The notes below the pieces were generated by a model. That model was given only the letters and a program-made list of their open reading frames with translations, was not told where the DNA came from and did no database searches. Below are positions 1 through 64,000 of a DNA stretch of 64,000 nucleotides, piece after piece. The stretch covers positions 576,985 through 640,984 of the forward strand of contig NZ_OY759719.1 of NCBI RefSeq assembly GCF_963662555.1, given 5' to 3'. Positions within the stretch are counted from its first letter, which is position 1. Every line of letters begins with the position of its first letter. Origin of the DNA: Thiomicrorhabdus sp. (GTDB taxonomy: Bacteria > Pseudomonadota > Gammaproteobacteria > Thiomicrospirales > Thiomicrospiraceae). The position numbers and the translations under genes are program-made.

Positions 1-183
1 TTTAACAACTTTACTGGCGGTAAATAAACCACTGTACTCTTTATCAAAATATTGAGCGGCCATTGACTTTACATCACTTTCAGAGGGTTGTGAGTCACCT
101 AAGCAGGCGGTAAGAGAAAATGCCATGAGTAGCAGTAATGCTATAAAAGGGAATTTTAAAAGCGAGTTCTTAATTTGAATCAT
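1..183 (-). CDS. lipoprotein, N-terminal part (gene continues beyond window start)
   Basis: Own translation of the minus strand from ATG at 183 gives MIQIKNSLLKFPFIALLLLMAFSLTACLGDSQ... This is a hydrophobic signal followed by the lipobox L-T-A-C. The frame is open to position 1. It is missing from the ORF track because it is truncated. Confidence 0.5.
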   Translation of the reverse strand, partial: MIQIKNSLLKFPFIALLLLMAFSLTACLGDSQPSESDVKSMAAQYFDKEYSGLFTASKVVK

Positions 184-296
184 TTGATTTCCTTGTCTGC
201 ACTTAACAGAAAAATTTAATATGGCTGTTGAATATAAAAAATCATATGTAGTAAGTGAGCAATGAGTTCGTAATTTTAAAAATCAAAGGATACCAT

Positions 297-318
297 AATC
301 CACCAGGCCAGGTGGATT
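297..318 (-). terminator. hairpin downstream of the Zn-peptidase gene (possible operon terminator)
   Basis: aatccacc-aggcca-ggtggatt forms an 8-bp perfect stem. On the minus strand it is followed by a moderately T-rich stretch (tttgattttt). The hairpin (stem and loop) spans a one-mismatch variant of the window-wide palindrome. Confidence 0.35.
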
Positions 319-336
319 GAGTTGATAAGGTTTTGC

Positions 337-1401
337 TTATTTTAAGGGTTTAGTAATGTTGCTTGGAAAATCAGCATAACCATCGATAAGTGAGTCAATA
401 AATTCTAATTTGTTGCGAACTATTTGGGTAAGAATAAACGGGTAAGCGTCCGTTAATCCCATACTGCGGTTAAGAGCATTCATAATTTGAGCAACTCTTG
501 CCCACTCTGAAAACCAGCTGTTAAAGTCATTGATTTTAGGTTCATAGCTACTTAATCCATAACTTACTGCTGTTTCAAGGGTGTCTACAATGTGCATGTA
601 GTGTGCCCAGGTTTCGGCCCAATCTTCAAAAGGGTGGCTACTGGCATAAGGCGTTATAAACTGGCTACTTTTAAACTTGGGTTTCTTTTGATTATAGTAG
701 TGTTGTAAAGCTTTTTCGTAATCTTGACGTTCATCACCAAACAGTTCTCTAAAGACCTGTAACTGATAGTCCGTTTGAATCAGTTGATCCCAATAATAGT
801 GACCTACTTCATGCCTGAAATGACCAAGGATAGTACGGTATGGTTCGCCCATCTGTTCTTTCATTACATGCAAAAAACCCTCATCGGCTTCAGCGGCATT
901 TATGGTAATTACGCCATTTGAGTGACCCGTTAAAACATGCTCTAAAGCGACATTAGGGTTGCTACGTTGATCTTCTAAAAAATCAAAGGCTAAGCCACCC
1001 TCTTTTTCATGATAATTTTCGATCGGCAAGTTTAAGCTGATTAAGGATGAAATAAGTTGGCGTTTTGCTCGTTCAATGGTTAGCCAACGTTGGTTGTTTT
1101 TTGGGATAGACAAGTCTGGTATATAACGTGTTGTTTTGCATGAAACACATTGCGTATCATGTTCAGATGATACTGCCCAGTTGCAATGAATCGCTGAGTT
1201 TCTGTTATTACAAGGGTGTAAAACAACAGGTGCAGTTTCATTTGTACTAGAATTGGGATGAGTAATAAAGTCGTGGTCAGTTAATACTCCGCTCCACATA
1301 GTTTGTGCTTTTGGGTCGTAAATTAAATCACGACCACATTTATCGCAAAATGCATTATTAAAGAATATCTCTTGTTTGCATTGACAGTAGAACCGCTTCA
1401 A
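337..1401 (-). CDS. zinc-ribbon / putative Zn-metallopeptidase (Peptidase_Mx-like)
   Basis: 354 aa. The N-terminus has a Cys-rich ribbon (CQCKQ...CDKCG) and there is an HExxH motif, HEVGH (FRHEVGHYYWD). It lies 12 nt downstream of the alpha-E gene on the same strand. Confidence 0.7.
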   Translation of the reverse strand: MKRFYCQCKQEIFFNNAFCDKCGRDLIYDPKAQTMWSGVLTDHDFITHPNSSTNETAPVVLHPCNNRNSAIHCNWAVSSEHDTQCVSCKTTRYIPDLSIPKNNQRWLTIERAKRQLISSLISLNLPIENYHEKEGGLAFDFLEDQRSNPNVALEHVLTGHSNGVITINAAEADEGFLHVMKEQMGEPYRTILGHFRHEVGHYYWDQLIQTDYQLQVFRELFGDERQDYEKALQHYYNQKKPKFKSSQFITPYASSHPFEDWAETWAHYMHIVDTLETAVSYGLSSYEPKINDFNSWFSEWARVAQIMNALNRSMGLTDAYPFILTQIVRNKLEFIDSLIDGYADFPSNITKPLK

Positions 1402-1413
1402 GTTGTGAAATCC

Positions 1414-2379
1414 TTACTGAGTTTGTTGTTGGTTTGCAGGAAGTACAATGGGTGGATGGAACCATGTACGATAAAACTCTTTATGCAATACTGAAAGATG
1501 CATTTGTATATCATCAAGATAGTCATGCAAAACAGGTGAACCGATTTCAAACGGTATTTTTTGGTGAATCAGTTCAAGTAGATCATTAATTGCATTTGTC
1601 ACTTCAGTTGAACCCGGTAAGGTAGCAACTTGGGTCTGCATCATACCAACACAGTGTCTAATTGAGCGAAATAAATCAGGGTCATTGACTAAGAATCGAA
1701 TGACCGACTTACCGTTGATTTCCATCTGTAATGCTTGACGGTACATAAAATAAGCGCTCACAGATTTTAATATATTCGCCCACAAGATGCTGTCAAATTG
1801 TTTGATTTCTTGCTCTTCTAACTCTTGAGCAACAAAAAAACCACCTACATCTAAAATACGTGATGTCATATCGGCACGTTCAATTGCTGTACCCAATTGT
1901 AAAAACTGAAAGGTTTTATTTAATCGCATGGTGCCGTCCATCATTCCTGCAATCGCTTGGCATGAACGAATAACGTGTTCTAATAGTTCGTTACGTTTAC
2001 TACGAGTGTTAAAGTCTTCTTGGTTATCTAATACATGAAGATAAAGTTCATTGACGTAAATCCAAGCTTCTCTAGGTAAACTGTCACGAGTAGTGCGAAC
2101 ATTCTCTCTAGCCCACCAAAGTGAAGAGAGTAAGGAAGCCGAATTGTCTCGATCTCCTAAAATGGCCCAGCAACAATTTTTTTCTGTTTTAGCATCGTAA
2201 TGCTCGTCAAAAAACTCGTCGTTACTGGTGATTTCGATGAGAGTGTACCAAGACAACTTGACTGATTTAGGCATATCAAACATGAGCTGTGAATGCACTT
2301 TTGTAAGGCGTGCCGTGTTTTCTATACGTTCTATATAACGTGCTAACCAATAAATTCTTTCTGCAACGCGTGATAACAT
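1414..2379 (-). CDS. alpha-E domain protein (DUF403/COG2307 type)
   Basis: 321 aa. The N-terminus MLSRVAERIYWLARYIERIENTARL is the hallmark of alpha-E proteins. Its start overlaps the upstream ATP-grasp stop (TAATG). Confidence 0.75.
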   Translation of the reverse strand: MLSRVAERIYWLARYIERIENTARLTKVHSQLMFDMPKSVKLSWYTLIEITSNDEFFDEHYDAKTEKNCCWAILGDRDNSASLLSSLWWARENVRTTRDSLPREAWIYVNELYLHVLDNQEDFNTRSKRNELLEHVIRSCQAIAGMMDGTMRLNKTFQFLQLGTAIERADMTSRILDVGGFFVAQELEEQEIKQFDSILWANILKSVSAYFMYRQALQMEINGKSVIRFLVNDPDLFRSIRHCVGMMQTQVATLPGSTEVTNAINDLLELIHQKIPFEIGSPVLHDYLDDIQMHLSVLHKEFYRTWFHPPIVLPANQQQTQ

Positions 2380-3827
2380 TATTTATCCTCCACTTTCACA
2401 ATCCAGGTGTCTTTACTGCCACCACCTTGTGACGAGTTAACCACTAATGAACCTTTGACCAAGGCAACCCGAGTTAATCCTCCAGCGGTTACGTAGCTGT
2501 GTTCTCCATGCAAAATAAAGGGTCTTAAATCTACGTGACGTGCCTCAATACCTTCTTCGCAAATTGTCGGTACGGTAGAGAGTTTTAAGGTTGGTTGTGC
2601 CACATAGTTTCTAGGGTTTTCTTGAATCAATTGATAAAAGGTATCTAGCTCTTCCTGAGTTGCCTTAGTACCAATCAATAAACCATAGCCGCCAGACTCA
2701 TTGGCTGGCTTTACAACTAACTCATTTAAGTGCTTTAAAACATATTCACGGTCTTTAGGGTTGCTGCAAAGATAAGTAGGTACATTGGCAATTAAAGGTT
2801 CTTCGTCTAAATAGTAACGAATAATGTCGGGTACATAAGCATATAAAACTTTATCATCTGCTACACCACAGCCTGGAGCATTCGCAATGCCCACATTACC
2901 ATTTCGCCAAGCTCGCATTAAGCCAGGCACTCCTAAGGCAGAATCTTCGCGAAAGACTTCTGGATCAATAAAATCATCATCAATACGGCGATAAATGACA
3001 TCAACCTTTTGTAGTCCATCAATGTTTCGCATGTAAACGCAATCATCATCGCCCACAATAAGGTCACCACCTTCTACCAATTCAACGCCCATTTCATGGG
3101 CTAAAAATGCGTGTTCATAGTAAGCCGAGTTAAAAATCCCAGGAGTGAGTACCACAATTTCAGGATCTTCAGATTCTGTTGGTGAAATAGAACGCAACAT
3201 CTTAAGAAGTTCATAGGGGTATTGGTTCATTGGTTGAATATTAATGTCTTGAAACGCTTCTGGCATTGCCGTCTTAGAAACGGCACGGTTTTCTAACATA
3301 TAAGAAACACCAGAAGGTACGCGAAGGTTATCTTCAAGTACATAAAATACCCCTTCATCATCACGCACTAAATCTGAACCACAAATGCAGGCCCAAGCCT
3401 GGTGCTTTAATTTCATGCCGCGGCTTTCTTCTCGATAGTCTTTAGAGGTAAGAATGATTTCAGATGGTACGACTCCATCTTTCAATATAGATTGGTCGTT
3501 ATAGATATCTTCAATAAAAAGGTTAAGAGCTTTTAATCTTTGTTTTAAGCCCTCTGCAACTACATCCCATTCTGAAGATTCGATCGTTCTTGGAATTAAA
3601 TCAAATGGCCAAAGACGGTCAATATTGCCTTTATCACTATAAACTGTAAATGAGATACCCATTTGTGCAATGGTCTTATCAGCAATTTTCTGACGTAACT
3701 CTAACTCTTCATAACCCAAGTTATTTAGGTGTTGAAACAGTTCTTTGCAAGCTATCCTTGGTGTTTTGTCTGAACCAATGGATTCATCATAAAAGTCATT
3801 ATTGAAGTATTTTTGTTCTATTTGCAT
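2379..3827 (-). CDS. circularly permuted ATP-grasp type 2 amidoligase (COG2308 type)
   Basis: 482 aa. Length and sequence resemble the circularly permuted ATP-grasp family that is typically paired with alpha-E genes. It is the first gene of the 3-gene operon. Confidence 0.8.
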   Translation of the reverse strand: MQIEQKYFNNDFYDESIGSDKTPRIACKELFQHLNNLGYEELELRQKIADKTIAQMGISFTVYSDKGNIDRLWPFDLIPRTIESSEWDVVAEGLKQRLKALNLFIEDIYNDQSILKDGVVPSEIILTSKDYREESRGMKLKHQAWACICGSDLVRDDEGVFYVLEDNLRVPSGVSYMLENRAVSKTAMPEAFQDINIQPMNQYPYELLKMLRSISPTESEDPEIVVLTPGIFNSAYYEHAFLAHEMGVELVEGGDLIVGDDDCVYMRNIDGLQKVDVIYRRIDDDFIDPEVFREDSALGVPGLMRAWRNGNVGIANAPGCGVADDKVLYAYVPDIIRYYLDEEPLIANVPTYLCSNPKDREYVLKHLNELVVKPANESGGYGLLIGTKATQEELDTFYQLIQENPRNYVAQPTLKLSTVPTICEEGIEARHVDLRPFILHGEHSYVTAGGLTRVALVKGSLVVNSSQGGGSKDTWIVKVEDK

Positions 3828-3957
3828 ATTGACCTCACTTATTTTTTATTTAATATAGCAATTAGTACGTATTTAAAAAATAAAGTCTTAAAAATCAGTA
3901 TGTTAAATATATTTAATGACTCTTTTATATAGCGTTTTGAGTGAGTTGAAAAAAAAT

Positions 3958-3974
3958 TGCACCATAATGGTGAT
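3958..3974. promoter_or_regulatory. NtrC-like enhancer (UAS) candidate
   Basis: TGCACCATAATGGTGAT compared with the enterobacterial NtrC consensus TGCACC-N5-GGTGCA. It contains the inverted repeat CACCAT-A-ATGGTG and lies 214 bp upstream of the sigma54 -24 element. Confidence 0.4.
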
Positions 3975-4187
3975 AAATGAGTAGGTTGTAAAGAATTAAG
4001 CGGTTCTTTGTGGCATTTTTCAATTTATCTGTAATAAAGAATAGAGTTCAAAAAATAAATCTAATGAGATAAATGATGCAATCGATATTTTTTATTAACT
4101 TAATGTTATATATGGACTTATTTTTATTTTATGGTGGCTGAATAAGTGGTTGGTAGTGATTGTTTCAAGGTGGTTTTTTAACACCGT

Positions 4188-4203
4188 TGGCACAATGATT
4201 GCA
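4188..4203 (+). promoter_or_regulatory. sigma54 (-24/-12) promoter of the glucosylglycerate operon
   Basis: TGGCAC-aatga-TTGCA is an exact match to the consensus TGGCAC-N5-TTGCW. It is about 90 bp upstream of the ATG at 4292. Confidence 0.6.
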
Positions 4204-4291
4204 TTAATCGGCTTGTAGCTAAGATTGCTACAAAGTGGAACATTGAGTAAAAAAAGAATTTAAACTTAATTTAAAACGCAAAGGTGCATAG

Positions 4292-5134
4292 ATGAGAAAA
4301 CTGTTGTTTACCGATTTAGATGGCTCTCTTTTGGATCATCATAATTACGACTACTCTCAAGCTCTGCCTGCGTTACAAGCTTTAAAAGCTCAAAATATTC
4401 CATGGATTTTAACCACCAGTAAAACTGCAGAAGAGGTGATTGATATCAAAAGACAGTTAGAAAACCCTTACCCATTTATTGTAGAAAATGGAGCAGGGGT
4501 TTTCTGGCCAAAACAGAGTATGCAGTTTACTGATGTGTTTGAGCGTCAATGGTTGCAAAACATTGAGATTCAAACTTGGCAAAACGACTTTGAATATATA
4601 AGTTTAAATTCCGTTTCAATGACTCAAATGCTTGAGCTTGCAAACGAATTTAGAAAAAAGCTCAATCTTATATTTACGAGCTTTTCAGAAATGAGTGCTC
4701 AGCAGGTGACCGACTGCACCGGCTTGACCGTAGAGCAATCAGCGAAAGCAAAACAACGTCACTTTTCAGAACCTTTGCTTTGGCAAGATTCAGAAGAAAA
4801 ATTACAGCAATTTAAACGTGCTTTACAACCTCATGGTTTACAACTTATTAAAGGTGGCAGATTTGTGCATTTAATGGGGTTGAGTAATAAAGGCCTTGCA
4901 TTACGTTTCTTGGCCGACTACTACTACCAGGCCTGGCAAACACCTATTGAAACCATGGCGTTGGGAGACGGTAATAATGATGTACCATTATTGGAGGCGA
5001 GTGATTACCCAGTGGTGATTCGCTCTCCAGTTAATCCACCTCCACAAGTGAATCACCCTAATGTAGTTGTAACCAAAGAATACGGCCCCGAAGGCTGGAA
5101 CAACGCAGTTTTAAACTGGCTCGTTGTTAATTAA
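4292..5134 (+). CDS. gpgP: glucosyl-/mannosyl-3-phosphoglycerate phosphatase (HAD-IIB, YedP/MpgP family)
   Basis: 280 aa with HAD motifs DLDGSLLD, TTSKT and GDGNND. It sits next to a GpgS-like synthase. Confidence 0.75.
   Translation: MRKLLFTDLDGSLLDHHNYDYSQALPALQALKAQNIPWILTTSKTAEEVIDIKRQLENPYPFIVENGAGVFWPKQSMQFTDVFERQWLQNIEIQTWQNDFEYISLNSVSMTQMLELANEFRKKLNLIFTSFSEMSAQQVTDCTGLTVEQSAKAKQRHFSEPLLWQDSEEKLQQFKRALQPHGLQLIKGGRFVHLMGLSNKGLALRFLADYYYQAWQTPIETMALGDGNNDVPLLEASDYPVVIRSPVNPPPQVNHPNVVVTKEYGPEGWNNAVLNWLVVN
4927..4936. repeat. CCAGGCCTGG palindrome, exact copy
   Basis: Inside gpgP, read as Q-A-W (taCCAGGCCTGGca). Confidence 0.95.
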
Positions 5135-5184
5135 TTACAAATTTATAAAGAGTACGCAAACCCCAAAGAAGGGAAGGAGCAAGT

Positions 5185-6423
5185 ATGGACTTTTACCAAA
5201 ATGGCATTATCACCACCTTACACAATTTAGTGGATAGGCCCATCGAGGATATGGAGGCCGACTTACTTAAGTACAGCAAAAATCGCCCTCTAGGTTTGAT
5301 ATTGCCAAGCTTATATTCAGAGCTACAAACCCCCGCATTAGCCAAGATTGTCGAGGAGCTTAAATCGGTTCCTTATCTTGAAGAGATCGTAATTGGTTTA
5401 GACCGAGCAAATGAAGAAGAGTACCGACATGCGTTAGAGTATTTTTCAGTGTTACCGCAAGATGTTAAGGTCATTTGGAATGATGGCCCGCGAATGAAAG
5501 CGATTCATAAAAAATTAGTAGATGAAGGGATTGCACCAGAAGCTCCTGGAAAAGGACGAAATGTGTGGTACATGATTGGTTATGTTTTGGGGTCAGATCG
5601 AGTGGAGTCGGTTGCCTTACACGACTGTGATATTGTGACCTATGAACGTTCTTTATTGGCCCGTTTGATTTATCCTGTTGCCAACCCTCAGTTTAACTAT
5701 GCCTTTGCTAAAGGATTTTACACCCGTATTGCCAACGGTACTATGAATGGCCGAGTAACTCGTTTATTGGTTACGCCATTAATTAGAGCTTTGCAAAAAA
5801 CGGCAGGTGAGCAGAATGAACGGGCTAATGAGTATTTAGACCATATTGATTCTTACCGTTATCCTTTAGCAGGCGAATTTGCTTTTAGAACAGGGGTGAT
5901 TTCTGATTTACGTATTCCGTCAGATTGGGGACTTGAGATTGGCGTGCTTTCAGAAATGAAAAGAAACATTAGCTCTAACCGAATTTGTCAGGTAGATATT
6001 GCTGATATTTATGACCATAAACACCAAGAATTATCGCCTGAAGATGCCCAAAAAGGGCTTTCTAAAATGTCGATAGATATTGCCAAAGCGTTTTATCGTA
6101 AATTGGCTGCAGAAGGGGTTACGTTTACTCAAGAAGGTTTTAGAACCTTAAAAGCGACTTATTACCGAATAGCCTTGGATTTGATTGAGTCTTATCGTAA
6201 TGACGCCATTATGAATGGCTTAACCTTAGATGTGCACAAAGAAGAAATTGCGGTTGAGATGTTTTCTGAAAACATCATCAAAGCTGGGCGTCACTTTTTA
6301 GATGCTCCAATGGAAACGCCGTTTATTCCTTCATGGAATCGTGTTTCATCTGCTTTTCCAGATATATTACAAGAAATTACCGAAGCGGTTAAGGCCGATA
6401 TGGATGAGTATAAATCAAAATAA
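5185..6423 (+). CDS. gpgS: glucosyl-3-phosphoglycerate synthase-like glycosyltransferase
   Basis: 412 aa. The N-terminus MDFYQNGIITTLHNL and the GKGRNVW and HDCDI motifs are as I recall them for GpgS/MpgS-type retaining glycosyltransferases. It is in an operon with the phosphatase. Confidence 0.7.
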   Translation: MDFYQNGIITTLHNLVDRPIEDMEADLLKYSKNRPLGLILPSLYSELQTPALAKIVEELKSVPYLEEIVIGLDRANEEEYRHALEYFSVLPQDVKVIWNDGPRMKAIHKKLVDEGIAPEAPGKGRNVWYMIGYVLGSDRVESVALHDCDIVTYERSLLARLIYPVANPQFNYAFAKGFYTRIANGTMNGRVTRLLVTPLIRALQKTAGEQNERANEYLDHIDSYRYPLAGEFAFRTGVISDLRIPSDWGLEIGVLSEMKRNISSNRICQVDIADIYDHKHQELSPEDAQKGLSKMSIDIAKAFYRKLAAEGVTFTQEGFRTLKATYYRIALDLIESYRNDAIMNGLTLDVHKEEIAVEMFSENIIKAGRHFLDAPMETPFIPSWNRVSSAFPDILQEITEAVKADMDEYKSK

Positions 6424-6434
6424 CTGGGGGTTTT

Positions 6435-8192
6435 ATGGCAACAACATTTTCCAGCGAATCAGCCTATAACGCATTGGTTGAAAGAATAACGCCCTTAATT
6501 CAGGCTTTGTACCCTAATGAAGATGCCGTTAAGTTGGCAGACAAACTAATAGAAAATACTGGCATTGATAAAGATGATTGCCAGTTGCCTATCTCTCATC
6601 AATCCCATTGGAATGAGCAAGATATTATGCTCATAACCTATGGTGATACCATTCTCAAAGAGGGTGAAAAACCTCTACAAACCTTAAAAAGCACCTTAGA
6701 TACTTACTTAAAAGAAAGTGTGTCTATGGTGCATATTTTGCCCTATTACCCTTATACCTCCGATGGGGGATTTGCGGTGTCTGATTATGAAAAGATCAAT
6801 CCCGATTTAGGGGATTGGTCTGACGTGACAGAGATTAGCCAAGATTACAAAATTATGGCGGATTTAGTGATTAACCATTGCTCCAGTGAGCACCCTTGGT
6901 TTAAAGCTTTTGAAGCTGGTGATCCTAAATATGAGCATTATTTTGTACAAGCTAGTCCCACCGATGATTTATCTGAAGTGGTTCGTCCACGTACTACCCC
7001 TTTATTACGTATTACCCATACTCCAGAAGGTGAAAAATACGTTTGGTGTACTTTTAGCCATGACCAGATCGACCTTAACTTTGCCAACCCAGAGGTGTTG
7101 TTAGAGATTATGCGATTAATCTCGTTGTATATTGATAAGGGAGCGAGTATTTTCAGGTTAGATGCTATTGGTTTTTTATGGAAAATTATCGGTACAACCT
7201 GTATTCATTTACCAGAAACTCACATGGCCATTCAATTGATGCGAGCGTTAATTGAATATCGTTTGTCAGATGCGATTATCATTACTGAAACAAACGTGCC
7301 TAAACGAGAAAACCTGACCTATTTCGGTAATGCCAATGAAGCTCATATGGTGTACAACTTTTCCTTACCGCCATTGTTAATTAATTCTATGATTACCGGA
7401 TCGGCAAAACATTTAAAAACGTGGTTAATGTCTATGCCTCCAGCACAAATGGGGACCACCTTTTTAAACTTTATTGCCAGTCATGATGGCATTGGTGTAA
7501 GACCCGCCGAGGGGATTTTGGACCCAGAAGAATTGCAAAACATGATTTATGCATTGCAATCTTTTGGGGCAAAGGTTTCTTGGCGAGCGGGTTTAAATGG
7601 TGAAAAGCATCCCTACGAGATTAATATTGCCCTGATTGATGCATTTAAAGGTACTGCAGAGGGAGAGGATAACTACCAGATAGAGCGAATGTTATGTGCT
7701 CATGCCATAGCGATTGCTTTAGAGGGGATTCCTGCTATTTATGTACACTCTTTCTTTGCCACTGAAAATGATTATGAAATGTTAGAACAAACCGAGCATA
7801 ATCGTGATATAAATCGTCATAAATGGCGTGCTGAAGAGTTATATCCTTTATTGGATAAACCTGAGAGTATACATGCTAAGGTGTTAAGTGGATTGAACAA
7901 GTTAATTAATCTACGTAAACAGCAAGCGGCCTTTCATCCAAATGCGACACAATTTACCTTACATCTGCCAGATGAGTTGTTTGGTTTTTGGCGTCAAAGC
8001 TTAATGCGACACCAGAGTATTTTTGTGGTGAATAATGTCACAAATCAATCACAAAGCTTAAGCTTGGCACAATTAAACTTAATTGATATGGATGAGTGGA
8101 AAGAGATTATTAGCGGTGAAATGATTACCGATTTATACGGTGAATACGTTCTTGCCCCATACCAAACGGTATGGATTACCAACCGTTGGTAA
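6435..8192 (+). CDS. GH13 sucrose-phosphorylase-family enzyme, likely glucosylglycerate phosphorylase
   Basis: 585 aa with GH13 signatures FRLDAIGFLWK (nucleophile Asp), ITETNVP (acid/base Glu) and ASHDGIG. The substrate assignment comes only from the genomic context. Confidence 0.7.
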   Translation: MATTFSSESAYNALVERITPLIQALYPNEDAVKLADKLIENTGIDKDDCQLPISHQSHWNEQDIMLITYGDTILKEGEKPLQTLKSTLDTYLKESVSMVHILPYYPYTSDGGFAVSDYEKINPDLGDWSDVTEISQDYKIMADLVINHCSSEHPWFKAFEAGDPKYEHYFVQASPTDDLSEVVRPRTTPLLRITHTPEGEKYVWCTFSHDQIDLNFANPEVLLEIMRLISLYIDKGASIFRLDAIGFLWKIIGTTCIHLPETHMAIQLMRALIEYRLSDAIIITETNVPKRENLTYFGNANEAHMVYNFSLPPLLINSMITGSAKHLKTWLMSMPPAQMGTTFLNFIASHDGIGVRPAEGILDPEELQNMIYALQSFGAKVSWRAGLNGEKHPYEINIALIDAFKGTAEGEDNYQIERMLCAHAIAIALEGIPAIYVHSFFATENDYEMLEQTEHNRDINRHKWRAEELYPLLDKPESIHAKVLSGLNKLINLRKQQAAFHPNATQFTLHLPDELFGFWRQSLMRHQSIFVVNNVTNQSQSLSLAQLNLIDMDEWKEIISGEMITDLYGEYVLAPYQTVWITNRW

Positions 8193-8299
8193 CCTATTCG
8201 AATAGACAATTAGGTAACAAAACAAGCAATAAGAAAAATCAACCTAACAAACACAACAGTTTTAGAATTTAGACGTTAAAAACCAACAAGGAATAGAGT

Positions 8300-9757
8300 A
8301 TGTCAGCTGCAGATATTGGTTTAATTGGCCTTGCCGTAATGGGGCAAAACTTGGTGTTAAATATGGCAGAACACGGCTTTCATGTCTGTGTTTACAACCG
8401 TTCAGAACAAAAAACCGATGAGTTTATTAAGAACCGAGCGCAAGGGTTTCCAATTAGTGCTGCTTACTCTTTAAAAGAGTTGGTTGATTCTTTGGCCGCA
8501 CCTCGTAAAGTCATGTTAATGGTTAAGGCTGGTGATGTGGTTGATGCCTTTATTGAACAGCTTGTTCCTTTATTAGATAAAGGCGACATCATTATTGATG
8601 GTGGTAATTCGCTGTATATTGATTCAAACCGCAGAACCAAAGAATTAGCCGAGAAAGGGATTTTGTTTATTGGTACAGGTGTTTCTGGGGGCGAAGAGGG
8701 TGCTCGTTTTGGGCCATCAATTATGCCAGGTGGTAATAAACAGGCCTGGGAAAGTGTTAAACCCATTTTTCAATCAATTGCCGCTAAATCGGGTGATGAA
8801 GCCTGCTGCGATTGGGTAGGTGACGATGGTGCTGGGCACTATGTAAAAATGGTGCATAACGGGATTGAGTATGGTGATATGCAACTGATTTCAGAAGCCT
8901 ATCAATTAATGCGAGAAGGCTTAGGTATGAGTGCTGACGAATGCCAAGCGGTATTTGCTGACTGGAATAAAGGCGTTTTAGACTCATACCTAATAGAAAT
9001 TACTGCTGAAATCTTAACCTTTAAAGACACAGATGGTGAGCCGTTGGTTGATAAGATTTTAGATGCAGCGGGTCAAAAGGGTACTGGTAAATGGACTGGT
9101 ATTAGCTCATTAGAGCTCGGTATTCCTGTTACTCTTATTACCGAGTCTGTTTATGCACGTTGTTTATCCGCTTTAAAAACAGAGCGTGTACAGGCCTCTA
9201 AAATTTATCCAAGAACCGCATCGACTAAAACCTATACGGCTGAAGAAAAACAAGCCATTGTAGCCTCAATTCATGACGCTCTATATGCCTCAAAAATCAT
9301 CTCTTACGCACAAGGTTATATGCTAATGGCAGAAGCTGCTAAAGCGTACAGCTGGGACTTAAATTACGGTGGTATTGCCTTAATGTGGCGTGGTGGTTGT
9401 ATTATTCGTAGCCGTTTCTTAGAAGAGATTAAACACGCTTACGAAAAACAACCAGGCCTGGCAAATCTACTGCAAGCACCTTTCTTTGAAAAGGCCATTA
9501 AAACCGCAGAAGATCACTGGCGTAAAGCCGTGGTTTTTGGTATTGAACAACAAATTGCGACTCCAACGTTAAGTTCTGCCTTAGCATTTTTTGATGGTTA
9601 TCGTAGTGAAGTTGTGCCAGCCAATTTATTGCAAGCACAACGTGATTACTTTGGTGCTCATACCTATGAGCGTGTTGATGCTCCACGTGGAGAGTTCTTC
9701 CATACCGATTGGATTCAATCTGGCGGTAATGTCAGCTCTACGACTTATGAGGTTTAA
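8300..9757 (+). CDS. gnd: 6-phosphogluconate dehydrogenase, decarboxylating
   Basis: 485 aa. N-terminal Rossmann motif [13 protein letters not shown], with full-length resemblance to Gnd. Confidence 0.95.
9452..9461. repeat. CCAGGCCTGG palindrome, exact copy
   Basis: Inside gnd, read as P-G-L (aaCCAGGCCTGGca). Confidence 0.95.
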
Positions 9758-9759
9758 TC

Positions 9760-11244
9760 ATGGTTGAACCGTGTACTTATGTGGTGTTTGGTGCGACAGG
9801 GAACTTGTCTCTAACCAAATTAATGCCTGCTTTTTATCACTTAGAATGTGTTGGTCGCTTGCCTGAAGGAATGCGTATTGTGGCGATAGGTCGCCGTGAA
9901 TGGCATCTTGAAGACCTAATGGCTGAAATCAAAAAGCATATTGAGCCTGTCGCACGTGGCGGAATCAATCACGATATTTTTAAAGCCTTTGCAGAGCGTA
10001 TGGATTACGTGCAAATGGATATCTCAAATGCGGAATGTTATAAAAATTTGGCTGCCACTTTGGGGCAAACCAAATTCTCTTCTAAGATTGCATTTTATCT
10101 CTCGCTTGGCCCAGATATGTTTGCTCAAGTAACCCATGAATTAAAAGAAAATGGGTTGCTTGACGAATCAAATGGCTGGAAACGTGTGGTGCTAGAAAAA
10201 CCTTTTGGCTATGACGTAGAAAGTGCCGCCGCATTGCAAAATAAAATCAGTAAGGCATTGTCAGAAGAACAGACCTATCGTATTGACCATTACCTGGGCA
10301 AAGGCATGGTGCAAAACGTGATGGTGTTTAGATTTGCCAACGCCTTAATGGAACCACTATGGAACCGCAATACTATTGATCACATTCAAATCACTCATGC
10401 TGAAGACAAATGTGTAGGTACTCGTGCAGGTTACTATGATCACAGTGGTGCATTGCGTGACATGATTCAAAGTCACCTTTTACAGCTGTTGGCATTAGTG
10501 GCAATGGAACCGCCTGCATCTATGGATGCAGAATCTTTACGTGATGAAAAAGTGAAGTTGCTCAAATCCATTCGTCCTATTAATAAGAAGCAGGTTAAGG
10601 GACAGGCCTATCGTGCCCAATATGCTGAAGGGATTATTCATGGTAATCATGCGGTCAGCTATCTAGAAGAGCCTGGTGTAGCCCCTGATTCGGTCACAGA
10701 AACCTATGCGGCCATTAAGTTATATATTGATAACTGGCGATGGGAAGGTGTGCCTTTTTATATTCAGACGGGTAAAAATATGAAGCAGTCTAAAACACTA
10801 GTTTCAATTTGTTTTAAACACCCACCAAAACAGTTTTTTAGAGATTCTCAAGTTAAAAAAATGGAACCTAACTGGATTGTATTTGGTATCCAACCAAATG
10901 AATCAATCAAAATAGAGATGATTGCTAAACAACCAGGCCTGGAAATTAATACTGAGCAAATTAGTTTAGATGCAGCCATGAAGTACGATGAAAATTCTAA
11001 GATAGATGCTTATGAAGAGCTACTGTTAGATGTTATTAAAGGCGACAGATCACTGTTTTTACGTTTTGATGAAGTCAAAGCAGCCTGGGATGTCGTTGAC
11101 CCGATACTGACTGAATGGGCAAGCCAAACCAGTTATATTGATACTTACGCATCAGGTAGTTGGGGGCCAGAAGGGTCACAAAAGCTATTTGATGATCATG
11201 AACAATCTTGGCGTACCTATATTAACCCGCACTGCAAAGAATAG
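9760..11244 (+). CDS. zwf: glucose-6-phosphate 1-dehydrogenase
   Basis: 494 aa with the GATGNLS dinucleotide motif and the RIDHYLGK active-site signature. Confidence 0.95.
10933..10942. repeat. CCAGGCCTGG palindrome, exact copy
   Basis: Inside zwf, read as P-G-L. Confidence 0.95.
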
Positions 11245-11247
11245 GAG

Positions 11248-11979
11248 ATGGTTGTGAACGCTTCTTTACCAGCAAATTGGCAATTGTTTGATGATGCAGA
11301 AACGCTTGCCCAGCAACTAGTAGAAGAAATTCTTAATATTGCTGACCAGGCCATTCAGAAAAGAGGAGCGTTTCATTTCGTGACAGCGGGAGGTTCAACA
11401 CCAAATCGTTGTTATCAATTATTGGCCGAACGTCAAGCCGATTGGAAAAACTGGCATATATATATGGGCGATGAGCGTGTATTACCATTTAATCATGCCG
11501 AACGAAACTCTCAAGCTTTACTCAAATACTGGTTAAGCAATAATCTTATACCCGTCAAAAATATTCACTTTATTAATACCGAGGCAGGAGCTCAAAAGTC
11601 TGCTAAAGCCTATGCAAAGCTAATTGAATCTATTGATCATTTTGACGTGTGCTTATTGGGCATGGGTGAAGATGGACATACTGCAAGTTTGTTTCCAGGT
11701 CATGAACAAGGCCAGAGCATTGAACAGGTTTTTGTAAATGATAATGTTCAACAGGCTGATATTATTATTGAAAACAATTCACCTAAACCACCTAGCCAAA
11801 GGGTGAGTTTAAGTTATTCAGCATTTGCTAAATGTGATTTAGTGATTAAGCTTATTACTGGTGAGTCTAAACGTGATGCCATCAAGCAATGGTTAAATAC
11901 TGAAGGTGAACTACCCATTCAAAAAGTGCAGGGTAAGCAGACTAAGGTATATATTGCTCAAGACTCTTTACCTGACTAA
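11248..11979 (+). CDS. pgl: 6-phosphogluconolactonase
   Basis: 243 aa with TAGGSTP and GMGEDGHTASLFPG motifs of the DevB/Pgl family. It immediately follows zwf. Confidence 0.9.
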   Translation: MVVNASLPANWQLFDDAETLAQQLVEEILNIADQAIQKRGAFHFVTAGGSTPNRCYQLLAERQADWKNWHIYMGDERVLPFNHAERNSQALLKYWLSNNLIPVKNIHFINTEAGAQKSAKAYAKLIESIDHFDVCLLGMGEDGHTASLFPGHEQGQSIEQVFVNDNVQQADIIIENNSPKPPSQRVSLSYSAFAKCDLVIKLITGESKRDAIKQWLNTEGELPIQKVQGKQTKVYIAQDSLPD

Positions 11980-12094
11980 GCTTCAAAAATATAAGTTTTT
12001 AGAACTTAAAAAATTTTAAGTACATGATTTCTTGGCTCTGTTCTAGAGTTATCTTTCTATTTGATCTTGTTTTTAAAATCTTCAATTTGATAAC

Positions 12095-12111
12095 CTTAAA
12101 TACTATTTAAG
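12095..12111. promoter_or_regulatory. 17-bp perfect palindrome upstream of sps (operator candidate)
   Basis: CTTAAATA-C-TATTTAAG, with related half-sites CTTAAGTA (12117) and CTTAAAT (12128). It lies about 100-150 bp upstream of the sps start. Confidence 0.3.
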
Positions 12112-12202
12112 TACAACTTAAGTATTTCTTAAATCTGAGATTCCTCTTTTAGAGTATGTTATAAAAGAGAGAGTTAAAAATTCAATTAGCCTTTTAACAA
12201 AA

Positions 12203-14452
12203 TTGATTTCTAAGCTAACAAGAATAGTCAATAGAGTGAAAAGTATGAATAAAAAGCAAGCAGATATGTATATCGCCCTAATTAGTGTTCATGGTCTTAT
12301 TCGTGGAAAAAACCTGGAATTAGGGCGTGATGCGGATACTGGTGGCCAAACCCTTTATGTTCTTGAACTAGCCCAAGCTTTATCAGAAAGACCAGAAGTT
12401 GGTAAAGTAGAGCTTTTTACCCGATTGGTTAAAGATGACTCGGTTGACCCTGAATATGCACAACCAATTGAACAAATAAATGACAAACTGTCTATTGTTA
12501 GAATGGAAGCAGGCCCAGAAGGCTATATTTTTAAAGAGCAGTTGTGGGATTATCTTGATACGTTCGCCGACAATGTGATGGAATATTTTCGTGATCAAGA
12601 CCATTACCCGGACATTATTCACAGTCATTATGCCGATGCGGGATATGTCGGTAGTCAGTTAGCCAATCAATTATCCATTCCTCTTATTCATACAGGTCAT
12701 TCATTAGGTCGTGTAAAGCGAGCAAGGCTGTTTGCTAATGGTGTACCTAGTGAAGAGATTGAAGGCCAATACAACATGTCTAGGCGAATTAACGCTGAAG
12801 AGCATGTTTTGGCCACTGCAGAAAGAGTGATTACCAGCACCCACCAAGAAATTGAAGAGCAGTATGAAATTTACGACTTTTATCAGCCTGAGCAAATGCG
12901 GGTTATTCCACCAGGAACAAACCTCAATCAATTTCAGCCACCTCGTGGCGATGAGCTCGATTCGGAGCTTTATAAGCAATTAACTTATTCATTAGTAGAT
13001 ACCAAAAAACCACTGATACTTGCACTTTCAAGACCTGATCCACGTAAAAATATTTCTGCGTTAATTGAGGCCTATGGGCAATCATCTGAATTGCAAGAAA
13101 AAGCCAACTTATTGATTATTGCCGGTAACCGAGATGATGTGGAAGACTTAGAGTCTGGTGCTCAAGAGGTGTTTCATGAAATTTGGTCAATGATTGACCG
13201 CTATGATTTATATGGCAAAGTTTCTTTACCCAAACATCATAGTCGCAACGATGTGGCTTTTATTTATCGCATTGCGGCGGCATCAGGTGGCGTATTTGTT
13301 AATCCAGCATTAACAGAACCGTTTGGATTAACCTTAATTGAGGCATCCGCATCAGGGTTACCACTTGTAGCAACCGAAGATGGTGGACCAAGAGATATTA
13401 TTGAGAACTGTCAAAACGGCATTCTAATCGATCCATTAGAGCCGCAAACCATTACCCAGGCTTTACTTAAATTATTTAATCAGTCTGAAATAAAAAATCA
13501 AATGATTCAACAGGGTTTGGTAGGAGTCAAGCAGCACTATGCTTGGGCAGCCCATGCTGAAAGATATATACAATTAATTACGCCAATTATTGAAAAATCA
13601 GAGCGCTTACCGAGAACGCCAATAGCAAGGCGTTCTGCACTTTATAAAGATCGTGCTTTGGTGACCAGTCTAGATCATAACTTAGTTGGTAACCCAGAAG
13701 CGTTAAGTAAGCTTATTGCGTTAATAAAAGAACATAGAAAATCAACCTTATTTGTGGTGGCGACCAACAGAAGAATGGATTCAGCACTGCGTTTGCTTAA
13801 ACACTTCAAGCTTCCAGAGCCAGATACCTTGATTACCAGCTCGGGAACCGAAATTTACTATGCTCCTAAACTCACTAAAGATAAGTATTGGGCAAAACAT
13901 ATCGACTTCCACTGGGGAAGACATAAAATTAAAGCATTATTGGACGAGCATCCTGGCTTATATCTGCAGCCAAAATCAGAGCAAACGCCTTTTAAAATCA
14001 GTTATTACTTAAATCAAGATGTAACCGATTTAGATCATATTAACGGTATTCTTCACCAAGAAGATGAGTCGGCAAATACTCAGCTTTCATTTGATAAATA
14101 CCTAGATATATTGCCTATGAGAGCCTCTAAAGGGATGGCTCTTCGCTATGTAGCAGATCGTTGGCAAATACCATTAGAAAATATCCTGGTGATAGGTGGT
14201 TCTGGTGCGGATGAGAACATGATGCGAGGTAACACGCTTGCTGTTGTCGTGGCGAACCGACATGACGAAAAGCTTTCACATCTGCCAGAACTTGAGAAAA
14301 TTTATTACGCTAAGAAAAGTTATGAAGAGGGTATTTTAGAAGCTATTGAACACTTTGATTTCTTTGGTAAATGTTGTCCACCAGAACAACAAGTAGCCAC
14401 TGAATTAGGTTCTGAAACCAATAACGACTCTCCTGAAAATGAGGAGACTTAA
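12203..14452 (+). CDS. sps: sucrose-phosphate synthase (GT4) with C-terminal SPP-like domain
   Basis: 749 aa from a TTG. ATG 12245 is the more likely start (MNKKQADMYIALISVHGLIRG). The GT4 core carries EPFGLTLIEA, and the C-terminal third resembles HAD/SPP. Confidence 0.85.
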   Translation: MISKLTRIVNRVKSMNKKQADMYIALISVHGLIRGKNLELGRDADTGGQTLYVLELAQALSERPEVGKVELFTRLVKDDSVDPEYAQPIEQINDKLSIVRMEAGPEGYIFKEQLWDYLDTFADNVMEYFRDQDHYPDIIHSHYADAGYVGSQLANQLSIPLIHTGHSLGRVKRARLFANGVPSEEIEGQYNMSRRINAEEHVLATAERVITSTHQEIEEQYEIYDFYQPEQMRVIPPGTNLNQFQPPRGDELDSELYKQLTYSLVDTKKPLILALSRPDPRKNISALIEAYGQSSELQEKANLLIIAGNRDDVEDLESGAQEVFHEIWSMIDRYDLYGKVSLPKHHSRNDVAFIYRIAAASGGVFVNPALTEPFGLTLIEASASGLPLVATEDGGPRDIIENCQNGILIDPLEPQTITQALLKLFNQSEIKNQMIQQGLVGVKQHYAWAAHAERYIQLITPIIEKSERLPRTPIARRSALYKDRALVTSLDHNLVGNPEALSKLIALIKEHRKSTLFVVATNRRMDSALRLLKHFKLPEPDTLITSSGTEIYYAPKLTKDKYWAKHIDFHWGRHKIKALLDEHPGLYLQPKSEQTPFKISYYLNQDVTDLDHINGILHQEDESANTQLSFDKYLDILPMRASKGMALRYVADRWQIPLENILVIGGSGADENMMRGNTLAVVVANRHDEKLSHLPELEKIYYAKKSYEEGILEAIEHFDFFGKCCPPEQQVATELGSETNNDSPENEET

Positions 14453-16185
14453 TGATGAAATTGCTTCTTTGTACGGATATGGATCGTACGGTTATTCCAA
14501 ATGGTATGCAACAAGAAGCCTTGAATGCCCGTGAAAATTTGACTCAATTTTGTGATTTGCCATCGGTAAGTTTGGTTTATGTGACAGGCCGCCACTTGGG
14601 GTTAATGCAGCAAGCGGTTACAGAGTATCAATTACCACAAGCAGACTTTGCTATTACCGATGTGGGTACTCGTATTTACCATTACAAAAACCACCAATGG
14701 CACCCTATAACGGCTTGGGAAAAAGAAATTGATCAAGATTGGCAAAACCCTGATTTAAAGGTAGAACCAAAGCAAATTTATGATTTGCTTAGTTCAATAC
14801 CAGGCCTGTCATTACAAGAGTTTGAAAAACAGAATTCACATAAAATCAGTTTTTATATTGACCTTCAAACCCTCGATGAACAAACCTGCTTAACTGAAGT
14901 TAAAAAACAACTTGCTCCGCTAAAGATTCAAACCAATTTAATTTGGAGTATTGATGAAACCAGCAATACGGGTTTACTTGATATTTTGCCACCCAAAGCC
15001 AACAAACTTCACGCCATACAGTTTTTGCAGGAATATTTAGGGTATTCAGCACAAGAAGTGGTATTTGCAGGAGATAGCGGTAACGACCTTGAAGTATTGA
15101 TTAGTCCAATTCAATCGGTTTTGGTTGCTAATTCTACGCCAGAGTTAAAACAACAAGCGTTAACTTTGGCGAAGCAACGTGGCACTGAGCAACAGTTTTA
15201 TCAAGCCAATAATAGGGGCAGTAATAACGGAAACTATAGCTCAGGTGTATTACAAGGCGTGATGCATTACTGTCCAGAATTTAAGTCAAAGATTGATAAT
15301 ATGAATATACCTCAAGAGACAAAAATTACTTTATTTGGAGAAGTTTTATTTGACTGTTTTAGTCAGCAAGGAAACGATGTACAAGTGCTAGGTGGTGCTC
15401 CTTTTAATATCTGTTGGCACCTGCAAGCTTTGAGCGATAACCCTATTTTTATTTCACGAGTGGGTAACGACCTTCTTGGCAAAAAGATTATTCAGCAAGC
15501 AGGCGATTGGGGGATTTCTACAAACAATATACAAATTGATGAAGAGCATCCCACAGGGCAAGTGCAAGTAACGTTTATTGAAGATGAACCACACTACGAT
15601 ATTAAAATTAACAGTGCTTACGATTTCATTAATCAAGCTGAAACAGTCTTACCAAATCCAAAAGGCATTCTCTATCATGGGTCTCTTGCCCTAAGAAGTG
15701 ATTATGCAAAAACACAGTTTCAAAAACTGGTTGATTCTGGTGATTGGGATATTTTTTTAGATGTGAACTTAAGAGCTCCTTGGTGGGATAAACATAGCCT
15801 GATTCAGTGGATTAAACAATCAAGATGGGTAAAACTGAATATAGATGAATTACGTGAATTAGGGTTTGTTCAATCCAATCTTGAAACCGCAATTAAAGCC
15901 TTTCAAACCGAATTTGGTAATGAACAAATTATTGTTACCCAAGGAGCTAAAGGCGTTACTGTATTAACTGAAGACGGTTTTTTTAGAGAAACGCCAGACA
16001 AAGTTGATCAGTTTATTGATGCGGTTGGTGCGGGTGATGCCTTTACCGCAGTGTATATGCATGGTTTAATAAAAAATTGGTCAACTCAACAAACACTTGC
16101 TACAGCACAGTCGCTCGCGAGCAAAATTATTGGCATTCGTGGTGCCACACCTGAACATAAATCCTTTTATCAGTCGCTACTTTAA
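14452..16185 (+). CDS. fused sucrose-phosphate phosphatase (HAD-IIB) / PfkB fructokinase
   Basis: 577 aa. The N-terminal half has DMDRTVIP and GDSGNDLEV. The C-terminal half has GGAPFN and DAVGAGDAF (PfkB kinase). The start overlaps the sps stop (TAATG). Confidence 0.75.
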   Translation: MMKLLLCTDMDRTVIPNGMQQEALNARENLTQFCDLPSVSLVYVTGRHLGLMQQAVTEYQLPQADFAITDVGTRIYHYKNHQWHPITAWEKEIDQDWQNPDLKVEPKQIYDLLSSIPGLSLQEFEKQNSHKISFYIDLQTLDEQTCLTEVKKQLAPLKIQTNLIWSIDETSNTGLLDILPPKANKLHAIQFLQEYLGYSAQEVVFAGDSGNDLEVLISPIQSVLVANSTPELKQQALTLAKQRGTEQQFYQANNRGSNNGNYSSGVLQGVMHYCPEFKSKIDNMNIPQETKITLFGEVLFDCFSQQGNDVQVLGGAPFNICWHLQALSDNPIFISRVGNDLLGKKIIQQAGDWGISTNNIQIDEEHPTGQVQVTFIEDEPHYDIKINSAYDFINQAETVLPNPKGILYHGSLALRSDYAKTQFQKLVDSGDWDIFLDVNLRAPWWDKHSLIQWIKQSRWVKLNIDELRELGFVQSNLETAIKAFQTEFGNEQIIVTQGAKGVTVLTEDGFFRETPDKVDQFIDAVGAGDAFTAVYMHGLIKNWSTQQTLATAQSLASKIIGIRGATPEHKSFYQSLL

Positions 16186-16215
16186 GCTGATTCAATACAA
16201 ACTAGTTAAGAGCCT

Positions 16216-18171
16216 ATGTACGAAGAAATCTCTCATTCGTTATTGAACGATATACTCAATCAAATCAAACCTGATATTTATAAAAAAGATCTACGCCATT
16301 TCTATACCCGCTTAGGGGCAAATTTTTATGCGATTCATGGTTTATTTGCAAAGTTATACGGTAACCGTCCTGATTTTGACCAACAGTCTTTAAAGTTGGT
16401 TGAAACCATGGCCAGAAAATACATCAAACGTTCAGATGAATTAAAGCAGCAAGACATAGATCGAGAGAAAGACTACAACTGGTTTTTAAGTCAAAAATGG
16501 GTAGGCATGGCACTTTATGCCAATGGCTTTGCTAAAGATTTAAAAGATATGCGGGGACATCTAAGTTACCTACAAGAGCTAGGTGTCAATTTAGTGCATA
16601 TTATGCCGATTATGAAATGTCCAGAAGGCCAGAGTGATGGTGGTTATGCGGTAAGTGATTTTCGTGAGATTGATGACCGTGTGGGTTCTCTTGAAGATTT
16701 AAAAAACCTATCGGAGGATATGCGAGAACGCGATATGTTATTGGCGTTAGATGTCGTTTTAAACCACACCTCAGACGAACACGAATGGGCAGAAAAAGCC
16801 CGTGAGGGTGATCCTATTTACCGTGATTATTACTACACATTTGAATCTCGAAATGTCCCAGACATGTTTGAACAAAGTATGCTGGAAGTGTTTCCAGAAA
16901 CCGCACCAGGTAATTTTACTTGGGATGAAAAAATGCAGCGTTGGGTTATGACGGTATTTAATAATTACCAGTGGGATTTAAACTACAGTAATCCCGCCGT
17001 TTTTATTGATATGCTTGATATTATTCTTTACTGGGCAAACCAAGGCGCAGATATTTTACGTTTGGATGCGGTTGCCTTTCTTTGGAAAAAACTCGGTAGT
17101 ACCTGCCAAAACGAACATGAAGCCCACTTAATATTACAACTGCTTAAAGATTGTTGTCAGGTAGTGGCACCTGGCGTATTGTTTATTGCTGAAGCGATTG
17201 TGGCACCCTCAGAAGTGACTAAATATTTTGGTGAAGATGCGGTTATTGCCAAAGAGTGTGAGATTGCCTATAACGCGACTTATATGGCGTTATTATGGGA
17301 TGCCGTTGCAACCAAAAATGCCAAGCTATTAACCCAGGGCATTAAAAGTTTACCTGTCAAATTAGAGCGTGCAACCTGGTTAAACTACATTCGCTGTCAC
17401 GATGATATTGGTTTAGGGTTTGATGATAAAGATATTATTCAAGCGGGTTATGAACCACAATCACATCGTCGATTTTTAATCGACTATCTAACTGGGCGTT
17501 ATGACGATTCTCACGCTCGTGGCCTACCTTTTGCAGAGAATTTCAAAACGGGCGATTCGCGTATTTCTGGCTCTCTGGCCTCATTGATTGGATTGCAGTA
17601 TGCAACCAATTCAGGAGACATTGAAGCACAAGAAAATGCAGTTAAACAGATTCTGCTTTTGAACAGCATGATTTTGTCGTTTGGTGGTATTCCTCTACTT
17701 TATTATGGTGATGAAGTTGGTACCTTAAATGATGACTCCTATCTCGATGATCCGCATAAAGTTGACGATAATCGCTGGGTACATCGTCCATGTATTAACT
17801 GGGGAAAAGCTGAGCAACGCCATGTTACAGGAACCATTGAATATGAAATATTTAATGGAATTAAAAAAATGATTTCTGTTCGTAAAGAAATCAATGTCTT
17901 TGCTGATTTTAATAACCGTGAGTTAGTCGATGTCAGTAATCCAAATTTATTTGTCTTTAGTCGCTTTAACCCTCAAAAATCGAGTGATCGAGTGTTGGTC
18001 GTAGCCAACTTTAACAACCAACCACAAAAGTTAGAATTAGAAGAGGTGAATGGTTGGGGCAGTTATGACCAAGGTCAATTATTTGATTTGGAAAGCCGCC
18101 AGCAACCTGAAATTTATAATAATTCATTAATTATTCCTGGTTTTGGTTTCTACTGGCTTAGAGAGATGTAG
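16216..18171 (+). CDS. ams: amylosucrase (GH13)
   Basis: 651 aa with LRLDAVAFLWKK, IAEAIV and IRCHDDIG. Length and N-terminal domain fit amylosucrases. It sits in a sucrose gene context. Confidence 0.8.
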   Translation: MYEEISHSLLNDILNQIKPDIYKKDLRHFYTRLGANFYAIHGLFAKLYGNRPDFDQQSLKLVETMARKYIKRSDELKQQDIDREKDYNWFLSQKWVGMALYANGFAKDLKDMRGHLSYLQELGVNLVHIMPIMKCPEGQSDGGYAVSDFREIDDRVGSLEDLKNLSEDMRERDMLLALDVVLNHTSDEHEWAEKAREGDPIYRDYYYTFESRNVPDMFEQSMLEVFPETAPGNFTWDEKMQRWVMTVFNNYQWDLNYSNPAVFIDMLDIILYWANQGADILRLDAVAFLWKKLGSTCQNEHEAHLILQLLKDCCQVVAPGVLFIAEAIVAPSEVTKYFGEDAVIAKECEIAYNATYMALLWDAVATKNAKLLTQGIKSLPVKLERATWLNYIRCHDDIGLGFDDKDIIQAGYEPQSHRRFLIDYLTGRYDDSHARGLPFAENFKTGDSRISGSLASLIGLQYATNSGDIEAQENAVKQILLLNSMILSFGGIPLLYYGDEVGTLNDDSYLDDPHKVDDNRWVHRPCINWGKAEQRHVTGTIEYEIFNGIKKMISVRKEINVFADFNNRELVDVSNPNLFVFSRFNPQKSSDRVLVVANFNNQPQKLELEEVNGWGSYDQGQLFDLESRQQPEIYNNSLIIPGFGFYWLREM

Positions 18172-18239
18172 TTAATTACATAGTAAAAAGTTTTAAGGAA
18201 CAAAGTACGAAAAGTCTGTTACCAGAAAAGAGGGGTTAA

Positions 18240-19403
18240 ATGGAGTGGCAAAAAGCGGTACAGAATGCAATCGAACTGAGGCATTGGTTTCATCAGCACC
18301 CTGAATTGACTTGGCAAGAAGAAAATACTGCACAAAAAATTCGTGAATGTTTAGATGAGTGGGCCGTTCCTTGGCGAGCTTGTGCGACTTACGGAACAGT
18401 TGCTACGCTGGCTGCAAATAAAGCTGGAAAGCATATTGCATTGCGTGCAGATATGGATGCTTTGCCCATACAAGAGCAGGTCGATGTCCCTTTCTGTTCA
18501 AGCTTTGACGGTAAAATGCATGCTTGCGGACATGATGGGCATATGGCTGCACTGTTGGGTGTTGTGTATTGGTCGAAACAAAATGAAGTTAGCCTTGAAG
18601 GTCCTGTGAGTTTTCTATTTCAGCCTGCGGAAGAAGGCGGGCATGGTGCTAAAAAAATGATAGAAGACGGTGCTCTTGAGCAGGTTGATGTAATCTATGG
18701 CTGGCACAACTGGCCTGCTATGCCATTTGGCCGCGCAGTTTGTCCAGATGGCCCTGTGATGTCAGGTAACGGTAGTTTTCATATAGCGGTGAATGGGTTA
18801 GGAGGTCATGCTTCACAACCTGAGGCTTGTCGTGATCCAGTGTTGGCGGCAGCGGCAATTACTTTGAATTTGCAGCAGATTGTTAGTCGACGTTTACCGC
18901 CGCAAGCGGCGGCAGTTATTAGTGTTACCCGTATTTTGGCTGATTCTGATGTCACTATTATTCCTCAAACGGTAAAAATCTCAGGTGGCATTCGCTTGTC
19001 TGACCCTAAGTGGCGTCCTAAATTGACAGAGCTCATAACGCAGATTGCAGAAGATACCGCTTTATCTTATGGCGTGGAGGCTGAAGTTGAGGTCTTACCT
19101 CGTTATGAGGCTACAGTGAACAATCACTCAGCTGCAGCACATTTCCGCGATGTGCTAAAAGATGAATTGGGTAATACTTATGATCAAGTCGATTTAATGC
19201 TACCTATTATGGCCTCAGAAGATTTTAGTTATTATCTAAATGAGATTCCGGGTGCCTTTGCTTTGATAGGTATGTCTGAGCAACAGGGAAACCAATCCAT
19301 ATATCATTATCCTTGCCACAACCCTCACTATCAATTTAATGATCGTCTAATTGAATTGGTCATGCGTAGTTTTTCAAAAATAATAGGCATAATTCCTGCT
19401 TGA
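18240..19403 (+). CDS. M20D-family amidohydrolase (N-acyl-amino-acid deacylase / hippurate hydrolase type)
   Basis: 387 aa with HQHPEL and HACGHDGH metal-binding motifs. Confidence 0.85.
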   Translation: MEWQKAVQNAIELRHWFHQHPELTWQEENTAQKIRECLDEWAVPWRACATYGTVATLAANKAGKHIALRADMDALPIQEQVDVPFCSSFDGKMHACGHDGHMAALLGVVYWSKQNEVSLEGPVSFLFQPAEEGGHGAKKMIEDGALEQVDVIYGWHNWPAMPFGRAVCPDGPVMSGNGSFHIAVNGLGGHASQPEACRDPVLAAAAITLNLQQIVSRRLPPQAAAVISVTRILADSDVTIIPQTVKISGGIRLSDPKWRPKLTELITQIAEDTALSYGVEAEVEVLPRYEATVNNHSAAAHFRDVLKDELGNTYDQVDLMLPIMASEDFSYYLNEIPGAFALIGMSEQQGNQSIYHYPCHNPHYQFNDRLIELVMRSFSKIIGIIPA

Positions 19404-19456
19404 GTTAGTTTGACTGCACTAAAGTGGTCAGTTAAATTCAAAAAAGGAGGGCCGTC

Positions 19457-20719
19457 ATGGATTGGTTTGCAACTTATGAATCCGATATACGTGCTTATAG
19501 TCGTGCTTACCCAGCAGTATTTGTTAAGGGTGATAACGCTCGCCAGATTGATGAAGAAGGTAAAGAATATATAGATTTTTATGCTGGTGCAGGTGTGCTC
19601 AATTTTGGGCATAATAACCCTAAGATGACTACAGCACTTGTCGAATATTTACAGTCTGGCGGTGTTATACACACTCTAGATATGATGACACCACCCAAAC
19701 GAGAGTTTATCAAAGCATTTGTAGAAACCATTCTCAAACCTAGAGAAATGGACTATAAGCTTCAATTTATGGGTCCTACTGGTACTAATGCAGTTGAAGC
19801 GGCTCTAAAACTAGCACGTAAAGTCACTAAACGAGAAACCGTGGTTTCATTTACTCAAGGTTTTCACGGTATGACGTTGGGTGCCCTTGCTTGTACTGCC
19901 AATCACTATTTTCGTCAAGCCGCAGGCGTTCCTCTTTTAAATGTTTCTCGCTGTCCTTTTGAAACCCATGAGGGGGGCGGTTTGCAAACTCTAGATACCT
20001 TAAGAGCCATGTATCAAAACACCTCAAGTGGGGTTGAAGCCCCGGCCGCTTTTATCGTTGAGATCGTTCAAGCAGAAGGGGGTGTTAATGTCGCCTCTAA
20101 AGGGTGGATGCAGGCCTTGCAAAAACTGGCTAAGGACTTAGGTTCGTTATTAATTATTGATGATATTCAAGCAGGCTGTGGTCGTACCGGTCAATATTTT
20201 AGTTTTGAAGATCTCGATATTGATCCAGATATTATTACTCTAGCAAAAGGGATTGGTGGCATGGGTACACCAATGGCGATGAATTTAGTCAAGCCTGAAC
20301 ACGACAAACATTGGCAACCCGGTGAGCATACTGGAACTTTTCGCGGACAAAACCTCTCTTTCGTAGCAGGCCGAGAAGCACTTCGTTATTTTGATGATGA
20401 TACTTTTATGCAACAGACCCAAGCTAAGGGTGAAATGATGCGTCAACAACTTCAAGAGATTGCAGATAGTTACCCCGACCACGGATTTGAGGTTCGTGGT
20501 AAAGGGATGATGCAAGCTATTGATGTCAAAGATGGCACTTTATCAAAAGCAGTGGCAAAAGATTGTTTTGAAAACGGCATGTTGTTTGGGCCTTGTGGTA
20601 TTGGGGGTGAAGTGATGAAAATGATTCCGCCTTTGACGATTCCTGACGAAGATCTTAAGCAAGGTTTTGCCATTCTTAAAGAGGCTCTAGAACGACAAAT
20701 AAAAGTACATGCTCATTAA
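19457..20719 (+). CDS. diaminobutyrate--2-oxoglutarate transaminase (EctB/DoeD-like class III aminotransferase)
   Basis: 420 aa. ESDIRAYSRAYPAVF and GAGVLNFGHNNP are typical of EctB/DoeD-type enzymes. Confidence 0.8.
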   Translation: MDWFATYESDIRAYSRAYPAVFVKGDNARQIDEEGKEYIDFYAGAGVLNFGHNNPKMTTALVEYLQSGGVIHTLDMMTPPKREFIKAFVETILKPREMDYKLQFMGPTGTNAVEAALKLARKVTKRETVVSFTQGFHGMTLGALACTANHYFRQAAGVPLLNVSRCPFETHEGGGLQTLDTLRAMYQNTSSGVEAPAAFIVEIVQAEGGVNVASKGWMQALQKLAKDLGSLLIIDDIQAGCGRTGQYFSFEDLDIDPDIITLAKGIGGMGTPMAMNLVKPEHDKHWQPGEHTGTFRGQNLSFVAGREALRYFDDDTFMQQTQAKGEMMRQQLQEIADSYPDHGFEVRGKGMMQAIDVKDGTLSKAVAKDCFENGMLFGPCGIGGEVMKMIPPLTIPDEDLKQGFAILKEALERQIKVHAH

Positions 20720-20738
20720 TGCATAAGGGAGAGAGAAC

Positions 20739-22010
20739 ATGATTGAAAGAGATGATATGACATTCCCTTTTGCGGAATATACACGCCGAATTAGTGAACT
20801 GCGTGCTCGGATGGCTGAACGCCTTTTGGATGCGGTTATTATTTCTGATGCAGAAAATATTATGTATCTAACGGATTACCAAACGACAGGTTACTCTTTT
20901 TTTCAGGCATTAGTTGTGCCGTTAGAAGGTGAGCCGTTTATGGTGACTCGCAAACTAGAAGAGTCAAATGTGATTCACCGTACTTGGGTAGAAATCACAC
21001 GTCCATATCCAGATACCGGTGATGCCATTCAAATGTTAGTGAGCTCATTGGTAGAGTTTGGACTTGCAGGCGGCACAATTGGTTATGAGCGTAACTCTTA
21101 TTATTTTAACGCTTATCAGCAAGATGTATTTAAAACAGCCTTTATGCGTAGCCGTTTAATGGATTGTTTTGGAATTGTTGAGCAGAGCCGAATTTGTAAG
21201 TCTGAATATGAATTAGCTGCCATGCAAAAGGCGGCCGTAGCCACAAAGGCAGGTATGCAAGCAGGTTTGGATATGGTGCAACCTGGGGTGACGGAAAACG
21301 AGATTGGTGCCGCTATCAGCCAGGCGATGTTTGCAGCTGGTGGAGAAATACCCGCAGTGATGCCTTATGTGACCTCTGGGCCGAGAACAATGATTGGACA
21401 CGCATCATGGGAGGGTAAAAAAGTTGAAGCAGGAGAGCACGTATTCTTAGAGGTAGGAGGTTGTTATCGACGTTATCATACCGCAATGATGCGAACCGCT
21501 ATTTGTGGCGAAATGTCTGACAGTATGTATCAAGCCCAAGAGAAAATGAAAAAAGCCCTGCGTTGGTTACAAACAGAGTTACGACCAGGTATGACAGTAT
21601 CAGAAGTAGATCGCATGGTACGTAGTATCCTGCATGAAAATAATGTTGGTGCACGCCTGATTACTCGATCTGGTTACTCTATTGGGATTGCGTTCCCTCC
21701 TTCTTGGGATGAAGGTTACATTCTGAGCTTAAACCAAGGGCAGTCAGATATCTTAAAACCAGGAATGACCTTTCATATAATTCCATGGTTATGGGGTGTT
21801 GATGGTGATAAGACTTGTGGTATATCAGACACTTTTTATATTACTGAAAAAGGTTGTGGCTCTTTCTTTGAAGACTTTGAAAGAGATTTTGTCATTAAGC
21901 CTGGTGGAGCAGAAAAGAGTAAAGGCAAATTAGTGACACCAATCAGTGCTAGCAAAGCTGAAGGTTCTGAAACGACTAATAAACAATCGAGTAATAAGAC
22001 AGCCAAATAA
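20739..22010 (+). CDS. M24 creatinase/prolidase-fold hydrolase, ectoine hydrolase (DoeA/EutD)-like
   Basis: 423 aa with a creatinase-type N-domain, an M24 pita-bread domain and a Lys/Ser-rich C-terminal tail. The function is inferred from its neighbours. Confidence 0.6.
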   Translation: MIERDDMTFPFAEYTRRISELRARMAERLLDAVIISDAENIMYLTDYQTTGYSFFQALVVPLEGEPFMVTRKLEESNVIHRTWVEITRPYPDTGDAIQMLVSSLVEFGLAGGTIGYERNSYYFNAYQQDVFKTAFMRSRLMDCFGIVEQSRICKSEYELAAMQKAAVATKAGMQAGLDMVQPGVTENEIGAAISQAMFAAGGEIPAVMPYVTSGPRTMIGHASWEGKKVEAGEHVFLEVGGCYRRYHTAMMRTAICGEMSDSMYQAQEKMKKALRWLQTELRPGMTVSEVDRMVRSILHENNVGARLITRSGYSIGIAFPPSWDEGYILSLNQGQSDILKPGMTFHIIPWLWGVDGDKTCGISDTFYITEKGCGSFFEDFERDFVIKPGGAEKSKGKLVTPISASKAEGSETTNKQSSNKTAK

Positions 22011-22019
22011 GGGGATGCC

Positions 22020-23408
22020 ATGTTAGTAGCGATTAACCCTTGCACGGGCCAAGAAGTGCACCGTTATCCAGCAATGGACGATTCACAGCTTAACGCGGCA
22101 ATAGAACAATCAGTTATCGCGTTTAAAAGTTGGAAGTTAACCGATTTTGATACCCGTAGAAAACTGTTAAATCGAGTTGCAGAAAAAATACGAGAAGATA
22201 AGGATGAGCTTGCTCTGCTCATGACTGTAGAGATGGGCAAGCCAATTAATGAGTCTTACGGCGAGCTCGAAAAATCTGCTTGGTGTGCAGAACACTATGC
22301 TGAAAATGGTGAAACCTATCTGTCATCAATCGATTTACCATCGGATGCCACCCACAGTTATGTACAACACCTGCCTTTAGGTACCATTCTTGGTATCTTG
22401 CCTTGGAATGCGCCATTTTGGTTAGCTTTCCGCTTTTGTGCTCCTGCCATTATGGCAGGTAATACCTGTTTGATGAAGCACGATGAACATGTTCCAGCGT
22501 GTGCAGAAGCCATTGCCAAGCTGTTCAGTGATGTTTCTGAAGAATTAGGCTTAACCCCAGGTATTATGCAAAACATTCCTATACATCGTGAGCAAGTAGA
22601 ATCTGTGATTAAACATGATGCAATTCAAGCCGTCTCTTTAACGGGCTCTAGTGGTGCGGGTAGTGCGGTGGCTTCTCTAGCGGCTTCACAAATTAAACCC
22701 GCAGTTCTTGAACTTGGCGGCTCTGATCCAAGCCTAGTGTTTGCAGATGCAGATATTGATGCGGCGGTGGAAGCATTGGTCATATCCAGAATTATCAATG
22801 CGGGTCAGTCTTGCATTGCAGCCAAACGCTTAATTGTGATGGATTCAGTTTATGATGAATTTGTGGATAAGCTTAAAGGCAAATTAGCCCAGTTAAAAAT
22901 GGGTGATCCTGCTGAAACAAGCACGCAAGTCGGGCCAATTGCTAGAGCCGACTTAAGAGAAGGTTTGCATCGCCAAGTACAAATGACTATTGATCAAGGT
23001 GGTAAATGTTTATTAGGTGGTGAGATGCCGGATGGCCCAGGATTTTTCTATCCGGTGACCTTGTTGGTTGACGTTACCCCTGATATGCAAGCCTCTTGTG
23101 AAGAAACGTTTGGCCCAATTGCGGTAGTCATGAAAGTTACATCAGAAGATGAGGCTATGCAAATAGCTAATGACACCCCTTACGGTTTAGCGGCTTCAAT
23201 TTGGACTGCAGATGTGGATAAAGCGGTTAAGTTAGCCCCTATGCTTGAAGCTGGCCAGGTCACTATAAATGGTATCGTTAAGAGTGATCCACGCTTGCCA
23301 AGTGGCGGTATTAAACGATCTGGCTACGGGCGTGAATTAGGCCCTCATGGAATCAAAGAGTTTGTGAATTATCAGCAAGTTTGGATAGGACCAAAAGTTG
23401 AGGTTTAA
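22020..23408 (+). CDS. NAD(P)-dependent aldehyde dehydrogenase (succinate/aspartate-semialdehyde dehydrogenase, DoeC-like)
   Basis: 462 aa with ELGGSDP and a catalytic Cys in GQSCIAAKR. Confidence 0.85.
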   Translation: MLVAINPCTGQEVHRYPAMDDSQLNAAIEQSVIAFKSWKLTDFDTRRKLLNRVAEKIREDKDELALLMTVEMGKPINESYGELEKSAWCAEHYAENGETYLSSIDLPSDATHSYVQHLPLGTILGILPWNAPFWLAFRFCAPAIMAGNTCLMKHDEHVPACAEAIAKLFSDVSEELGLTPGIMQNIPIHREQVESVIKHDAIQAVSLTGSSGAGSAVASLAASQIKPAVLELGGSDPSLVFADADIDAAVEALVISRIINAGQSCIAAKRLIVMDSVYDEFVDKLKGKLAQLKMGDPAETSTQVGPIARADLREGLHRQVQMTIDQGGKCLLGGEMPDGPGFFYPVTLLVDVTPDMQASCEETFGPIAVVMKVTSEDEAMQIANDTPYGLAASIWTADVDKAVKLAPMLEAGQVTINGIVKSDPRLPSGGIKRSGYGRELGPHGIKEFVNYQQVWIGPKVEV

Positions 23409-23454
23409 AAATGACTGAACCTCATAATGGATTTCTAATCACTCTGTCATTTAT

Positions 23455-23480
23455 GCACCGCTAATTAGCGGTGTTTTTTT
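23455..23480 (+). terminator. rho-independent terminator ending the 19-kb co-directional block
   Basis: caccgc-taatta-gcggtg followed by T7. Confidence 0.8.
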
Positions 23481-23593
23481 ATTCTATAAAATTCCTATTA
23501 ATCTAGATACTTATTGCTAAAGTTAATAACCGCAATACTTGGTCAAGAAGAGATTGTTACATTCGATTTTGGATAAAGAGTTTTCAGTTTTTA

Positions 23594-23603
23594 CCAGGCC
23601 TGG
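23594..23603. repeat. CCAGGCCTGG palindrome, exact copy
   Basis: Intergenic. It extends to the 16-bp palindrome TTACCAGGCCTGGTAA (23591-23606). Confidence 0.95.
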
Positions 23604-23750
23604 TAATTTAATTTGGACTGTTTTAAACGCTGAAAGTAATAACTAGCAGTAGTTGTATTAACAACGACAAGTGCCATCTTAGGTAATTTTAGTTATCTAG
23701 GGACAGTCTCTTTAATTTTATTAAGGGTAAAAACTAAAAATTTTAGACAT

Positions 23751-23786
23751 AAAAAAACCCCGATTGACGAATCAATCGAGGTTTTT
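23751..23786 (-). terminator. terminator downstream of tRNA-Leu (potentially bidirectional)
   Basis: A7-ccccgattga-cgaa-tcaatcgagg-T5. This is a 10-bp stem with one mismatch and a T-run on both strands. Confidence 0.7.
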
Positions 23787-23790
23787 GAAT

Positions 23791-23874
<84 letters not shown>

Positions 23875-23913
23875 GAATAAGATGTTTAATAAATTAAACA
23901 CCTTATTAAAATA

Positions 23914-23989
23914 TGGTGGCCACACCTGGAATCGAACCAGGGACACAGGGATTTTCAATCCCTTGCTCTACCGACTGAGCTATGTGGCC
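23914..23989 (-). tRNA. tRNA-Phe (anticodon GAA)
   Basis: Folded by hand, 76 nt. ggccaca..gctcagtcggtagagc..aggga-tt-GAA-aa-tccct..cctgg-ttcgatt-ccagg-tgtggcc-a-cca. Confidence 0.95.
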
Positions 23990-24344
23990 AAAATAGAATG
24001 GGCGTATTATATGGATGGGCTCTGCGACTGTCAAATTTTATTTTGAAATAATATGATTTTATTCTGTGTGCCCAAATTATGTCTATTTTGAGCATAGATA
24101 TTCTTTGAGTATTCAGTGGCCTTGAAAGAGATTACATGAGGATAGGATGAGTGCAGCTCTATCGTACTTGGTTTAAAGCCCTGTCTATTTTTTAAAATTG
24201 TGTTCTAAGTCTTCACCCATTGTTTAGCTATCTCTATCCATAGACTACTTTCGCAGTCACTTATAGGAAAGTCCAATTATTATCAATGGGTCAGGCCCTC
24301 TATAATCAAAATCGTGACTTGATTTTTAATAGAGGTAACGCATT

Positions 24345-24671
24345 ATGGCCATTCAATATTCTCCTGTAGCTGAACAAGCTAAAAGAACGGCTCACACCGT
24401 AAATGAGCCAAACCAAAAAACCGCGACTAAAAGTCCATCTAGGTTAATTGAATTTACCCAAAAAGAGGTCGACATGATGCCTGGCGATTGGCAAGAAGCG
24501 GGTAACCCTTCTCCTTATGAATTGCGTATGACTATTGCTACCTGTAAGCGTTTATGGCAGCTGAACCAAGCTGCAATGAAACACCCTGATTGCGATCAGC
24601 AAGTTACCGCAGAAAACATTAAACGCTTGGAGCGTTTATACATCAACCTTATGGATTACCTAGTTGAATAA
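24345..24671 (+). CDS. hypothetical small soluble protein (108 aa)
   Basis: It has a good Shine-Dalgarno (gaggt, 8-12 nt upstream) and a strong terminator directly downstream. I recognise no family. Confidence 0.5.
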   Translation: MAIQYSPVAEQAKRTAHTVNEPNQKTATKSPSRLIEFTQKEVDMMPGDWQEAGNPSPYELRMTIATCKRLWQLNQAAMKHPDCDQQVTAENIKRLERLYINLMDYLVE

Positions 24672-24686
24672 TCTTTTAATCAAAAT

Positions 24687-24710
24687 GCCCCGTTTTACGG
24701 GGCTTTTTTT
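24687..24710 (+). terminator. rho-independent terminator
   Basis: gccccg-tttta-cggggc followed by T7. Confidence 0.85.
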
Positions 24711-25011
24711 GGTTTAAATTTTGGATGGGTTATCTTGTCTAAATTTAATTCGAACGTAGATGGTGTTATTGCCATTTTTTTAATTGAGACAGTAACGTAG
24801 GGTGACGGTCTTATTTTTTTTGGGGGGGGAATAGGAATATCGCGGTGAAAATTTTTTGAGGCATAAAAAAAGGCCTAACCAAATAGAGCGATTTTTTGCT
24901 CTACTAAGTTAAACCTTCAGTTTAAGTTTTATGGACTAAGCTTGAGTTTAGAAGTGATGAGAAAACATTTTTCATAATGTTTTTTCATGCTTTTGGTTTT
25001 TATATTTTTGG

Positions 25012-27435
25012 TTAAGCCACTTCTAACCATTGCTTGCCATTGAAGCGTTGAATATTTCCGTTACGGTCCCAACTAAACAAATACAACCATTCGTTTTCTA
25101 TTAAGTTACTTACGCTTTCATGTTTTGCAGCAATCTCAGCAATAGCTTCTTGTGGTGCATCAATGTATACACTGAGACGTAAAGGTTCGTGCATCCAATC
25201 TTCACCGTTGTGAATTGATTGCATGGTTAAACCTATCCGTAAATCGCCACCATTACCTTCAAACACACCTATATTGCCACCTACGACATTTTGCAACACT
25301 TTGTTACCACTGCCATATTTATAGTTGTCACAAACTGAGGCGTAATATTGCAGGTTGATCCAGTTTGTCACTACCATTGGTGCGGTCATAATCAGTTCTA
25401 GCAAACTGAAGTCGGTATCATTTTCGGCTTTATAGTCATGTAAAAAACTGCGACCTTGCAGGTTTAAATGTTGCGTACGTTGACGCGGGGCAACAATAAA
25501 GGATGCGTTATTGGCTAACCCCCATTCTGGTCGAACCTGAGACCAGTCTTTTGTTCTACCACGAATCTCTTTATGAAGAGCTTCACCTTGAAGATGCGTT
25601 AAACCTAAACGAGTTGATCTCTCTTGTCTTGCTAAGTTAGCCGCTTCTTCTAACCAGTCTTGTAATTCACTGTCCACTTCGTCAATGTCAAAGCATTGAA
25701 TGTCATCGGTGGTGGTATTGTGAAGGGCGGCAATAAATTGCGTTTCTTCCGGTATTTCAATACCTTGTGATTTTAAGCCTGCGCGAATTTCAGCCTGGTT
25801 AAGCAAGTAGGCTAATACTCTTACGTTAAGCTCTCCGGTTTGACCACCACAGGCACCGCAGTCTAAACCTGCTGCAAACGGGTTGTTACAGGTTTGGCTG
25901 CCATGACCCACTAACATGACATATTTGGCAAGGTTTTGGTCTAGGCCCATAGCTTTCAAAATCCCACCAGCTAACTCAACTTGTTGCTCAGTGGTAAGAG
26001 GCAAATCATTTTGTGTAAGTTGCCATGCCTTTCCTAGGTCTAGATCATTTACAGGGTGTTGATGTGCCTCTGGAAAGAGCGTATTACGCAATAACTTAAA
26101 GGCATACAGTAAACCACTCGCTTCGACCATACTGAATGTAGCGGGTGCTGAACTTCCCCAATCTAACCAACGTGCTTTTCGGTTAAAAACCGATTTTTGC
26201 TGACTGAGTTCTGATTCGTTCAATATCGGTGTTAACCGAACAGAAGGTTTTAGCAGGCCTGGTAACTGTGGTCTCACTAAAGAACTCCCCGGTGCTTGAT
26301 ATTCAATGGGTAGACCAAAGAAACCTGCAAACCCTAAGGTTTGAATACGAGCATCTTGGGCTTCAAAAGCACGACGAATGACTTCAGAGCGAACATCAAT
26401 ACAAAACGCTGCCTGTACAATGGCTTTGGGTGGAGCTTCTGGCTTTGGTTTTTGCATTTGTTGATGCAAAGAATCCTGATACGCTAGCTCAGCCGCACGT
26501 TGCCATATCCAAGTGATTTGTTGGGCATGTGCATTGGACTCTTTTAGAGCATCTCTCCTAGCCATCTGGTGACGCCATAAGAATTTTAGTTCTCCAAAGA
26601 CACTCTTGTTTTTTTGTTTTTGATAGCTCCAAAGCACCCATTCCCAAGCCATACGTATAGCTAAAAGTTCCATCATTTGGTCTTTTGGTGTCTCATTTAA
26701 ACGACCTTGCCAACGTACATAAGCAACCCAAGATGCCCAGCCGTTAATATCCAGTAAAAGGGCATGAGCGTAATCAGTTAGAGCTTCTGTATCAATGTCT
26801 AAGTCATCTAAAGCCATAGCAATTAGAGCTTCAGCCGTATCTGGAAGCTGTTCAAACACTTCAGTTAAGCCCGGCTCATCCATGACAATTTCTATTCCTT
26901 TGTCGGCATGAGTGGCTTTGAGCCAGCTTAAATACAGGCTTTCATTGCCATTACTGAACTGGCTATAAACCTCTGAATCGTGATAATAGAATGCACAAAA
27001 TTGACTGATTTGATGTGTTATTTCATCACGCCAAGCCATCTTGTGAAGACGGTTACGACCGCTGTCCATTAAGTCACTGATATTGTGCCAATGGGCTGCT
27101 TCATCGTGAGAAAGTAGGTGTGATTCACACATGCGAATATCAATCTCTAACCCAGATTCATCAATTGATTTTTGTAGATGTTCAGGCTGAATACGTTCCA
27201 TCCACAAAGATTCAAAGTAGGTTTTACTTGGCAAGCAATTAATTTGTGATAAAGCCGCCAAGTGTGATGCTACGTCTTTAAAAGGCTTGTGACGTTGCTC
27301 CCACCAAGGGTTTACCGCAATCCACTGATCTAAAGGCCAGGTTGGGGCAATTAAATCAGAGGCGGTCCTAATAGCTGCAATGTGTGCTTCTTGCAAGCGA
27401 GGCGGTGATTTGATGTCTATAGAAACATTTTTCAT
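25012..27435 (-). CDS. dabA: DabA, DUF2309 beta-carbonic-anhydrase-like subunit of the DAB inorganic-carbon pump
   Basis: 807 aa with the conserved motifs FCIDVRSE and GHGSQT...LDCGACGG (Zn ligands in characterised DabA). It overlaps dabB by 4 nt. Confidence 0.9.
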   Translation of the reverse strand: MKNVSIDIKSPPRLQEAHIAAIRTASDLIAPTWPLDQWIAVNPWWEQRHKPFKDVASHLAALSQINCLPSKTYFESLWMERIQPEHLQKSIDESGLEIDIRMCESHLLSHDEAAHWHNISDLMDSGRNRLHKMAWRDEITHQISQFCAFYYHDSEVYSQFSNGNESLYLSWLKATHADKGIEIVMDEPGLTEVFEQLPDTAEALIAMALDDLDIDTEALTDYAHALLLDINGWASWVAYVRWQGRLNETPKDQMMELLAIRMAWEWVLWSYQKQKNKSVFGELKFLWRHQMARRDALKESNAHAQQITWIWQRAAELAYQDSLHQQMQKPKPEAPPKAIVQAAFCIDVRSEVIRRAFEAQDARIQTLGFAGFFGLPIEYQAPGSSLVRPQLPGLLKPSVRLTPILNESELSQQKSVFNRKARWLDWGSSAPATFSMVEASGLLYAFKLLRNTLFPEAHQHPVNDLDLGKAWQLTQNDLPLTTEQQVELAGGILKAMGLDQNLAKYVMLVGHGSQTCNNPFAAGLDCGACGGQTGELNVRVLAYLLNQAEIRAGLKSQGIEIPEETQFIAALHNTTTDDIQCFDIDEVDSELQDWLEEAANLARQERSTRLGLTHLQGEALHKEIRGRTKDWSQVRPEWGLANNASFIVAPRQRTQHLNLQGRSFLHDYKAENDTDFSLLELIMTAPMVVTNWINLQYYASVCDNYKYGSGNKVLQNVVGGNIGVFEGNGGDLRIGLTMQSIHNGEDWMHEPLRLSVYIDAPQEAIAEIAAKHESVSNLIENEWLYLFSWDRNGNIQRFNGKQWLEVA

Positions 27436-28997
27436 TGAATCATCTCCTTTTCAGGTATTTGCAGTTGTTTTGGATTCACCCTGACTGGTAAACGTTTTGG
27501 GAACAGTTTTAAGTTAAGACGAGTTACCCATTCATCTAAATAAAACCCAGCGTATAAATCGACTCTAAAGTGCACAATTTTTGGATGGTTTGGCCAATAT
27601 CGCATTACCCAATACAGTAATAGAAATATCACTAATAACAGGCCAATCAAAAGGTCACCCCATACTCCTGTGGCAGGCGGCATTTGATGAACAATGAACC
27701 CCGCACCATATTTTTGTAAGCTATAAGCCGTGATTAAAATAACAGCCATACTCAATACCCCAAGTAAACTCCCTTTTTGGGTGCGACTGTCTTTTTCGGC
27801 CAATAAAATCATAATGGCAATACCAAGGAGTAACCATGGGCTATAAGGGCCTGATAAGCCAAATGACATAATAATGATTGCGACAAAACCAAAGGCAAAT
27901 ACAGCACTGATCAACCATTGAGTCACAACCGGCATTTTTGGTAAGGCCAAACGGCGTTTTAAATCGGTCTCCACTTCGGTACCAGAGTTTAAGAATGCAT
28001 AGGCCTTGTAACAAGAGTGAGTAACCAAGTGTAATAGTGCTAACTCATACAACCCTAAACCACACTCAACCAACATTAATCCCATTTGCGACATGGTAGA
28101 CCAAGCCAAACGCACTTTGATACTAACCTTAGTCATCATAACTAACGCCGCCACCACCGTGGTTAGACCGCCCACAATTAACAGCAACCATTGGGCAACC
28201 GCAGACTGCATGATGAGTGGGGCAAACAGAATCATTAAGAAGCCACCCAGGTTAATAATCCCTGCGTGCAATAATGCCGATACCGGAGTTGGGGCCTCGA
28301 CCACTTGAATTAACCAACCATGCAAAGGTAATTGAGCACACTTAATTAAGGCCGTTAGAGCTAATAAAATGGCGGCAATCTGCATAGTAAAAGATAACTC
28401 TGGTTGAGATTCCATTGCTTTATAAACATCGCTAATTAACCAAGAACCAGTTTCGTAATGTAAAAGTAAAATGGCTATGAACAAGGTAAATTCTGCAATA
28501 CGAGCAAAAATAAATTTTTTATATGCTGCTAATACTGCACGTTGACGTTGTGGATAAAACACCAAAAGCTTGTGAAGGCTGCTGCTAATCGCTACCCAAG
28601 CGGCCAGTAAAATGAGTAAATGATTACTAATTACCACAACGGTTACTGCGGCTAAAGCCATCATTAGCCAACGTAAAAAACGAGCTTCTTCTTCTGCATT
28701 ACCTGACATATAGGTTTCAGAGAAACGCACATTGATGAGTGCAATAAAGCTGATTAAAATCAACATAATCACACTGCTATTTGAAGGGTTTAACCATCCC
28801 TCATTTTGAATGAGAGATAAAGATACTCCGTTGGAGACCACTAATAAACCAAATACGACTGACATAGCAAACGTTAGCCCAGTGATCCACTTAGCCATCT
28901 TCCAATTAACCCTATAAAGGTTTGTGCCTGCTCCTATTAAAAAGAGCAGGGGTATGGCATAGATTAAAATTGACCAAACAATTTGTATATTCATCAT
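27432..28997 (-). CDS. dabB: DabB, NuoL/MnhA-like proton-conducting membrane subunit
   Basis: 521 aa polytopic membrane protein of the PF00361 type, translationally coupled to dabA. Confidence 0.9.
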   Translation of the reverse strand: MMNIQIVWSILIYAIPLLFLIGAGTNLYRVNWKMAKWITGLTFAMSVVFGLLVVSNGVSLSLIQNEGWLNPSNSSVIMLILISFIALINVRFSETYMSGNAEEEARFLRWLMMALAAVTVVVISNHLLILLAAWVAISSSLHKLLVFYPQRQRAVLAAYKKFIFARIAEFTLFIAILLLHYETGSWLISDVYKAMESQPELSFTMQIAAILLALTALIKCAQLPLHGWLIQVVEAPTPVSALLHAGIINLGGFLMILFAPLIMQSAVAQWLLLIVGGLTTVVAALVMMTKVSIKVRLAWSTMSQMGLMLVECGLGLYELALLHLVTHSCYKAYAFLNSGTEVETDLKRRLALPKMPVVTQWLISAVFAFGFVAIIIMSFGLSGPYSPWLLLGIAIMILLAEKDSRTQKGSLLGVLSMAVILITAYSLQKYGAGFIVHQMPPATGVWGDLLIGLLLVIFLLLYWVMRYWPNHPKIVHFRVDLYAGFYLDEWVTRLNLKLFPKRLPVRVNPKQLQIPEKEMIQ

Positions 28998-29285
28998 AAA
29001 CTCCTAATCTTTTTCATATATCGTTTGTTGATGCTTTTACTTAGGATGAATATTAGTGAAGTTTGTATGCGATGAATAATTGATATATCCAATAAGTACT
29101 ATAGAGAACTCCCAATTTGAAGACGTTTTTGCATGCAAATCATAAAATTGGCTTACTAGATAAAACGCCATAGACCACATAAAACGTAATTTAGAAAATC
29201 TTGTTAATACAATCCAAAACAGATCAAACAGAAAACACAAAAGCAAAAGAGGATGCGGTGTACAGAGAGCATAAGAATATATAAA

Positions 29286-29303
29286 TCGATAGTGTCGATA
29301 GTG
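29286..29303. repeat. tandem direct repeat TCGATAGTG x2 in the dab / ligase divergent control region
   Basis: Two exact 9-bp copies abut, and a related TCGTGATAAG lies 8 bp further on. Confidence 0.6.
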
Positions 29304-29336
29304 ATTTAAATCGTGATAAGTTCAGTTAACCTATGA

Positions 29337-29346
29337 CCAGGCCTGG
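29337..29346. repeat. CCAGGCCTGG palindrome, exact copy
   Basis: Intergenic, in the dabB / O-antigen-ligase divergent region. Confidence 0.95.
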
Positions 29347-29510
29347 CAAAAAGGATAAAGACAGTTTTGTATAAGGCATCTAGATATTTAGTCTAAATGT
29401 TAACTTAAAACTTAAATAATTAAATGCGAATAGTCGGCGGTTTAAATTTAAGTAATCCTCCTAATGGTCTACAATGTTTTATCTTATGGTAGATTGCCGT
29501 TCAGTTAATT

Positions 29511-30890
29511 TTGGAATCTTTAATGGAATACAAAGACAGTACTCAAAAATCTCTGTTACAACGGATTATTGTAGCGGGATTACTTACCTTAATTATTTGG
29601 GCACCATTGCCATTAGGCAGTAATCGAGACTGGTCAGCGGCATTATTAATACTATTGGTCGCAATCTTAGCTTTGTTATGGGCAATTCATCTATTTAAAC
29701 ATCCTGAATCAAATACCAAATTAAAATTACCAGGCCTGGTCATGTTGGCTATGTTGGTTTTTACTCAATTATGGGTTGGTTTTCAGTGGTTATTTGATCT
29801 ATCTGCCAGGCCTGGTCAAACCTTTCAATATCTCATGTTGGGCATTAGCTATACCTTAATGTTCTTAATGGTCATAAGCCTATTCAACACGCGTAAACGA
29901 TTAACCTTGTTATTAAGTGTGTTAGTTGCCAGTGGTGCTTTTCAAGCATTTTGGGGGGCGTCTATGGTTCTATCTCAGGTAGAGTGGCTTTTTGGCGTGC
30001 CAAAAGAGCATTATCTAGGCAAAGCCACGGGAACTTTTGTAAACCGTAATCATCTAGCAGGCTATTTAGAGATGACAATAGGCCTAGGAATCGGTTTGAT
30101 GTTAGCTTTGCGCGATGGTCAGCCTTTTCGTTGGCGAAACATTATCGAACTCTTGCTAGGCCCAAAAACCAAGTTGCGTTTAGCCTTGGTGATTATGGTG
30201 ATTGGTTTGGTCATGACACAATCAAGAATGGGCAATGCAGGCTTTTTTAGCAGTTTAATTATTGTGGGGGCGGTGTTTATTGCCATTACTAAGCAACACC
30301 GTTTACGTAACAGTATTTTGCTAGTCAGTTTTATCGTGATTGATATGATTGTTATTAGCCAATATTTTGGTTTGGAGCGTTTAAAAGACAGGCTAGTTAA
30401 TACCGAGGTCAGTGTAAGCCAAGAGGCAGACGGCAAATTAATTTTTGATATAAACGATTTACGAGGATTAGCATTTACCAACTCAATTCCATTAGCGGAA
30501 GAAAAGCCATGGATAGGTCATGGTGCTGGTAGTTTTGAAGTCGTTTTTATGGGCCATGCTGGGCCAAACTTTGGTGGGCATTTTGACCACGCTCACAATG
30601 ATTACATTCAATTTTGGGTTGAGTACGGTCTTATTGGTAGTTTGCCGTTGGTTATATTTACGCTAATCGCTTTATATCAAGCCTTTAGAGCCTTAAAAAA
30701 CAAACAATCAAACTATCGCAGTGGCGTGGGTTTTGGAGCGGCTATGGCGATGATAGCCATAATTATTCACTCTGCTTCTGATTTTAATTTACAAATTCCA
30801 GCCAATGCGATGACTTATGTTGTGGTCGCGGCTATTGCTGTATTAGCCAATACTCACAAAAATAAAAAACTAAGAAAACAAATCATTTAA
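29511..30890 (+). CDS. O-antigen ligase / Wzy_C-family membrane protein
   Basis: 459 aa from a TTG; ATG 29523 is more likely. It is polytopic, with a loop carrying FDHAHNDYIQFWVEYG, typical of the O-antigen ligase family. Confidence 0.75.
   Translation: MESLMEYKDSTQKSLLQRIIVAGLLTLIIWAPLPLGSNRDWSAALLILLVAILALLWAIHLFKHPESNTKLKLPGLVMLAMLVFTQLWVGFQWLFDLSARPGQTFQYLMLGISYTLMFLMVISLFNTRKRLTLLLSVLVASGAFQAFWGASMVLSQVEWLFGVPKEHYLGKATGTFVNRNHLAGYLEMTIGLGIGLMLALRDGQPFRWRNIIELLLGPKTKLRLALVIMVIGLVMTQSRMGNAGFFSSLIIVGAVFIAITKQHRLRNSILLVSFIVIDMIVISQYFGLERLKDRLVNTEVSVSQEADGKLIFDINDLRGLAFTNSIPLAEEKPWIGHGAGSFEVVFMGHAGPNFGGHFDHAHNDYIQFWVEYGLIGSLPLVIFTLIALYQAFRALKNKQSNYRSGVGFGAAMAMIAIIIHSASDFNLQIPANAMTYVVVAAIAVLANTHKNKKLRKQII
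29730..29739. repeat. CCAGGCCTGG palindrome, exact copy
   Basis: Inside the ligase-family CDS, read as P-G-L. Confidence 0.95.
29806..29815. repeat. CCAGGCCTGG palindrome, exact copy
   Basis: Inside the ligase-family CDS, read as R-P-G. Confidence 0.95.
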
Positions 30891-30992
30891 AAATCTAAAA
30901 AGTTTTAGAATTTTAAAGTCTTGCTAAGTATTATTTTGATTAAATGCGGGGAGCGTGCATACATGGTTTATTTTGCCTTGCCTTACTTTGTT

Positions 30993-31364
30993 TTAAACAA
31001 TAGGCTTTATACAGCGATTAAAATAATGCTTTAAAAGCAGCTTCCAAAGTATAAACGCGGTTACAACACCACTTAAATTCCCCAGCATATCGCCCTCGCT
31101 AAATTCACGACTAACTTGTAAATAATGCTGTAAATATTCCAGGCCTGGTGCACTTAAAAATAGAGCAAACCAAACCAACCAAATGCCTTTATTACAAAAG
31201 GCAAAACGGGTTACTAAACTAAAACCAAAAAAGGCAATAAAGTGCAGGTATTTATCTGAATGAGTAAATAAATTAGGCGGGCTTTCGGGGCGTAAAATAC
31301 CGTAAAGCAGTATGACTAAACATACTAAAAACAAAAAATAGCGAATACGATATAAAAAATGCAC
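30993..31364 (-). CDS. VanZ-like family membrane protein
   Basis: 123 aa with 4 predicted TM segments and a VanZ-like layout. Confidence 0.65.
   Translation of the reverse strand: MHFLYRIRYFLFLVCLVILLYGILRPESPPNLFTHSDKYLHFIAFFGFSLVTRFAFCNKGIWLVWFALFLSAPGLEYLQHYLQVSREFSEGDMLGNLSGVVTAFILWKLLLKHYFNRCIKPIV
31139..31148. repeat. CCAGGCCTGG palindrome, exact copy
   Basis: Inside the minus-strand VanZ-like CDS, read as P-G-L. Confidence 0.95.
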
Positions 31365-31512
31365 ATTAAAGCCTATTGAAGAAAATAAACTACCACACCC
31401 CGCAAGAGGGAATAAAGGCCTGGTAATTTATTTTGAGTGCTGAATTTTCAATGTCCAATTTAACATTGAATGCAAATTAAACGGCTAAACATCGACTTAT
31501 TATTGATAAAAT

Positions 31513-32967
31513 CTAATAAGCGTTTTTATTAATGAAACCTTTAAACACCGTCATAAATACAATCTTGAAATCCCACCATAGTGACCAGTTACGAATGTAT
31601 TGCAAATCGTATTCAACACGTTTTTCCATTTTTTCAATGGTATCGGTTTCACCACGCCAACCGTTGATTTGAGCCCAGCCGGTAATGCCTGGTTTTACTT
31701 TGTGTCTTAGCATGTAGTAATCCACCAGTTTACGGTATTCTTCATTATGTGCAACGGCGTGAGGACGGGGGCCAACAACAGACATTTTGCCAATCAAAAC
31801 ATCAAAAAACTGCGGCAATTCATCTAAAGAGGTTTTGCGTAAAAAAGCACCCACTTTGGTAATGCGGGTGTCATTTTTAGTGGCTTGAACCACTTTATCG
31901 GTATTTTCCATTACTTTCATGGATCTAAACTTATGAACCCCAATCTTTTTACCATCTAATCCATAACGGTCTTGTTTAAACAGAATCGGTCCTTTAGAGG
32001 TAGCTTTAATGGCTATTGCAATCGCTAAAAGAATCGGCGAGATTAATACCAAAACAAAAAGGCTAAAGACAATGTCAAATGAGCGTTTATAAAATTCTTT
32101 ACTGCCAGACAGAGGTTCTTCAAAAACACTAATAGTATCTAAGTTGCCTAAGGTACCAATATTGCCGTGCATTAAGGTGCTTAATAAAAAATCGGGCACC
32201 ATAAATACGTTTACTGTGGAGTCACTTAAAGTATGAATAATGCGTGCAATTCGGGTTTCAGCTATTAACGGTATGCAAATATAAACACTGTCTAAGGTGC
32301 CATCTTGGGCTAATTTTAAGGCATCACTTACATTGCCCTTAAGCTGGCTTAAGTCGCCTTTTAAACGTCCTTTATCTCGATCATCGTAAAAGCCAACAAA
32401 CTCCAAACCCAATTCAGGGTATTTTTCAATCTCTCTAAGTAACGTTCTCGCCACTGGGTTAAGGCCAATAATGGCCACCTTTCTTAAATTAATCCCTTGT
32501 TTATATAAATTTCTTTTAGTGTGGCGAAAAATGAGTCGCCAGCCAACAAAGCCAATTAAAGAGAAAATATACCAACTAAAAATAACAAGACGAGAGAATT
32601 GTTCACTCTCTTTAATCAAAAATAGGGTGGAGGTGAGTAGTAAAAAACTTAACGTAGTTGATGCAAAAATCACCATTACTCGTTGGGTAAATTTTCCTAA
32701 ACGTAGTTTACGATAAAGTCCCATCGCTTCAGTTAAATACAAGAAAAAAACTAAAGTAAGGGTAAGAACCATTACATGATTATTATTAAAAGTTAAGCCG
32801 TACACACTAACAATAATAATAAGTGTTATTACCAAAATAGTGATATCAAATATACGAAAAATTGAAGGTGCATTGTCGTTTGACCGTAATCCAGTAGTAG
32901 CTTGAATCATCCTTAACCCACTTAAATTGATTGAATACAGAAAACTAAATTGAGTAATGCTTAACAA
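31513..32967 (-). CDS. polyprenyl-phosphate hexose-1-phosphate transferase (WcaJ/GumD-type priming enzyme)
   Basis: 484 aa. N-terminal TM bundle and a C-terminal bacterial sugar-transferase domain ([23 protein letters not shown]). The true start is probably the internal Met near 32910. Confidence 0.85.
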
Positions 32968-33159
32968 CGTAAAAGAACATCAATGCTGAATCTAAATTCT
33001 AGCATACGATGTTATAAATGATTAGTAAAAATAGGTAATGAATAAAAATAAATGATAGTGTAAGAAATAAATTGTTTACAACATAATGCAAAAGGGTATA
33101 AAAACCAGATAAAAGAGCTTATAAAATCAAGCTAAATCGAGATAGAAGGTAAAGCAATG

Positions 33160-33575
33160 TTAAGTTTTGCGGTTAAATACCTTCTTCTCCCAAGCCCAGG
33201 CGTGATTAATAATGGTTTCTAAATCTGCATATTTGGGTTTCCACCCCAATAAAGTTTTAGCTTGAGTCGCATCGACAACTAAAACAGCCGGGTCGCCCGC
33301 TCGGCGTTCGCCGTCTTCAACCGTTAGGCTATAACCATCTTTTGCTACTACCTTAACTACGGCATCAATTACTTGTTGAACCGAGAACCCTTGACCATTT
33401 CCTAAGTTATAGGCCAAAGCCCCACGGCCTTTTCCAGATTGAATAAACTCTAAAGCCAAGGCATGTGCAGAACACAAGTCATTGATGTGAATATAGTCAC
33501 GAATACAAGTACCATCGTCAGTAGTGTAATCTCGTCCAAAAACAGTAATCGATTTTCTACGTCCAGAAGCGGCTT
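33160..33575 (-). pseudogene. galE: UDP-glucose 4-epimerase remnant (C-terminal ~40% only)
   Basis: Own translation gives ...SGRRKSITVFGRDYTTDDGTCIRDYIHINDLCSAHALALE...GDPAVLVVDATQAKTLLGWKP, which matches the GalE C-terminal half. There is no Rossmann N-terminus. The open frame runs straight into the manC stop at 33582. Confidence 0.75.
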
Positions 33576-33581
33576 GTAAAA

Positions 33582-34967
33582 TTAACGTCCGTAAACATCT
33601 TCAATACGCACAATATCATCTTCGCCAGTGTATTCACCCACTTGCACTTCAACCATCACTAAATCGATTTTGCCTTCGTTTTCTAAGCGGTGGGTTTGGC
33701 CCATTTTTATGTAGGTCGATTCATTTGGACGTACTAAACAACGATTATCGTCCACGGTGACCGTTGCTGTACCTGAAACCACAATCCAGTGCTCATTACG
33801 GTGAAAATGCTTTTGTAACGATAAACGTCCGCCCGGCTTAACAATAATGCGTTTTACTTTATACCCTTCGGTGTTCACTAACACTTCATAAGAACCCCAA
33901 GGACGGAATGCCAAGCGGTGAATGTCGGCTAATTCAGGGGACTGTTTTTTGATTTTGGCCACAACGGCTTTTACCTTTTGCGAACTGCCTTTTTTAGAGA
34001 CTAAAATCGCATCAGAGGTATCCACCACTAATAGATCTTCTACGTCCACTAAAGCAATTTGGCGTTCACGTGCCACAATTAGATTATTGGTTGAATCAAT
34101 ACAAATTGGTTCGGGTGAATCATCTAAACGCGATAACACGGCATTTTGCAGGCCTGGTTGTTTTACTTCATCATATAAAGCATCAAAACTCCCAAGGTCA
34201 GACCAACCCATATCACAAGGCACGACTTTCACTTTTTGGGATTGTTCCATTACCGCATAATCAATACTGTCTTCTGGTATGGCGTTCATCGCATCCAGTT
34301 CAATGCGAATTTCAGCATCACAACCATCTTTTGGCATAGCTTTTTCACAGGCCTGGTACATCTCTGGAGCATATTGTTTAAGCTCGTCTAAAAATACACC
34401 CGCTTTAAAACAGAACATGCCTGAATTCCAATAATAGTTACCTTGGTCAATATACGATTGAGCGGTATCGGCATCGGGCTTTTCTTTAAACGATAAAACA
34501 TCATGACCATTGGCTTCAATATAGCCAAAGCCTACTTCTGGATAAGTCGGTTTAATACCAAACGTCACCAAATTACCTTGTTCTGCTAACGCTTTAGCTT
34601 CTGAAATTGCAGCTTCATAAGCGGCTTGGTCTTTTACTAAATGGTCTGAGGTGGTGACTAACACTAAATCATCAGAGTCTAATGCCATACACGCCAAAGC
34701 AATTGCAGGGGCAGTATTACGTCCAACGGGTTCTAATAAAAATTGAGCCGAGTGAGAATTGATTTGATCTAACTGATCAACCGCTAAAAAATATTGTTCA
34801 TTATTCGATACCACAAAGGCATGTGAACACACAGGCTGGTTTCTTAACACAGTATCTTGAAACAAGGAGCGATTATTAAATAAACGCACAAATTGCTTAG
34901 GCAACATAGTACGGCTTAAAGGCCAAAGACGTGTTCCAGAACCGCCGCAGAGGATGATGTTAATCAT
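33582..34967 (-). CDS. manC: mannose-1-phosphate guanylyltransferase / mannose-6-phosphate isomerase
   Basis: 461 aa with CGGSGTRLWPLSR and a C-terminal cupin domain. Confidence 0.95.
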   Translation of the reverse strand: MINIILCGGSGTRLWPLSRTMLPKQFVRLFNNRSLFQDTVLRNQPVCSHAFVVSNNEQYFLAVDQLDQINSHSAQFLLEPVGRNTAPAIALACMALDSDDLVLVTTSDHLVKDQAAYEAAISEAKALAEQGNLVTFGIKPTYPEVGFGYIEANGHDVLSFKEKPDADTAQSYIDQGNYYWNSGMFCFKAGVFLDELKQYAPEMYQACEKAMPKDGCDAEIRIELDAMNAIPEDSIDYAVMEQSQKVKVVPCDMGWSDLGSFDALYDEVKQPGLQNAVLSRLDDSPEPICIDSTNNLIVARERQIALVDVEDLLVVDTSDAILVSKKGSSQKVKAVVAKIKKQSPELADIHRLAFRPWGSYEVLVNTEGYKVKRIIVKPGGRLSLQKHFHRNEHWIVVSGTATVTVDDNRCLVRPNESTYIKMGQTHRLENEGKIDLVMVEVQVGEYTGEDDIVRIEDVYGR

Positions 34968-35312
34968 AAGTTGCTCCTAAATTTTATATTACTGAGGTAA
35001 ATTATAGATTGTTAAATTAGGTTTTTAGGTTTTTTTACGTAATAAAAGAAAAAATTAATTTACGGTGAGTAGGTGAGTGAGTTCATAGCAAGCATAGGTA
35101 AATTTTAACATTGCCGTTGAATCGTTTATTAAAAGCATTAAACAAACTTAAACTTTAGCAAAATAAATTGTGGGTGATTTACAATAATAAGAGATTTAAT
35201 TCTGTAATTAAACGAGTACCCATCCGGGGTACTTATTAAAAACAGTCAAGCCTACTAACTGGACAAACTATATAGAAAATTGGGGTAAGTCAGCCTAAAA
35301 GGAATCGTTTCA

Positions 35313-37508
35313 ATGACAGAATTAAAACCAACCGATTTATCTCAAAAAGTAGAAGAGTGCAAAAAACTTTCAGAGTGGACTTGTAACCTCAAAAGCCTTT
35401 ATAACAATAACAGTGTTTCATCAATAAAATACCTTTCCGCAATAGACCCATTAGTAATCAACTCAGTAAATGTAAATAATTACCGAGAGGGTTTAGAAGG
35501 TGGAGGAGGTATGTTTTATTGGAATGCTAGCAAAGATAAAACACATCATAATGGATCTAATGTAATAGACCCCTTAAGACCTTTTCCAACTAATTGGGAA
35601 GATGAAAAGCAAGTGTTTGAATGGCTTGCAAAAGGTGAGGGTTTTGGCTGTTGGATTAGGCAAAAAACGTCAAAATCACCAAGCACTCACGTTTTCTTCA
35701 AAAATACATCAGAAATGATAAAAACCATAAATTCACCAGCAAATATTATAGAACTTGAAATTGGTGATATATGCACTACAGGCTCAACAAAGTGGAAAGT
35801 AGTTGAACTCGATTCACCATTCAGTTTAGAGCACCTTAAGCCACTAGATGATGTTTATGTTGAAGATTTCAATGATGGTGTTTTAAGTCAATCTGAGTAT
35901 ATTTCAAAAGCACATAATTACTGCATGCTAACAAATATTAGGGCGAGATTAGTTTTTGATGAAAAAGTAACCTATGCAATATCTCCAAGTTATTCATTTA
36001 CGATATATGTCGAGTCAGGCGGTTGGTATTGCTCTGGAAATTGTCACATGTATTGGACAGACAATCCAACACAAGGTTTCGCAATCAAAGTTAGAGGTAG
36101 ATACACTACTTCAACAAATTACTCTACTAGAGTTAATGATTCTAATTATAAGCCGTTAGAAGGGTTTACTTTTGGGCAAAATGGGATAATGCGTTCTGGC
36201 TCAGGTTTACAAATAGGCCATGCTAATGCAAGACAATCAACAGATGGTGTCGTTGTAACTAGTAAGTTTATAATCTCAAGAGTTAACGTTATTGATTTTG
36301 ATGATGTTATCGACTTATGGAATGGGTCATGGGCTTTTGAACTGCACCATGTTAATACTATTGGCGGCTCTTGGAGAACCCCAAGTTACTTTAGAGGAAT
36401 TGATTTTGGCGAAAATATAAAACTGAATCATTGCTTTATTGCGGATAACCATAAACGCATAGATGGAGGTATAGGTAAGGTAGTATTCTCAGCTGGAGAA
36501 TACTATATTTCAGGGGGGTCATTCGATAATATGAGGGTGGTCGTTGAGGGGGACTCTAACGTAAAAATGTTTGCTCCACATTTTGAAAATCCAGCTTCAA
36601 CAGCTAAAAATAAAAGGTTTTTAGAAGTAACAGGTAATCATGCTAGTTGCGTATTAGATAATCCAACAATTGTTATACGAAACACAGATATCTATAGCAC
36701 CATGTTTTATTGCAAAGCTGGTACAGGCTCAAATAAACATGCCTGGTCAGGTGGCTTAACATTAAACAATCCCCAATACCAAGCGGTAAAAAAATATCGT
36801 CCAGATCTCGCTTTAGTTAAAAGTAAAGCAGATAGAACTACCTATGAAGGTGATGGCTATCAAGAATTGGTTGGCGGCGGCGGCAGAGTTTATCTTACTG
36901 GGCAGGCATACATAAACTCAATGTTTCAAACATTCTTTCCAATACCTATTTCAAGGTCATTAGTAGGTAGAAGTTTAGATAATTGTGATTTTGAAATGGA
37001 TGATATTGGTAGCTCACCTTCTTTTTGGACTGTTAATAATACAGCACCGTATTCAGCCTCAGCTATTGTAAGTGATGATTATTATTGGGTTGGCACACGA
37101 AGCCTTAAGACAATTTGCGATTATGACGGAGATAAAACATGGAATTCATCACAAGTTGAGCAAGAAATAAACTGTAATTCAGGTAATTTAGTATTGGCTT
37201 TCGGTAAGGTAAAGTGGGTAACAGAGAACACTAATGGTTCTACTGGAGATATAACAGGTAAAGTTACCAGTGCTTTAGATTTTTATGATGCTAATGGTAA
37301 ATACATAAGTACTGGAGGGTCTACTAAACATAAAGTATTAAACAGTTCAACAAGTTCCTATGACGGTTGGATTGACATAAAACTCATTGGGCATGCACCT
37401 ACGGGCACCAGATTCGTTAGGTTAAATTTAATATCATTTTCTACATCAAAAAATCCAAATAAAAAGATTGTTACTTATTGGGATAGCTTAGTTTTAAATG
37501 TAATTTAA
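35313..37508 (+). CDS. orphan 731-aa protein: predicted right-handed beta-helix (tailspike/pectate-lyase-like) plus C-terminal CBM4_9-like jelly-roll; no signal peptide
   Basis: It is a long ORF with an SD (aaagga). The centre has repetitive Gly/Asn/Ile-rich strand patterns (IDFGENIKLNHCFIADN.., ISGGSFDNMRVVVEGDSNV..). The C-terminal ~180 aa (NCDFEMDD..FWTV..YWDSLVLNV) looks like a carbohydrate-binding module. The function is not established. Confidence 0.5.
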   Translation: MTELKPTDLSQKVEECKKLSEWTCNLKSLYNNNSVSSIKYLSAIDPLVINSVNVNNYREGLEGGGGMFYWNASKDKTHHNGSNVIDPLRPFPTNWEDEKQVFEWLAKGEGFGCWIRQKTSKSPSTHVFFKNTSEMIKTINSPANIIELEIGDICTTGSTKWKVVELDSPFSLEHLKPLDDVYVEDFNDGVLSQSEYISKAHNYCMLTNIRARLVFDEKVTYAISPSYSFTIYVESGGWYCSGNCHMYWTDNPTQGFAIKVRGRYTTSTNYSTRVNDSNYKPLEGFTFGQNGIMRSGSGLQIGHANARQSTDGVVVTSKFIISRVNVIDFDDVIDLWNGSWAFELHHVNTIGGSWRTPSYFRGIDFGENIKLNHCFIADNHKRIDGGIGKVVFSAGEYYISGGSFDNMRVVVEGDSNVKMFAPHFENPASTAKNKRFLEVTGNHASCVLDNPTIVIRNTDIYSTMFYCKAGTGSNKHAWSGGLTLNNPQYQAVKKYRPDLALVKSKADRTTYEGDGYQELVGGGGRVYLTGQAYINSMFQTFFPIPISRSLVGRSLDNCDFEMDDIGSSPSFWTVNNTAPYSASAIVSDDYYWVGTRSLKTICDYDGDKTWNSSQVEQEINCNSGNLVLAFGKVKWVTENTNGSTGDITGKVTSALDFYDANGKYISTGGSTKHKVLNSSTSSYDGWIDIKLIGHAPTGTRFVRLNLISFSTSKNPNKKIVTYWDSLVLNVI

Positions 37509-37574
37509 ATTGAATTACTTAAGCAGAATACAATGTCTCAAAGAGGTATATCAAAATTGCCGCAGAAGATGATG

Positions 37575-38867
37575 TTAAGCATTTTTTTGATGATCTTTAG
37601 CTAGACTGTTATATCTGAGATAAAGAAAAGACAGGGCTAGTGCAGCAATATAACGAGTCTCAATTGAAATGAAAAACATAGTACTCAGCATTAAAAATAT
37701 CAGTACGGTAAATTCTAATTTACTATTGGTGATTATAAATACTTTTAAAAGTCTAAAAACAAACTTTATATAGAAATATAAAAAAACTAATCCACCATAA
37801 ATTAACCAGTCAAAAAAGAAACTTTTTGTTGATACACCATCTGTTTGACCAACGATTAGATATTGTGTGAACTCACTGAAATTTAAATCGCCTGGAAACA
37901 AAGAATTCATAATATCCATAGCTGTATGTCCATTTTCATATATAGACGGTAAATAACCAAAAAATCCTGCACCAAAAGGATTGGTAACTAATGTAATTAA
38001 TGATGTCAAAATGACTGTAGAACGTGTAGCAATGCTGTTGTACTTTTCTATATCTCTTGTGATGGTGTCTTCTAATGTTAATTGTAGGAAATAGAAAATT
38101 AAAATGCTAAATATAAAAGCTAAAATTATTTTAAAAGCGGGATGAGTTTTAGAAAAAAAAGCAAAGGTAATTCCTATAGCAACCATAAATCCTATAATTG
38201 ATCCCTTAGAAGTTATTAACAAGCAAGTTAATATTATGATGGGGATAAATATCAAGTTATTCAGTTTTTTGGCAGCAAGAAACATTAAAAATATTAATAC
38301 AAATTGAAAACCAAAATTACTAGCTTCTAATGTAAAGCCTCGCATTCTATCAACTGATAGTGCACTTGAATATTGAATAAAAGATGTGTTATTAATCAAG
38401 TCTGGTACCAATAAATTAATAAAGAAAGATAACATTACAACACTAAATGTAATATATATGCCTTTCTTCATTACCTCTTCAGTCTGCATTGATCCTATTA
38501 TAAAAACGGTAATAAGAGGGATTGTTAACAGCAAAAACCTAATACCGCGATCGACTAAAAAATACATGTCATATTCATCAATATAAAAAAACAATACTGC
38601 TAAGGAATAAATAATCATAAAGAAAATATATTTAATAATAAAAAATGAACTTTTATTTAGTGATTTAGCTTTGTAGATAATATAAGTTAAAAAGAAAGGA
38701 ACAAGTAAAAAAGACAGCGGGGCTGTAAATACACCACCTATGCTTGCAAGTGACGTATTTTCAAATGGAATCGTTAAGCATAGTAAGTAGAATGGAATAT
38801 TCTTAATTGAAATACGCATAATGCTTGAGTTTTGTGGTTGGAAAACATTAGGCATAAAGTTTCTCAA
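37575..38867 (-). CDS. wzy: Wzy-type polysaccharide polymerase candidate (polytopic membrane protein)
   Basis: 430 aa, at least 10 TM segments, very AT-rich. The assignment rests on topology and its position in a wzx-containing cluster. Confidence 0.55.
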   Translation of the reverse strand: MRNFMPNVFQPQNSSIMRISIKNIPFYLLCLTIPFENTSLASIGGVFTAPLSFLLVPFFLTYIIYKAKSLNKSSFFIIKYIFFMIIYSLAVLFFYIDEYDMYFLVDRGIRFLLLTIPLITVFIIGSMQTEEVMKKGIYITFSVVMLSFFINLLVPDLINNTSFIQYSSALSVDRMRGFTLEASNFGFQFVLIFLMFLAAKKLNNLIFIPIIILTCLLITSKGSIIGFMVAIGITFAFFSKTHPAFKIILAFIFSILIFYFLQLTLEDTITRDIEKYNSIATRSTVILTSLITLVTNPFGAGFFGYLPSIYENGHTAMDIMNSLFPGDLNFSEFTQYLIVGQTDGVSTKSFFFDWLIYGGLVFLYFYIKFVFRLLKVFIITNSKLEFTVLIFLMLSTMFFISIETRYIAALALSFLYLRYNSLAKDHQKNA

Positions 38868-39933
38868 AATTAAGTAAGTAGTTTTTATTCATAATGTCTT
38901 CGTGAAAGTTTTCATAAAAATAATTTAAACAATCTTCTGAGCTAATTTTTTTATAAAGTTCTTTGTTTATCACGTCTTTAAAATTCTTTTCTAAAGAAGC
39001 TCTATCTTTCGCATCAAACAACCATCCAGTTTTAGAGTTAAGCATAAAAGGTAGTGACCCTACGGCTGATGCAAATACAGGTTTACCATTTCGTAAAGCC
39101 TCGGCCACGATTAAGCCAAACCCTTCCCAAAGGGAAGGTACAATAACAAAATCCGTTTCTTTAAAATAGTAATCTAAATTATCATTTGCTACCCAACCAA
39201 GTTGTATTATTTTGACATTATCGATGGCTTGGTCTAATACTTCGTAAAGTTCAGGGCTATCATTTCTTACGGGTTCACCAATAATTGTAAACTCGATTTC
39301 TTTATTTAGATTGTGAGATATGCTTTTGATCGTCGTTAAAAATTCATATAAACCTTTTTGGCGATCTAACCGCCCAACAAATAAAACTTTTACATTTGAA
39401 GTTTGTCGTGCTTTGGTTTCATTAGATGATTCAACTGAACTTGCCCGTACACCATTCCAATTTAATACCAATTTGTTTTTTGATAGACCTGCTGAATAAG
39501 CTGAATTTAAGTCAGACTGAGAAATACAAAAAACAATATCACTGAAATGTGTTAAAAGTTTTTCTGTAAAAATATAAAGATTGTTTTTAAAGCTTTTTTT
39601 ATCTTCTTCCATATCAAAAGCCCAGCCATGGCTGCAATAAACTACTTTAATATTGAACAATTTAGCGTATGGATAGACAAGTATTCTGAGTAGGCCTGCA
39701 AAAGTACTATGTAGAAAAATTACATCGTATGATTTTAAATTAACTTTAAAAAACAATATATAGCAAAGGGTTAAGAGGTTTTTTAGACGACTTTTTTTAT
39801 CTGTAATATCAATAATTGAAATATCATAGCCAACAGCCAAAAACTCATTTTTTAATTTTTTTGAACGTGATAAAGAACCAAAATAAGTTTCTATGCCACC
39901 TTTCGTAGTTTCAGCAACATTTAAAACTTTCAT
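38848..39933 (-). CDS. glycosyltransferase family 4
   Basis: 361 aa with the EGFGLIVAEALRNGKPVF (E-x7-E) motif. Confidence 0.85.
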   Translation of the reverse strand: MKVLNVAETTKGGIETYFGSLSRSKKLKNEFLAVGYDISIIDITDKKSRLKNLLTLCYILFFKVNLKSYDVIFLHSTFAGLLRILVYPYAKLFNIKVVYCSHGWAFDMEEDKKSFKNNLYIFTEKLLTHFSDIVFCISQSDLNSAYSAGLSKNKLVLNWNGVRASSVESSNETKARQTSNVKVLFVGRLDRQKGLYEFLTTIKSISHNLNKEIEFTIIGEPVRNDSPELYEVLDQAIDNVKIIQLGWVANDNLDYYFKETDFVIVPSLWEGFGLIVAEALRNGKPVFASAVGSLPFMLNSKTGWLFDAKDRASLEKNFKDVINKELYKKISSEDCLNYFYENFHEDIMNKNYLLNFEKLYA

Positions 39934-40922
39934 TTTTGTTCACTTTTAAGACGAGGTTTAACGATAGAGATGCTTCGTAAAAGACGGTAATTTAAAATGT
40001 TGTCAACAAACATAAGAGCTCTAAGTGTTAATATACTTAAAGAATAATAAGTCAGATTAAGTTTCATTTTCTTTTTCAGAAAGGACTGCTTAGAAATAAT
40101 TCCATCAAATAGTTCTGAGTTTTGAGTTTTGTGGGTCACTAAAAAATTAATTAGATTGACATAACAAGTTGCGATGAAAAAATTAACAATTTTTTCATCG
40201 CAAAACTGATAACCAAGTTGTGCTATTTTTTCAAAAGCGATTAGGTGTGTAAGTGCCTTTTCATTCATGTAGCTATTCATTGCTGAACCTTCACGAACAG
40301 TGTGCAAGTAAAGAAAGTTTTCTATAAAGATACATTTATTTGAATTAGCTAGTAAAGTCGCAATAAAAAGAATATCTTCACTAAAATGAATACTTTCATC
40401 AAAAAAAAGATTGTGTGATATTAAATTATCCTTTTTTGTCGCCAGCCCACAAATATGTAATCTAACTTTTTTAATAAAAAAGTTTTCTAGACTTTCTTTA
40501 CTTGAAAGAACTGCGTACTTATTGCAAATATGTTTTGTCTTTTTCCCCATATTTTTTTGTATTGAAAAAAGAATGGTGTCAGCATTATGACTAGCTTGTT
40601 GGTCAAGGATATTAAAAATACCAGTGGAGTACATATCATCGGAATCTAAAAAAAGAATGTATTCACCTGTGGATTTGAGTGTTCCCATATTTCTAGCACT
40701 CGATACGCCACCATTTTCTTTTTTATAAACTTTTATTCCTGGGTGTTCAATCACATAATTAGGCTTTTCTATTGATCCATCATCAATAATGACCAACTCA
40801 ATATCCTTTAAATCACGGTTTTTATATTCAGTTTCAAACCAATCAATAATGTTTTTTACATATTGGTAGGTGTTATAAACGGGCACTATTACTGAATACT
40901 TAATCATAAAATCGCTCTCCAA
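39930..40922 (-). CDS. glycosyltransferase family 2
   Basis: 330 aa with YSVIVPVYN, IIDDGS and LDSDD motifs. Confidence 0.85.
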   Translation of the reverse strand: MESDFMIKYSVIVPVYNTYQYVKNIIDWFETEYKNRDLKDIELVIIDDGSIEKPNYVIEHPGIKVYKKENGGVSSARNMGTLKSTGEYILFLDSDDMYSTGIFNILDQQASHNADTILFSIQKNMGKKTKHICNKYAVLSSKESLENFFIKKVRLHICGLATKKDNLISHNLFFDESIHFSEDILFIATLLANSNKCIFIENFLYLHTVREGSAMNSYMNEKALTHLIAFEKIAQLGYQFCDEKIVNFFIATCYVNLINFLVTHKTQNSELFDGIISKQSFLKKKMKLNLTYYSLSILTLRALMFVDNILNYRLLRSISIVKPRLKSEQK

Positions 40923-41989
40923 AGCAGATCAACTTGGTGTTTCTCTGTTTCTACGGATTTATTAAGTGCATTAGTGGACATGGTTTCATATTGCTGTTTA
41001 TCAGCACAAATTTTTTGTATTTTTTGGCTAAATTGCATTAGGTTTTTATTGTCTACGGCGTAACCATTTACACCATCATCAATAATCCATGTAAGTGCAT
41101 CAAAGTTATTATAAGCAACTATCGGCAAACCTTGGCTTCTGGCTTCTATTAAGGTTTGCCCAAAACCTTCATACCGTGAAGTCATAATAAATACAGCATA
41201 TTCTTTTAGTGTTTTTGCCACATCACTTGTAGGCCCTTTGTAAAAAGCTCGCTTATTGTCTTTAAGTTTGTTTTTTAAAGCACTTACTTCATCAAGGCTA
41301 CCATCGCCATAAATATCTAAGCAAAATGTATCGGGTAAAGAGTCAATTAGTTTAATCATTTCAGTAAAGTTTTTTTGCTGTTCATCAATACGGGCAATGG
41401 TCACCAGTTTTTTAGAAAACGTTGCAATTTGATTTGACGTTTCAAGCTTGCAACCACGTGGTATCACTCGAATTCGTCCTTCTAGTTTAGGATATATTTT
41501 TAATAAGGCTTCACTATCTTTATCAGTATAGACGGTAAAAAAATGGATATATTTAGCATAAAAGAACATTACTAACTTTGAGAAAGGCTCAAAAAACATA
41601 TCAAATTTATTAGTTTGAACTAAGATTATTTTGCTTTTTCGTAAGGTACTGAACGGAATATATAACAAGTCATTTGGATGAAAAAGGATAATAGTATCTA
41701 CGTTAGAAAGCTCTAATTTGGCAATCGATCGCCATTGGTTTTTTTTCGTTAAAAGTTTACGTAATAATCCAGCACTTTTTTTAGAACCAAAGCAGTTATA
41801 GATAACATTGGTGCTTTCAGAAAAATGTTCATCTTTTGGTACAAATTCAAAAAACTCATAAATGTCTTTATCTGTAGACAACTCTTGAATATGACGAATT
41901 AAAGTTTCAACACCGCCCATGGTGGTCGCTTTTTGGGGGTTAATAGTTACTAATTTATTCATCTCTGTTATCCTCAGAGCAACTGACAA
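40904..41989 (-). CDS. glycosyltransferase family 4
   Basis: 361 aa with EGFGQTLIEARSQGLPIVA. Confidence 0.85.
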   Translation of the reverse strand: MSVALRITEMNKLVTINPQKATTMGGVETLIRHIQELSTDKDIYEFFEFVPKDEHFSESTNVIYNCFGSKKSAGLLRKLLTKKNQWRSIAKLELSNVDTIILFHPNDLLYIPFSTLRKSKIILVQTNKFDMFFEPFSKLVMFFYAKYIHFFTVYTDKDSEALLKIYPKLEGRIRVIPRGCKLETSNQIATFSKKLVTIARIDEQQKNFTEMIKLIDSLPDTFCLDIYGDGSLDEVSALKNKLKDNKRAFYKGPTSDVAKTLKEYAVFIMTSRYEGFGQTLIEARSQGLPIVAYNNFDALTWIIDDGVNGYAVDNKNLMQFSQKIQKICADKQQYETMSTNALNKSVETEKHQVDLLWRAIL

Positions 41990-42965
41990 GTAATGCTTCC
42001 AGCCATTTTTCCTTTACTGTTTCTTGGCCAAAGATCTGTACAGCTTTATGTTGGATTGCTTTTTTTGTTGGGTGCGAAGTGTTGATCTTTAGTTGTTTTA
42101 TCATTGCTGAAGTCTCATCAAAAACAATTAAACCTTTAAACCCTTCTTTTTCTAACCAATTAAAAAAGGGATTTTTAATTGCAAAAACTGATACACCCAA
42201 AGTAATGGCAAAGAAAAAACTACCACTGACAATCATGTTTTCTTCAGAGTGTGCCAAAATAATACCGTTGGAGGCACTCACTAAATTAGCAGCTTCATTG
42301 TCAGGTATAAAGCGGGCATCAAATTGAATATTTTTTCCAACTGACAGTTTTAACAATTCATCAAGATAAGATTGGTCTCCAATTGAACCTGCAATTAAAA
42401 GAGTTTCTTCAAGATCCCAGTTTTTAATAATGGTTTCAATTTTTTTGTAACGTTCTATTCTTCCGAACATAGTGTAGTAATTATCGTAACTTGATTTGTA
42501 TTCATTGCTTAAACTTAAGTTATAAAGAGGATGTGGTACATAATCGTAGCCTTCTTTAATTAAATGGCCTGAGTGTGCAATTTTTTTATGGCACAGGTTT
42601 TCCCCAATATTTGTAATGAAAGTAGCTAGTTTTGCATGGAAACCTTTCATATTGTGTGGGTAGATATTGTGTCTTACATAGATTGTTTTTTTTGAAATTA
42701 GGCGAAAATACAATAAATACAGAAAATATTTGAATATCCCTAGAATTGAAAGCCCATTATTAGGAGACCGTAAATGATTCTCTAGCCAATTAATAATTAA
42801 AAGATCACTTTTTTTCTGGTCAAATAGCAATTTAGGTCTTTTTATAACGCTTTTTAAGCTTGAAGCAATTTCTACTTTAGTTTTAAAAGCGGTCTCAATT
42901 GCATTAATCGTATTTTGAACATACTGATTATCTTTGCTTGGCTCTGGAAAGTATTTAATTTTCAT
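41955..42965 (-). CDS. putative glycosyltransferase, family uncertain
   Basis: 336 aa with weak GT-B-like features and a position between glycosyltransferase genes. I recognise no diagnostic motif. Confidence 0.4.
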   Translation of the reverse strand: MKIKYFPEPSKDNQYVQNTINAIETAFKTKVEIASSLKSVIKRPKLLFDQKKSDLLIINWLENHLRSPNNGLSILGIFKYFLYLLYFRLISKKTIYVRHNIYPHNMKGFHAKLATFITNIGENLCHKKIAHSGHLIKEGYDYVPHPLYNLSLSNEYKSSYDNYYTMFGRIERYKKIETIIKNWDLEETLLIAGSIGDQSYLDELLKLSVGKNIQFDARFIPDNEAANLVSASNGIILAHSEENMIVSGSFFFAITLGVSVFAIKNPFFNWLEKEGFKGLIVFDETSAMIKQLKINTSHPTKKAIQHKAVQIFGQETVKEKWLEALLVSCSEDNRDE

Positions 42966-43007
42966 TATTTGTAAATTTCTGGTTTTCTTAAAGTTTATTT
43001 TGCAAAG

Positions 43008-43805
43008 TTAACATAGTTTTTCATTCCATAAATCACTAGGAAAGCTATCTATTAATTCTTTAGCATGCCATTTAATGGGGGCTTCTCCACCCATATCTAT
43101 GGCTTGTTGAATGCTTTTAGCAAAGACAGTATCTGTTCTCCCACTCCCTTGAAAATAATCATGGTATTTAAAGGGATCTTCATTTTCACTAGTTATTAAA
43201 CGAGCGGGTACTCCAAATGCTTCAGCAACAATAATTGCATGGAGAGATGAGCCTATTACGTATTTGCTTTGGACTATTCTTTTTAAAATATAGAAAAGAT
43301 CCATAGTGGGGTTTATGGTATTTTTATCTAGTTCATATTTACCTAAGTCATTCAGGTTGGGTATTATGGTAATGTTGAATTTTTTTTCTTCAGATAATAT
43401 TTTTAGTTCTGGAAAGTAGTGCGGTAGGAGTAGTGCGGGATCACCATATATTTCGGGGCAATTAATTCCCTTGTTAATTAAAAAATCACGTGTCAAGGGT
43501 CCTCTAACAGCTCTAACATCGAGGTCTTTAAAGTTATGTGAGGTATCTTTTATTTTTCCATTTCGACCGCTTCCCCAAATCGTATCAAAATCTTTTGCAA
43601 AATGAAGTATTGAACCTACACCAAGCAAACGTTTACTGTTAGTTCTTTGGTTATTGACTATTCCTTTATCTTGAAGAATTTTTTCAATTATTAAAGGACC
43701 TAATAGGTCACCGAAATTATTAACTGGAGCTTTAATTGGAATATAAGAAAACGGCTTCTTTTTGAAAATAGAACGTTTTGGGTTCCAATGAACTATGTCA
43801 ACCAT
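43008..43805 (-). CDS. polysaccharide pyruvyl transferase (WcaK/CsaB-like)
   Basis: 265 aa with the N-terminal NFGDLLGPLI motif and a C-terminal GSSLHAIIVAEAFGVP. Confidence 0.75.
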   Translation of the reverse strand: MVDIVHWNPKRSIFKKKPFSYIPIKAPVNNFGDLLGPLIIEKILQDKGIVNNQRTNSKRLLGVGSILHFAKDFDTIWGSGRNGKIKDTSHNFKDLDVRAVRGPLTRDFLINKGINCPEIYGDPALLLPHYFPELKILSEEKKFNITIIPNLNDLGKYELDKNTINPTMDLFYILKRIVQSKYVIGSSLHAIIVAEAFGVPARLITSENEDPFKYHDYFQGSGRTDTVFAKSIQQAIDMGGEAPIKWHAKELIDSFPSDLWNEKLC

Positions 43806-43829
43806 AAGTAAGTAATCCCTTTGAATTCT

Positions 43830-45152
43830 TCATTTTTTTGACAAATAAATTGTAGTTGTAATTAACAGTAAATTTAGTAGAACATTTAATGTGCTAAAGG
43901 ATGCTATAGTTACTAAAGCACTATTGGTTAAGTAGTAGCTGACAAGTAAGGTTGCAAATCTTAAAAAAAGTGAAAGCACTTCAAAAAGAAATATTTCTTT
44001 TTGGAACCCTAATACAGGTATTGAAACAAAGCTTGGTCTGTTAATAAATGCTGAATAAAGCCACAATGATAGCCAACGGGCATATTCTCCTGCACTATTC
44101 CATTCTTCACCAAAAACAAAACTGAAAAGCCAAGGCCCAATTACAATGACTATACCAAATGGTACTAGGCCTAATAATGCTAATGCTTTTGTTGCTTTTA
44201 ATATTAATTTATCTAGCTCTTCATTATTATGAGAGGCATCATTTATTCGTGGATAAAAGACGTCGCCTACTGATTTACCTATTAATTTTGCGGGTATTTC
44301 TAAAACCATTCTGGCTAAGGAATAAAATCCCGCGGCTATGGGTCCAAAAAAACTGGCTAAAATTAAAACGGGCATATTTTGAGAAATCGCATTGATGAAT
44401 AATTGCGGGGCACGATATAGTGGAAAGTCTATATGAGCAATTGCTAACTGGTTTACTGTCTTTGGGTTGTCATCTGAATCCATTTCAGCTTTGGCATTTG
44501 TATTGAATTTAAGGCTAATAGCCATCATAAATGCATGCAATGCACTACCTAAAGCAGTAATGGTAATTAGAACCACGGCTGTTGGGTTTATCCATCCAAT
44601 TCCTGTTTTTGTACTGTTAATGATTAATGATTGAACAATTGCAATTTTTGCAGTTGTTTTAAATTGTTTTTTCCGAATGAGCCATTGCTCGGTAATCTGT
44701 AGTAACGTCGCAAAAAATAATGCAAGAGGTATTAACATCATGTAGGGTGAAATCTTTTCTGAGCCAATAAGATTAAGTATAGATTCTCCCCAAAAATATA
44801 GAATTATTGAGAAAAAACAAGTAATGATAAATGCAAGGAAAAATGAAAGCTTAGCAATTAATTTGGCATCTGTATCTTTTTTCGGTAACACGATCGCTAC
44901 AGGGTACGTTAAAGCTGTTATTGGAGCTAATATTGCTATTAATGCGACAAATACACCTAATAACCCAAAAGTTTCTGGGCCGTATATGCGAGTAAGAAAA
45001 GGTGCAAAAGCCATGGTAATCGCCTGGGCACCAGCCGTTCCTGTTGCGACGATAGCGACGTTGCGAACAAATTTATTTTTTGTTATTTGTTGAATTTTGG
45101 CTTTCACACTGCAACTTCTTAAAGGGATAACCTTTCTTATCCTGGAATTCAC
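43830..45152 (-). CDS. wzx: Wzx-type (MOP family) repeat-unit flippase
   Basis: 440 aa, 12-14 TM segments. The GTG start from the ORF track is uncertain. Confidence 0.75.
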   Translation of the reverse strand: MNSRIRKVIPLRSCSVKAKIQQITKNKFVRNVAIVATGTAGAQAITMAFAPFLTRIYGPETFGLLGVFVALIAILAPITALTYPVAIVLPKKDTDAKLIAKLSFFLAFIITCFFSIILYFWGESILNLIGSEKISPYMMLIPLALFFATLLQITEQWLIRKKQFKTTAKIAIVQSLIINSTKTGIGWINPTAVVLITITALGSALHAFMMAISLKFNTNAKAEMDSDDNPKTVNQLAIAHIDFPLYRAPQLFINAISQNMPVLILASFFGPIAAGFYSLARMVLEIPAKLIGKSVGDVFYPRINDASHNNEELDKLILKATKALALLGLVPFGIVIVIGPWLFSFVFGEEWNSAGEYARWLSLWLYSAFINRPSFVSIPVLGFQKEIFLFEVLSLFLRFATLLVSYYLTNSALVTIASFSTLNVLLNLLLITTTIYLSKK

Positions 45153-45161
45153 CAGGCCTGG
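45152..45161. repeat. CCAGGCCTGG palindrome, exact copy
   Basis: At the ugd-stop / wzx-start junction (caCCAGGCCTGGtaaattt). Confidence 0.95.
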
Positions 45162-45181
45162 TAAATTTGAAACGGATTGGT

Positions 45182-46405
45182 TTAATCGTTACCAAACAAA
45201 TCACGGGTATAGACTTTATCCGCTACATCTAATAAATCATCAATCATGCGATTGGCAATGATTACATTACTTTGTTTTTTAAATTCATTGAAGTCATTGA
45301 TGACTTTTGAGTGAAAGAACTCAGTTTTGCCTTCTTCTGTTAAAACAGGTTCGTAAATGACGACTTCAATACCTTTGGCTTTGATGCGTTTCATAATGCC
45401 TTGAATGGCACTGGCTCTAAAATTGTCTGACCCTTGTTTCATAACTAGGCGATAAATTCCAACGATGCCATTGCCTGTGGTTGGGTTCTGAATATCAAAA
45501 CTAGGATCGTTTTGAAGTTTTTTAATGACTTGTTCTGCAATAAAGTCTTTACGGGTGGTGTTTGAATCTACGATTGCTCTAATAATATTATTAGGTACAT
45601 CTTGATAATTGGCTAACAGTTGTTTGGTGTCTTTTGGTAGGCAGTAACCACCATAACCAAAACTTGGATTGTTGTAGTGATTTCCAATGCGAGGGTCTAA
45701 GCCTACACCTTCAATGACTTGTTTAGCACTTAAACCATGACTTTCACAATAGGTGTCTAGTTCATTAAAGTAAGAGACACGCATCGCTAAATAAGTGTTA
45801 GAGAAGAGTTTGACTGCTTCGGCTTCTGTACTATTGGTAAATAGAACGGGAATCTCTTCTTTTGCTTTAGCAGCACCTTCAACTAACAGGCCTGCAAATA
45901 TTTTAGCTTGCTCAGACTCATCGCCTACAATAATACGTGACGGATAAAGATTATCGTAAAGGGCTTTACCTTCTCTTAAAAACTCTGGAGAAAAGATAAT
46001 ATTATTGCAGTTAAATTTGGCTTTAACTTGATCTGTGTAACCGACTGGAATAGTCGATTTAATGATCATGGTGGTATTTGGGTTAATGGCTAAAACATCC
46101 GCAATGACCGCTTCTACTGAACGAGTATTAAAGGTATTGGTAACCGTGTCGTAATCAGTTGGAGTGGCTATTATGACAAAATCGGCATTTTGGTAGGCCT
46201 GGTCTTTGTCTAAAGTGGCGGTAAAGTTTAGGGATTTATTTTCTAGAAAATCAGTGATTTCGGTATCAACTATTGGAGATTGTTTTTTGTTTAGTAAATC
46301 AATCTTTTCAGGAATGATATCTAAAGCGACCACTTCATGGTTTTGAGCCAATAATACAGCTAAAGATAAACCTACATATCCGGTTCCAGCGACTGCGATT
46401 TTCAT
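45182..46405 (-). CDS. ugd: UDP-glucose 6-dehydrogenase
   Basis: 407 aa with [13 protein letters not shown] and the catalytic motif [10 protein letters not shown]. Confidence 0.9.
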
Positions 46406-46536
46406 TTTAATACCCTATAAAAGTTTTTTATTTATTGTACCCAGTAAACAGCATGAGGTAAATAAATGTACGTAATTAAATATACTTAAATTAAATGGCT
46501 AATATTGAGTTAATGGCCATACTTGTTGGCGATTAA

Positions 46537-46965
46537 CTATTTACACAAGTTATATGTATTTTGTTTAGTGGCTTTTGCATACATGCAGGTTAGTGCAAGT
46601 AAGTTATTGGCTTGTAAAATGGGCTTTAATTTTTTAGCGTTTTTAGGGCCGCTTGTGGCTTGTTGGGTAATGACTCTTAACATGTCACTTTTGGTTTTGT
46701 TGTTTAATTTTTGCCAGGCCTGTATGCCAAGCTGTATAAATAATGGGGTAACTTCTGGATTATGATTTGATGTGAGTTTTACCTGATTGTAGGTGTGATA
46801 AAGCTCTTTGTCATACTGGTTAAGTTCAATTTTTATACTTAATAAATTTAACCAGGCTTTTGGCCATAACGGGATTAGGGCTGTTTGTTTGCGATACGAT
46901 TGTAATGCGTGTAAGCGATTTCGTTGGGCATTACTGTCTGCAATGGTTGCGAATATGTCTGCCAC
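46537..46965 (-). CDS. hypothetical protein, possibly the 3' part of a frameshifted gene
   Basis: 142 aa from a GTG. It overlaps the upstream ORF by 91 nt in another frame. Confidence 0.4.
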   Translation of the reverse strand: MADIFATIADSNAQRNRLHALQSYRKQTALIPLWPKAWLNLLSIKIELNQYDKELYHTYNQVKLTSNHNPEVTPLFIQLGIQAWQKLNNKTKSDMLRVITQQATSGPKNAKKLKPILQANNLLALTCMYAKATKQNTYNLCK

Positions 46966-47237
46966 TGTAAAATCTTGCCTTTATTCTCTTGTAAAAAAGC
47001 ATTATTAACGGGGTTTATATTTATGGCGTTTTCACTGGCTTGTTTGGCCGCTAACCAGGCCTGGTCATTTGGTGTTGTTTTTTTATTTTGCCAATCATTT
47101 AAAAATAGATTGCTTTGAATGTTGTATAAACTTGCAATAAGCATGCTTGCGGCTAAATAAATGACCAGGCCTGCAAAAATTAGTAAGCCAATCGCTTTTA
47201 ATTTATTAATTTGTATTTTTGCTTGGTTGATAGTCAT
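46875..47237 (-). CDS. membrane-anchored hypothetical protein, possibly the 5' part of a frameshifted gene
   Basis: 120 aa with one N-terminal TM segment (IGLLIFAGLVIYLAASMLIASL). Confidence 0.45.
   Translation of the reverse strand: MTINQAKIQINKLKAIGLLIFAGLVIYLAASMLIASLYNIQSNLFLNDWQNKKTTPNDQAWLAAKQASENAININPVNNAFLQENKGKILQWQTYSQPLQTVMPNEIAYTHYNRIANKQP
47055..47064. repeat. CCAGGCCTGG palindrome, exact copy
   Basis: Inside minus-strand ORF 46875..47237, read as Q-A-W. Confidence 0.95.
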
Positions 47238-47298
47238 TTGCTTTTAGTCTTTGGGTCTTATTGGGTTGTTGGCGGTATTTGGTTGTTTAATAGCATTT

Positions 47299-48021
47299 TT
47301 AAAATATATTTTTGGTCATTTCAATTGGGTTATCTAACACCAGTTTTTTTGCAGCGTTTTCACCGATTAATTCCGTTGCCGCTTGTAAGCTGTTGGTTAA
47401 TTTCGGCGGTCGGTATTTAATATTGTGTGCATCGGTTGCCATAATGGTAACTTTGTTTTCTAAAAGTAGTTGTTGGGCAATGGCTTTACTGGCTTGACCA
47501 AAGTTACCTGTTAACGCACCGCCTGTTATTTGTAATAAGCAGCCTTGATCTAAAAAGGGTTTGAGCTTACCTGGGTTATTGATAATGGCTAGGTTACGCT
47601 CAGGGTGTGCAATTATTGGGGTTATTCCCTGAAATAATAGCCATTTAGTTAGGTTGTCACTGCCTACTGGAATAATATTGGATGGCAGTTCTAGCAGTAA
47701 AACGGGGCTGGTTTGCCATTCTCCCAAAAAGGGCAGGGTTTGGTTTTTAACTGCATTTATAATTTCTGGCCCAATTCGCACTTCGGCCGCGGCGGCGATT
47801 TTTAAATTAAGATTGTTTTGCTGTAAAGCAGATCTAAATTCTTGCAGTGCTGATTGGATGGTTGTGATGTTGTTGTCATAACGCCCAGGGTGTATGTGCG
47901 GTGTGCACACCATATGGGTAATGCCATCATCAATTGCTATTCTTGCAAGTTCTAAAGCGGTTTCAATATTGGGTGCACCATCATCTATGCCAGGTAGAAG
48001 ATGGTTGTGTAAGTCGTACAT
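47299..48021 (-). CDS. PHP-family (CpsB/YwqE-type) protein-tyrosine phosphatase
   Basis: 240 aa with MYDLHNHLLPGIDDGAP, CTPH and ATDAHN motifs. Confidence 0.85.
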   Translation of the reverse strand: MYDLHNHLLPGIDDGAPNIETALELARIAIDDGITHMVCTPHIHPGRYDNNITTIQSALQEFRSALQQNNLNLKIAAAAEVRIGPEIINAVKNQTLPFLGEWQTSPVLLLELPSNIIPVGSDNLTKWLLFQGITPIIAHPERNLAIINNPGKLKPFLDQGCLLQITGGALTGNFGQASKAIAQQLLLENKVTIMATDAHNIKYRPPKLTNSLQAATELIGENAAKKLVLDNPIEMTKNIF

Positions 48022-48046
48022 GCTTTATGCCTTGTATTTTAGGCAA

Positions 48047-50269
48047 TTAGCTTTTGCTATAACCGTAATAGTCATAATATCCATCGTAACCATAGCCGTG
48101 CTTTTTGGCTTTCTTGATATCAACCTGGTTCAAAATAGTGCCTTGCATTGGTGCTCGGTGCTGTAGTAGTTTACCAATCCCTTTTTTAACCAGGTCTTTG
48201 GATGTGGATTCTGCTTTAACAACATAAAGCACAGCATCTGCAAAGGTGGATAGCAATAGTGCATCACTTACTGCTTGAACAGGTGGTGAGTCGATAATGA
48301 TTCGATCATATTCCACCGACAACTCTTGCAATGTGCGTTTAAACTTTTCAGTTGAAAGTAGTTCTAACGGATTCGGTGGTACTACGCCTGCCACCATGGT
48401 GTCGATACCACCGTATAAAGATTGAATAGCTTCTTCTTGGGTTGCTGTGCCAGCAATTAAATTTGCCAGGCCTGGTGTTCCAGGCGGTAATCCAAAACTG
48501 CGAGCGATATTTGGGCGACGCATATCGGCTTCTATAAGCAATACTTTTTCATTTTCACGAAGAGCATCGGATAAGTTAACCGATAAACTGGTTTTACCTT
48601 CCCCAGGTATGGAGGAGGTAATCACTATGATTTTATGTGGTTTTTCAATGGCAGATAAGGTTACCCCGGTGCGAATGGTTTTAATCGCTTCAGAGAAAAT
48701 TTTATCTGTGGCTTTATGGTACATTTGCGAAATATGCTGATTAGGTTTTTTTACAATCAATGGTACAACACCGAGTACTGGTAGGTTGGTTGCCATTTCA
48801 ATTTCATCGGTACTCTTAAAGGTGTTGTTCAAAGCATTTAATAGCAAAATTAAAAATACGGCTAACATTCCAGATAACAGGCCTGCTAAAACGATAATTA
48901 ACGATTTTTTAGGTTTAATCGGCTGGGTTGGAATAACAGCAGGATCAACAATACGAGCATTGGTTGTTTCAATATCAGCGGTCGCCGTAGTCTCTTTTAA
49001 ACGGTTTATAAAGGTGTCAAAAACCGCTTGGTTTGAATCTACTTCAAGTTGTAATGCTCTTAATTTATATTCGTCTTTAGAGATTTCTTTAATTTGTTCT
49101 TTGTTTTCATTGACTGACTTTTGTAAAGAACGTTCATTAGCTGAAGCAATTTGATACTCTTTTTGAATACCCGCAACAATTTGCTGTACTTGAGTTTTTA
49201 GGCTGGTTTGTGCTGCGTTTAAGTCACTTAAAGCGGCTTGCATAGCAGGGTGCTTTTTGCCATATCTTTTGGATAGCTCTTCAACTTTAGCTCTGGCTTT
49301 GGCTTCATCGGCTTTAAAGGTTTGGATTAACGGATGGCTTAATACTGCTGGTACGGTAGACAAACGTTTCCAGTCGTCTTTTTTAATATTTCTGACTTGG
49401 TTATATTGGCTTTCGGCCTCGGCTCTTTTACTACGTGCATCGACTAGGCGTTGGTTAATGGCTGAGAGTTCATTGGCTGAAATAGTGACAACGCCTTTAA
49501 CATCAATTAAGCCTTCTTTTTCTTTATAGGCCTGTAACTTGTCTTCTGATTTTTGAAGTTTTTCTTTTATATCAACTAGGCGTTCATTCATCCATTTAGT
49601 TGCGGTTAAAGAGTCTTCCATAGCGGCATCAAGCTGGCTTTTAATAAATTCTTTACCGATTTCATTTGCTGCAAGTGTGGCTAATTTAGGGTCGGCCATT
49701 TGCACACTGATATTGGCAAGTTGACTCTTCTTAATTGGTGATATAGAGACTCTCTTCATGAACTTATTCACAACTGAATCTAAGATTTCTTGTTCAGTAA
49801 GTGGTTTTTCTGCTAAATCTTCCGGTGATTGACCCGGTAAAAATTGCTTAAGGTTAAATGATTTAATAAAACCTTTAATGTCGATAAGCGGTGGCTTTTG
49901 TTGTCTTGGATCAAACTCTGGATTAGTTGTTAAATTGAGCTTTTTTACGACTCTTTCGGCAAGTACACGAGACTGAAGTAATTGAAACTGGGTAATTAAG
50001 TAGTCATTATCATTGCTTAGGCCGTAAACAGGATCAAATGAGACAACTTTATTTTCTTTTGGGTCTATTTGAATGGTTGCTGTGGCTTGGTAGGTTGGTG
50101 TAATACTCATAACGATAAGAGTAGTAAGTAACATCACAATAAAAACTAAGCTAATAATGCTCCATTTTTTACGCCAAACTGCCTTAATTAAAGGTAATAG
50201 GTCGATGACATCGTTATTTTGTGAGATGTTGTTGTCTGTTTGGTTTTGCATATTGATTGAGTTACCCAT
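48047..50269 (-). CDS. wzc: polysaccharide co-polymerase / BY-type tyrosine autokinase
   Basis: 740 aa. Two TM segments flank a coiled-coil periplasmic region. It has Walker A SSIPGEGKTS, IIDSPP and a C-terminal Tyr cluster HGYGYDGYYDYYGY. Confidence 0.9.
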   Translation of the reverse strand: MGNSINMQNQTDNNISQNNDVIDLLPLIKAVWRKKWSIISLVFIVMLLTTLIVMSITPTYQATATIQIDPKENKVVSFDPVYGLSNDNDYLITQFQLLQSRVLAERVVKKLNLTTNPEFDPRQQKPPLIDIKGFIKSFNLKQFLPGQSPEDLAEKPLTEQEILDSVVNKFMKRVSISPIKKSQLANISVQMADPKLATLAANEIGKEFIKSQLDAAMEDSLTATKWMNERLVDIKEKLQKSEDKLQAYKEKEGLIDVKGVVTISANELSAINQRLVDARSKRAEAESQYNQVRNIKKDDWKRLSTVPAVLSHPLIQTFKADEAKARAKVEELSKRYGKKHPAMQAALSDLNAAQTSLKTQVQQIVAGIQKEYQIASANERSLQKSVNENKEQIKEISKDEYKLRALQLEVDSNQAVFDTFINRLKETTATADIETTNARIVDPAVIPTQPIKPKKSLIIVLAGLLSGMLAVFLILLLNALNNTFKSTDEIEMATNLPVLGVVPLIVKKPNQHISQMYHKATDKIFSEAIKTIRTGVTLSAIEKPHKIIVITSSIPGEGKTSLSVNLSDALRENEKVLLIEADMRRPNIARSFGLPPGTPGLANLIAGTATQEEAIQSLYGGIDTMVAGVVPPNPLELLSTEKFKRTLQELSVEYDRIIIDSPPVQAVSDALLLSTFADAVLYVVKAESTSKDLVKKGIGKLLQHRAPMQGTILNQVDIKKAKKHGYGYDGYYDYYGYSKS
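48466..48475. repeat. CCAGGCCTGG palindrome, exact copy
   Basis: Inside minus-strand wzc, read as P-G-L. Confidence 0.95.
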
Positions 50270-50862
50270 TAAAAGAAACCTTGACCAATAGTGATGGTGT
50301 CACCTGGCATAACCCGGTCTTCCATTGAAACGTATTTTGGTTTTTTGTTTTTATCTGCTTCACGAATAATAGTTATGCGGCGTTCAGAGGCTCGCTCTGT
50401 TAAACCTCCTGCTAAAGCAGTCGCTCTCCTTACCGTTAACCCGGGTTGGTATGGATAGCCGCCAGGCTGTTTAACTTCACCACTTATATAGAACTGACGG
50501 TATTCTAAAATACTGACACTGACTTTAGGGTTAACTAAATAATCACCTTCTAGCTTGGCAGCAATTTTGTTTTGTAGTTGTAAGGCGGTTAATCCTTGTG
50601 CATTAACTTCACCCAAAAATGGGTAAGAAAAACTGCCAGCATCGTTGAGTTTAAGGGATTCAAAACTTAAGTCAGGCTCAGCGAATACAGTGATTGAAAT
50701 AACATCTCCAGAGGAGAGTTGGTAATCAGTATTGGTGCTTTTTGTTGTGTCTGCCCAGGCTAAAGCAGACATAAGAATGAGGTTGAGAGTGATGATTAGG
50801 CGTAAAAACTTTGCCATAAATACTTTACCTGATTTGTGTTGTTGAATATGCAATGAGTGCAT
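50269..50862 (-). CDS. wza: short Wza/GumB-type polysaccharide export protein
   Basis: 197 aa. The likely start is the internal Met at 50817 (MAKFLRLIITLNLILMSALAWA). It has Poly_export/SLBB-like motifs (SSGDVISI, PGDTITI). Confidence 0.85.
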   Translation of the reverse strand: MHSLHIQQHKSGKVFMAKFLRLIITLNLILMSALAWADTTKSTNTDYQLSSGDVISITVFAEPDLSFESLKLNDAGSFSYPFLGEVNAQGLTALQLQNKIAAKLEGDYLVNPKVSVSILEYRQFYISGEVKQPGGYPYQPGLTVRRATALAGGLTERASERRITIIREADKNKKPKYVSMEDRVMPGDTITIGQGFF

Positions 50863-50887
50863 TGTGTAAAGTAATGCACACTTGAGA

Positions 50888-52063
50888 TTATAAGCCGACA
50901 GTAAATGTTAGTTTAAAAATATTACGGTTATATTCTTGTGCATTGTCAGTTGAGGTTCTGTTACTATTTTGATAATCAAAAGCGATATCGGCCCAACGAC
51001 GAATATTGTAGGTAATGCCCGCACCAACCGAGTTGGTTGTATCCTTACGAATACCTTTGTAGTCATCTGTTCTGTTGCTTAAATAGACTTGACTTGCATA
51101 ACCTCTGCCCCAATCGTGTTTCCATCGCAAGTTATTATTTGTGGTATCGGTGTAAGAAGCTCCGTAACTACCTTCATCAATTTTTTGATTTGTAGTAAAG
51201 ATGACGGTTGAATAGGTTAATGGACTCCAATCTACACTGACCTCCCATGTAGTGAGGCTGGCATTTTTTCGGTTTGCATCATCAAAATCTTTTGTTTCAC
51301 TACCAATTTTTGCATGCCCAGTAGTTTTTGCGGTTGCTTCCCACTGTGCACCGAGTAAGTAAGATAGATTGGTGCTGTTTAATGCTTTATTGGTGATGTA
51401 GTCATAGCGAGAGCCGTTAAGTTCTGCTACTAATTTAGTTTTATCAGTGACTTTATACAAAAAAGCAGCTCTGTATGCGTTTGAATCTCTTTCTCGGTCT
51501 AAGTTCAAACCATTGTCTGAGCGATAGATAACATGATTTACACCAAGTTCTATATTGCCAGTAGCTGATGGAGCACCATAAACATAGCTAGCACCGATAT
51601 TGGTTTGTTTGAAGCTGTTAATGGTTCCAGGAACATATGCATTTGCAGCACTTTCTGTTCTGTTTAGGCCCGCTTCAATATCAAGTTTATTGCGAACATC
51701 AAAATTAAATGTTCCTGTGCCTTTAACAAAGTAACTGGTTAAGTCTTTAGCGTTTGACGCACTATACATGTCGTGTTTTATGCCGGACTTTAATTGATAA
51801 AGGGTTTTATCTCCGTATGCGGTGATTTGCACGCCAGGTGCAATAGTGGTAATCCAAGAATCAGGACCATTTTTTATGGCTTGGTAGTTGTCATCATAAG
51901 TGCCAGAAACTTCTAGTGCAGGGGTAACTTCAATGCCATCAAAGTCGATAGCTGCTGGGTCTAGGGCGTAGCTTGTACCACTATGGATTAAGGCTATAGC
52001 CGTAATAAGGTGTTTATTATACTTATTCATAATGTAATGCTCGCAGTTACCCCTGCAAAGCAT
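50888..52063 (-). CDS. outer-membrane beta-barrel protein of the EPS locus
   Basis: 391 aa. The likely start is 52030 (MNKYNKHLITAIALIHSGTSYA signal). It shows an alternating amphipathic strand pattern rich in Y/G/N/T. Confidence 0.6.
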   Translation of the reverse strand: MLCRGNCEHYIMNKYNKHLITAIALIHSGTSYALDPAAIDFDGIEVTPALEVSGTYDDNYQAIKNGPDSWITTIAPGVQITAYGDKTLYQLKSGIKHDMYSASNAKDLTSYFVKGTGTFNFDVRNKLDIEAGLNRTESAANAYVPGTINSFKQTNIGASYVYGAPSATGNIELGVNHVIYRSDNGLNLDRERDSNAYRAAFLYKVTDKTKLVAELNGSRYDYITNKALNSTNLSYLLGAQWEATAKTTGHAKIGSETKDFDDANRKNASLTTWEVSVDWSPLTYSTVIFTTNQKIDEGSYGASYTDTTNNNLRWKHDWGRGYASQVYLSNRTDDYKGIRKDTTNSVGAGITYNIRRWADIAFDYQNSNRTSTDNAQEYNRNIFKLTFTVGL

Positions 52064-52100
52064 TTGCTAAACAGGGAGGTTTAAGTCATATCTTTTGATT

Positions 52101-52574
52101 TTAGTTAGGACTTGAAGATCCACCACCGCCTGATGGCGTTGGAATGTTTGATGTTGCGGCAATCGCTGTTGGGTTTGTGATACCCGCAGCAGTTGGTGCT
52201 AAATCAATCATTAATGCGGCAATTTGTGCAATGTTATCAGGTGAAGCAGCCATTGCGGCATCTGCAAATTGTTGTGATAGCTCAGGGTGAGCATCAACAG
52301 CCCCTGTTAGAATGGCGTTGACCATGTTTTCGTCAGCAGAGTACTTTGCCACAAGCTCGGCAATCTGATCTACTAAGCTTTGACAGCTTTCAGATACAAC
52401 AAAGTCCTCTTTTGGGTTTGGTTTTTTGCATTGAATGTCTTTAAGGGCAGTGGCTTCTTCTTTAGTTAAGGCTCCACCGGCTTTTTCAATCGCGGCAACG
52501 GTTTTTTGATCAGCATTTGCATGGGTTGCAAATAGTAGCAAAGAGGTTGCTAGTATAGTCAATATGTTACGCAT
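52101..52574 (-). CDS. secreted Ala-rich hypothetical protein (first gene of EPS export operon)
   Basis: 157 aa with signal peptide MRNILTILATSLLLFATHANA, two Cys and a C-terminal PSGGGGSSSPN. I recognise no family. Confidence 0.55.
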   Translation of the reverse strand: MRNILTILATSLLLFATHANADQKTVAAIEKAGGALTKEEATALKDIQCKKPNPKEDFVVSESCQSLVDQIAELVAKYSADENMVNAILTGAVDAHPELSQQFADAAMAASPDNIAQIAALMIDLAPTAAGITNPTAIAATSNIPTPSGGGGSSSPN

Positions 52575-53334
52575 CTTAATGCTCCTGTATTTGTTTTGTG
52601 TAGTTCTGTATTTACGTTTATACGGTTAATAACGATTAGATAATTTTTGTAATTTCCATTAAAAAATCAGCAATGAAGGCAATTACTTTTCTTATACACT
52701 ACGATGCGTATTCATACTTAAGATTCTATTTTATATAAGTAGGCGTTTATAATCAAATTTATAATCACATTAATTTAGTTAAAAGTATCAACAAATTTAT
52801 AAGCAGATTTTAAAGCAAGGTTAGTTGGTTTTCTTCAAAAGAATTAATGAGTTAACGCTGAATGAAAATACAGTCCTTAAGACGGCACAATATTTATTTT
52901 TTACTAATTTATTATCATATGCGTGTGTATATTTGTTAACGCAAGTTTTCTTCATCATTAAGGGTGATTGAGTGTTCTGTTTTTCGTATATATACTAGTG
53001 TCGTTATACCTGTTTTGTTGTGTCAGATTTGTTACGATTTGTTTAACCTTGAATTAAACTTGAGTTAATGTGAGTAACTTACAGGTCTGTAGTCTAAAAT
53101 TTTGATTTAGAATAACTCGTGCAACGCTAGTTTTGAGTCTTAAGGCAAGTGGCTATATGATTGCAGAAAGGGCTGGTATTTCATAAAATGACATATAACG
53201 TCTTATAATAGCTTAGGCCAAATTTACTAACTTGGTATTATCTTGAATTCTTTGGAAGAGTTGCTAGGTTAAGTTTGTTTTAGAAACTGTTAAACGCCGC
53301 ATCAAATAATATATAAAATCACCTTGAGGTTTAT

Positions 53335-54147
53335 TTGGATACTTTAGTTAGAAATAGAATCATTAATTTTTTTGTGGTTCTGTTGCTTATCATTATTGCA
53401 TGGATGCTAGGTAAGTTCTTTTGGGCGGTAATGGATAGCCCTAAAAAAGAACTGTTGTTACCTGTCATACAGAATGCCCAAGTCAATCAAGCTAAGTCCA
53501 CTGCGATTGCTCCTATCACTCTGTTTGGTCGTTCTCAATCAGATTTATCTACTCGTCCTGCTATTTCTCAAGAAAATGTTCAAAAAACCCGTTTAAAACT
53601 GAAGTTGTTGGGTAGTTTAGTAGGCCCAGATTTTGGTGTGGCTATTATTGAGAATGCAGGTAAGTCAGAAAGCTATAGTTTAGAAGAGACAATTCAAAAC
53701 GGAGTCATACTCAAAGAAGTTTACCCTGACTATGTCGTGATTAGTCACAACGGGCTTTTAGAAAAGTTGCAAATGATAAAAGATGACGATGTGTTTATAC
53801 CAAATACAGATTCTCCGGAATTAAATCAGCGTCAGTTAACCATTCTTAAAAACGTTAAAGAAAATGCCTTGAAGAATCCGATATCAATTATGCGTTATGT
53901 GCGTTTTCAGATGGTTCAAAAAGAGGGTAAGGTCACTTCTGTAAAAGTGTGGCCACAAAAAGAAGCAGAGATATTTCGCTCTCTTGGTTTTATGCCAGGT
54001 GATGAGTTGCAAACAGTAGATGGACATTCGATTGCAGAGCTGACTAAGTCGCCTGCCTTGTGGCAATCACTTTTAAAGAAAACAAATTTAGAGTTAACGT
54101 TAATTAGAAATGGCCAAACACAGAATGTGTCGGTTAATCTGGATTAG
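53335..54147 (+). CDS. gspC: type II secretion system protein C
   Basis: 270 aa from a TTG. It has an N-terminal TM anchor and a C-terminal PDZ-like region, and lies directly upstream of gspD. Confidence 0.8.
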   Translation: MDTLVRNRIINFFVVLLLIIIAWMLGKFFWAVMDSPKKELLLPVIQNAQVNQAKSTAIAPITLFGRSQSDLSTRPAISQENVQKTRLKLKLLGSLVGPDFGVAIIENAGKSESYSLEETIQNGVILKEVYPDYVVISHNGLLEKLQMIKDDDVFIPNTDSPELNQRQLTILKNVKENALKNPISIMRYVRFQMVQKEGKVTSVKVWPQKEAEIFRSLGFMPGDELQTVDGHSIAELTKSPALWQSLLKKTNLELTLIRNGQTQNVSVNLD

Positions 54148-54165
54148 ATGAAATAGGGACAAATT

Positions 54166-56343
54166 ATGAATATCGCTCACAATGCAAACAACCAGGAGAG
54201 CAAGGTGTTGTTTAGAAATCAATATTTTATAAAGACTCTATTTCAAGCTTTATTAGTGACAACGGTGAGTTTTGTACTGTTATTTTCAAGCACTCAATCG
54301 GCATTGGCTGAAGGAACCTTAAAACAGAATTTTAAACAGGCTGATATTAAAACGGTGATTGAGGCTGTAGCTAAGATTACCGGTAAAAACTTTATTATTG
54401 ACCCTCGCGTAAAAGGGAATGTAACTTTTATTGCTCCTGAAGGGATGAAACCTGAAGAGTTGTATGACTCTTTGTTAGCTGTTCTGAATGTTTATGGTTA
54501 TGTAGCAATACCTGCGGATGGTGTTATTAAGGTGGTGCCGGCGAATATTGCACGAGATCAAATCCCTTACCGTAATTGGACTGAGTATGATGAAGATTGG
54601 GTAACCGAAGTTATTAGTATTTATAACGTTAATGCCAGTAAGTTAGTGGCAGTTTTACGCCCGTTAGTTGCTAAAGAAGGGCATTTAGTGGCGTTGGCGG
54701 AAAGCAATAAATTGATTGTTTCAGATACGGTTTCTAATATTAAGCGTTTAAAAAGTATTTTAAAACGTGTAGATGTTGATGTTAAAGGTGCTTTTGAGGT
54801 GATTCCTATTAAAAACACCTCAGCAGTTGATTTGGCAAAAACTTTAAAAAGTGTGATGCCTAAAAATCAAGGTGGTGTTGATGCAACGATTGGTTTTGAT
54901 GCTCGCTCAAATCGAATTATTTTAAGTGGCGATGAAATTAAACGCATGATGTTACGTGCGTTAATTGCAGAACTTGATGTACCGATGGATGCCGAAGGCG
55001 GTGTTCAAGTTATTTATTTACGCTACGCTAAAGCTGCAGATATTGCTCCAATTTTGCAAAAAATTGCCAGTAATCAAGCTATTCAAGTTAGCGAAGAAAC
55101 CACCACCACTTCTTCTGCGCCAAAAGCAGCTGCAGCTCCTGAAAGTGTGGCTGGGATTCCTGAACAGGTTACTGGTTTGAATATGTCGGTTTTGAATAAA
55201 AACGAGCTTAAAGAAAAAATTAGTATTGAAGCCGATGAACGCATGAATGCTTTGGTTATCAGTGCACCAACTGCTGTTGCAAATGGTTTGAAAAAAGTTA
55301 TAAAGCAGTTGGACATTAGGCGTGCTCAAGTATTGATTGAAGCAATTTTTGTTGAAATTGCAGCAGATAAAGCGGCTGCATTGGGTGTTGAATGGGGCCT
55401 AAGTGGTGCAGGCGGTGCGGGAGTTATTAACTTTTCGGGTGCGATTCCTGCATTGATTGGTAACTCTGGCAATGTATTGGCTCAGTCTCAGGTTATCGGT
55501 TCGGGCATTACCTTAGCAGGCGGTAATGTTGATTCAGATGGTTATGGATGGGGGGCTTTGATTAGTGCCTTAAACTCAGATTCATCTTCTAATATTTTGG
55601 CAACACCTTCTGTATTAACTTTGGATAATGAAGAAGCTGAAATTTTAGTGGGTAAAGAGGTGCCGTTTCAAACGGGAACTTATGCCAATACTGGAACTTC
55701 AATCACTAATCCGTTTAGTACAATTGAACGAAAAAATGTGGGTTTGAAACTAAAAGTTAAGCCGCAAATCAATGAAGGTAATGAGGTCTACTTGGATATT
55801 GATCAAGAAGTTTCTGATGTGATTGATAAGGGTCAAGCAATAGACATTCAAACTTCTAAACGCCAAATTAAAACCAAGGTTATTGTAGGCGATGGCAAGA
55901 TGGTTGTGCTAGGTGGTTTGATTAATGAAAAAGAAGTTCGTTCAAAATCAAAAGTTCCAGGCCTGGGTGATATACCTGGTTTGGGTAGTCTATTTAGCTC
56001 ATCAAAAGATACTCGTGAAAAAGTGAATTTAATGGTGTTTTTACGCCCGATAATTATTCGCAATAATGAGATGAGCGACTATTACAGTAATAAAAAATAT
56101 AACTATATTTATCAACAACAAGAAGATATGTTGAATAAAAAAGAAGGACAGTTATTAGAAGGACTTCGTCCAAGATTACCTACACAAAAGCAATTTGAAA
56201 ATAGCGAGCCTGCAACACCGTACAGTGAGGAGCAAAAAGCCAAAGAAACGGCGGCTAAAGAACAAGCTAAAACAGATAAAGCGAGTAAAAAAGATGACTC
56301 ATTGATTCAAGAAATGAGTACAGAAGACCTGTTAGGTTTATAA
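54166..56343 (+). CDS. gspD: type II secretion system secretin
   Basis: 725 aa with N-domains and a secretin core (VPGLGDIPGLGSLF). It carries a Lys/Glu-rich C-terminal tail. Confidence 0.95.
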   Translation: MNIAHNANNQESKVLFRNQYFIKTLFQALLVTTVSFVLLFSSTQSALAEGTLKQNFKQADIKTVIEAVAKITGKNFIIDPRVKGNVTFIAPEGMKPEELYDSLLAVLNVYGYVAIPADGVIKVVPANIARDQIPYRNWTEYDEDWVTEVISIYNVNASKLVAVLRPLVAKEGHLVALAESNKLIVSDTVSNIKRLKSILKRVDVDVKGAFEVIPIKNTSAVDLAKTLKSVMPKNQGGVDATIGFDARSNRIILSGDEIKRMMLRALIAELDVPMDAEGGVQVIYLRYAKAADIAPILQKIASNQAIQVSEETTTTSSAPKAAAAPESVAGIPEQVTGLNMSVLNKNELKEKISIEADERMNALVISAPTAVANGLKKVIKQLDIRRAQVLIEAIFVEIAADKAAALGVEWGLSGAGGAGVINFSGAIPALIGNSGNVLAQSQVIGSGITLAGGNVDSDGYGWGALISALNSDSSSNILATPSVLTLDNEEAEILVGKEVPFQTGTYANTGTSITNPFSTIERKNVGLKLKVKPQINEGNEVYLDIDQEVSDVIDKGQAIDIQTSKRQIKTKVIVGDGKMVVLGGLINEKEVRSKSKVPGLGDIPGLGSLFSSSKDTREKVNLMVFLRPIIIRNNEMSDYYSNKKYNYIYQQQEDMLNKKEGQLLEGLRPRLPTQKQFENSEPATPYSEEQKAKETAAKEQAKTDKASKKDDSLIQEMSTEDLLGL
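55957..55966. repeat. CCAGGCCTGG palindrome, exact copy
   Basis: Inside gspD, read as P-G-L. Confidence 0.95.
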
Positions 56344-56363
56344 GGTAGCAAGGACGCAATATT

Positions 56364-57815
56364 ATGAATGTTACCTTACCCTTTGGTTTTGCCAATAAAA
56401 ATAAAGTATTGGTTAAAAGTCTAGATGCAGGCTTGCAGGTTGAATACACGACTGAAACTCCCGGCAGTGCTCTATTAGAGTTACAAAGACAATTTGCAAG
56501 TTGTGATATTGAGCTTAAAAAAATTGATCAAGCCCAGTTTGATATGGAGATTCAATCAAGTTATTCATCGCACGGTCAAGAATCAATGCAAGCTATTGAG
56601 GCGATTGAAACCGAGGATTTAGCCTCAGTTTTTGCTGAAGTGGGTGAGCCAGAAGATCTATTAGATAGTGAAGATGAAGCCCCTATCATTAAACTGCTGA
56701 ATGCAATTTTAGGTGAGGCGATTCGTTCTCGTGCTTCTGATATTCATATTGAACCGTTTGAAAACCAATTACGTATCCGTTTTAGAATTGACGGCATTTT
56801 AAAAACCGTACTCACTCCCAAAATCGCTTTAGCCTCAATGTTGGTATCTCGTATTAAGGTTATGGCTCGTCTAGATATTGCTGAAAAACGCTTGCCACAA
56901 GATGGTCGTATCTCTTTAAAACTTGGTGGTAGAGCGGTAGATTTAAGGGTTTCAACTATACCGTCAAGCTATGGCGAACGTGTGGTATTACGTCTATTAG
57001 ACAAAAGTGCAGGCCGTTTAAATCTTAAAGAACTCAAACTTCCTGAGCAAGTAGAAAAGGGTGTGCAAGCCGCGTTAGCTAAATCACATGGTATTTTCTT
57101 GGTCACGGGGCCAACAGGTTCTGGTAAAACCACCACCTTATATGCTGGCTTAACGTTATTAAATGATGCCGAACGTAATATTATGACAGTCGAAGATCCG
57201 ATTGAATATCACATTGATGGCATTAATCAAACCCAAGTAAATACCAAGGCCGATATGACGTTTGCTAAAGGTTTAAGAGCCATTTTACGTCAAGACCCAG
57301 ATGTGGTGATGGTGGGTGAGATTCGTGATGCAGAAACTGCCACTATTGCGGTGCAAGCCTCTTTGACAGGGCATTTGGTATTATCCACTTTACATACTAA
57401 TTCTGCAGTCGGTGCAGTAACTCGTTTGAGAGATATGGGGGTTGAACCTTTTTTACTCTCATCAAGTATTGTTGGAGTTTTAGCTCAGCGTTTAGTACGT
57501 GAGTTATGTGATTGTAAAACCCCGCATGAAGCCGACGAGGTGGAATGTGAAATTTTGGGTGTTAAACATGCCACGATTTATGAGCCAAATGGTTGTGAAG
57601 CTTGCCGATATACTGGTTATAAAGGACGAATGGGATTGTATGAGCTGTTTTTAATGGATGAAAAACTTCGTGCGATGATCTATTCAAATATGACCGAAGA
57701 TGAGATTGAAGCGGTATTACGAAAGTCTTCAAAATCGTTACGAGATAATGGTTACGAGGCTGTTTTAAAAGGTCATACCAATTTATCTGAAGTACAACGA
57801 GTTACTCAGGTTTAG
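56364..57815 (+). CDS. gspE: type II secretion ATPase
   Basis: 483 aa with Walker A GPTGSGKTTT and a tetracysteine motif (CDC...CEAC). Confidence 0.95.
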   Translation: MNVTLPFGFANKNKVLVKSLDAGLQVEYTTETPGSALLELQRQFASCDIELKKIDQAQFDMEIQSSYSSHGQESMQAIEAIETEDLASVFAEVGEPEDLLDSEDEAPIIKLLNAILGEAIRSRASDIHIEPFENQLRIRFRIDGILKTVLTPKIALASMLVSRIKVMARLDIAEKRLPQDGRISLKLGGRAVDLRVSTIPSSYGERVVLRLLDKSAGRLNLKELKLPEQVEKGVQAALAKSHGIFLVTGPTGSGKTTTLYAGLTLLNDAERNIMTVEDPIEYHIDGINQTQVNTKADMTFAKGLRAILRQDPDVVMVGEIRDAETATIAVQASLTGHLVLSTLHTNSAVGAVTRLRDMGVEPFLLSSSIVGVLAQRLVRELCDCKTPHEADEVECEILGVKHATIYEPNGCEACRYTGYKGRMGLYELFLMDEKLRAMIYSNMTEDEIEAVLRKSSKSLRDNGYEAVLKGHTNLSEVQRVTQV

Positions 57816-57854
57816 TGTTTATGAGAATGAATATGAAACCAATGGATTTTTTAC

Positions 57855-59078
57855 ATGCCAGCGTTTGAATACAAGGCATTAACCACTTCTGGCAAGCTTA
57901 AAAAAGGCTTTTTAGAGGGTGATTCTGAAAAACAAATTCGCCAAATGTTACGTGATCAAGGGCTGGTTCCTACTGAAATAGAGCCACTTTCAAAAGCCCC
58001 TAAAGCGGGTTTAGAAGGAAGCCGTTCTCTTTTTGTATCACCCATTAAAACAGCAGATTTATCTTTATTTACCCGAGAGCTATATACACTTTTAGATGCG
58101 GGAACGCCTCTTAATGAGGCTTTAAAATCAATGGCACAGCAGGCTGAATCAAAACAGATGAGACGTTTTGTTACCAGCTTGCACACTAAGGTTGCTGAGG
58201 GGCATGGTTTAGCCAGTGCATTAAGCCAAGCACCATTTACCGTGCCCACGGATGTTATTGCCACCATTCAAGCGGGTGAAGAGAGTGGTTATTTAGATAA
58301 GGTGTTGTCTCGTTTAGCTGAATCCATTGAGCAGCGTGACCAGCTTAATAAGAAGATGAAAACAGCCCTAATTTATCCTATTTTAATGGTAGTTGTTGCG
58401 GTTGTGATTGTGTTCTTTTTAATGATGTATGTTGTGCCTAAAGTGGTTAAGGTGTTTGATAATATGCAACAGACGTTGCCGCCTTTAACTCAAGGTTTAT
58501 TGAGCTTTAGTGACTTTATTCAACATCAGTGGGGTTGGTTATTGTTTATGGGTGTTGCAGTGTGGGGGTTATTTATTTGGTTAATGCGTCAACCAAAAGG
58601 TCGCTATAAAGTACATCAAATGTTACTGAATACCCCTGGTATTAGTCGTTTTTTAATTTACTCTTCGGCGGCTCGTTGGGCAAGAACACTAGGGGTTTTA
58701 CTTTCGAGTGGTGTAGCGATTCAAGATGCACTTAAGATTGCTGCTGAGGTGGTGACCTTAGAACCGTTAAAAACAGCCGTGGTTAAAATGGTGTCTGATG
58801 TTCGTGAAGGTGAATCGGTTGCAAAATCTATGCAAGTTGCGGGGTTTTTTCCGCCATTATTATTGAACCTAGTAAGAACGGGTGAGGGTAAAGGTCAGTT
58901 AGATACCATGTTACTTAAGGGTGCAAAACATTATGAGTTTTCAGTAGAAACTGCGGCCAATACATTAGTGAGTGTTTTAGAGCCTATTTTGATTATTGTA
59001 ATGGGTGCGGTGGTATTGACTGTGGTATTGGCAATTATGATGCCAATTTTTGAAATGAATCAAATGGTTGGTAATTAA
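57855..59078 (+). CDS. gspF: type II secretion inner-membrane platform protein
   Basis: 407 aa with a duplicated GspF domain and 3 TM segments. Confidence 0.95.
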   Translation: MPAFEYKALTTSGKLKKGFLEGDSEKQIRQMLRDQGLVPTEIEPLSKAPKAGLEGSRSLFVSPIKTADLSLFTRELYTLLDAGTPLNEALKSMAQQAESKQMRRFVTSLHTKVAEGHGLASALSQAPFTVPTDVIATIQAGEESGYLDKVLSRLAESIEQRDQLNKKMKTALIYPILMVVVAVVIVFFLMMYVVPKVVKVFDNMQQTLPPLTQGLLSFSDFIQHQWGWLLFMGVAVWGLFIWLMRQPKGRYKVHQMLLNTPGISRFLIYSSAARWARTLGVLLSSGVAIQDALKIAAEVVTLEPLKTAVVKMVSDVREGESVAKSMQVAGFFPPLLLNLVRTGEGKGQLDTMLLKGAKHYEFSVETAANTLVSVLEPILIIVMGAVVLTVVLAIMMPIFEMNQMVGN

Positions 59079-59147
59079 CACTTAAAGGTTTATTACGGAA
59101 AAGCCAAATGGAAAACGAAAACTAACTATTTTAAGAAGGTTAATTTA

Positions 59148-59594
59148 ATGGAAAGATTAATGAATAAACAAAAACTGAGACTTCAAAAGGGTTTTACACT
59201 GATTGAGTTAATGGTGGTTGTGGTTATTTTGGCAGTTTTAGCAGGCCTGGTTGTTCCTAATTTAATGGATCGACCTGATGAAGCACGTCTTGTTAAAGCC
59301 AAACAAGATATTTCAGCTATTTCATCGGCCTTAAAACTATATAAATTAGATAATTTTGTTTATCCAACAACTGATCAAGGCTTAGAAGCTTTAGTGACTA
59401 AACCGGATACAGATCCCGTTCCAAAAAATTGGAAAAATCTATTAGATAATGTACCTCTTGACCCATGGGGCAATCCGTATTTGTATTTATCGCCAGGTGA
59501 ACATGGTGCTTTTGATCTGTTTACCTATGGGGCTGACGGAGTAGAAGGGGGTGAAGGTGTGAATGCAACTATAGGCCAATGGAACATAAAGTAA
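59148..59594 (+). CDS. gspG: major pseudopilin
   Basis: 148 aa with the prepilin leader/cleavage motif [16 protein letters not shown]. Confidence 0.95.
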
Positions 59595-59616
59595 GCCATT
59601 TAAAAGGACAACTCTA

Positions 59617-60129
59617 ATGGCCAACCGTGCTCTAGAATCACTCAAAAATCAGCAAGGGTTTACGCTGATAGAGTTAATGGTTGTTGTGGTCATTATGAGT
59701 GTGGTGGTTTCGGTTGGGGTTCTTTCATTAGGGCGGATTAATCAAGATTTGGCCGAGAATCAGCAGGCTAAAATTGAAAGCTATTTCAAACAGGTAGCTG
59801 ATCAATCGGCTTTTAATCAAAAAATGTATTTAATTGCTCCAGATGATGAAGGCTTAACCACCTACAAATATGTGAATTATGAATGGCAACCTGCAGATGA
59901 TATTGCCAATTTAGCTTGGCAAAATGGATTTGAAGTCTCTTGGGTTTTGGATGAACATTTTGCAGAGCAACAAAAACTTACCAGGCCTGGTTGGGTGTTT
60001 TGGCCCAGTGGTGATGTTTTAAGTGGCAGCATTACATTAAAGAACTTAGATACAAATACTGGTAGCTCTGCAACCAACAGAGAAATGAAACTCAGTTGGA
60101 ATGAAGCACTAGAGTTCACTCGAGATTAA
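59617..60129 (+). CDS. gspH: minor pseudopilin H
   Basis: 170 aa with [16 protein letters not shown]. Confidence 0.85.
   Translation: MANRALESLKNQQGFTLIELMVVVVIMSVVVSVGVLSLGRINQDLAENQQAKIESYFKQVADQSAFNQKMYLIAPDDEGLTTYKYVNYEWQPADDIANLAWQNGFEVSWVLDEHFAEQQKLTRPGWVFWPSGDVLSGSITLKNLDTNTGSSATNREMKLSWNEALEFTRD
59981..59990. repeat. CCAGGCCTGG palindrome, exact copy
   Basis: Inside gspH, read as R-P-G. Confidence 0.95.
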
Positions 60130-60142
60130 GGCGTAAGTTAGC

Positions 60143-60517
60143 ATGGTTAAGAGAATCAATAAATTTGCTGGCTTTACCTTAATTGAAGTCATGGTGGCCT
60201 TGGCGATTATTGCTATTGCCTTATCTGCAGTGAGCCGAAGTTTAGGAGTAACTGTCTCTAACCAATCACATTTAGAGTCACGAGTGGTAGCAACTTGGGT
60301 GGCAGAAAATGTGATTGCTCAGCAGCAAATTTCTGCTGGGAGTAATGATGAATCTACTCAAACGGTGGAGATGTTAAATCGTAAATGGCTAGTCACCTCA
60401 CAAACAGAATCCACTTTTTTGCCAGAAATTTACCGCTTGTCTGTTGAGGTTAAAGAACAAGGAAGCGAAGAAGTTTCAGCTAATTTATTTAGCGTTGTAG
60501 GTACCAATGACAAGTAA
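60143..60517 (+). CDS. gspI: minor pseudopilin I
   Basis: 124 aa with AGFTLIEVMVALAII. Confidence 0.85.
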   Translation: MVKRINKFAGFTLIEVMVALAIIAIALSAVSRSLGVTVSNQSHLESRVVATWVAENVIAQQQISAGSNDESTQTVEMLNRKWLVTSQTESTFLPEIYRLSVEVKEQGSEEVSANLFSVVGTNDK

Positions 60518-61112
60518 AGTAAATTATCGCCTAAAGCAAGGTGGGTTTACTCTTATTGAGTTGCTGGTGGCTTTGGGGGTTTCTGCAGTGATTGCCGTGT
60601 TGTCTTATCAATCGATTGACAGCATGGTGAATGTTAAAACGAGTGTTGAAGAACACTCTAACCAAGCTGAAAAATTGCAAAGAGCAATGTGGTGGATGGA
60701 GCAAGATTTTGTTCAGCTCGTACCTAGACCTGTAGAAGATGAATTAGGCTCAAAAATAGCCGCATTTAAATACCGTGATGATACCGGGGTAGAGTTAAGC
60801 CGAAACGCTCAGTTTGCCACACCAAATGCCAATGGTGGTTTATTACGTGTTGGCTATATTTTAGAAAATAAGGTGTTGTACCGATTAACGTGGCCAGTAA
60901 TGGATAGAGCTCCAGACACCAAACCTAAAAAAGTGGTATTACTCAAAGATGTGACTGGATTTGATATTGAGTTACTTAGTGCTAATAATCATTGGGTTCA
61001 ATCTTGGCCAGCCTCTAGCCAAGCTTTGAGTGCTTTGCCAAGAGCGATTAAGGTCACTATTGAGCACAAAACGTTAGGTAAGTTATCACGTTTGTTTTTG
61101 GGAGTAGGTTGA
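60507..61112 (+). CDS. gspJ: minor pseudopilin J
   Basis: 201 aa with QGGFTLIELLVALGV. Confidence 0.85.
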   Translation: MTSKVNYRLKQGGFTLIELLVALGVSAVIAVLSYQSIDSMVNVKTSVEEHSNQAEKLQRAMWWMEQDFVQLVPRPVEDELGSKIAAFKYRDDTGVELSRNAQFATPNANGGLLRVGYILENKVLYRLTWPVMDRAPDTKPKKVVLLKDVTGFDIELLSANNHWVQSWPASSQALSALPRAIKVTIEHKTLGKLSRLFLGVG

Positions 61113-61166
61113 TGCAACTAAAAAGGCAAAGACTTACGGTTTTGTCACCTCAGTTTATGGGGTGGC

Positions 61167-62153
61167 GTGATGTATAAAAAACAGAAAGCTCCAAAAACTC
61201 AACAAGGTTTTGCGTTGCTTACTGTCATGTTGGTGGTGGCACTGGTAAGCATGGTGTCTAGCCAATTGTTATATGACCAACAAGTGCATATACAGCGTAG
61301 TACTTTTATGATTCATCAAGCCCATTCTATTTCGGTAGCCTATGGTTTTGAAGACTGGGTTAAAAAAGGCCTAATGGCTGATGCGAAAAATAACGCTACA
61401 GATCATTTAAATGAACAATGGGCACAACCTTTAGCCCCAATACCGTTTGCTGATGGAGAAGTTAGCGGGCGATTACAAGATTTGCAAGCGCGTTTAAATG
61501 TAAATAACGTGCTGGAAAAAGATAGTAAAATCCGCATTTTTTGGAAAAAAATGGTGGATCGTTATTTAGCGATACAGTTGCCTGAAGAGAATTTTGTTGG
61601 TTTTTCTGATGTGCTCCAAGACTGGGTAGATGCCGATGATGACACTCAAGATTATGGTGCAGAAAGTCAGGTGTATTTATTAAATCAACCCGCTTATAGA
61701 GCAGCAAACGAACCGATGGTTATGCCTAGTGAGATAAGCCGCTTACAAGGTATGGAACGGTTGAATCAGAAAGACTTACTAAGAATAGAGAGCGACTTAA
61801 CGGCTCTGCCTGAAGTAACGGCGATTAATGTGAATACTGCCGATGCAACTACTTTAATGGCCATGGCTGACTGGCTAACAGAAGACGTTGCTAAACAATG
61901 GATAGAACAAAGAAAGGCTCAACCGGCTGAAGATATTAATCAGTTTTTAGCCTTTTTAGTGAGTATTACTGGCTTTACGCTTGAAGAGATTAGTAAAGAC
62001 ATCCCTAGTCAGGTTTTGGATGTAAAAAGTCATTATTTTTTATTAGAAGCACGTGTTGATTATGGCGATGTAAAACAGATTGTTACATCGATTTTTAATC
62101 GAAAAAGCGAGAACGAAGTGATATTAGTGCAAAGGTGGTTAAGTGTTGGGTAA
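61167..62153 (+). CDS. gspK: minor pseudopilin K
   Basis: 328 aa with QQGFALLTVMLVVALV. ATG 61170 is the probable start. Confidence 0.85.
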   Translation: MMYKKQKAPKTQQGFALLTVMLVVALVSMVSSQLLYDQQVHIQRSTFMIHQAHSISVAYGFEDWVKKGLMADAKNNATDHLNEQWAQPLAPIPFADGEVSGRLQDLQARLNVNNVLEKDSKIRIFWKKMVDRYLAIQLPEENFVGFSDVLQDWVDADDDTQDYGAESQVYLLNQPAYRAANEPMVMPSEISRLQGMERLNQKDLLRIESDLTALPEVTAINVNTADATTLMAMADWLTEDVAKQWIEQRKAQPAEDINQFLAFLVSITGFTLEEISKDIPSQVLDVKSHYFLLEARVDYGDVKQIVTSIFNRKSENEVILVQRWLSVG

Positions 62154-63390
62154 GAACCATAGTCAAACCGAAATACAGCAAACAGATGGCATTTTAGCCA
62201 ATTCGCTAGTAGCTAGTATCTCGTTGCAAGGTGAGTTGCAAATTCAAACGATTGATGGGCAATTGTTAAAGACTGAAGAGGTGATTTCTAAACTTAAATC
62301 GAGCCGTCGATTAGCCAAAGAAATTGCCATTGTTTGGTTGCCAACTCAAAAAATTGTGATGACCGAAGTTACTGTACCAGGTAAACGCAAGGCACACTGG
62401 ATGGCTGCTTTGCCGTTTTCTTTAGAAGAGAGCTTGGCAGAATCAATTGAAAACTATCACGTTGTAGCTTATCACCGAACAACAGAGGGTTTGGTATCGG
62501 TCGCGATTGCCACCCATGAGGACATGAAAAACTGGAAACGTGTGGTTGAGTCTTTTGGGTTACAGCATGTGCAGTTAATACCGAACTGTTTTAGGTTGGA
62601 AAACAGTAACGGTGAGTTGGCTCAAGACTCGCAAGCTTGGACAATTTATCATCAAGGTGAATGTGTATTAGTTAGAACCAGTGGTTATCAAGGCTTTGCG
62701 GGTAATACAAATTGGTATGTAGCAATTAAAGAACAGGCGTTAAACAATCTGTTTTTGAAAAAGCAGCAAGCGGATGCTCATATTGATGAAACTACGGTTA
62801 CCGACCAAGATCTGCTTACTAGTCATTCACAAAATTTAGCCAAAGTATTGCCGCTGAGTTTAAGTCAGTCTGCTTATAAAAGTAATGCGAGTGAGAAAGG
62901 CCATTGGTACGAATGGCGTTGGATTGGGGTACTATTTTTGGTAACGATTGTATTGTATTTGGGTATGCAAATGTTACAAACCCATCAACTACAAAAACAA
63001 GCCGCTTATGTTTCTCAGCAAAATACCAAGCTGTTTAAGGTGATGTTTCCTCAGGCTAAACGTATCGTTAATATTAAATCTCAAGCGTTAACCTATTTGA
63101 AACAGAGTGCTGAAGGCGATAAAGAAATTCAATTTTTAATGCCTATTTTGCAACAGATAGAACCTTGGTTTAATCAAGCTAAAACGGTAAAAGTTGAACA
63201 GTTGCAATGGCAAAGCGATAAAAAGCAGAAGGCGTTAGCAATCACAGTCAGTGCTCCGAGTTCTAAAGAGATAGAACGGTTAATATCGCTTCAGAAAGAA
63301 TCTAAAAATAGCGAATATACTATGACTCTAAACCTAAAAAATGTCACTGCAGAGGGTGCTGAGGGGGTGATTTATGTGGATGCAAATTAA
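62143..63390 (+). CDS. gspL: type II secretion system protein L
   Basis: 415 aa with a cytoplasmic actin-like domain, a single TM segment and a periplasmic domain. Operon position supports the call. Confidence 0.8.
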   Translation: MLGKNHSQTEIQQTDGILANSLVASISLQGELQIQTIDGQLLKTEEVISKLKSSRRLAKEIAIVWLPTQKIVMTEVTVPGKRKAHWMAALPFSLEESLAESIENYHVVAYHRTTEGLVSVAIATHEDMKNWKRVVESFGLQHVQLIPNCFRLENSNGELAQDSQAWTIYHQGECVLVRTSGYQGFAGNTNWYVAIKEQALNNLFLKKQQADAHIDETTVTDQDLLTSHSQNLAKVLPLSLSQSAYKSNASEKGHWYEWRWIGVLFLVTIVLYLGMQMLQTHQLQKQAAYVSQQNTKLFKVMFPQAKRIVNIKSQALTYLKQSAEGDKEIQFLMPILQQIEPWFNQAKTVKVEQLQWQSDKKQKALAITVSAPSSKEIERLISLQKESKNSEYTMTLNLKNVTAEGAEGVIYVDAN

Positions 63391-63868
63391 CCAGGCCTGG
63401 TTAAATTTAGATGCCCGTGAACAAACCTTGGTTAAAGCCTTGGCGGTCTTTCTAGTGTTGGTTTTGTTATACCTATTAATTTGGTCACCAATCCATAATC
63501 AAAAGCGACAAGCACAACAAACGTTAACCACGGCAGAACAAGAGTGGCAGTGGCTCAATAAACAAATACCTGCTGCAAAAGCCTTACTGGCCGAAGGTAG
63601 TAGTACTAACCTACAAAAGGTTGATACTCAAAATGGATTAATGTCATTATTGCAAAGTAGTTTACGCCAGCAAAACCTGTTTAAAGATATTAAAACATTA
63701 CAAGGTGTAGATAAGGGCGGTAAAGTGAGCTTTGAACAAGTAGATGCGACTCGTTTATTTAAATGGCTGACATTGCTTGAAAGGCAGGGAGTTGTGCCTA
63801 AAACCTTGCAAGTGAATTGGGTTGCACCAGGCCTGGTAAAAGCAGATATGCAATTTAAAGTAAATTAA
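63374..63868 (+). CDS. gspM: type II secretion system protein M
   Basis: 164 aa with an N-terminal TM segment. It overlaps the gspL end. Confidence 0.8.
   Translation: MWMQINQAWLNLDAREQTLVKALAVFLVLVLLYLLIWSPIHNQKRQAQQTLTTAEQEWQWLNKQIPAAKALLAEGSSTNLQKVDTQNGLMSLLQSSLRQQNLFKDIKTLQGVDKGGKVSFEQVDATRLFKWLTLLERQGVVPKTLQVNWVAPGLVKADMQFKVN
63391..63400. repeat. CCAGGCCTGG palindrome, exact copy
   Basis: Immediately after the gspL stop and inside the gspM 5' end, read as Q-A-W. Confidence 0.95.
63827..63836. repeat. CCAGGCCTGG palindrome, exact copy
   Basis: Inside gspM, read as P-G-L. Confidence 0.95.
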
Positions 63869-63948
63869 TGCGGTATGAATTTCTCTTGTATGACTTTTCG
63901 ATCAACACCTAGAAACTTGGTTATAAATTACTTCTTAGGACGCTTTAG

Positions 63949-64000
63949 ATGTTTGCACGATTAACGGTTAATAAAAGAAAGACCGCAGGGTTAAGTGTGA
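63949..64000 (+). CDS. start of next ORF (position expected for gspN); truncated by window end
   Basis: ATG at 63949 (MFARLTVNKRKTAGLSV...). Only 17 codons are visible. Confidence 0.2.
   Translation, partial: MFARLTVNKRKTAGLSV

Follow-up and report, generated by a model that had tools for sequence, protein, structure and literature searches.

A highly iterated palindrome in a sulfur-oxidising gammaproteobacterium and its relatives

The highly iterated palindrome (HIP) HIP1 (GCGATCGC) of cyanobacteria is a short, GC-rich palindrome that contains methylase-type sites nested within it; at 0.2–2.5 copies per kb it is found in every reading frame as well as outside coding DNA. It is conserved between genomes, its one-off variants favour the end positions, and it is represented by variant words in some lineages and lost in some clades. 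HIP1 raises transformation efficiency in a methylation-dependent manner (bioRxiv 10.1101/2024.09.10.611283) and a role as an uptake sequence has been proposed for it (bioRxiv 10.64898/2026.06.24.733823). Synechococcus PCC 6312 has an alternate HIP, CAGGCCTG, which occurs at 0.37 per kb with an observed-to-expected ratio (O/E) of 14.7 (Xu, Lawrence & Durand 2018, PMC5861425; see also the preprint of Rodriguez-Cruz et al. 2026); that description concerns a single genome, without dialects or conservation analysis. The uptake signals of Pasteurellaceae (USS, AAGTGCGGT / ACAAGCGGT) and Neisseriaceae (DUS, AT-GCCGTCTGAA) are family-restricted words with dialects, built of a hyper-abundant 9–12-bp core and weaker flanks. 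They are made by substitution within genes, where the tripeptides they encode are enriched, are under-represented in coding DNA, and form terminators when intergenic; their flanks, placement and hairpins are described in PMC2817400.

We find a word that shares these features in the window, a 64-kb stretch of Thiomicrorhabdus DNA that groups with Thiomicrospira/Hydrogenovibrio/Thiomicrorhabdus. The window holds 15 exact copies of the decamer CCAGGCCTGG, where Markov models of orders 1–6, trained with the word copies left out, predict 0.02–0.05 (O/E ~300–700); O/E thus stays above 300 in the window under the higher-order models as well. Dinucleotide shuffles of the window yield a mean of 0.03 decamers and a maximum of 1, and synonymous-codon shuffles of the ORFs yield 0.146 against 10 observed in the same ORF set. 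An earlier note on this DNA had placed all 15 copies at exactly the positions recovered here, and had likened the word, rightly, to HIP1 and uptake sequences. It also listed nine one-mismatch copies; there are ten (0.86 expected by chance), the one at 3393 (CCAAGCCTGG) having been overlooked and the one given as 34348 starting at 34347. The nested counts fall from 39 for AGGCCT to 25 for the octamer CAGGCCTG (0.5–0.9 expected), 15 for the decamer and 7 for the 12-mer ACCAGGCCTGGT. AGGCCT shows little excess beyond the octamer copies (14 in the window versus 8 expected), and the octamer is the unit with the strongest constraint.

There is little doubt that this is a HIP-type genomic word. The octamer itself is already known in the HIP literature and is not new as a word: it is identical to the alternate HIP of PCC 6312 and similarly dense (0.39 per kb in the window). 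The decamer is shared too, since 9 of the 12 octamers in the 23 kb of PCC 6312 plasmid NC_019681 lie in the identical CCAGGCCTGG, but the A..T extension to the 12-mer is not evident there. The higher O/E of the octamer here (~30–90) follows from the lower genome GC. PCC 6312 is a cyanobacterium, whereas the present host is a gammaproteobacterium, and the poorly understood HIP phenomenon is thereby extended to a second phylum. HIP1 shares with the word the traits of composition, distribution and conservation listed above; it differs in sequence and phylum and in having known cognate methyltransferases, DmtA and DmtC/slr0214, whereas the extended AT-tract flank and the clear use in terminators are features of this word and not of HIP1. 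The copies and near-copies in the window are as follows (tripeptides are those encoded by the word; L numbers designate relatives).

4927..4936: exact CCAGGCCTGG, mannosyl-3-phosphoglycerate-phosphatase-family gene (+), QAW; orthologous site kept in L081
8741..8748: octamer CAGGCCTG (ACAGGCCTGG), gnd (+), QAW; identical sequence in the L001 and L005 orthologues
9452..9461: exact decamer, gnd (+), PGL; kept in L081 and L001
10933..10942: exact decamer, zwf (+), PGL (KQPGLEI); word common to L081, L004, L008 and L083
14801..14808: octamer (CCAGGCCTGT), S6PP/PfkB gene (+), PGL
23594..23603: exact decamer, intergenic, between the aldehyde-dehydrogenase gene end and tRNA genes; centre of TTACCAGGCCTGGTAA
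26254..26261: octamer (GCAGGCCTGG), dabA (-), PGL
29337..29346: exact decamer, intergenic, between divergent dabB and Wzy-like gene
29730..29739: exact decamer, Wzy_C/O-antigen-ligase-like gene (+), PGL
29806..29815: exact decamer, same Wzy_C/O-antigen-ligase-like gene (+), RPG, with the rare Arg codon AGG
31139..31148: exact decamer, doubtful 123-aa ORF; probably spacer of convergent genes
34149..34156: octamer (GCAGGCCTGG), manC (-)
34348..34355: octamer (ACAGGCCTGG), manC (-)
45152..45161: exact decamer, junction of flippase ORF start and UDP-sugar dehydrogenase gene end
45887..45894: octamer (ACAGGCCTGC), UDP-glucose/GDP-mannose dehydrogenase gene (-), AGL
46715..46722: octamer (CCAGGCCTGT), 142-aa ORF (-)
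47055..47064: exact decamer, VpsP-like ORF (-), QAW
47166..47173: octamer (CCAGGCCTGC), VpsP-like ORF (-)
48466..48475: exact decamer, wzc tyrosine-kinase gene (-), PGL
48878..48885: octamer (ACAGGCCTGC), wzc (-)
55957..55966: exact decamer, gspD (+), first PGL of the secretin motif VPGLGDIPGLG
59242..59249: octamer (GCAGGCCTGG), ORF between gspF-like and gspH (+), AGL; presumably gspG, by operon position
59981..59990: exact decamer, gspH (+), RPG
63391..63400: exact decamer, overlap of gspL stop and gspM; centre of the 18-nt palindrome TTAACCAGGCCTGGTTAA
63827..63836: exact decamer, gspM (+), PGL
303..312: CCAGGCCAGG, one-off at an inner position; possibly a decayed or nascent copy, or chance
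3393..3402: CCAAGCCTGG, one-off at an inner position; possibly a decayed copy, or chance

The constraint acts on DNA, as the earlier note had proposed from the use of three reading registers and from copies outside genes. Exact decamers are read as PGL (eight), QAW (three) and RPG (two), on both strands; those at 23594 and 29337 are intergenic and those at 45152 and 63391 lie at gene junctions. The word requires rare codons—6.9% of Leu codons are CTG, and 4.6% of those for Arg are AGG—and yet 9 of the 14 PGL tripeptides in the window are written CCA-GGC-CTG, versus 0.1 expected. The tripeptides themselves are in excess (PGL 14 versus 4.6 expected, QAW 6 versus 1.1). Word-free relatives encode the KQPGLEI peptide of zwf through CCGGGCTTGG, CCCGGTTTAG and similar sequences. 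At the gnd site at 9452, orthologues of other genomes encode PEL, PDL or PNL, so that here the word came at the price of a changed residue (E/D/N to G). Genic copies stand in frame in conserved genes, without insertion relative to the orthologues. Copies originate by point substitution, at the price of rare synonymous codons and sometimes of an amino-acid change.

The extended form in this genome is preferentially (A)CCAGGCCTGG(T), with weak A- and T-tract flanks, AAAWYNAC-CAGGCCTG-GTNRWTTT. An A precedes 11 of the 15 exact decamers and a T follows 10, but only 7 have both; the claim that the flanks usually extend the symmetry thus holds for each side singly but not for the two jointly. The 16-nt palindrome reported at 23591–23606 (TTACCAGGCCTGGTAA) is correct. 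The symmetric AT tracts on either side reach significance as far as position -9, whether a copy is coding or non-coding, and flank information is lost beyond ~9 nt from the word. Among one-off variants of the 12-mer, 28 differ at one of the two outer positions and 3 in the inner eight; we looked for an excess of C-to-T deamination among one-off variants and found none. Copies are ~4-fold denser outside long ORFs, where 37% of them lie in 13% of the sequence; the other 63% lie within long ORFs. In about 13 of 120 copies the word sits at the middle of a long perfect palindrome that has A and T runs and lies just past a gene end; these palindromes fold at -11 to -17.5 kcal/mol, and a spacer word is often the top of a terminator-like hairpin.

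Comparative counts, taken from samples of 5–21 kb per genome and not from whole genomes, show the word to be unevenly spread. Among 22 genomes of the group, 12 have the CC form, 3 have R/Y flanks and 7 have none; these 7 fall in 3 coherent clades of a tree built from two proteins only. Flank dialects surround a shared core (ACCAGGCCTGGT, AGCAGGCCTGCT, RCAGGCCTGY): in sister lineages this core is flanked by G or R (GCAGGCCTGC, ACAGGCCTGT), and the G..C form is found in 2 metagenome contigs. Unrelated loci totalling 1.95 Mb contain 50 octamers versus 37 expected, with no comparable enrichment. Where copies could be aligned, at ~78% nucleotide identity, 3 of 3, 4 of 5 and 2 of 2 are intact (9/10), against a background retention of 10–13% (~12%) for all 10-mers. 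In L096, both PGLs of PGLGDIPGLG are written with the word, in a gene upstream of its gspE that is probably gspD. The word is a heritable trait, present in many members of the group formed by Thiomicrospira, Hydrogenovibrio, Thiomicrorhabdus and Thiosulfativibrio though not in every one, and with lineage-specific flank dialects; copies that have arisen are kept at orthologous positions.

The reading we prefer, tentatively and at slightly less than an even chance, is a self tag of the HIP or uptake-sequence type. A symmetric and probably dimeric protein, specific for this sequence and either binding or modifying DNA, would act on the word, and its gene would move horizontally; such movement would explain the hyper-abundance of the identical decamer in Synechococcus PCC 6312. 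In natural transformation, word-bearing DNA would have the advantage when it is taken up, when it recombines, or at both steps, and this advantage may depend on methylation, as a recent report describes for HIP1. Alleles with the word would then be fixed preferentially, through molecular drive and selection combined, so that the word would become enriched across the genome and persist there, in the manner of USS and DUS. The word has all the shared traits of these signals given above; they, however, are not palindromes, and it takes an inverted pair of them to make a hairpin, whereas the word is itself a palindrome. For them biased uptake has been shown by experiment, with ComP as the DUS receptor. 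A literature search found no report of natural competence in the Thiomicrospira/Hydrogenovibrio/Thiomicrorhabdus group, and neither the window nor any fetched locus contains a receptor, methyltransferase or Vsr gene. The hallmarks of the word would fit any process favouring it at the DNA level, and its anatomy does not separate uptake drive from selection for another function.

Two rival readings are less probable. It is possible, if rather doubtful, that the word is a non-functional by-product of methylation-linked biased repair, the ratchet that Elhai proposed for HIPs: a resident methyltransferase would mark the inner GGCC, AGGCCT or CAGGCCTG, and biased mismatch repair would preserve extensions and protect finished sites. 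Typical Type II methylase targets are indeed nested in the word, AGGCCT outside the octamer, like CGATCG outside HIP1, shows little enrichment, the outermost position of one-off variants is the pattern Elhai took as evidence, and both the patchy clade-wise spread and the identical cyanobacterial decamer fit mobile methylase genes. But GGCC already contains the G-C step required by Elhai's G-meC rule, so the model in that specific form does not predict extension to 8–12 bp; it explains neither the symmetric flanks to -9 nor the terminator placement, deamination variants are not in excess, and the window and fetched loci lack a methylase. For HIP1, Xu, Lawrence and Durand (PMC5861425) proposed arrayed sites bound by a protein that organises the nucleoid or chromosome, with selection for chromosome architecture keeping them in place; that precedent, the conservation of orthologous sites well over background and a long symmetric footprint typical of dimeric DNA-binding proteins speak for the same reading here. 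We consider it unlikely, as the word recurs about once per 2.5–4 kb and entire sister clades do without it. The known palindromic sites of chromosome organisers (parS, matS and those of SlmA and Noc) number tens per genome, far fewer than the word.

Three other origins we reject. Very-short-patch (VSP) repair by Dcm/Vsr raises CCWGG frequency in E. coli, and the decamer contains both CCAGG and CCTGG, from which the earlier note derived a Vsr/Dcm drive towards two abutting CCWGG sites. This does not stand and is very improbable: the group-wide core is CAGGCCTG, the dialects GCAGGCCTGC, ACAGGCCTGT and RCAGGCCTGY lack CCWGG, and CTTGG and CCAAG, the presumed precursors, stand at 1.6–1.9x expectation instead of being depleted. 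In E. coli the enrichment is modest and concerns a 5-mer, whereas in the present DNA that pentamer comes close to expectation (~1.2–1.4x) once the word is set aside, and correction at a single position presumably cannot give a >300-fold excess of a 10-mer. Still less probable, and at odds with most copies, are intrinsic terminators or cores of a small mobile repeat (REP/MITE). REP/BIME and MITE elements are palindromic, and ~10% of copies of the word are strong hairpins flanked by A/T runs just past gene ends, but those elements are longer, intergenic and inserted as units, whereas the word is 8–12 bp, mostly intragenic, in frame without insertion, made by substitution in place and devoid of flank information beyond ~9 nt. 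Least credible of all, with a negligible chance, is generation of the word by a PGL peptide motif or codon bias: the PGL register does account for 8 of 13 genic decamers, but the other registers and the non-coding copies, the rarity of the codons, the synonymous shuffles and the different spelling of the same peptides in word-free relatives all speak against it.

Exact decamers are absent from 10943–23593 and 31149–45151, as the earlier note had stated in reading these blocks as recently acquired. The absence is real, but the acquisition reading is only weakly supported, as neither gap is statistically unusual (P=0.38 for the largest, 0.06 for the second) and octamers occur inside them at 14801, 34149 and 34348. 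Only the lowest-GC glycosyltransferase part, ~37.5–45.1 kb (GC 29.5–32% over 38–44 kb), is fully word-free; at the average density of the window, ~3 octamers would be expected there.

The 64-kb window contains 15 occurrences of the palindromic decamer CCAGGCCTGG, at every coordinate reported in the earlier note, whereas the mean over dinucleotide-preserving shuffles is 0.03 occurrences and Markov models (order 1-6) trained without these copies predict 0.02-0.05. The claimed hyper-abundance therefore persists under higher-order models. Models of order 5-6 trained on the window itself predict 2-8 copies (2.1 and 7.7), because the word is learnt from its own copies in the 64-kb sample; we discarded them as controls in favour of the leave-out version, which predicts 0.04-0.05. 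The excess also survives a shuffle of synonymous codons that keeps both the proteins and their codon usage: 0.146 decamers are expected and 10 are observed in the same ORF set. The density in the window amounts to 0.23 per kb, with an observed-to-expected ratio of 300-700. The core octamer CAGGCCTG reaches 0.39 per kb, and its ratio ranges from ~30-50 under leave-out Markov models to ~90 at order 0. Both words are thus GC-rich perfect palindromes present at least 0.2 times per kb and more than 10-fold above expectation, which is the range of the highly iterated palindromes (HIPs). Gaps between copies look exponential in the window, which is too short for the 10-90 kb scale of HIP quasi-periodicity.

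The enrichment is centred on the octamer and fades outwards. Nested counts in the window are 39 for AGGCCT, 25 for CAGGCCTG, 15 for CCAGGCCTGG and seven for ACCAGGCCTGGT, the 12-mer that adds A and T to the ends of the decamer. The octamer is by far the most frequent palindrome of its length (25 occurrences, runner-up 13), and GGCC, AGGCCT and CCWGG outside the word stay near expectation in the window (1.2-1.75x). Ten sites in the window differ from the decamer by one mismatch, with 0.86 expected, and eight of them deviate solely at position 1 or 10. Nine of these had been listed before; the site at 3393 was missing and the one placed at 34348 starts at 34347. The same bias of single-base deviants towards the first and last positions, typical of HIPs, is found in 305 kb of sequence carrying the CC form (C before the octamer and G after it), where 46 exact 12-mers are accompanied by one-off variants at the two outer positions in 28 cases and at the inner eight in three; C-to-T changes are not in excess among these variants. 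The flanks of 109 octamers pooled from 15 genomes or contigs, all of one form, are informative, symmetric and significant to position -9, with C at -1 in 83%, A at -2 in 68%, Y at -4 in 82%, and A or T, predominantly A, at -5 to -8. The whole element reads roughly AAAWYNAC-CAGGCCTG-GTNRWTTT, and a degenerate 14-mer version of the word is WACCAGGCCTGGTW. Octamers inside and outside long ORFs, analyzed separately, display an equal flank pattern. The constraint is shown to be graded, strongest in the core and decreasing through positions ±5 and ±6 to the AT flanks; a hyper-abundant core of ~9-12 bp inside a longer, weaker flank consensus is also the anatomy of the DNA uptake sequences USS and DUS.

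The constraint acts on DNA rather than on a peptide, as had been proposed: copies lie on both strands and also in non-coding DNA, are read in three registers (PGL eight times, QAW three times and RPG twice among genic decamers), and use rare codons, CTG being 6.9% of Leu codons and AGG 4.6% of Arg codons. HIPs, too, are enriched in every reading frame and outside coding DNA. The spelling CCA-GGC-CTG encodes nine of the 14 PGL tripeptides (0.1 expected), CAG-GCC-TGG encodes four of the six QAW (0.36 expected), and AGG-CCT-GGn two of the three RPG (0.05 expected). The tripeptides themselves are over-represented in the proteins: 14 PGL against 4.6 expected, and six QAW against 1.1. In zwf, the peptide KQPGLEI is encoded by the word in the window and in two loci of other genomes (L004 and L008), and is spelled CCGGGCTTGG, CCCGGTTTAG or CCTGGATTGG in relatives; at a site in gnd, the window and the closely related locus L001 have PGL, and relatives have PEL, PDL or PNL. 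These comparisons indicate that the word arises in place by substitution, sometimes at the price of an amino-acid change. Deviating flanks within genes often follow protein constraint, as where GCA-GGC-CTG encodes AGL in place of PGL. REP or MITE elements are excluded, since no insertion accompanies the copies and their flanks are unrelated beyond ~9 nt; there is neither a longer unit nor block insertion, nor are the copies essentially intergenic. The GspD secretin motif VPGLGDIPGLG contains two PGLs, of which only the first is encoded by the word in the window (55957-55990). In a metagenome relative (L096, 6446-6473; gene inferred to be gspD) both are, in two decamers whose starts are separated by 18 nt, which illustrates how the word fills each permissive site.

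Once present, copies are maintained. In three independent genome pairs of ~78% nucleotide identity, 3/3, 4/5 and 2/2 aligned copies are intact (9/10 together), whereas in the same alignments only 10-13% of 10-mers are, whether all or just the GC-rich ones are counted. Such conservation of orthologous copies above background is another HIP characteristic.

Octamers are concentrated outside long ORFs: 37% of them lie in such DNA, which makes up only 13% of the sequence. Approximately 13 of 120 copies are the centres of perfect palindromes of up to 28 nt, which reach 4-10 bp past both ends of the octamer and are bordered by runs of A and T, for example AAAAACCACCAGGCCTGGTGGTTTTT. These long palindromes sit directly after gene ends or between convergent genes, and fold at -11 to -17.5 kcal/mol into stems of 9-11 bp closed by a GGCC loop; the window's own intergenic copies (23594 and 63391) form weaker hairpins. 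The word thus combines extended AT-rich flanks with under-representation in coding DNA, intergenic terminator-like hairpins and tripeptide enrichment, as USS and DUS do (compared with PMC2817400). A perfect TTGACA-17-TATAAT promoter-like site at 24034-24006 lies ahead of two tRNA genes (23794-23989, minus strand), and a terminator with a 15-bp stem follows them at 23786-23753; a decamer copy lies ~150 nt past this terminator.

To follow the word among relatives, we used 22 genomes of the group, sampled over 5-21 kb around gnd. Copies with CC..GG flanks are found in 12 of the 22, with 1-8 decamers per sample, and their carriers include H. crunogenus, H. halophilus, Thiosulfativibrio zosterae and Thiomicrorhabdus aquaedulcis. 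In T. chilensis and two MAGs octamers are as numerous (11 in 21 kb; seven in 10 kb), with A or G replacing the flanking C. Seven of the 22 samples, including those of H. kuenenii, T. indica, T. marina and Thiosulfatimonas sediminis, contain no octamer. A third flank form, AGCAGGCCTGCT, comes from metagenome contigs retrieved with GspE; all relatives in that scan have at most 71% identity, so it yielded data on dialects and no polarity of gain or loss between close strains. The states are clade-coherent on a gnd+zwf neighbour-joining tree, a rough one of two proteins only, with the R/Y clade branching from within the CC lineages. Dialects with C, G or R/Y flanks around a constant CAGGCCTG have their parallel in the family-level dialects of USS and DUS. 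With all comparative numbers taken from 5-21-kb samples, it is shown that the word is kept at orthologous sites, that flank preference is lineage-specific, that some clades lack the word wholly and that substitutions are fixed directionally towards it, genome-wide. The remaining loci contain 50 octamers against 37 expected in 1.95 Mb, nearly all of them from unrelated taxa, with a few metagenome contigs (65-71% GspE identity) that may be members of the group. StuI-like restriction avoidance of AGGCCT in word-free relatives is not convincing (16 observed, ~22 expected). In the word-free Thiosulfatimonas sediminis locus (L089), two IS66-family elements occupy 13781-18444, directly downstream of gnd-zwf-pgl.

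The same octamer replaces HIP1 in the cyanobacterium Synechococcus sp. PCC 6312, at 0.37 per kb and an observed-to-expected ratio of 14.7 (PMC5861425; bioRxiv 10.64898/2026.06.24.733823). Its plasmid pSYN6312.01 (NC_019681.1, 23,223 bp; locus L170) contains 12 octamers against 0.26 expected, and nine of the 12 are the exact decamer CCAGGCCTGG; therefore, the published octamer HIP of PCC 6312 is the decamer of the window. On the whole plasmid HIP1 is absent and the A..T extension is not clear. The word resembles HIP1 in frequency, in occupying all frames and non-coding DNA, in conservation between genomes and in end-biased one-off variants, and differs from USS and DUS, which are asymmetric, in being palindromic. 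As a palindrome without orientation it does not fit a Chi-type recombination hotspot, whose strand-oriented word is skewed towards the leading strand, but a Chi-like role following uptake may be envisaged. Our literature searches returned nothing on the word, HIPs, uptake sequences, competence or methylomes in this gammaproteobacterial group.

What maintains the word can be narrowed in part. The data do not support Dcm/Vsr drive at CCWGG, one mechanism suggested in the earlier note: the core persists in dialects that lack CCWGG, this pentamer is near expectation elsewhere, and CTTGG and CCAAG are enriched where depletion of CTWGG and CCWAG was expected. The reading we prefer, at slightly less than even odds, is that the word is a tag of self DNA, read by a symmetric protein, that would favour DNA carrying it during natural transformation. 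A bolder reading, which we regard as doubtful, is that the Thiomicrospira/Hydrogenovibrio/Thiomicrorhabdus group possesses a third independent family-level uptake or recombination signal, the first palindromic one, and has the word in common with a cyanobacterium through a recognition module (a methyltransferase or DNA receptor) swapped between phyla. In that case, the HIPs of cyanobacteria and the uptake sequences of proteobacteria would be one phenomenon. A methylation-linked repair ratchet without function, as in Elhai's model, which we rank second to the tag and consider an unlikely explanation, matches the end-biased variants and the patchy distribution; the G-meC step that it needs, however, is already contained in GGCC, and it leaves the AT flanks and terminator placement unexplained. 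An array of nucleoid-organizing sites ranks third, and we give it little credence.

The symmetric footprint of ~24 bp suggests a dimeric sequence-specific protein as the reader of the word, and the same decamer in two phyla suggests that its gene would be horizontally mobile; methyltransferases and restriction-modification-derived proteins are the most mobile genes of such kind. Pfam and NCBIfam scans of 40 long window ORFs (excluding the 37.5-43.8 kb glycosyltransferase block and several gsp ORFs) revealed no reader candidate and no ComP-type receptor. The pseudopilin-type genes of the window belong to the gspC-M operon, of which gspH was scanned and the adjoining small ORFs were left out. 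No methyltransferase was recognized in the window, the fetched loci or pSYN6312.01, and regular expressions for m5C-methylase motif IV and Vsr motifs found nothing in six-frame translations of every fetched locus. Nor did pSYN6312.01 yield anything relevant: it has only a ResIII helicase and a DUF559 protein (16026-16775), whose family we take to be related to the Vsr nuclease fold.

The feature is real and strong, and the earlier reading of it as HIP1- or uptake-sequence-like was correct: this HIP-type word, which has dialects within its gammaproteobacterial group, is identical to an alternate HIP of a cyanobacterium. To our knowledge, words this hyper-abundant occur solely in Pasteurellaceae (USS), Neisseriaceae (DUS) and cyanobacteria (HIPs). 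Finding the exact word of a cyanobacterial alternate HIP in a group of culturable gammaproteobacteria opens a comparative and experimental route to the function of HIPs, a 30-year question. Word-positive and word-free sister clades with at least three flank dialects constitute a natural comparative design, and profiling of word-positive against word-free genomes, crossed with Synechococcus PCC 6312, should point to the reader protein. In practical terms, the word distorts codon usage and protein sequence (the PGL and QAW excess) and supplies terminator-like hairpins, and could serve better genetic tools for these autotrophs.

Every HIP described to date is, as far as we know, cyanobacterial, and the present host is not: window proteins place it in Thiotrichales/Piscirickettsiaceae, near Thiomicrorhabdus. 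The gnd product has 92-93% identity to a Thiomicrorhabdus MAG and a metagenome contig (the closest relatives, L001 and L081) and 74-81% to Hydrogenovibrio and Thiomicrospira. The window encodes sugar and compatible-solute metabolism, gnd-zwf-pgl, dabAB, an exopolysaccharide cluster, the type II secretion operon gspC-M and two tRNAs. Avoidance of recently acquired DNA by the word, also suggested previously, is weakly supported, as neither of the two large gaps reaches significance (P=0.38 and 0.06). The octamer-free stretch at ~37.5-45.1 kb, where ~3 are expected, is the lowest-GC part of the glycosyltransferase block. This glycosyltransferase/flippase block (37500-45150) falls to 29.5-32% GC over 38-44 kb, against ~38-40% elsewhere, and looks like a recently exchanged serotype-type cassette; the EPS genes beside it (45.1-48.9 kb) contain seven octamers in 3.7 kb. 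A 731-aa ORF without Pfam match lies at the edge of the polysaccharide cluster (35313-37508, plus strand). The dabA/dabB pair (25012-28997, minus strand), a DAB-type inorganic carbon pump typical of this autotroph group, holds one octamer in dabA and has a decamer in the spacer upstream. Compatible-solute and sugar clusters lie on both sides of gnd-zwf-pgl: that at 4292-8192, kept in L081, comprises a mannosyl-3-phosphoglycerate-phosphatase-family gene, a 412-aa ORF without Pfam match and a GH13 gene, and that at 12203-18171 a fused sucrose-phosphate synthase/phosphatase, an S6PP-PfkB fusion and an amylosucrase-like GH13. Finally, GATC (112 observed) and CTAG (109 observed) are each about half as frequent in the window as the 221 copies expected at order 0; the shortage of GATC speaks against Dam-type methyl-directed repair in this genome, and a GATC-specific restriction system may lie behind it.
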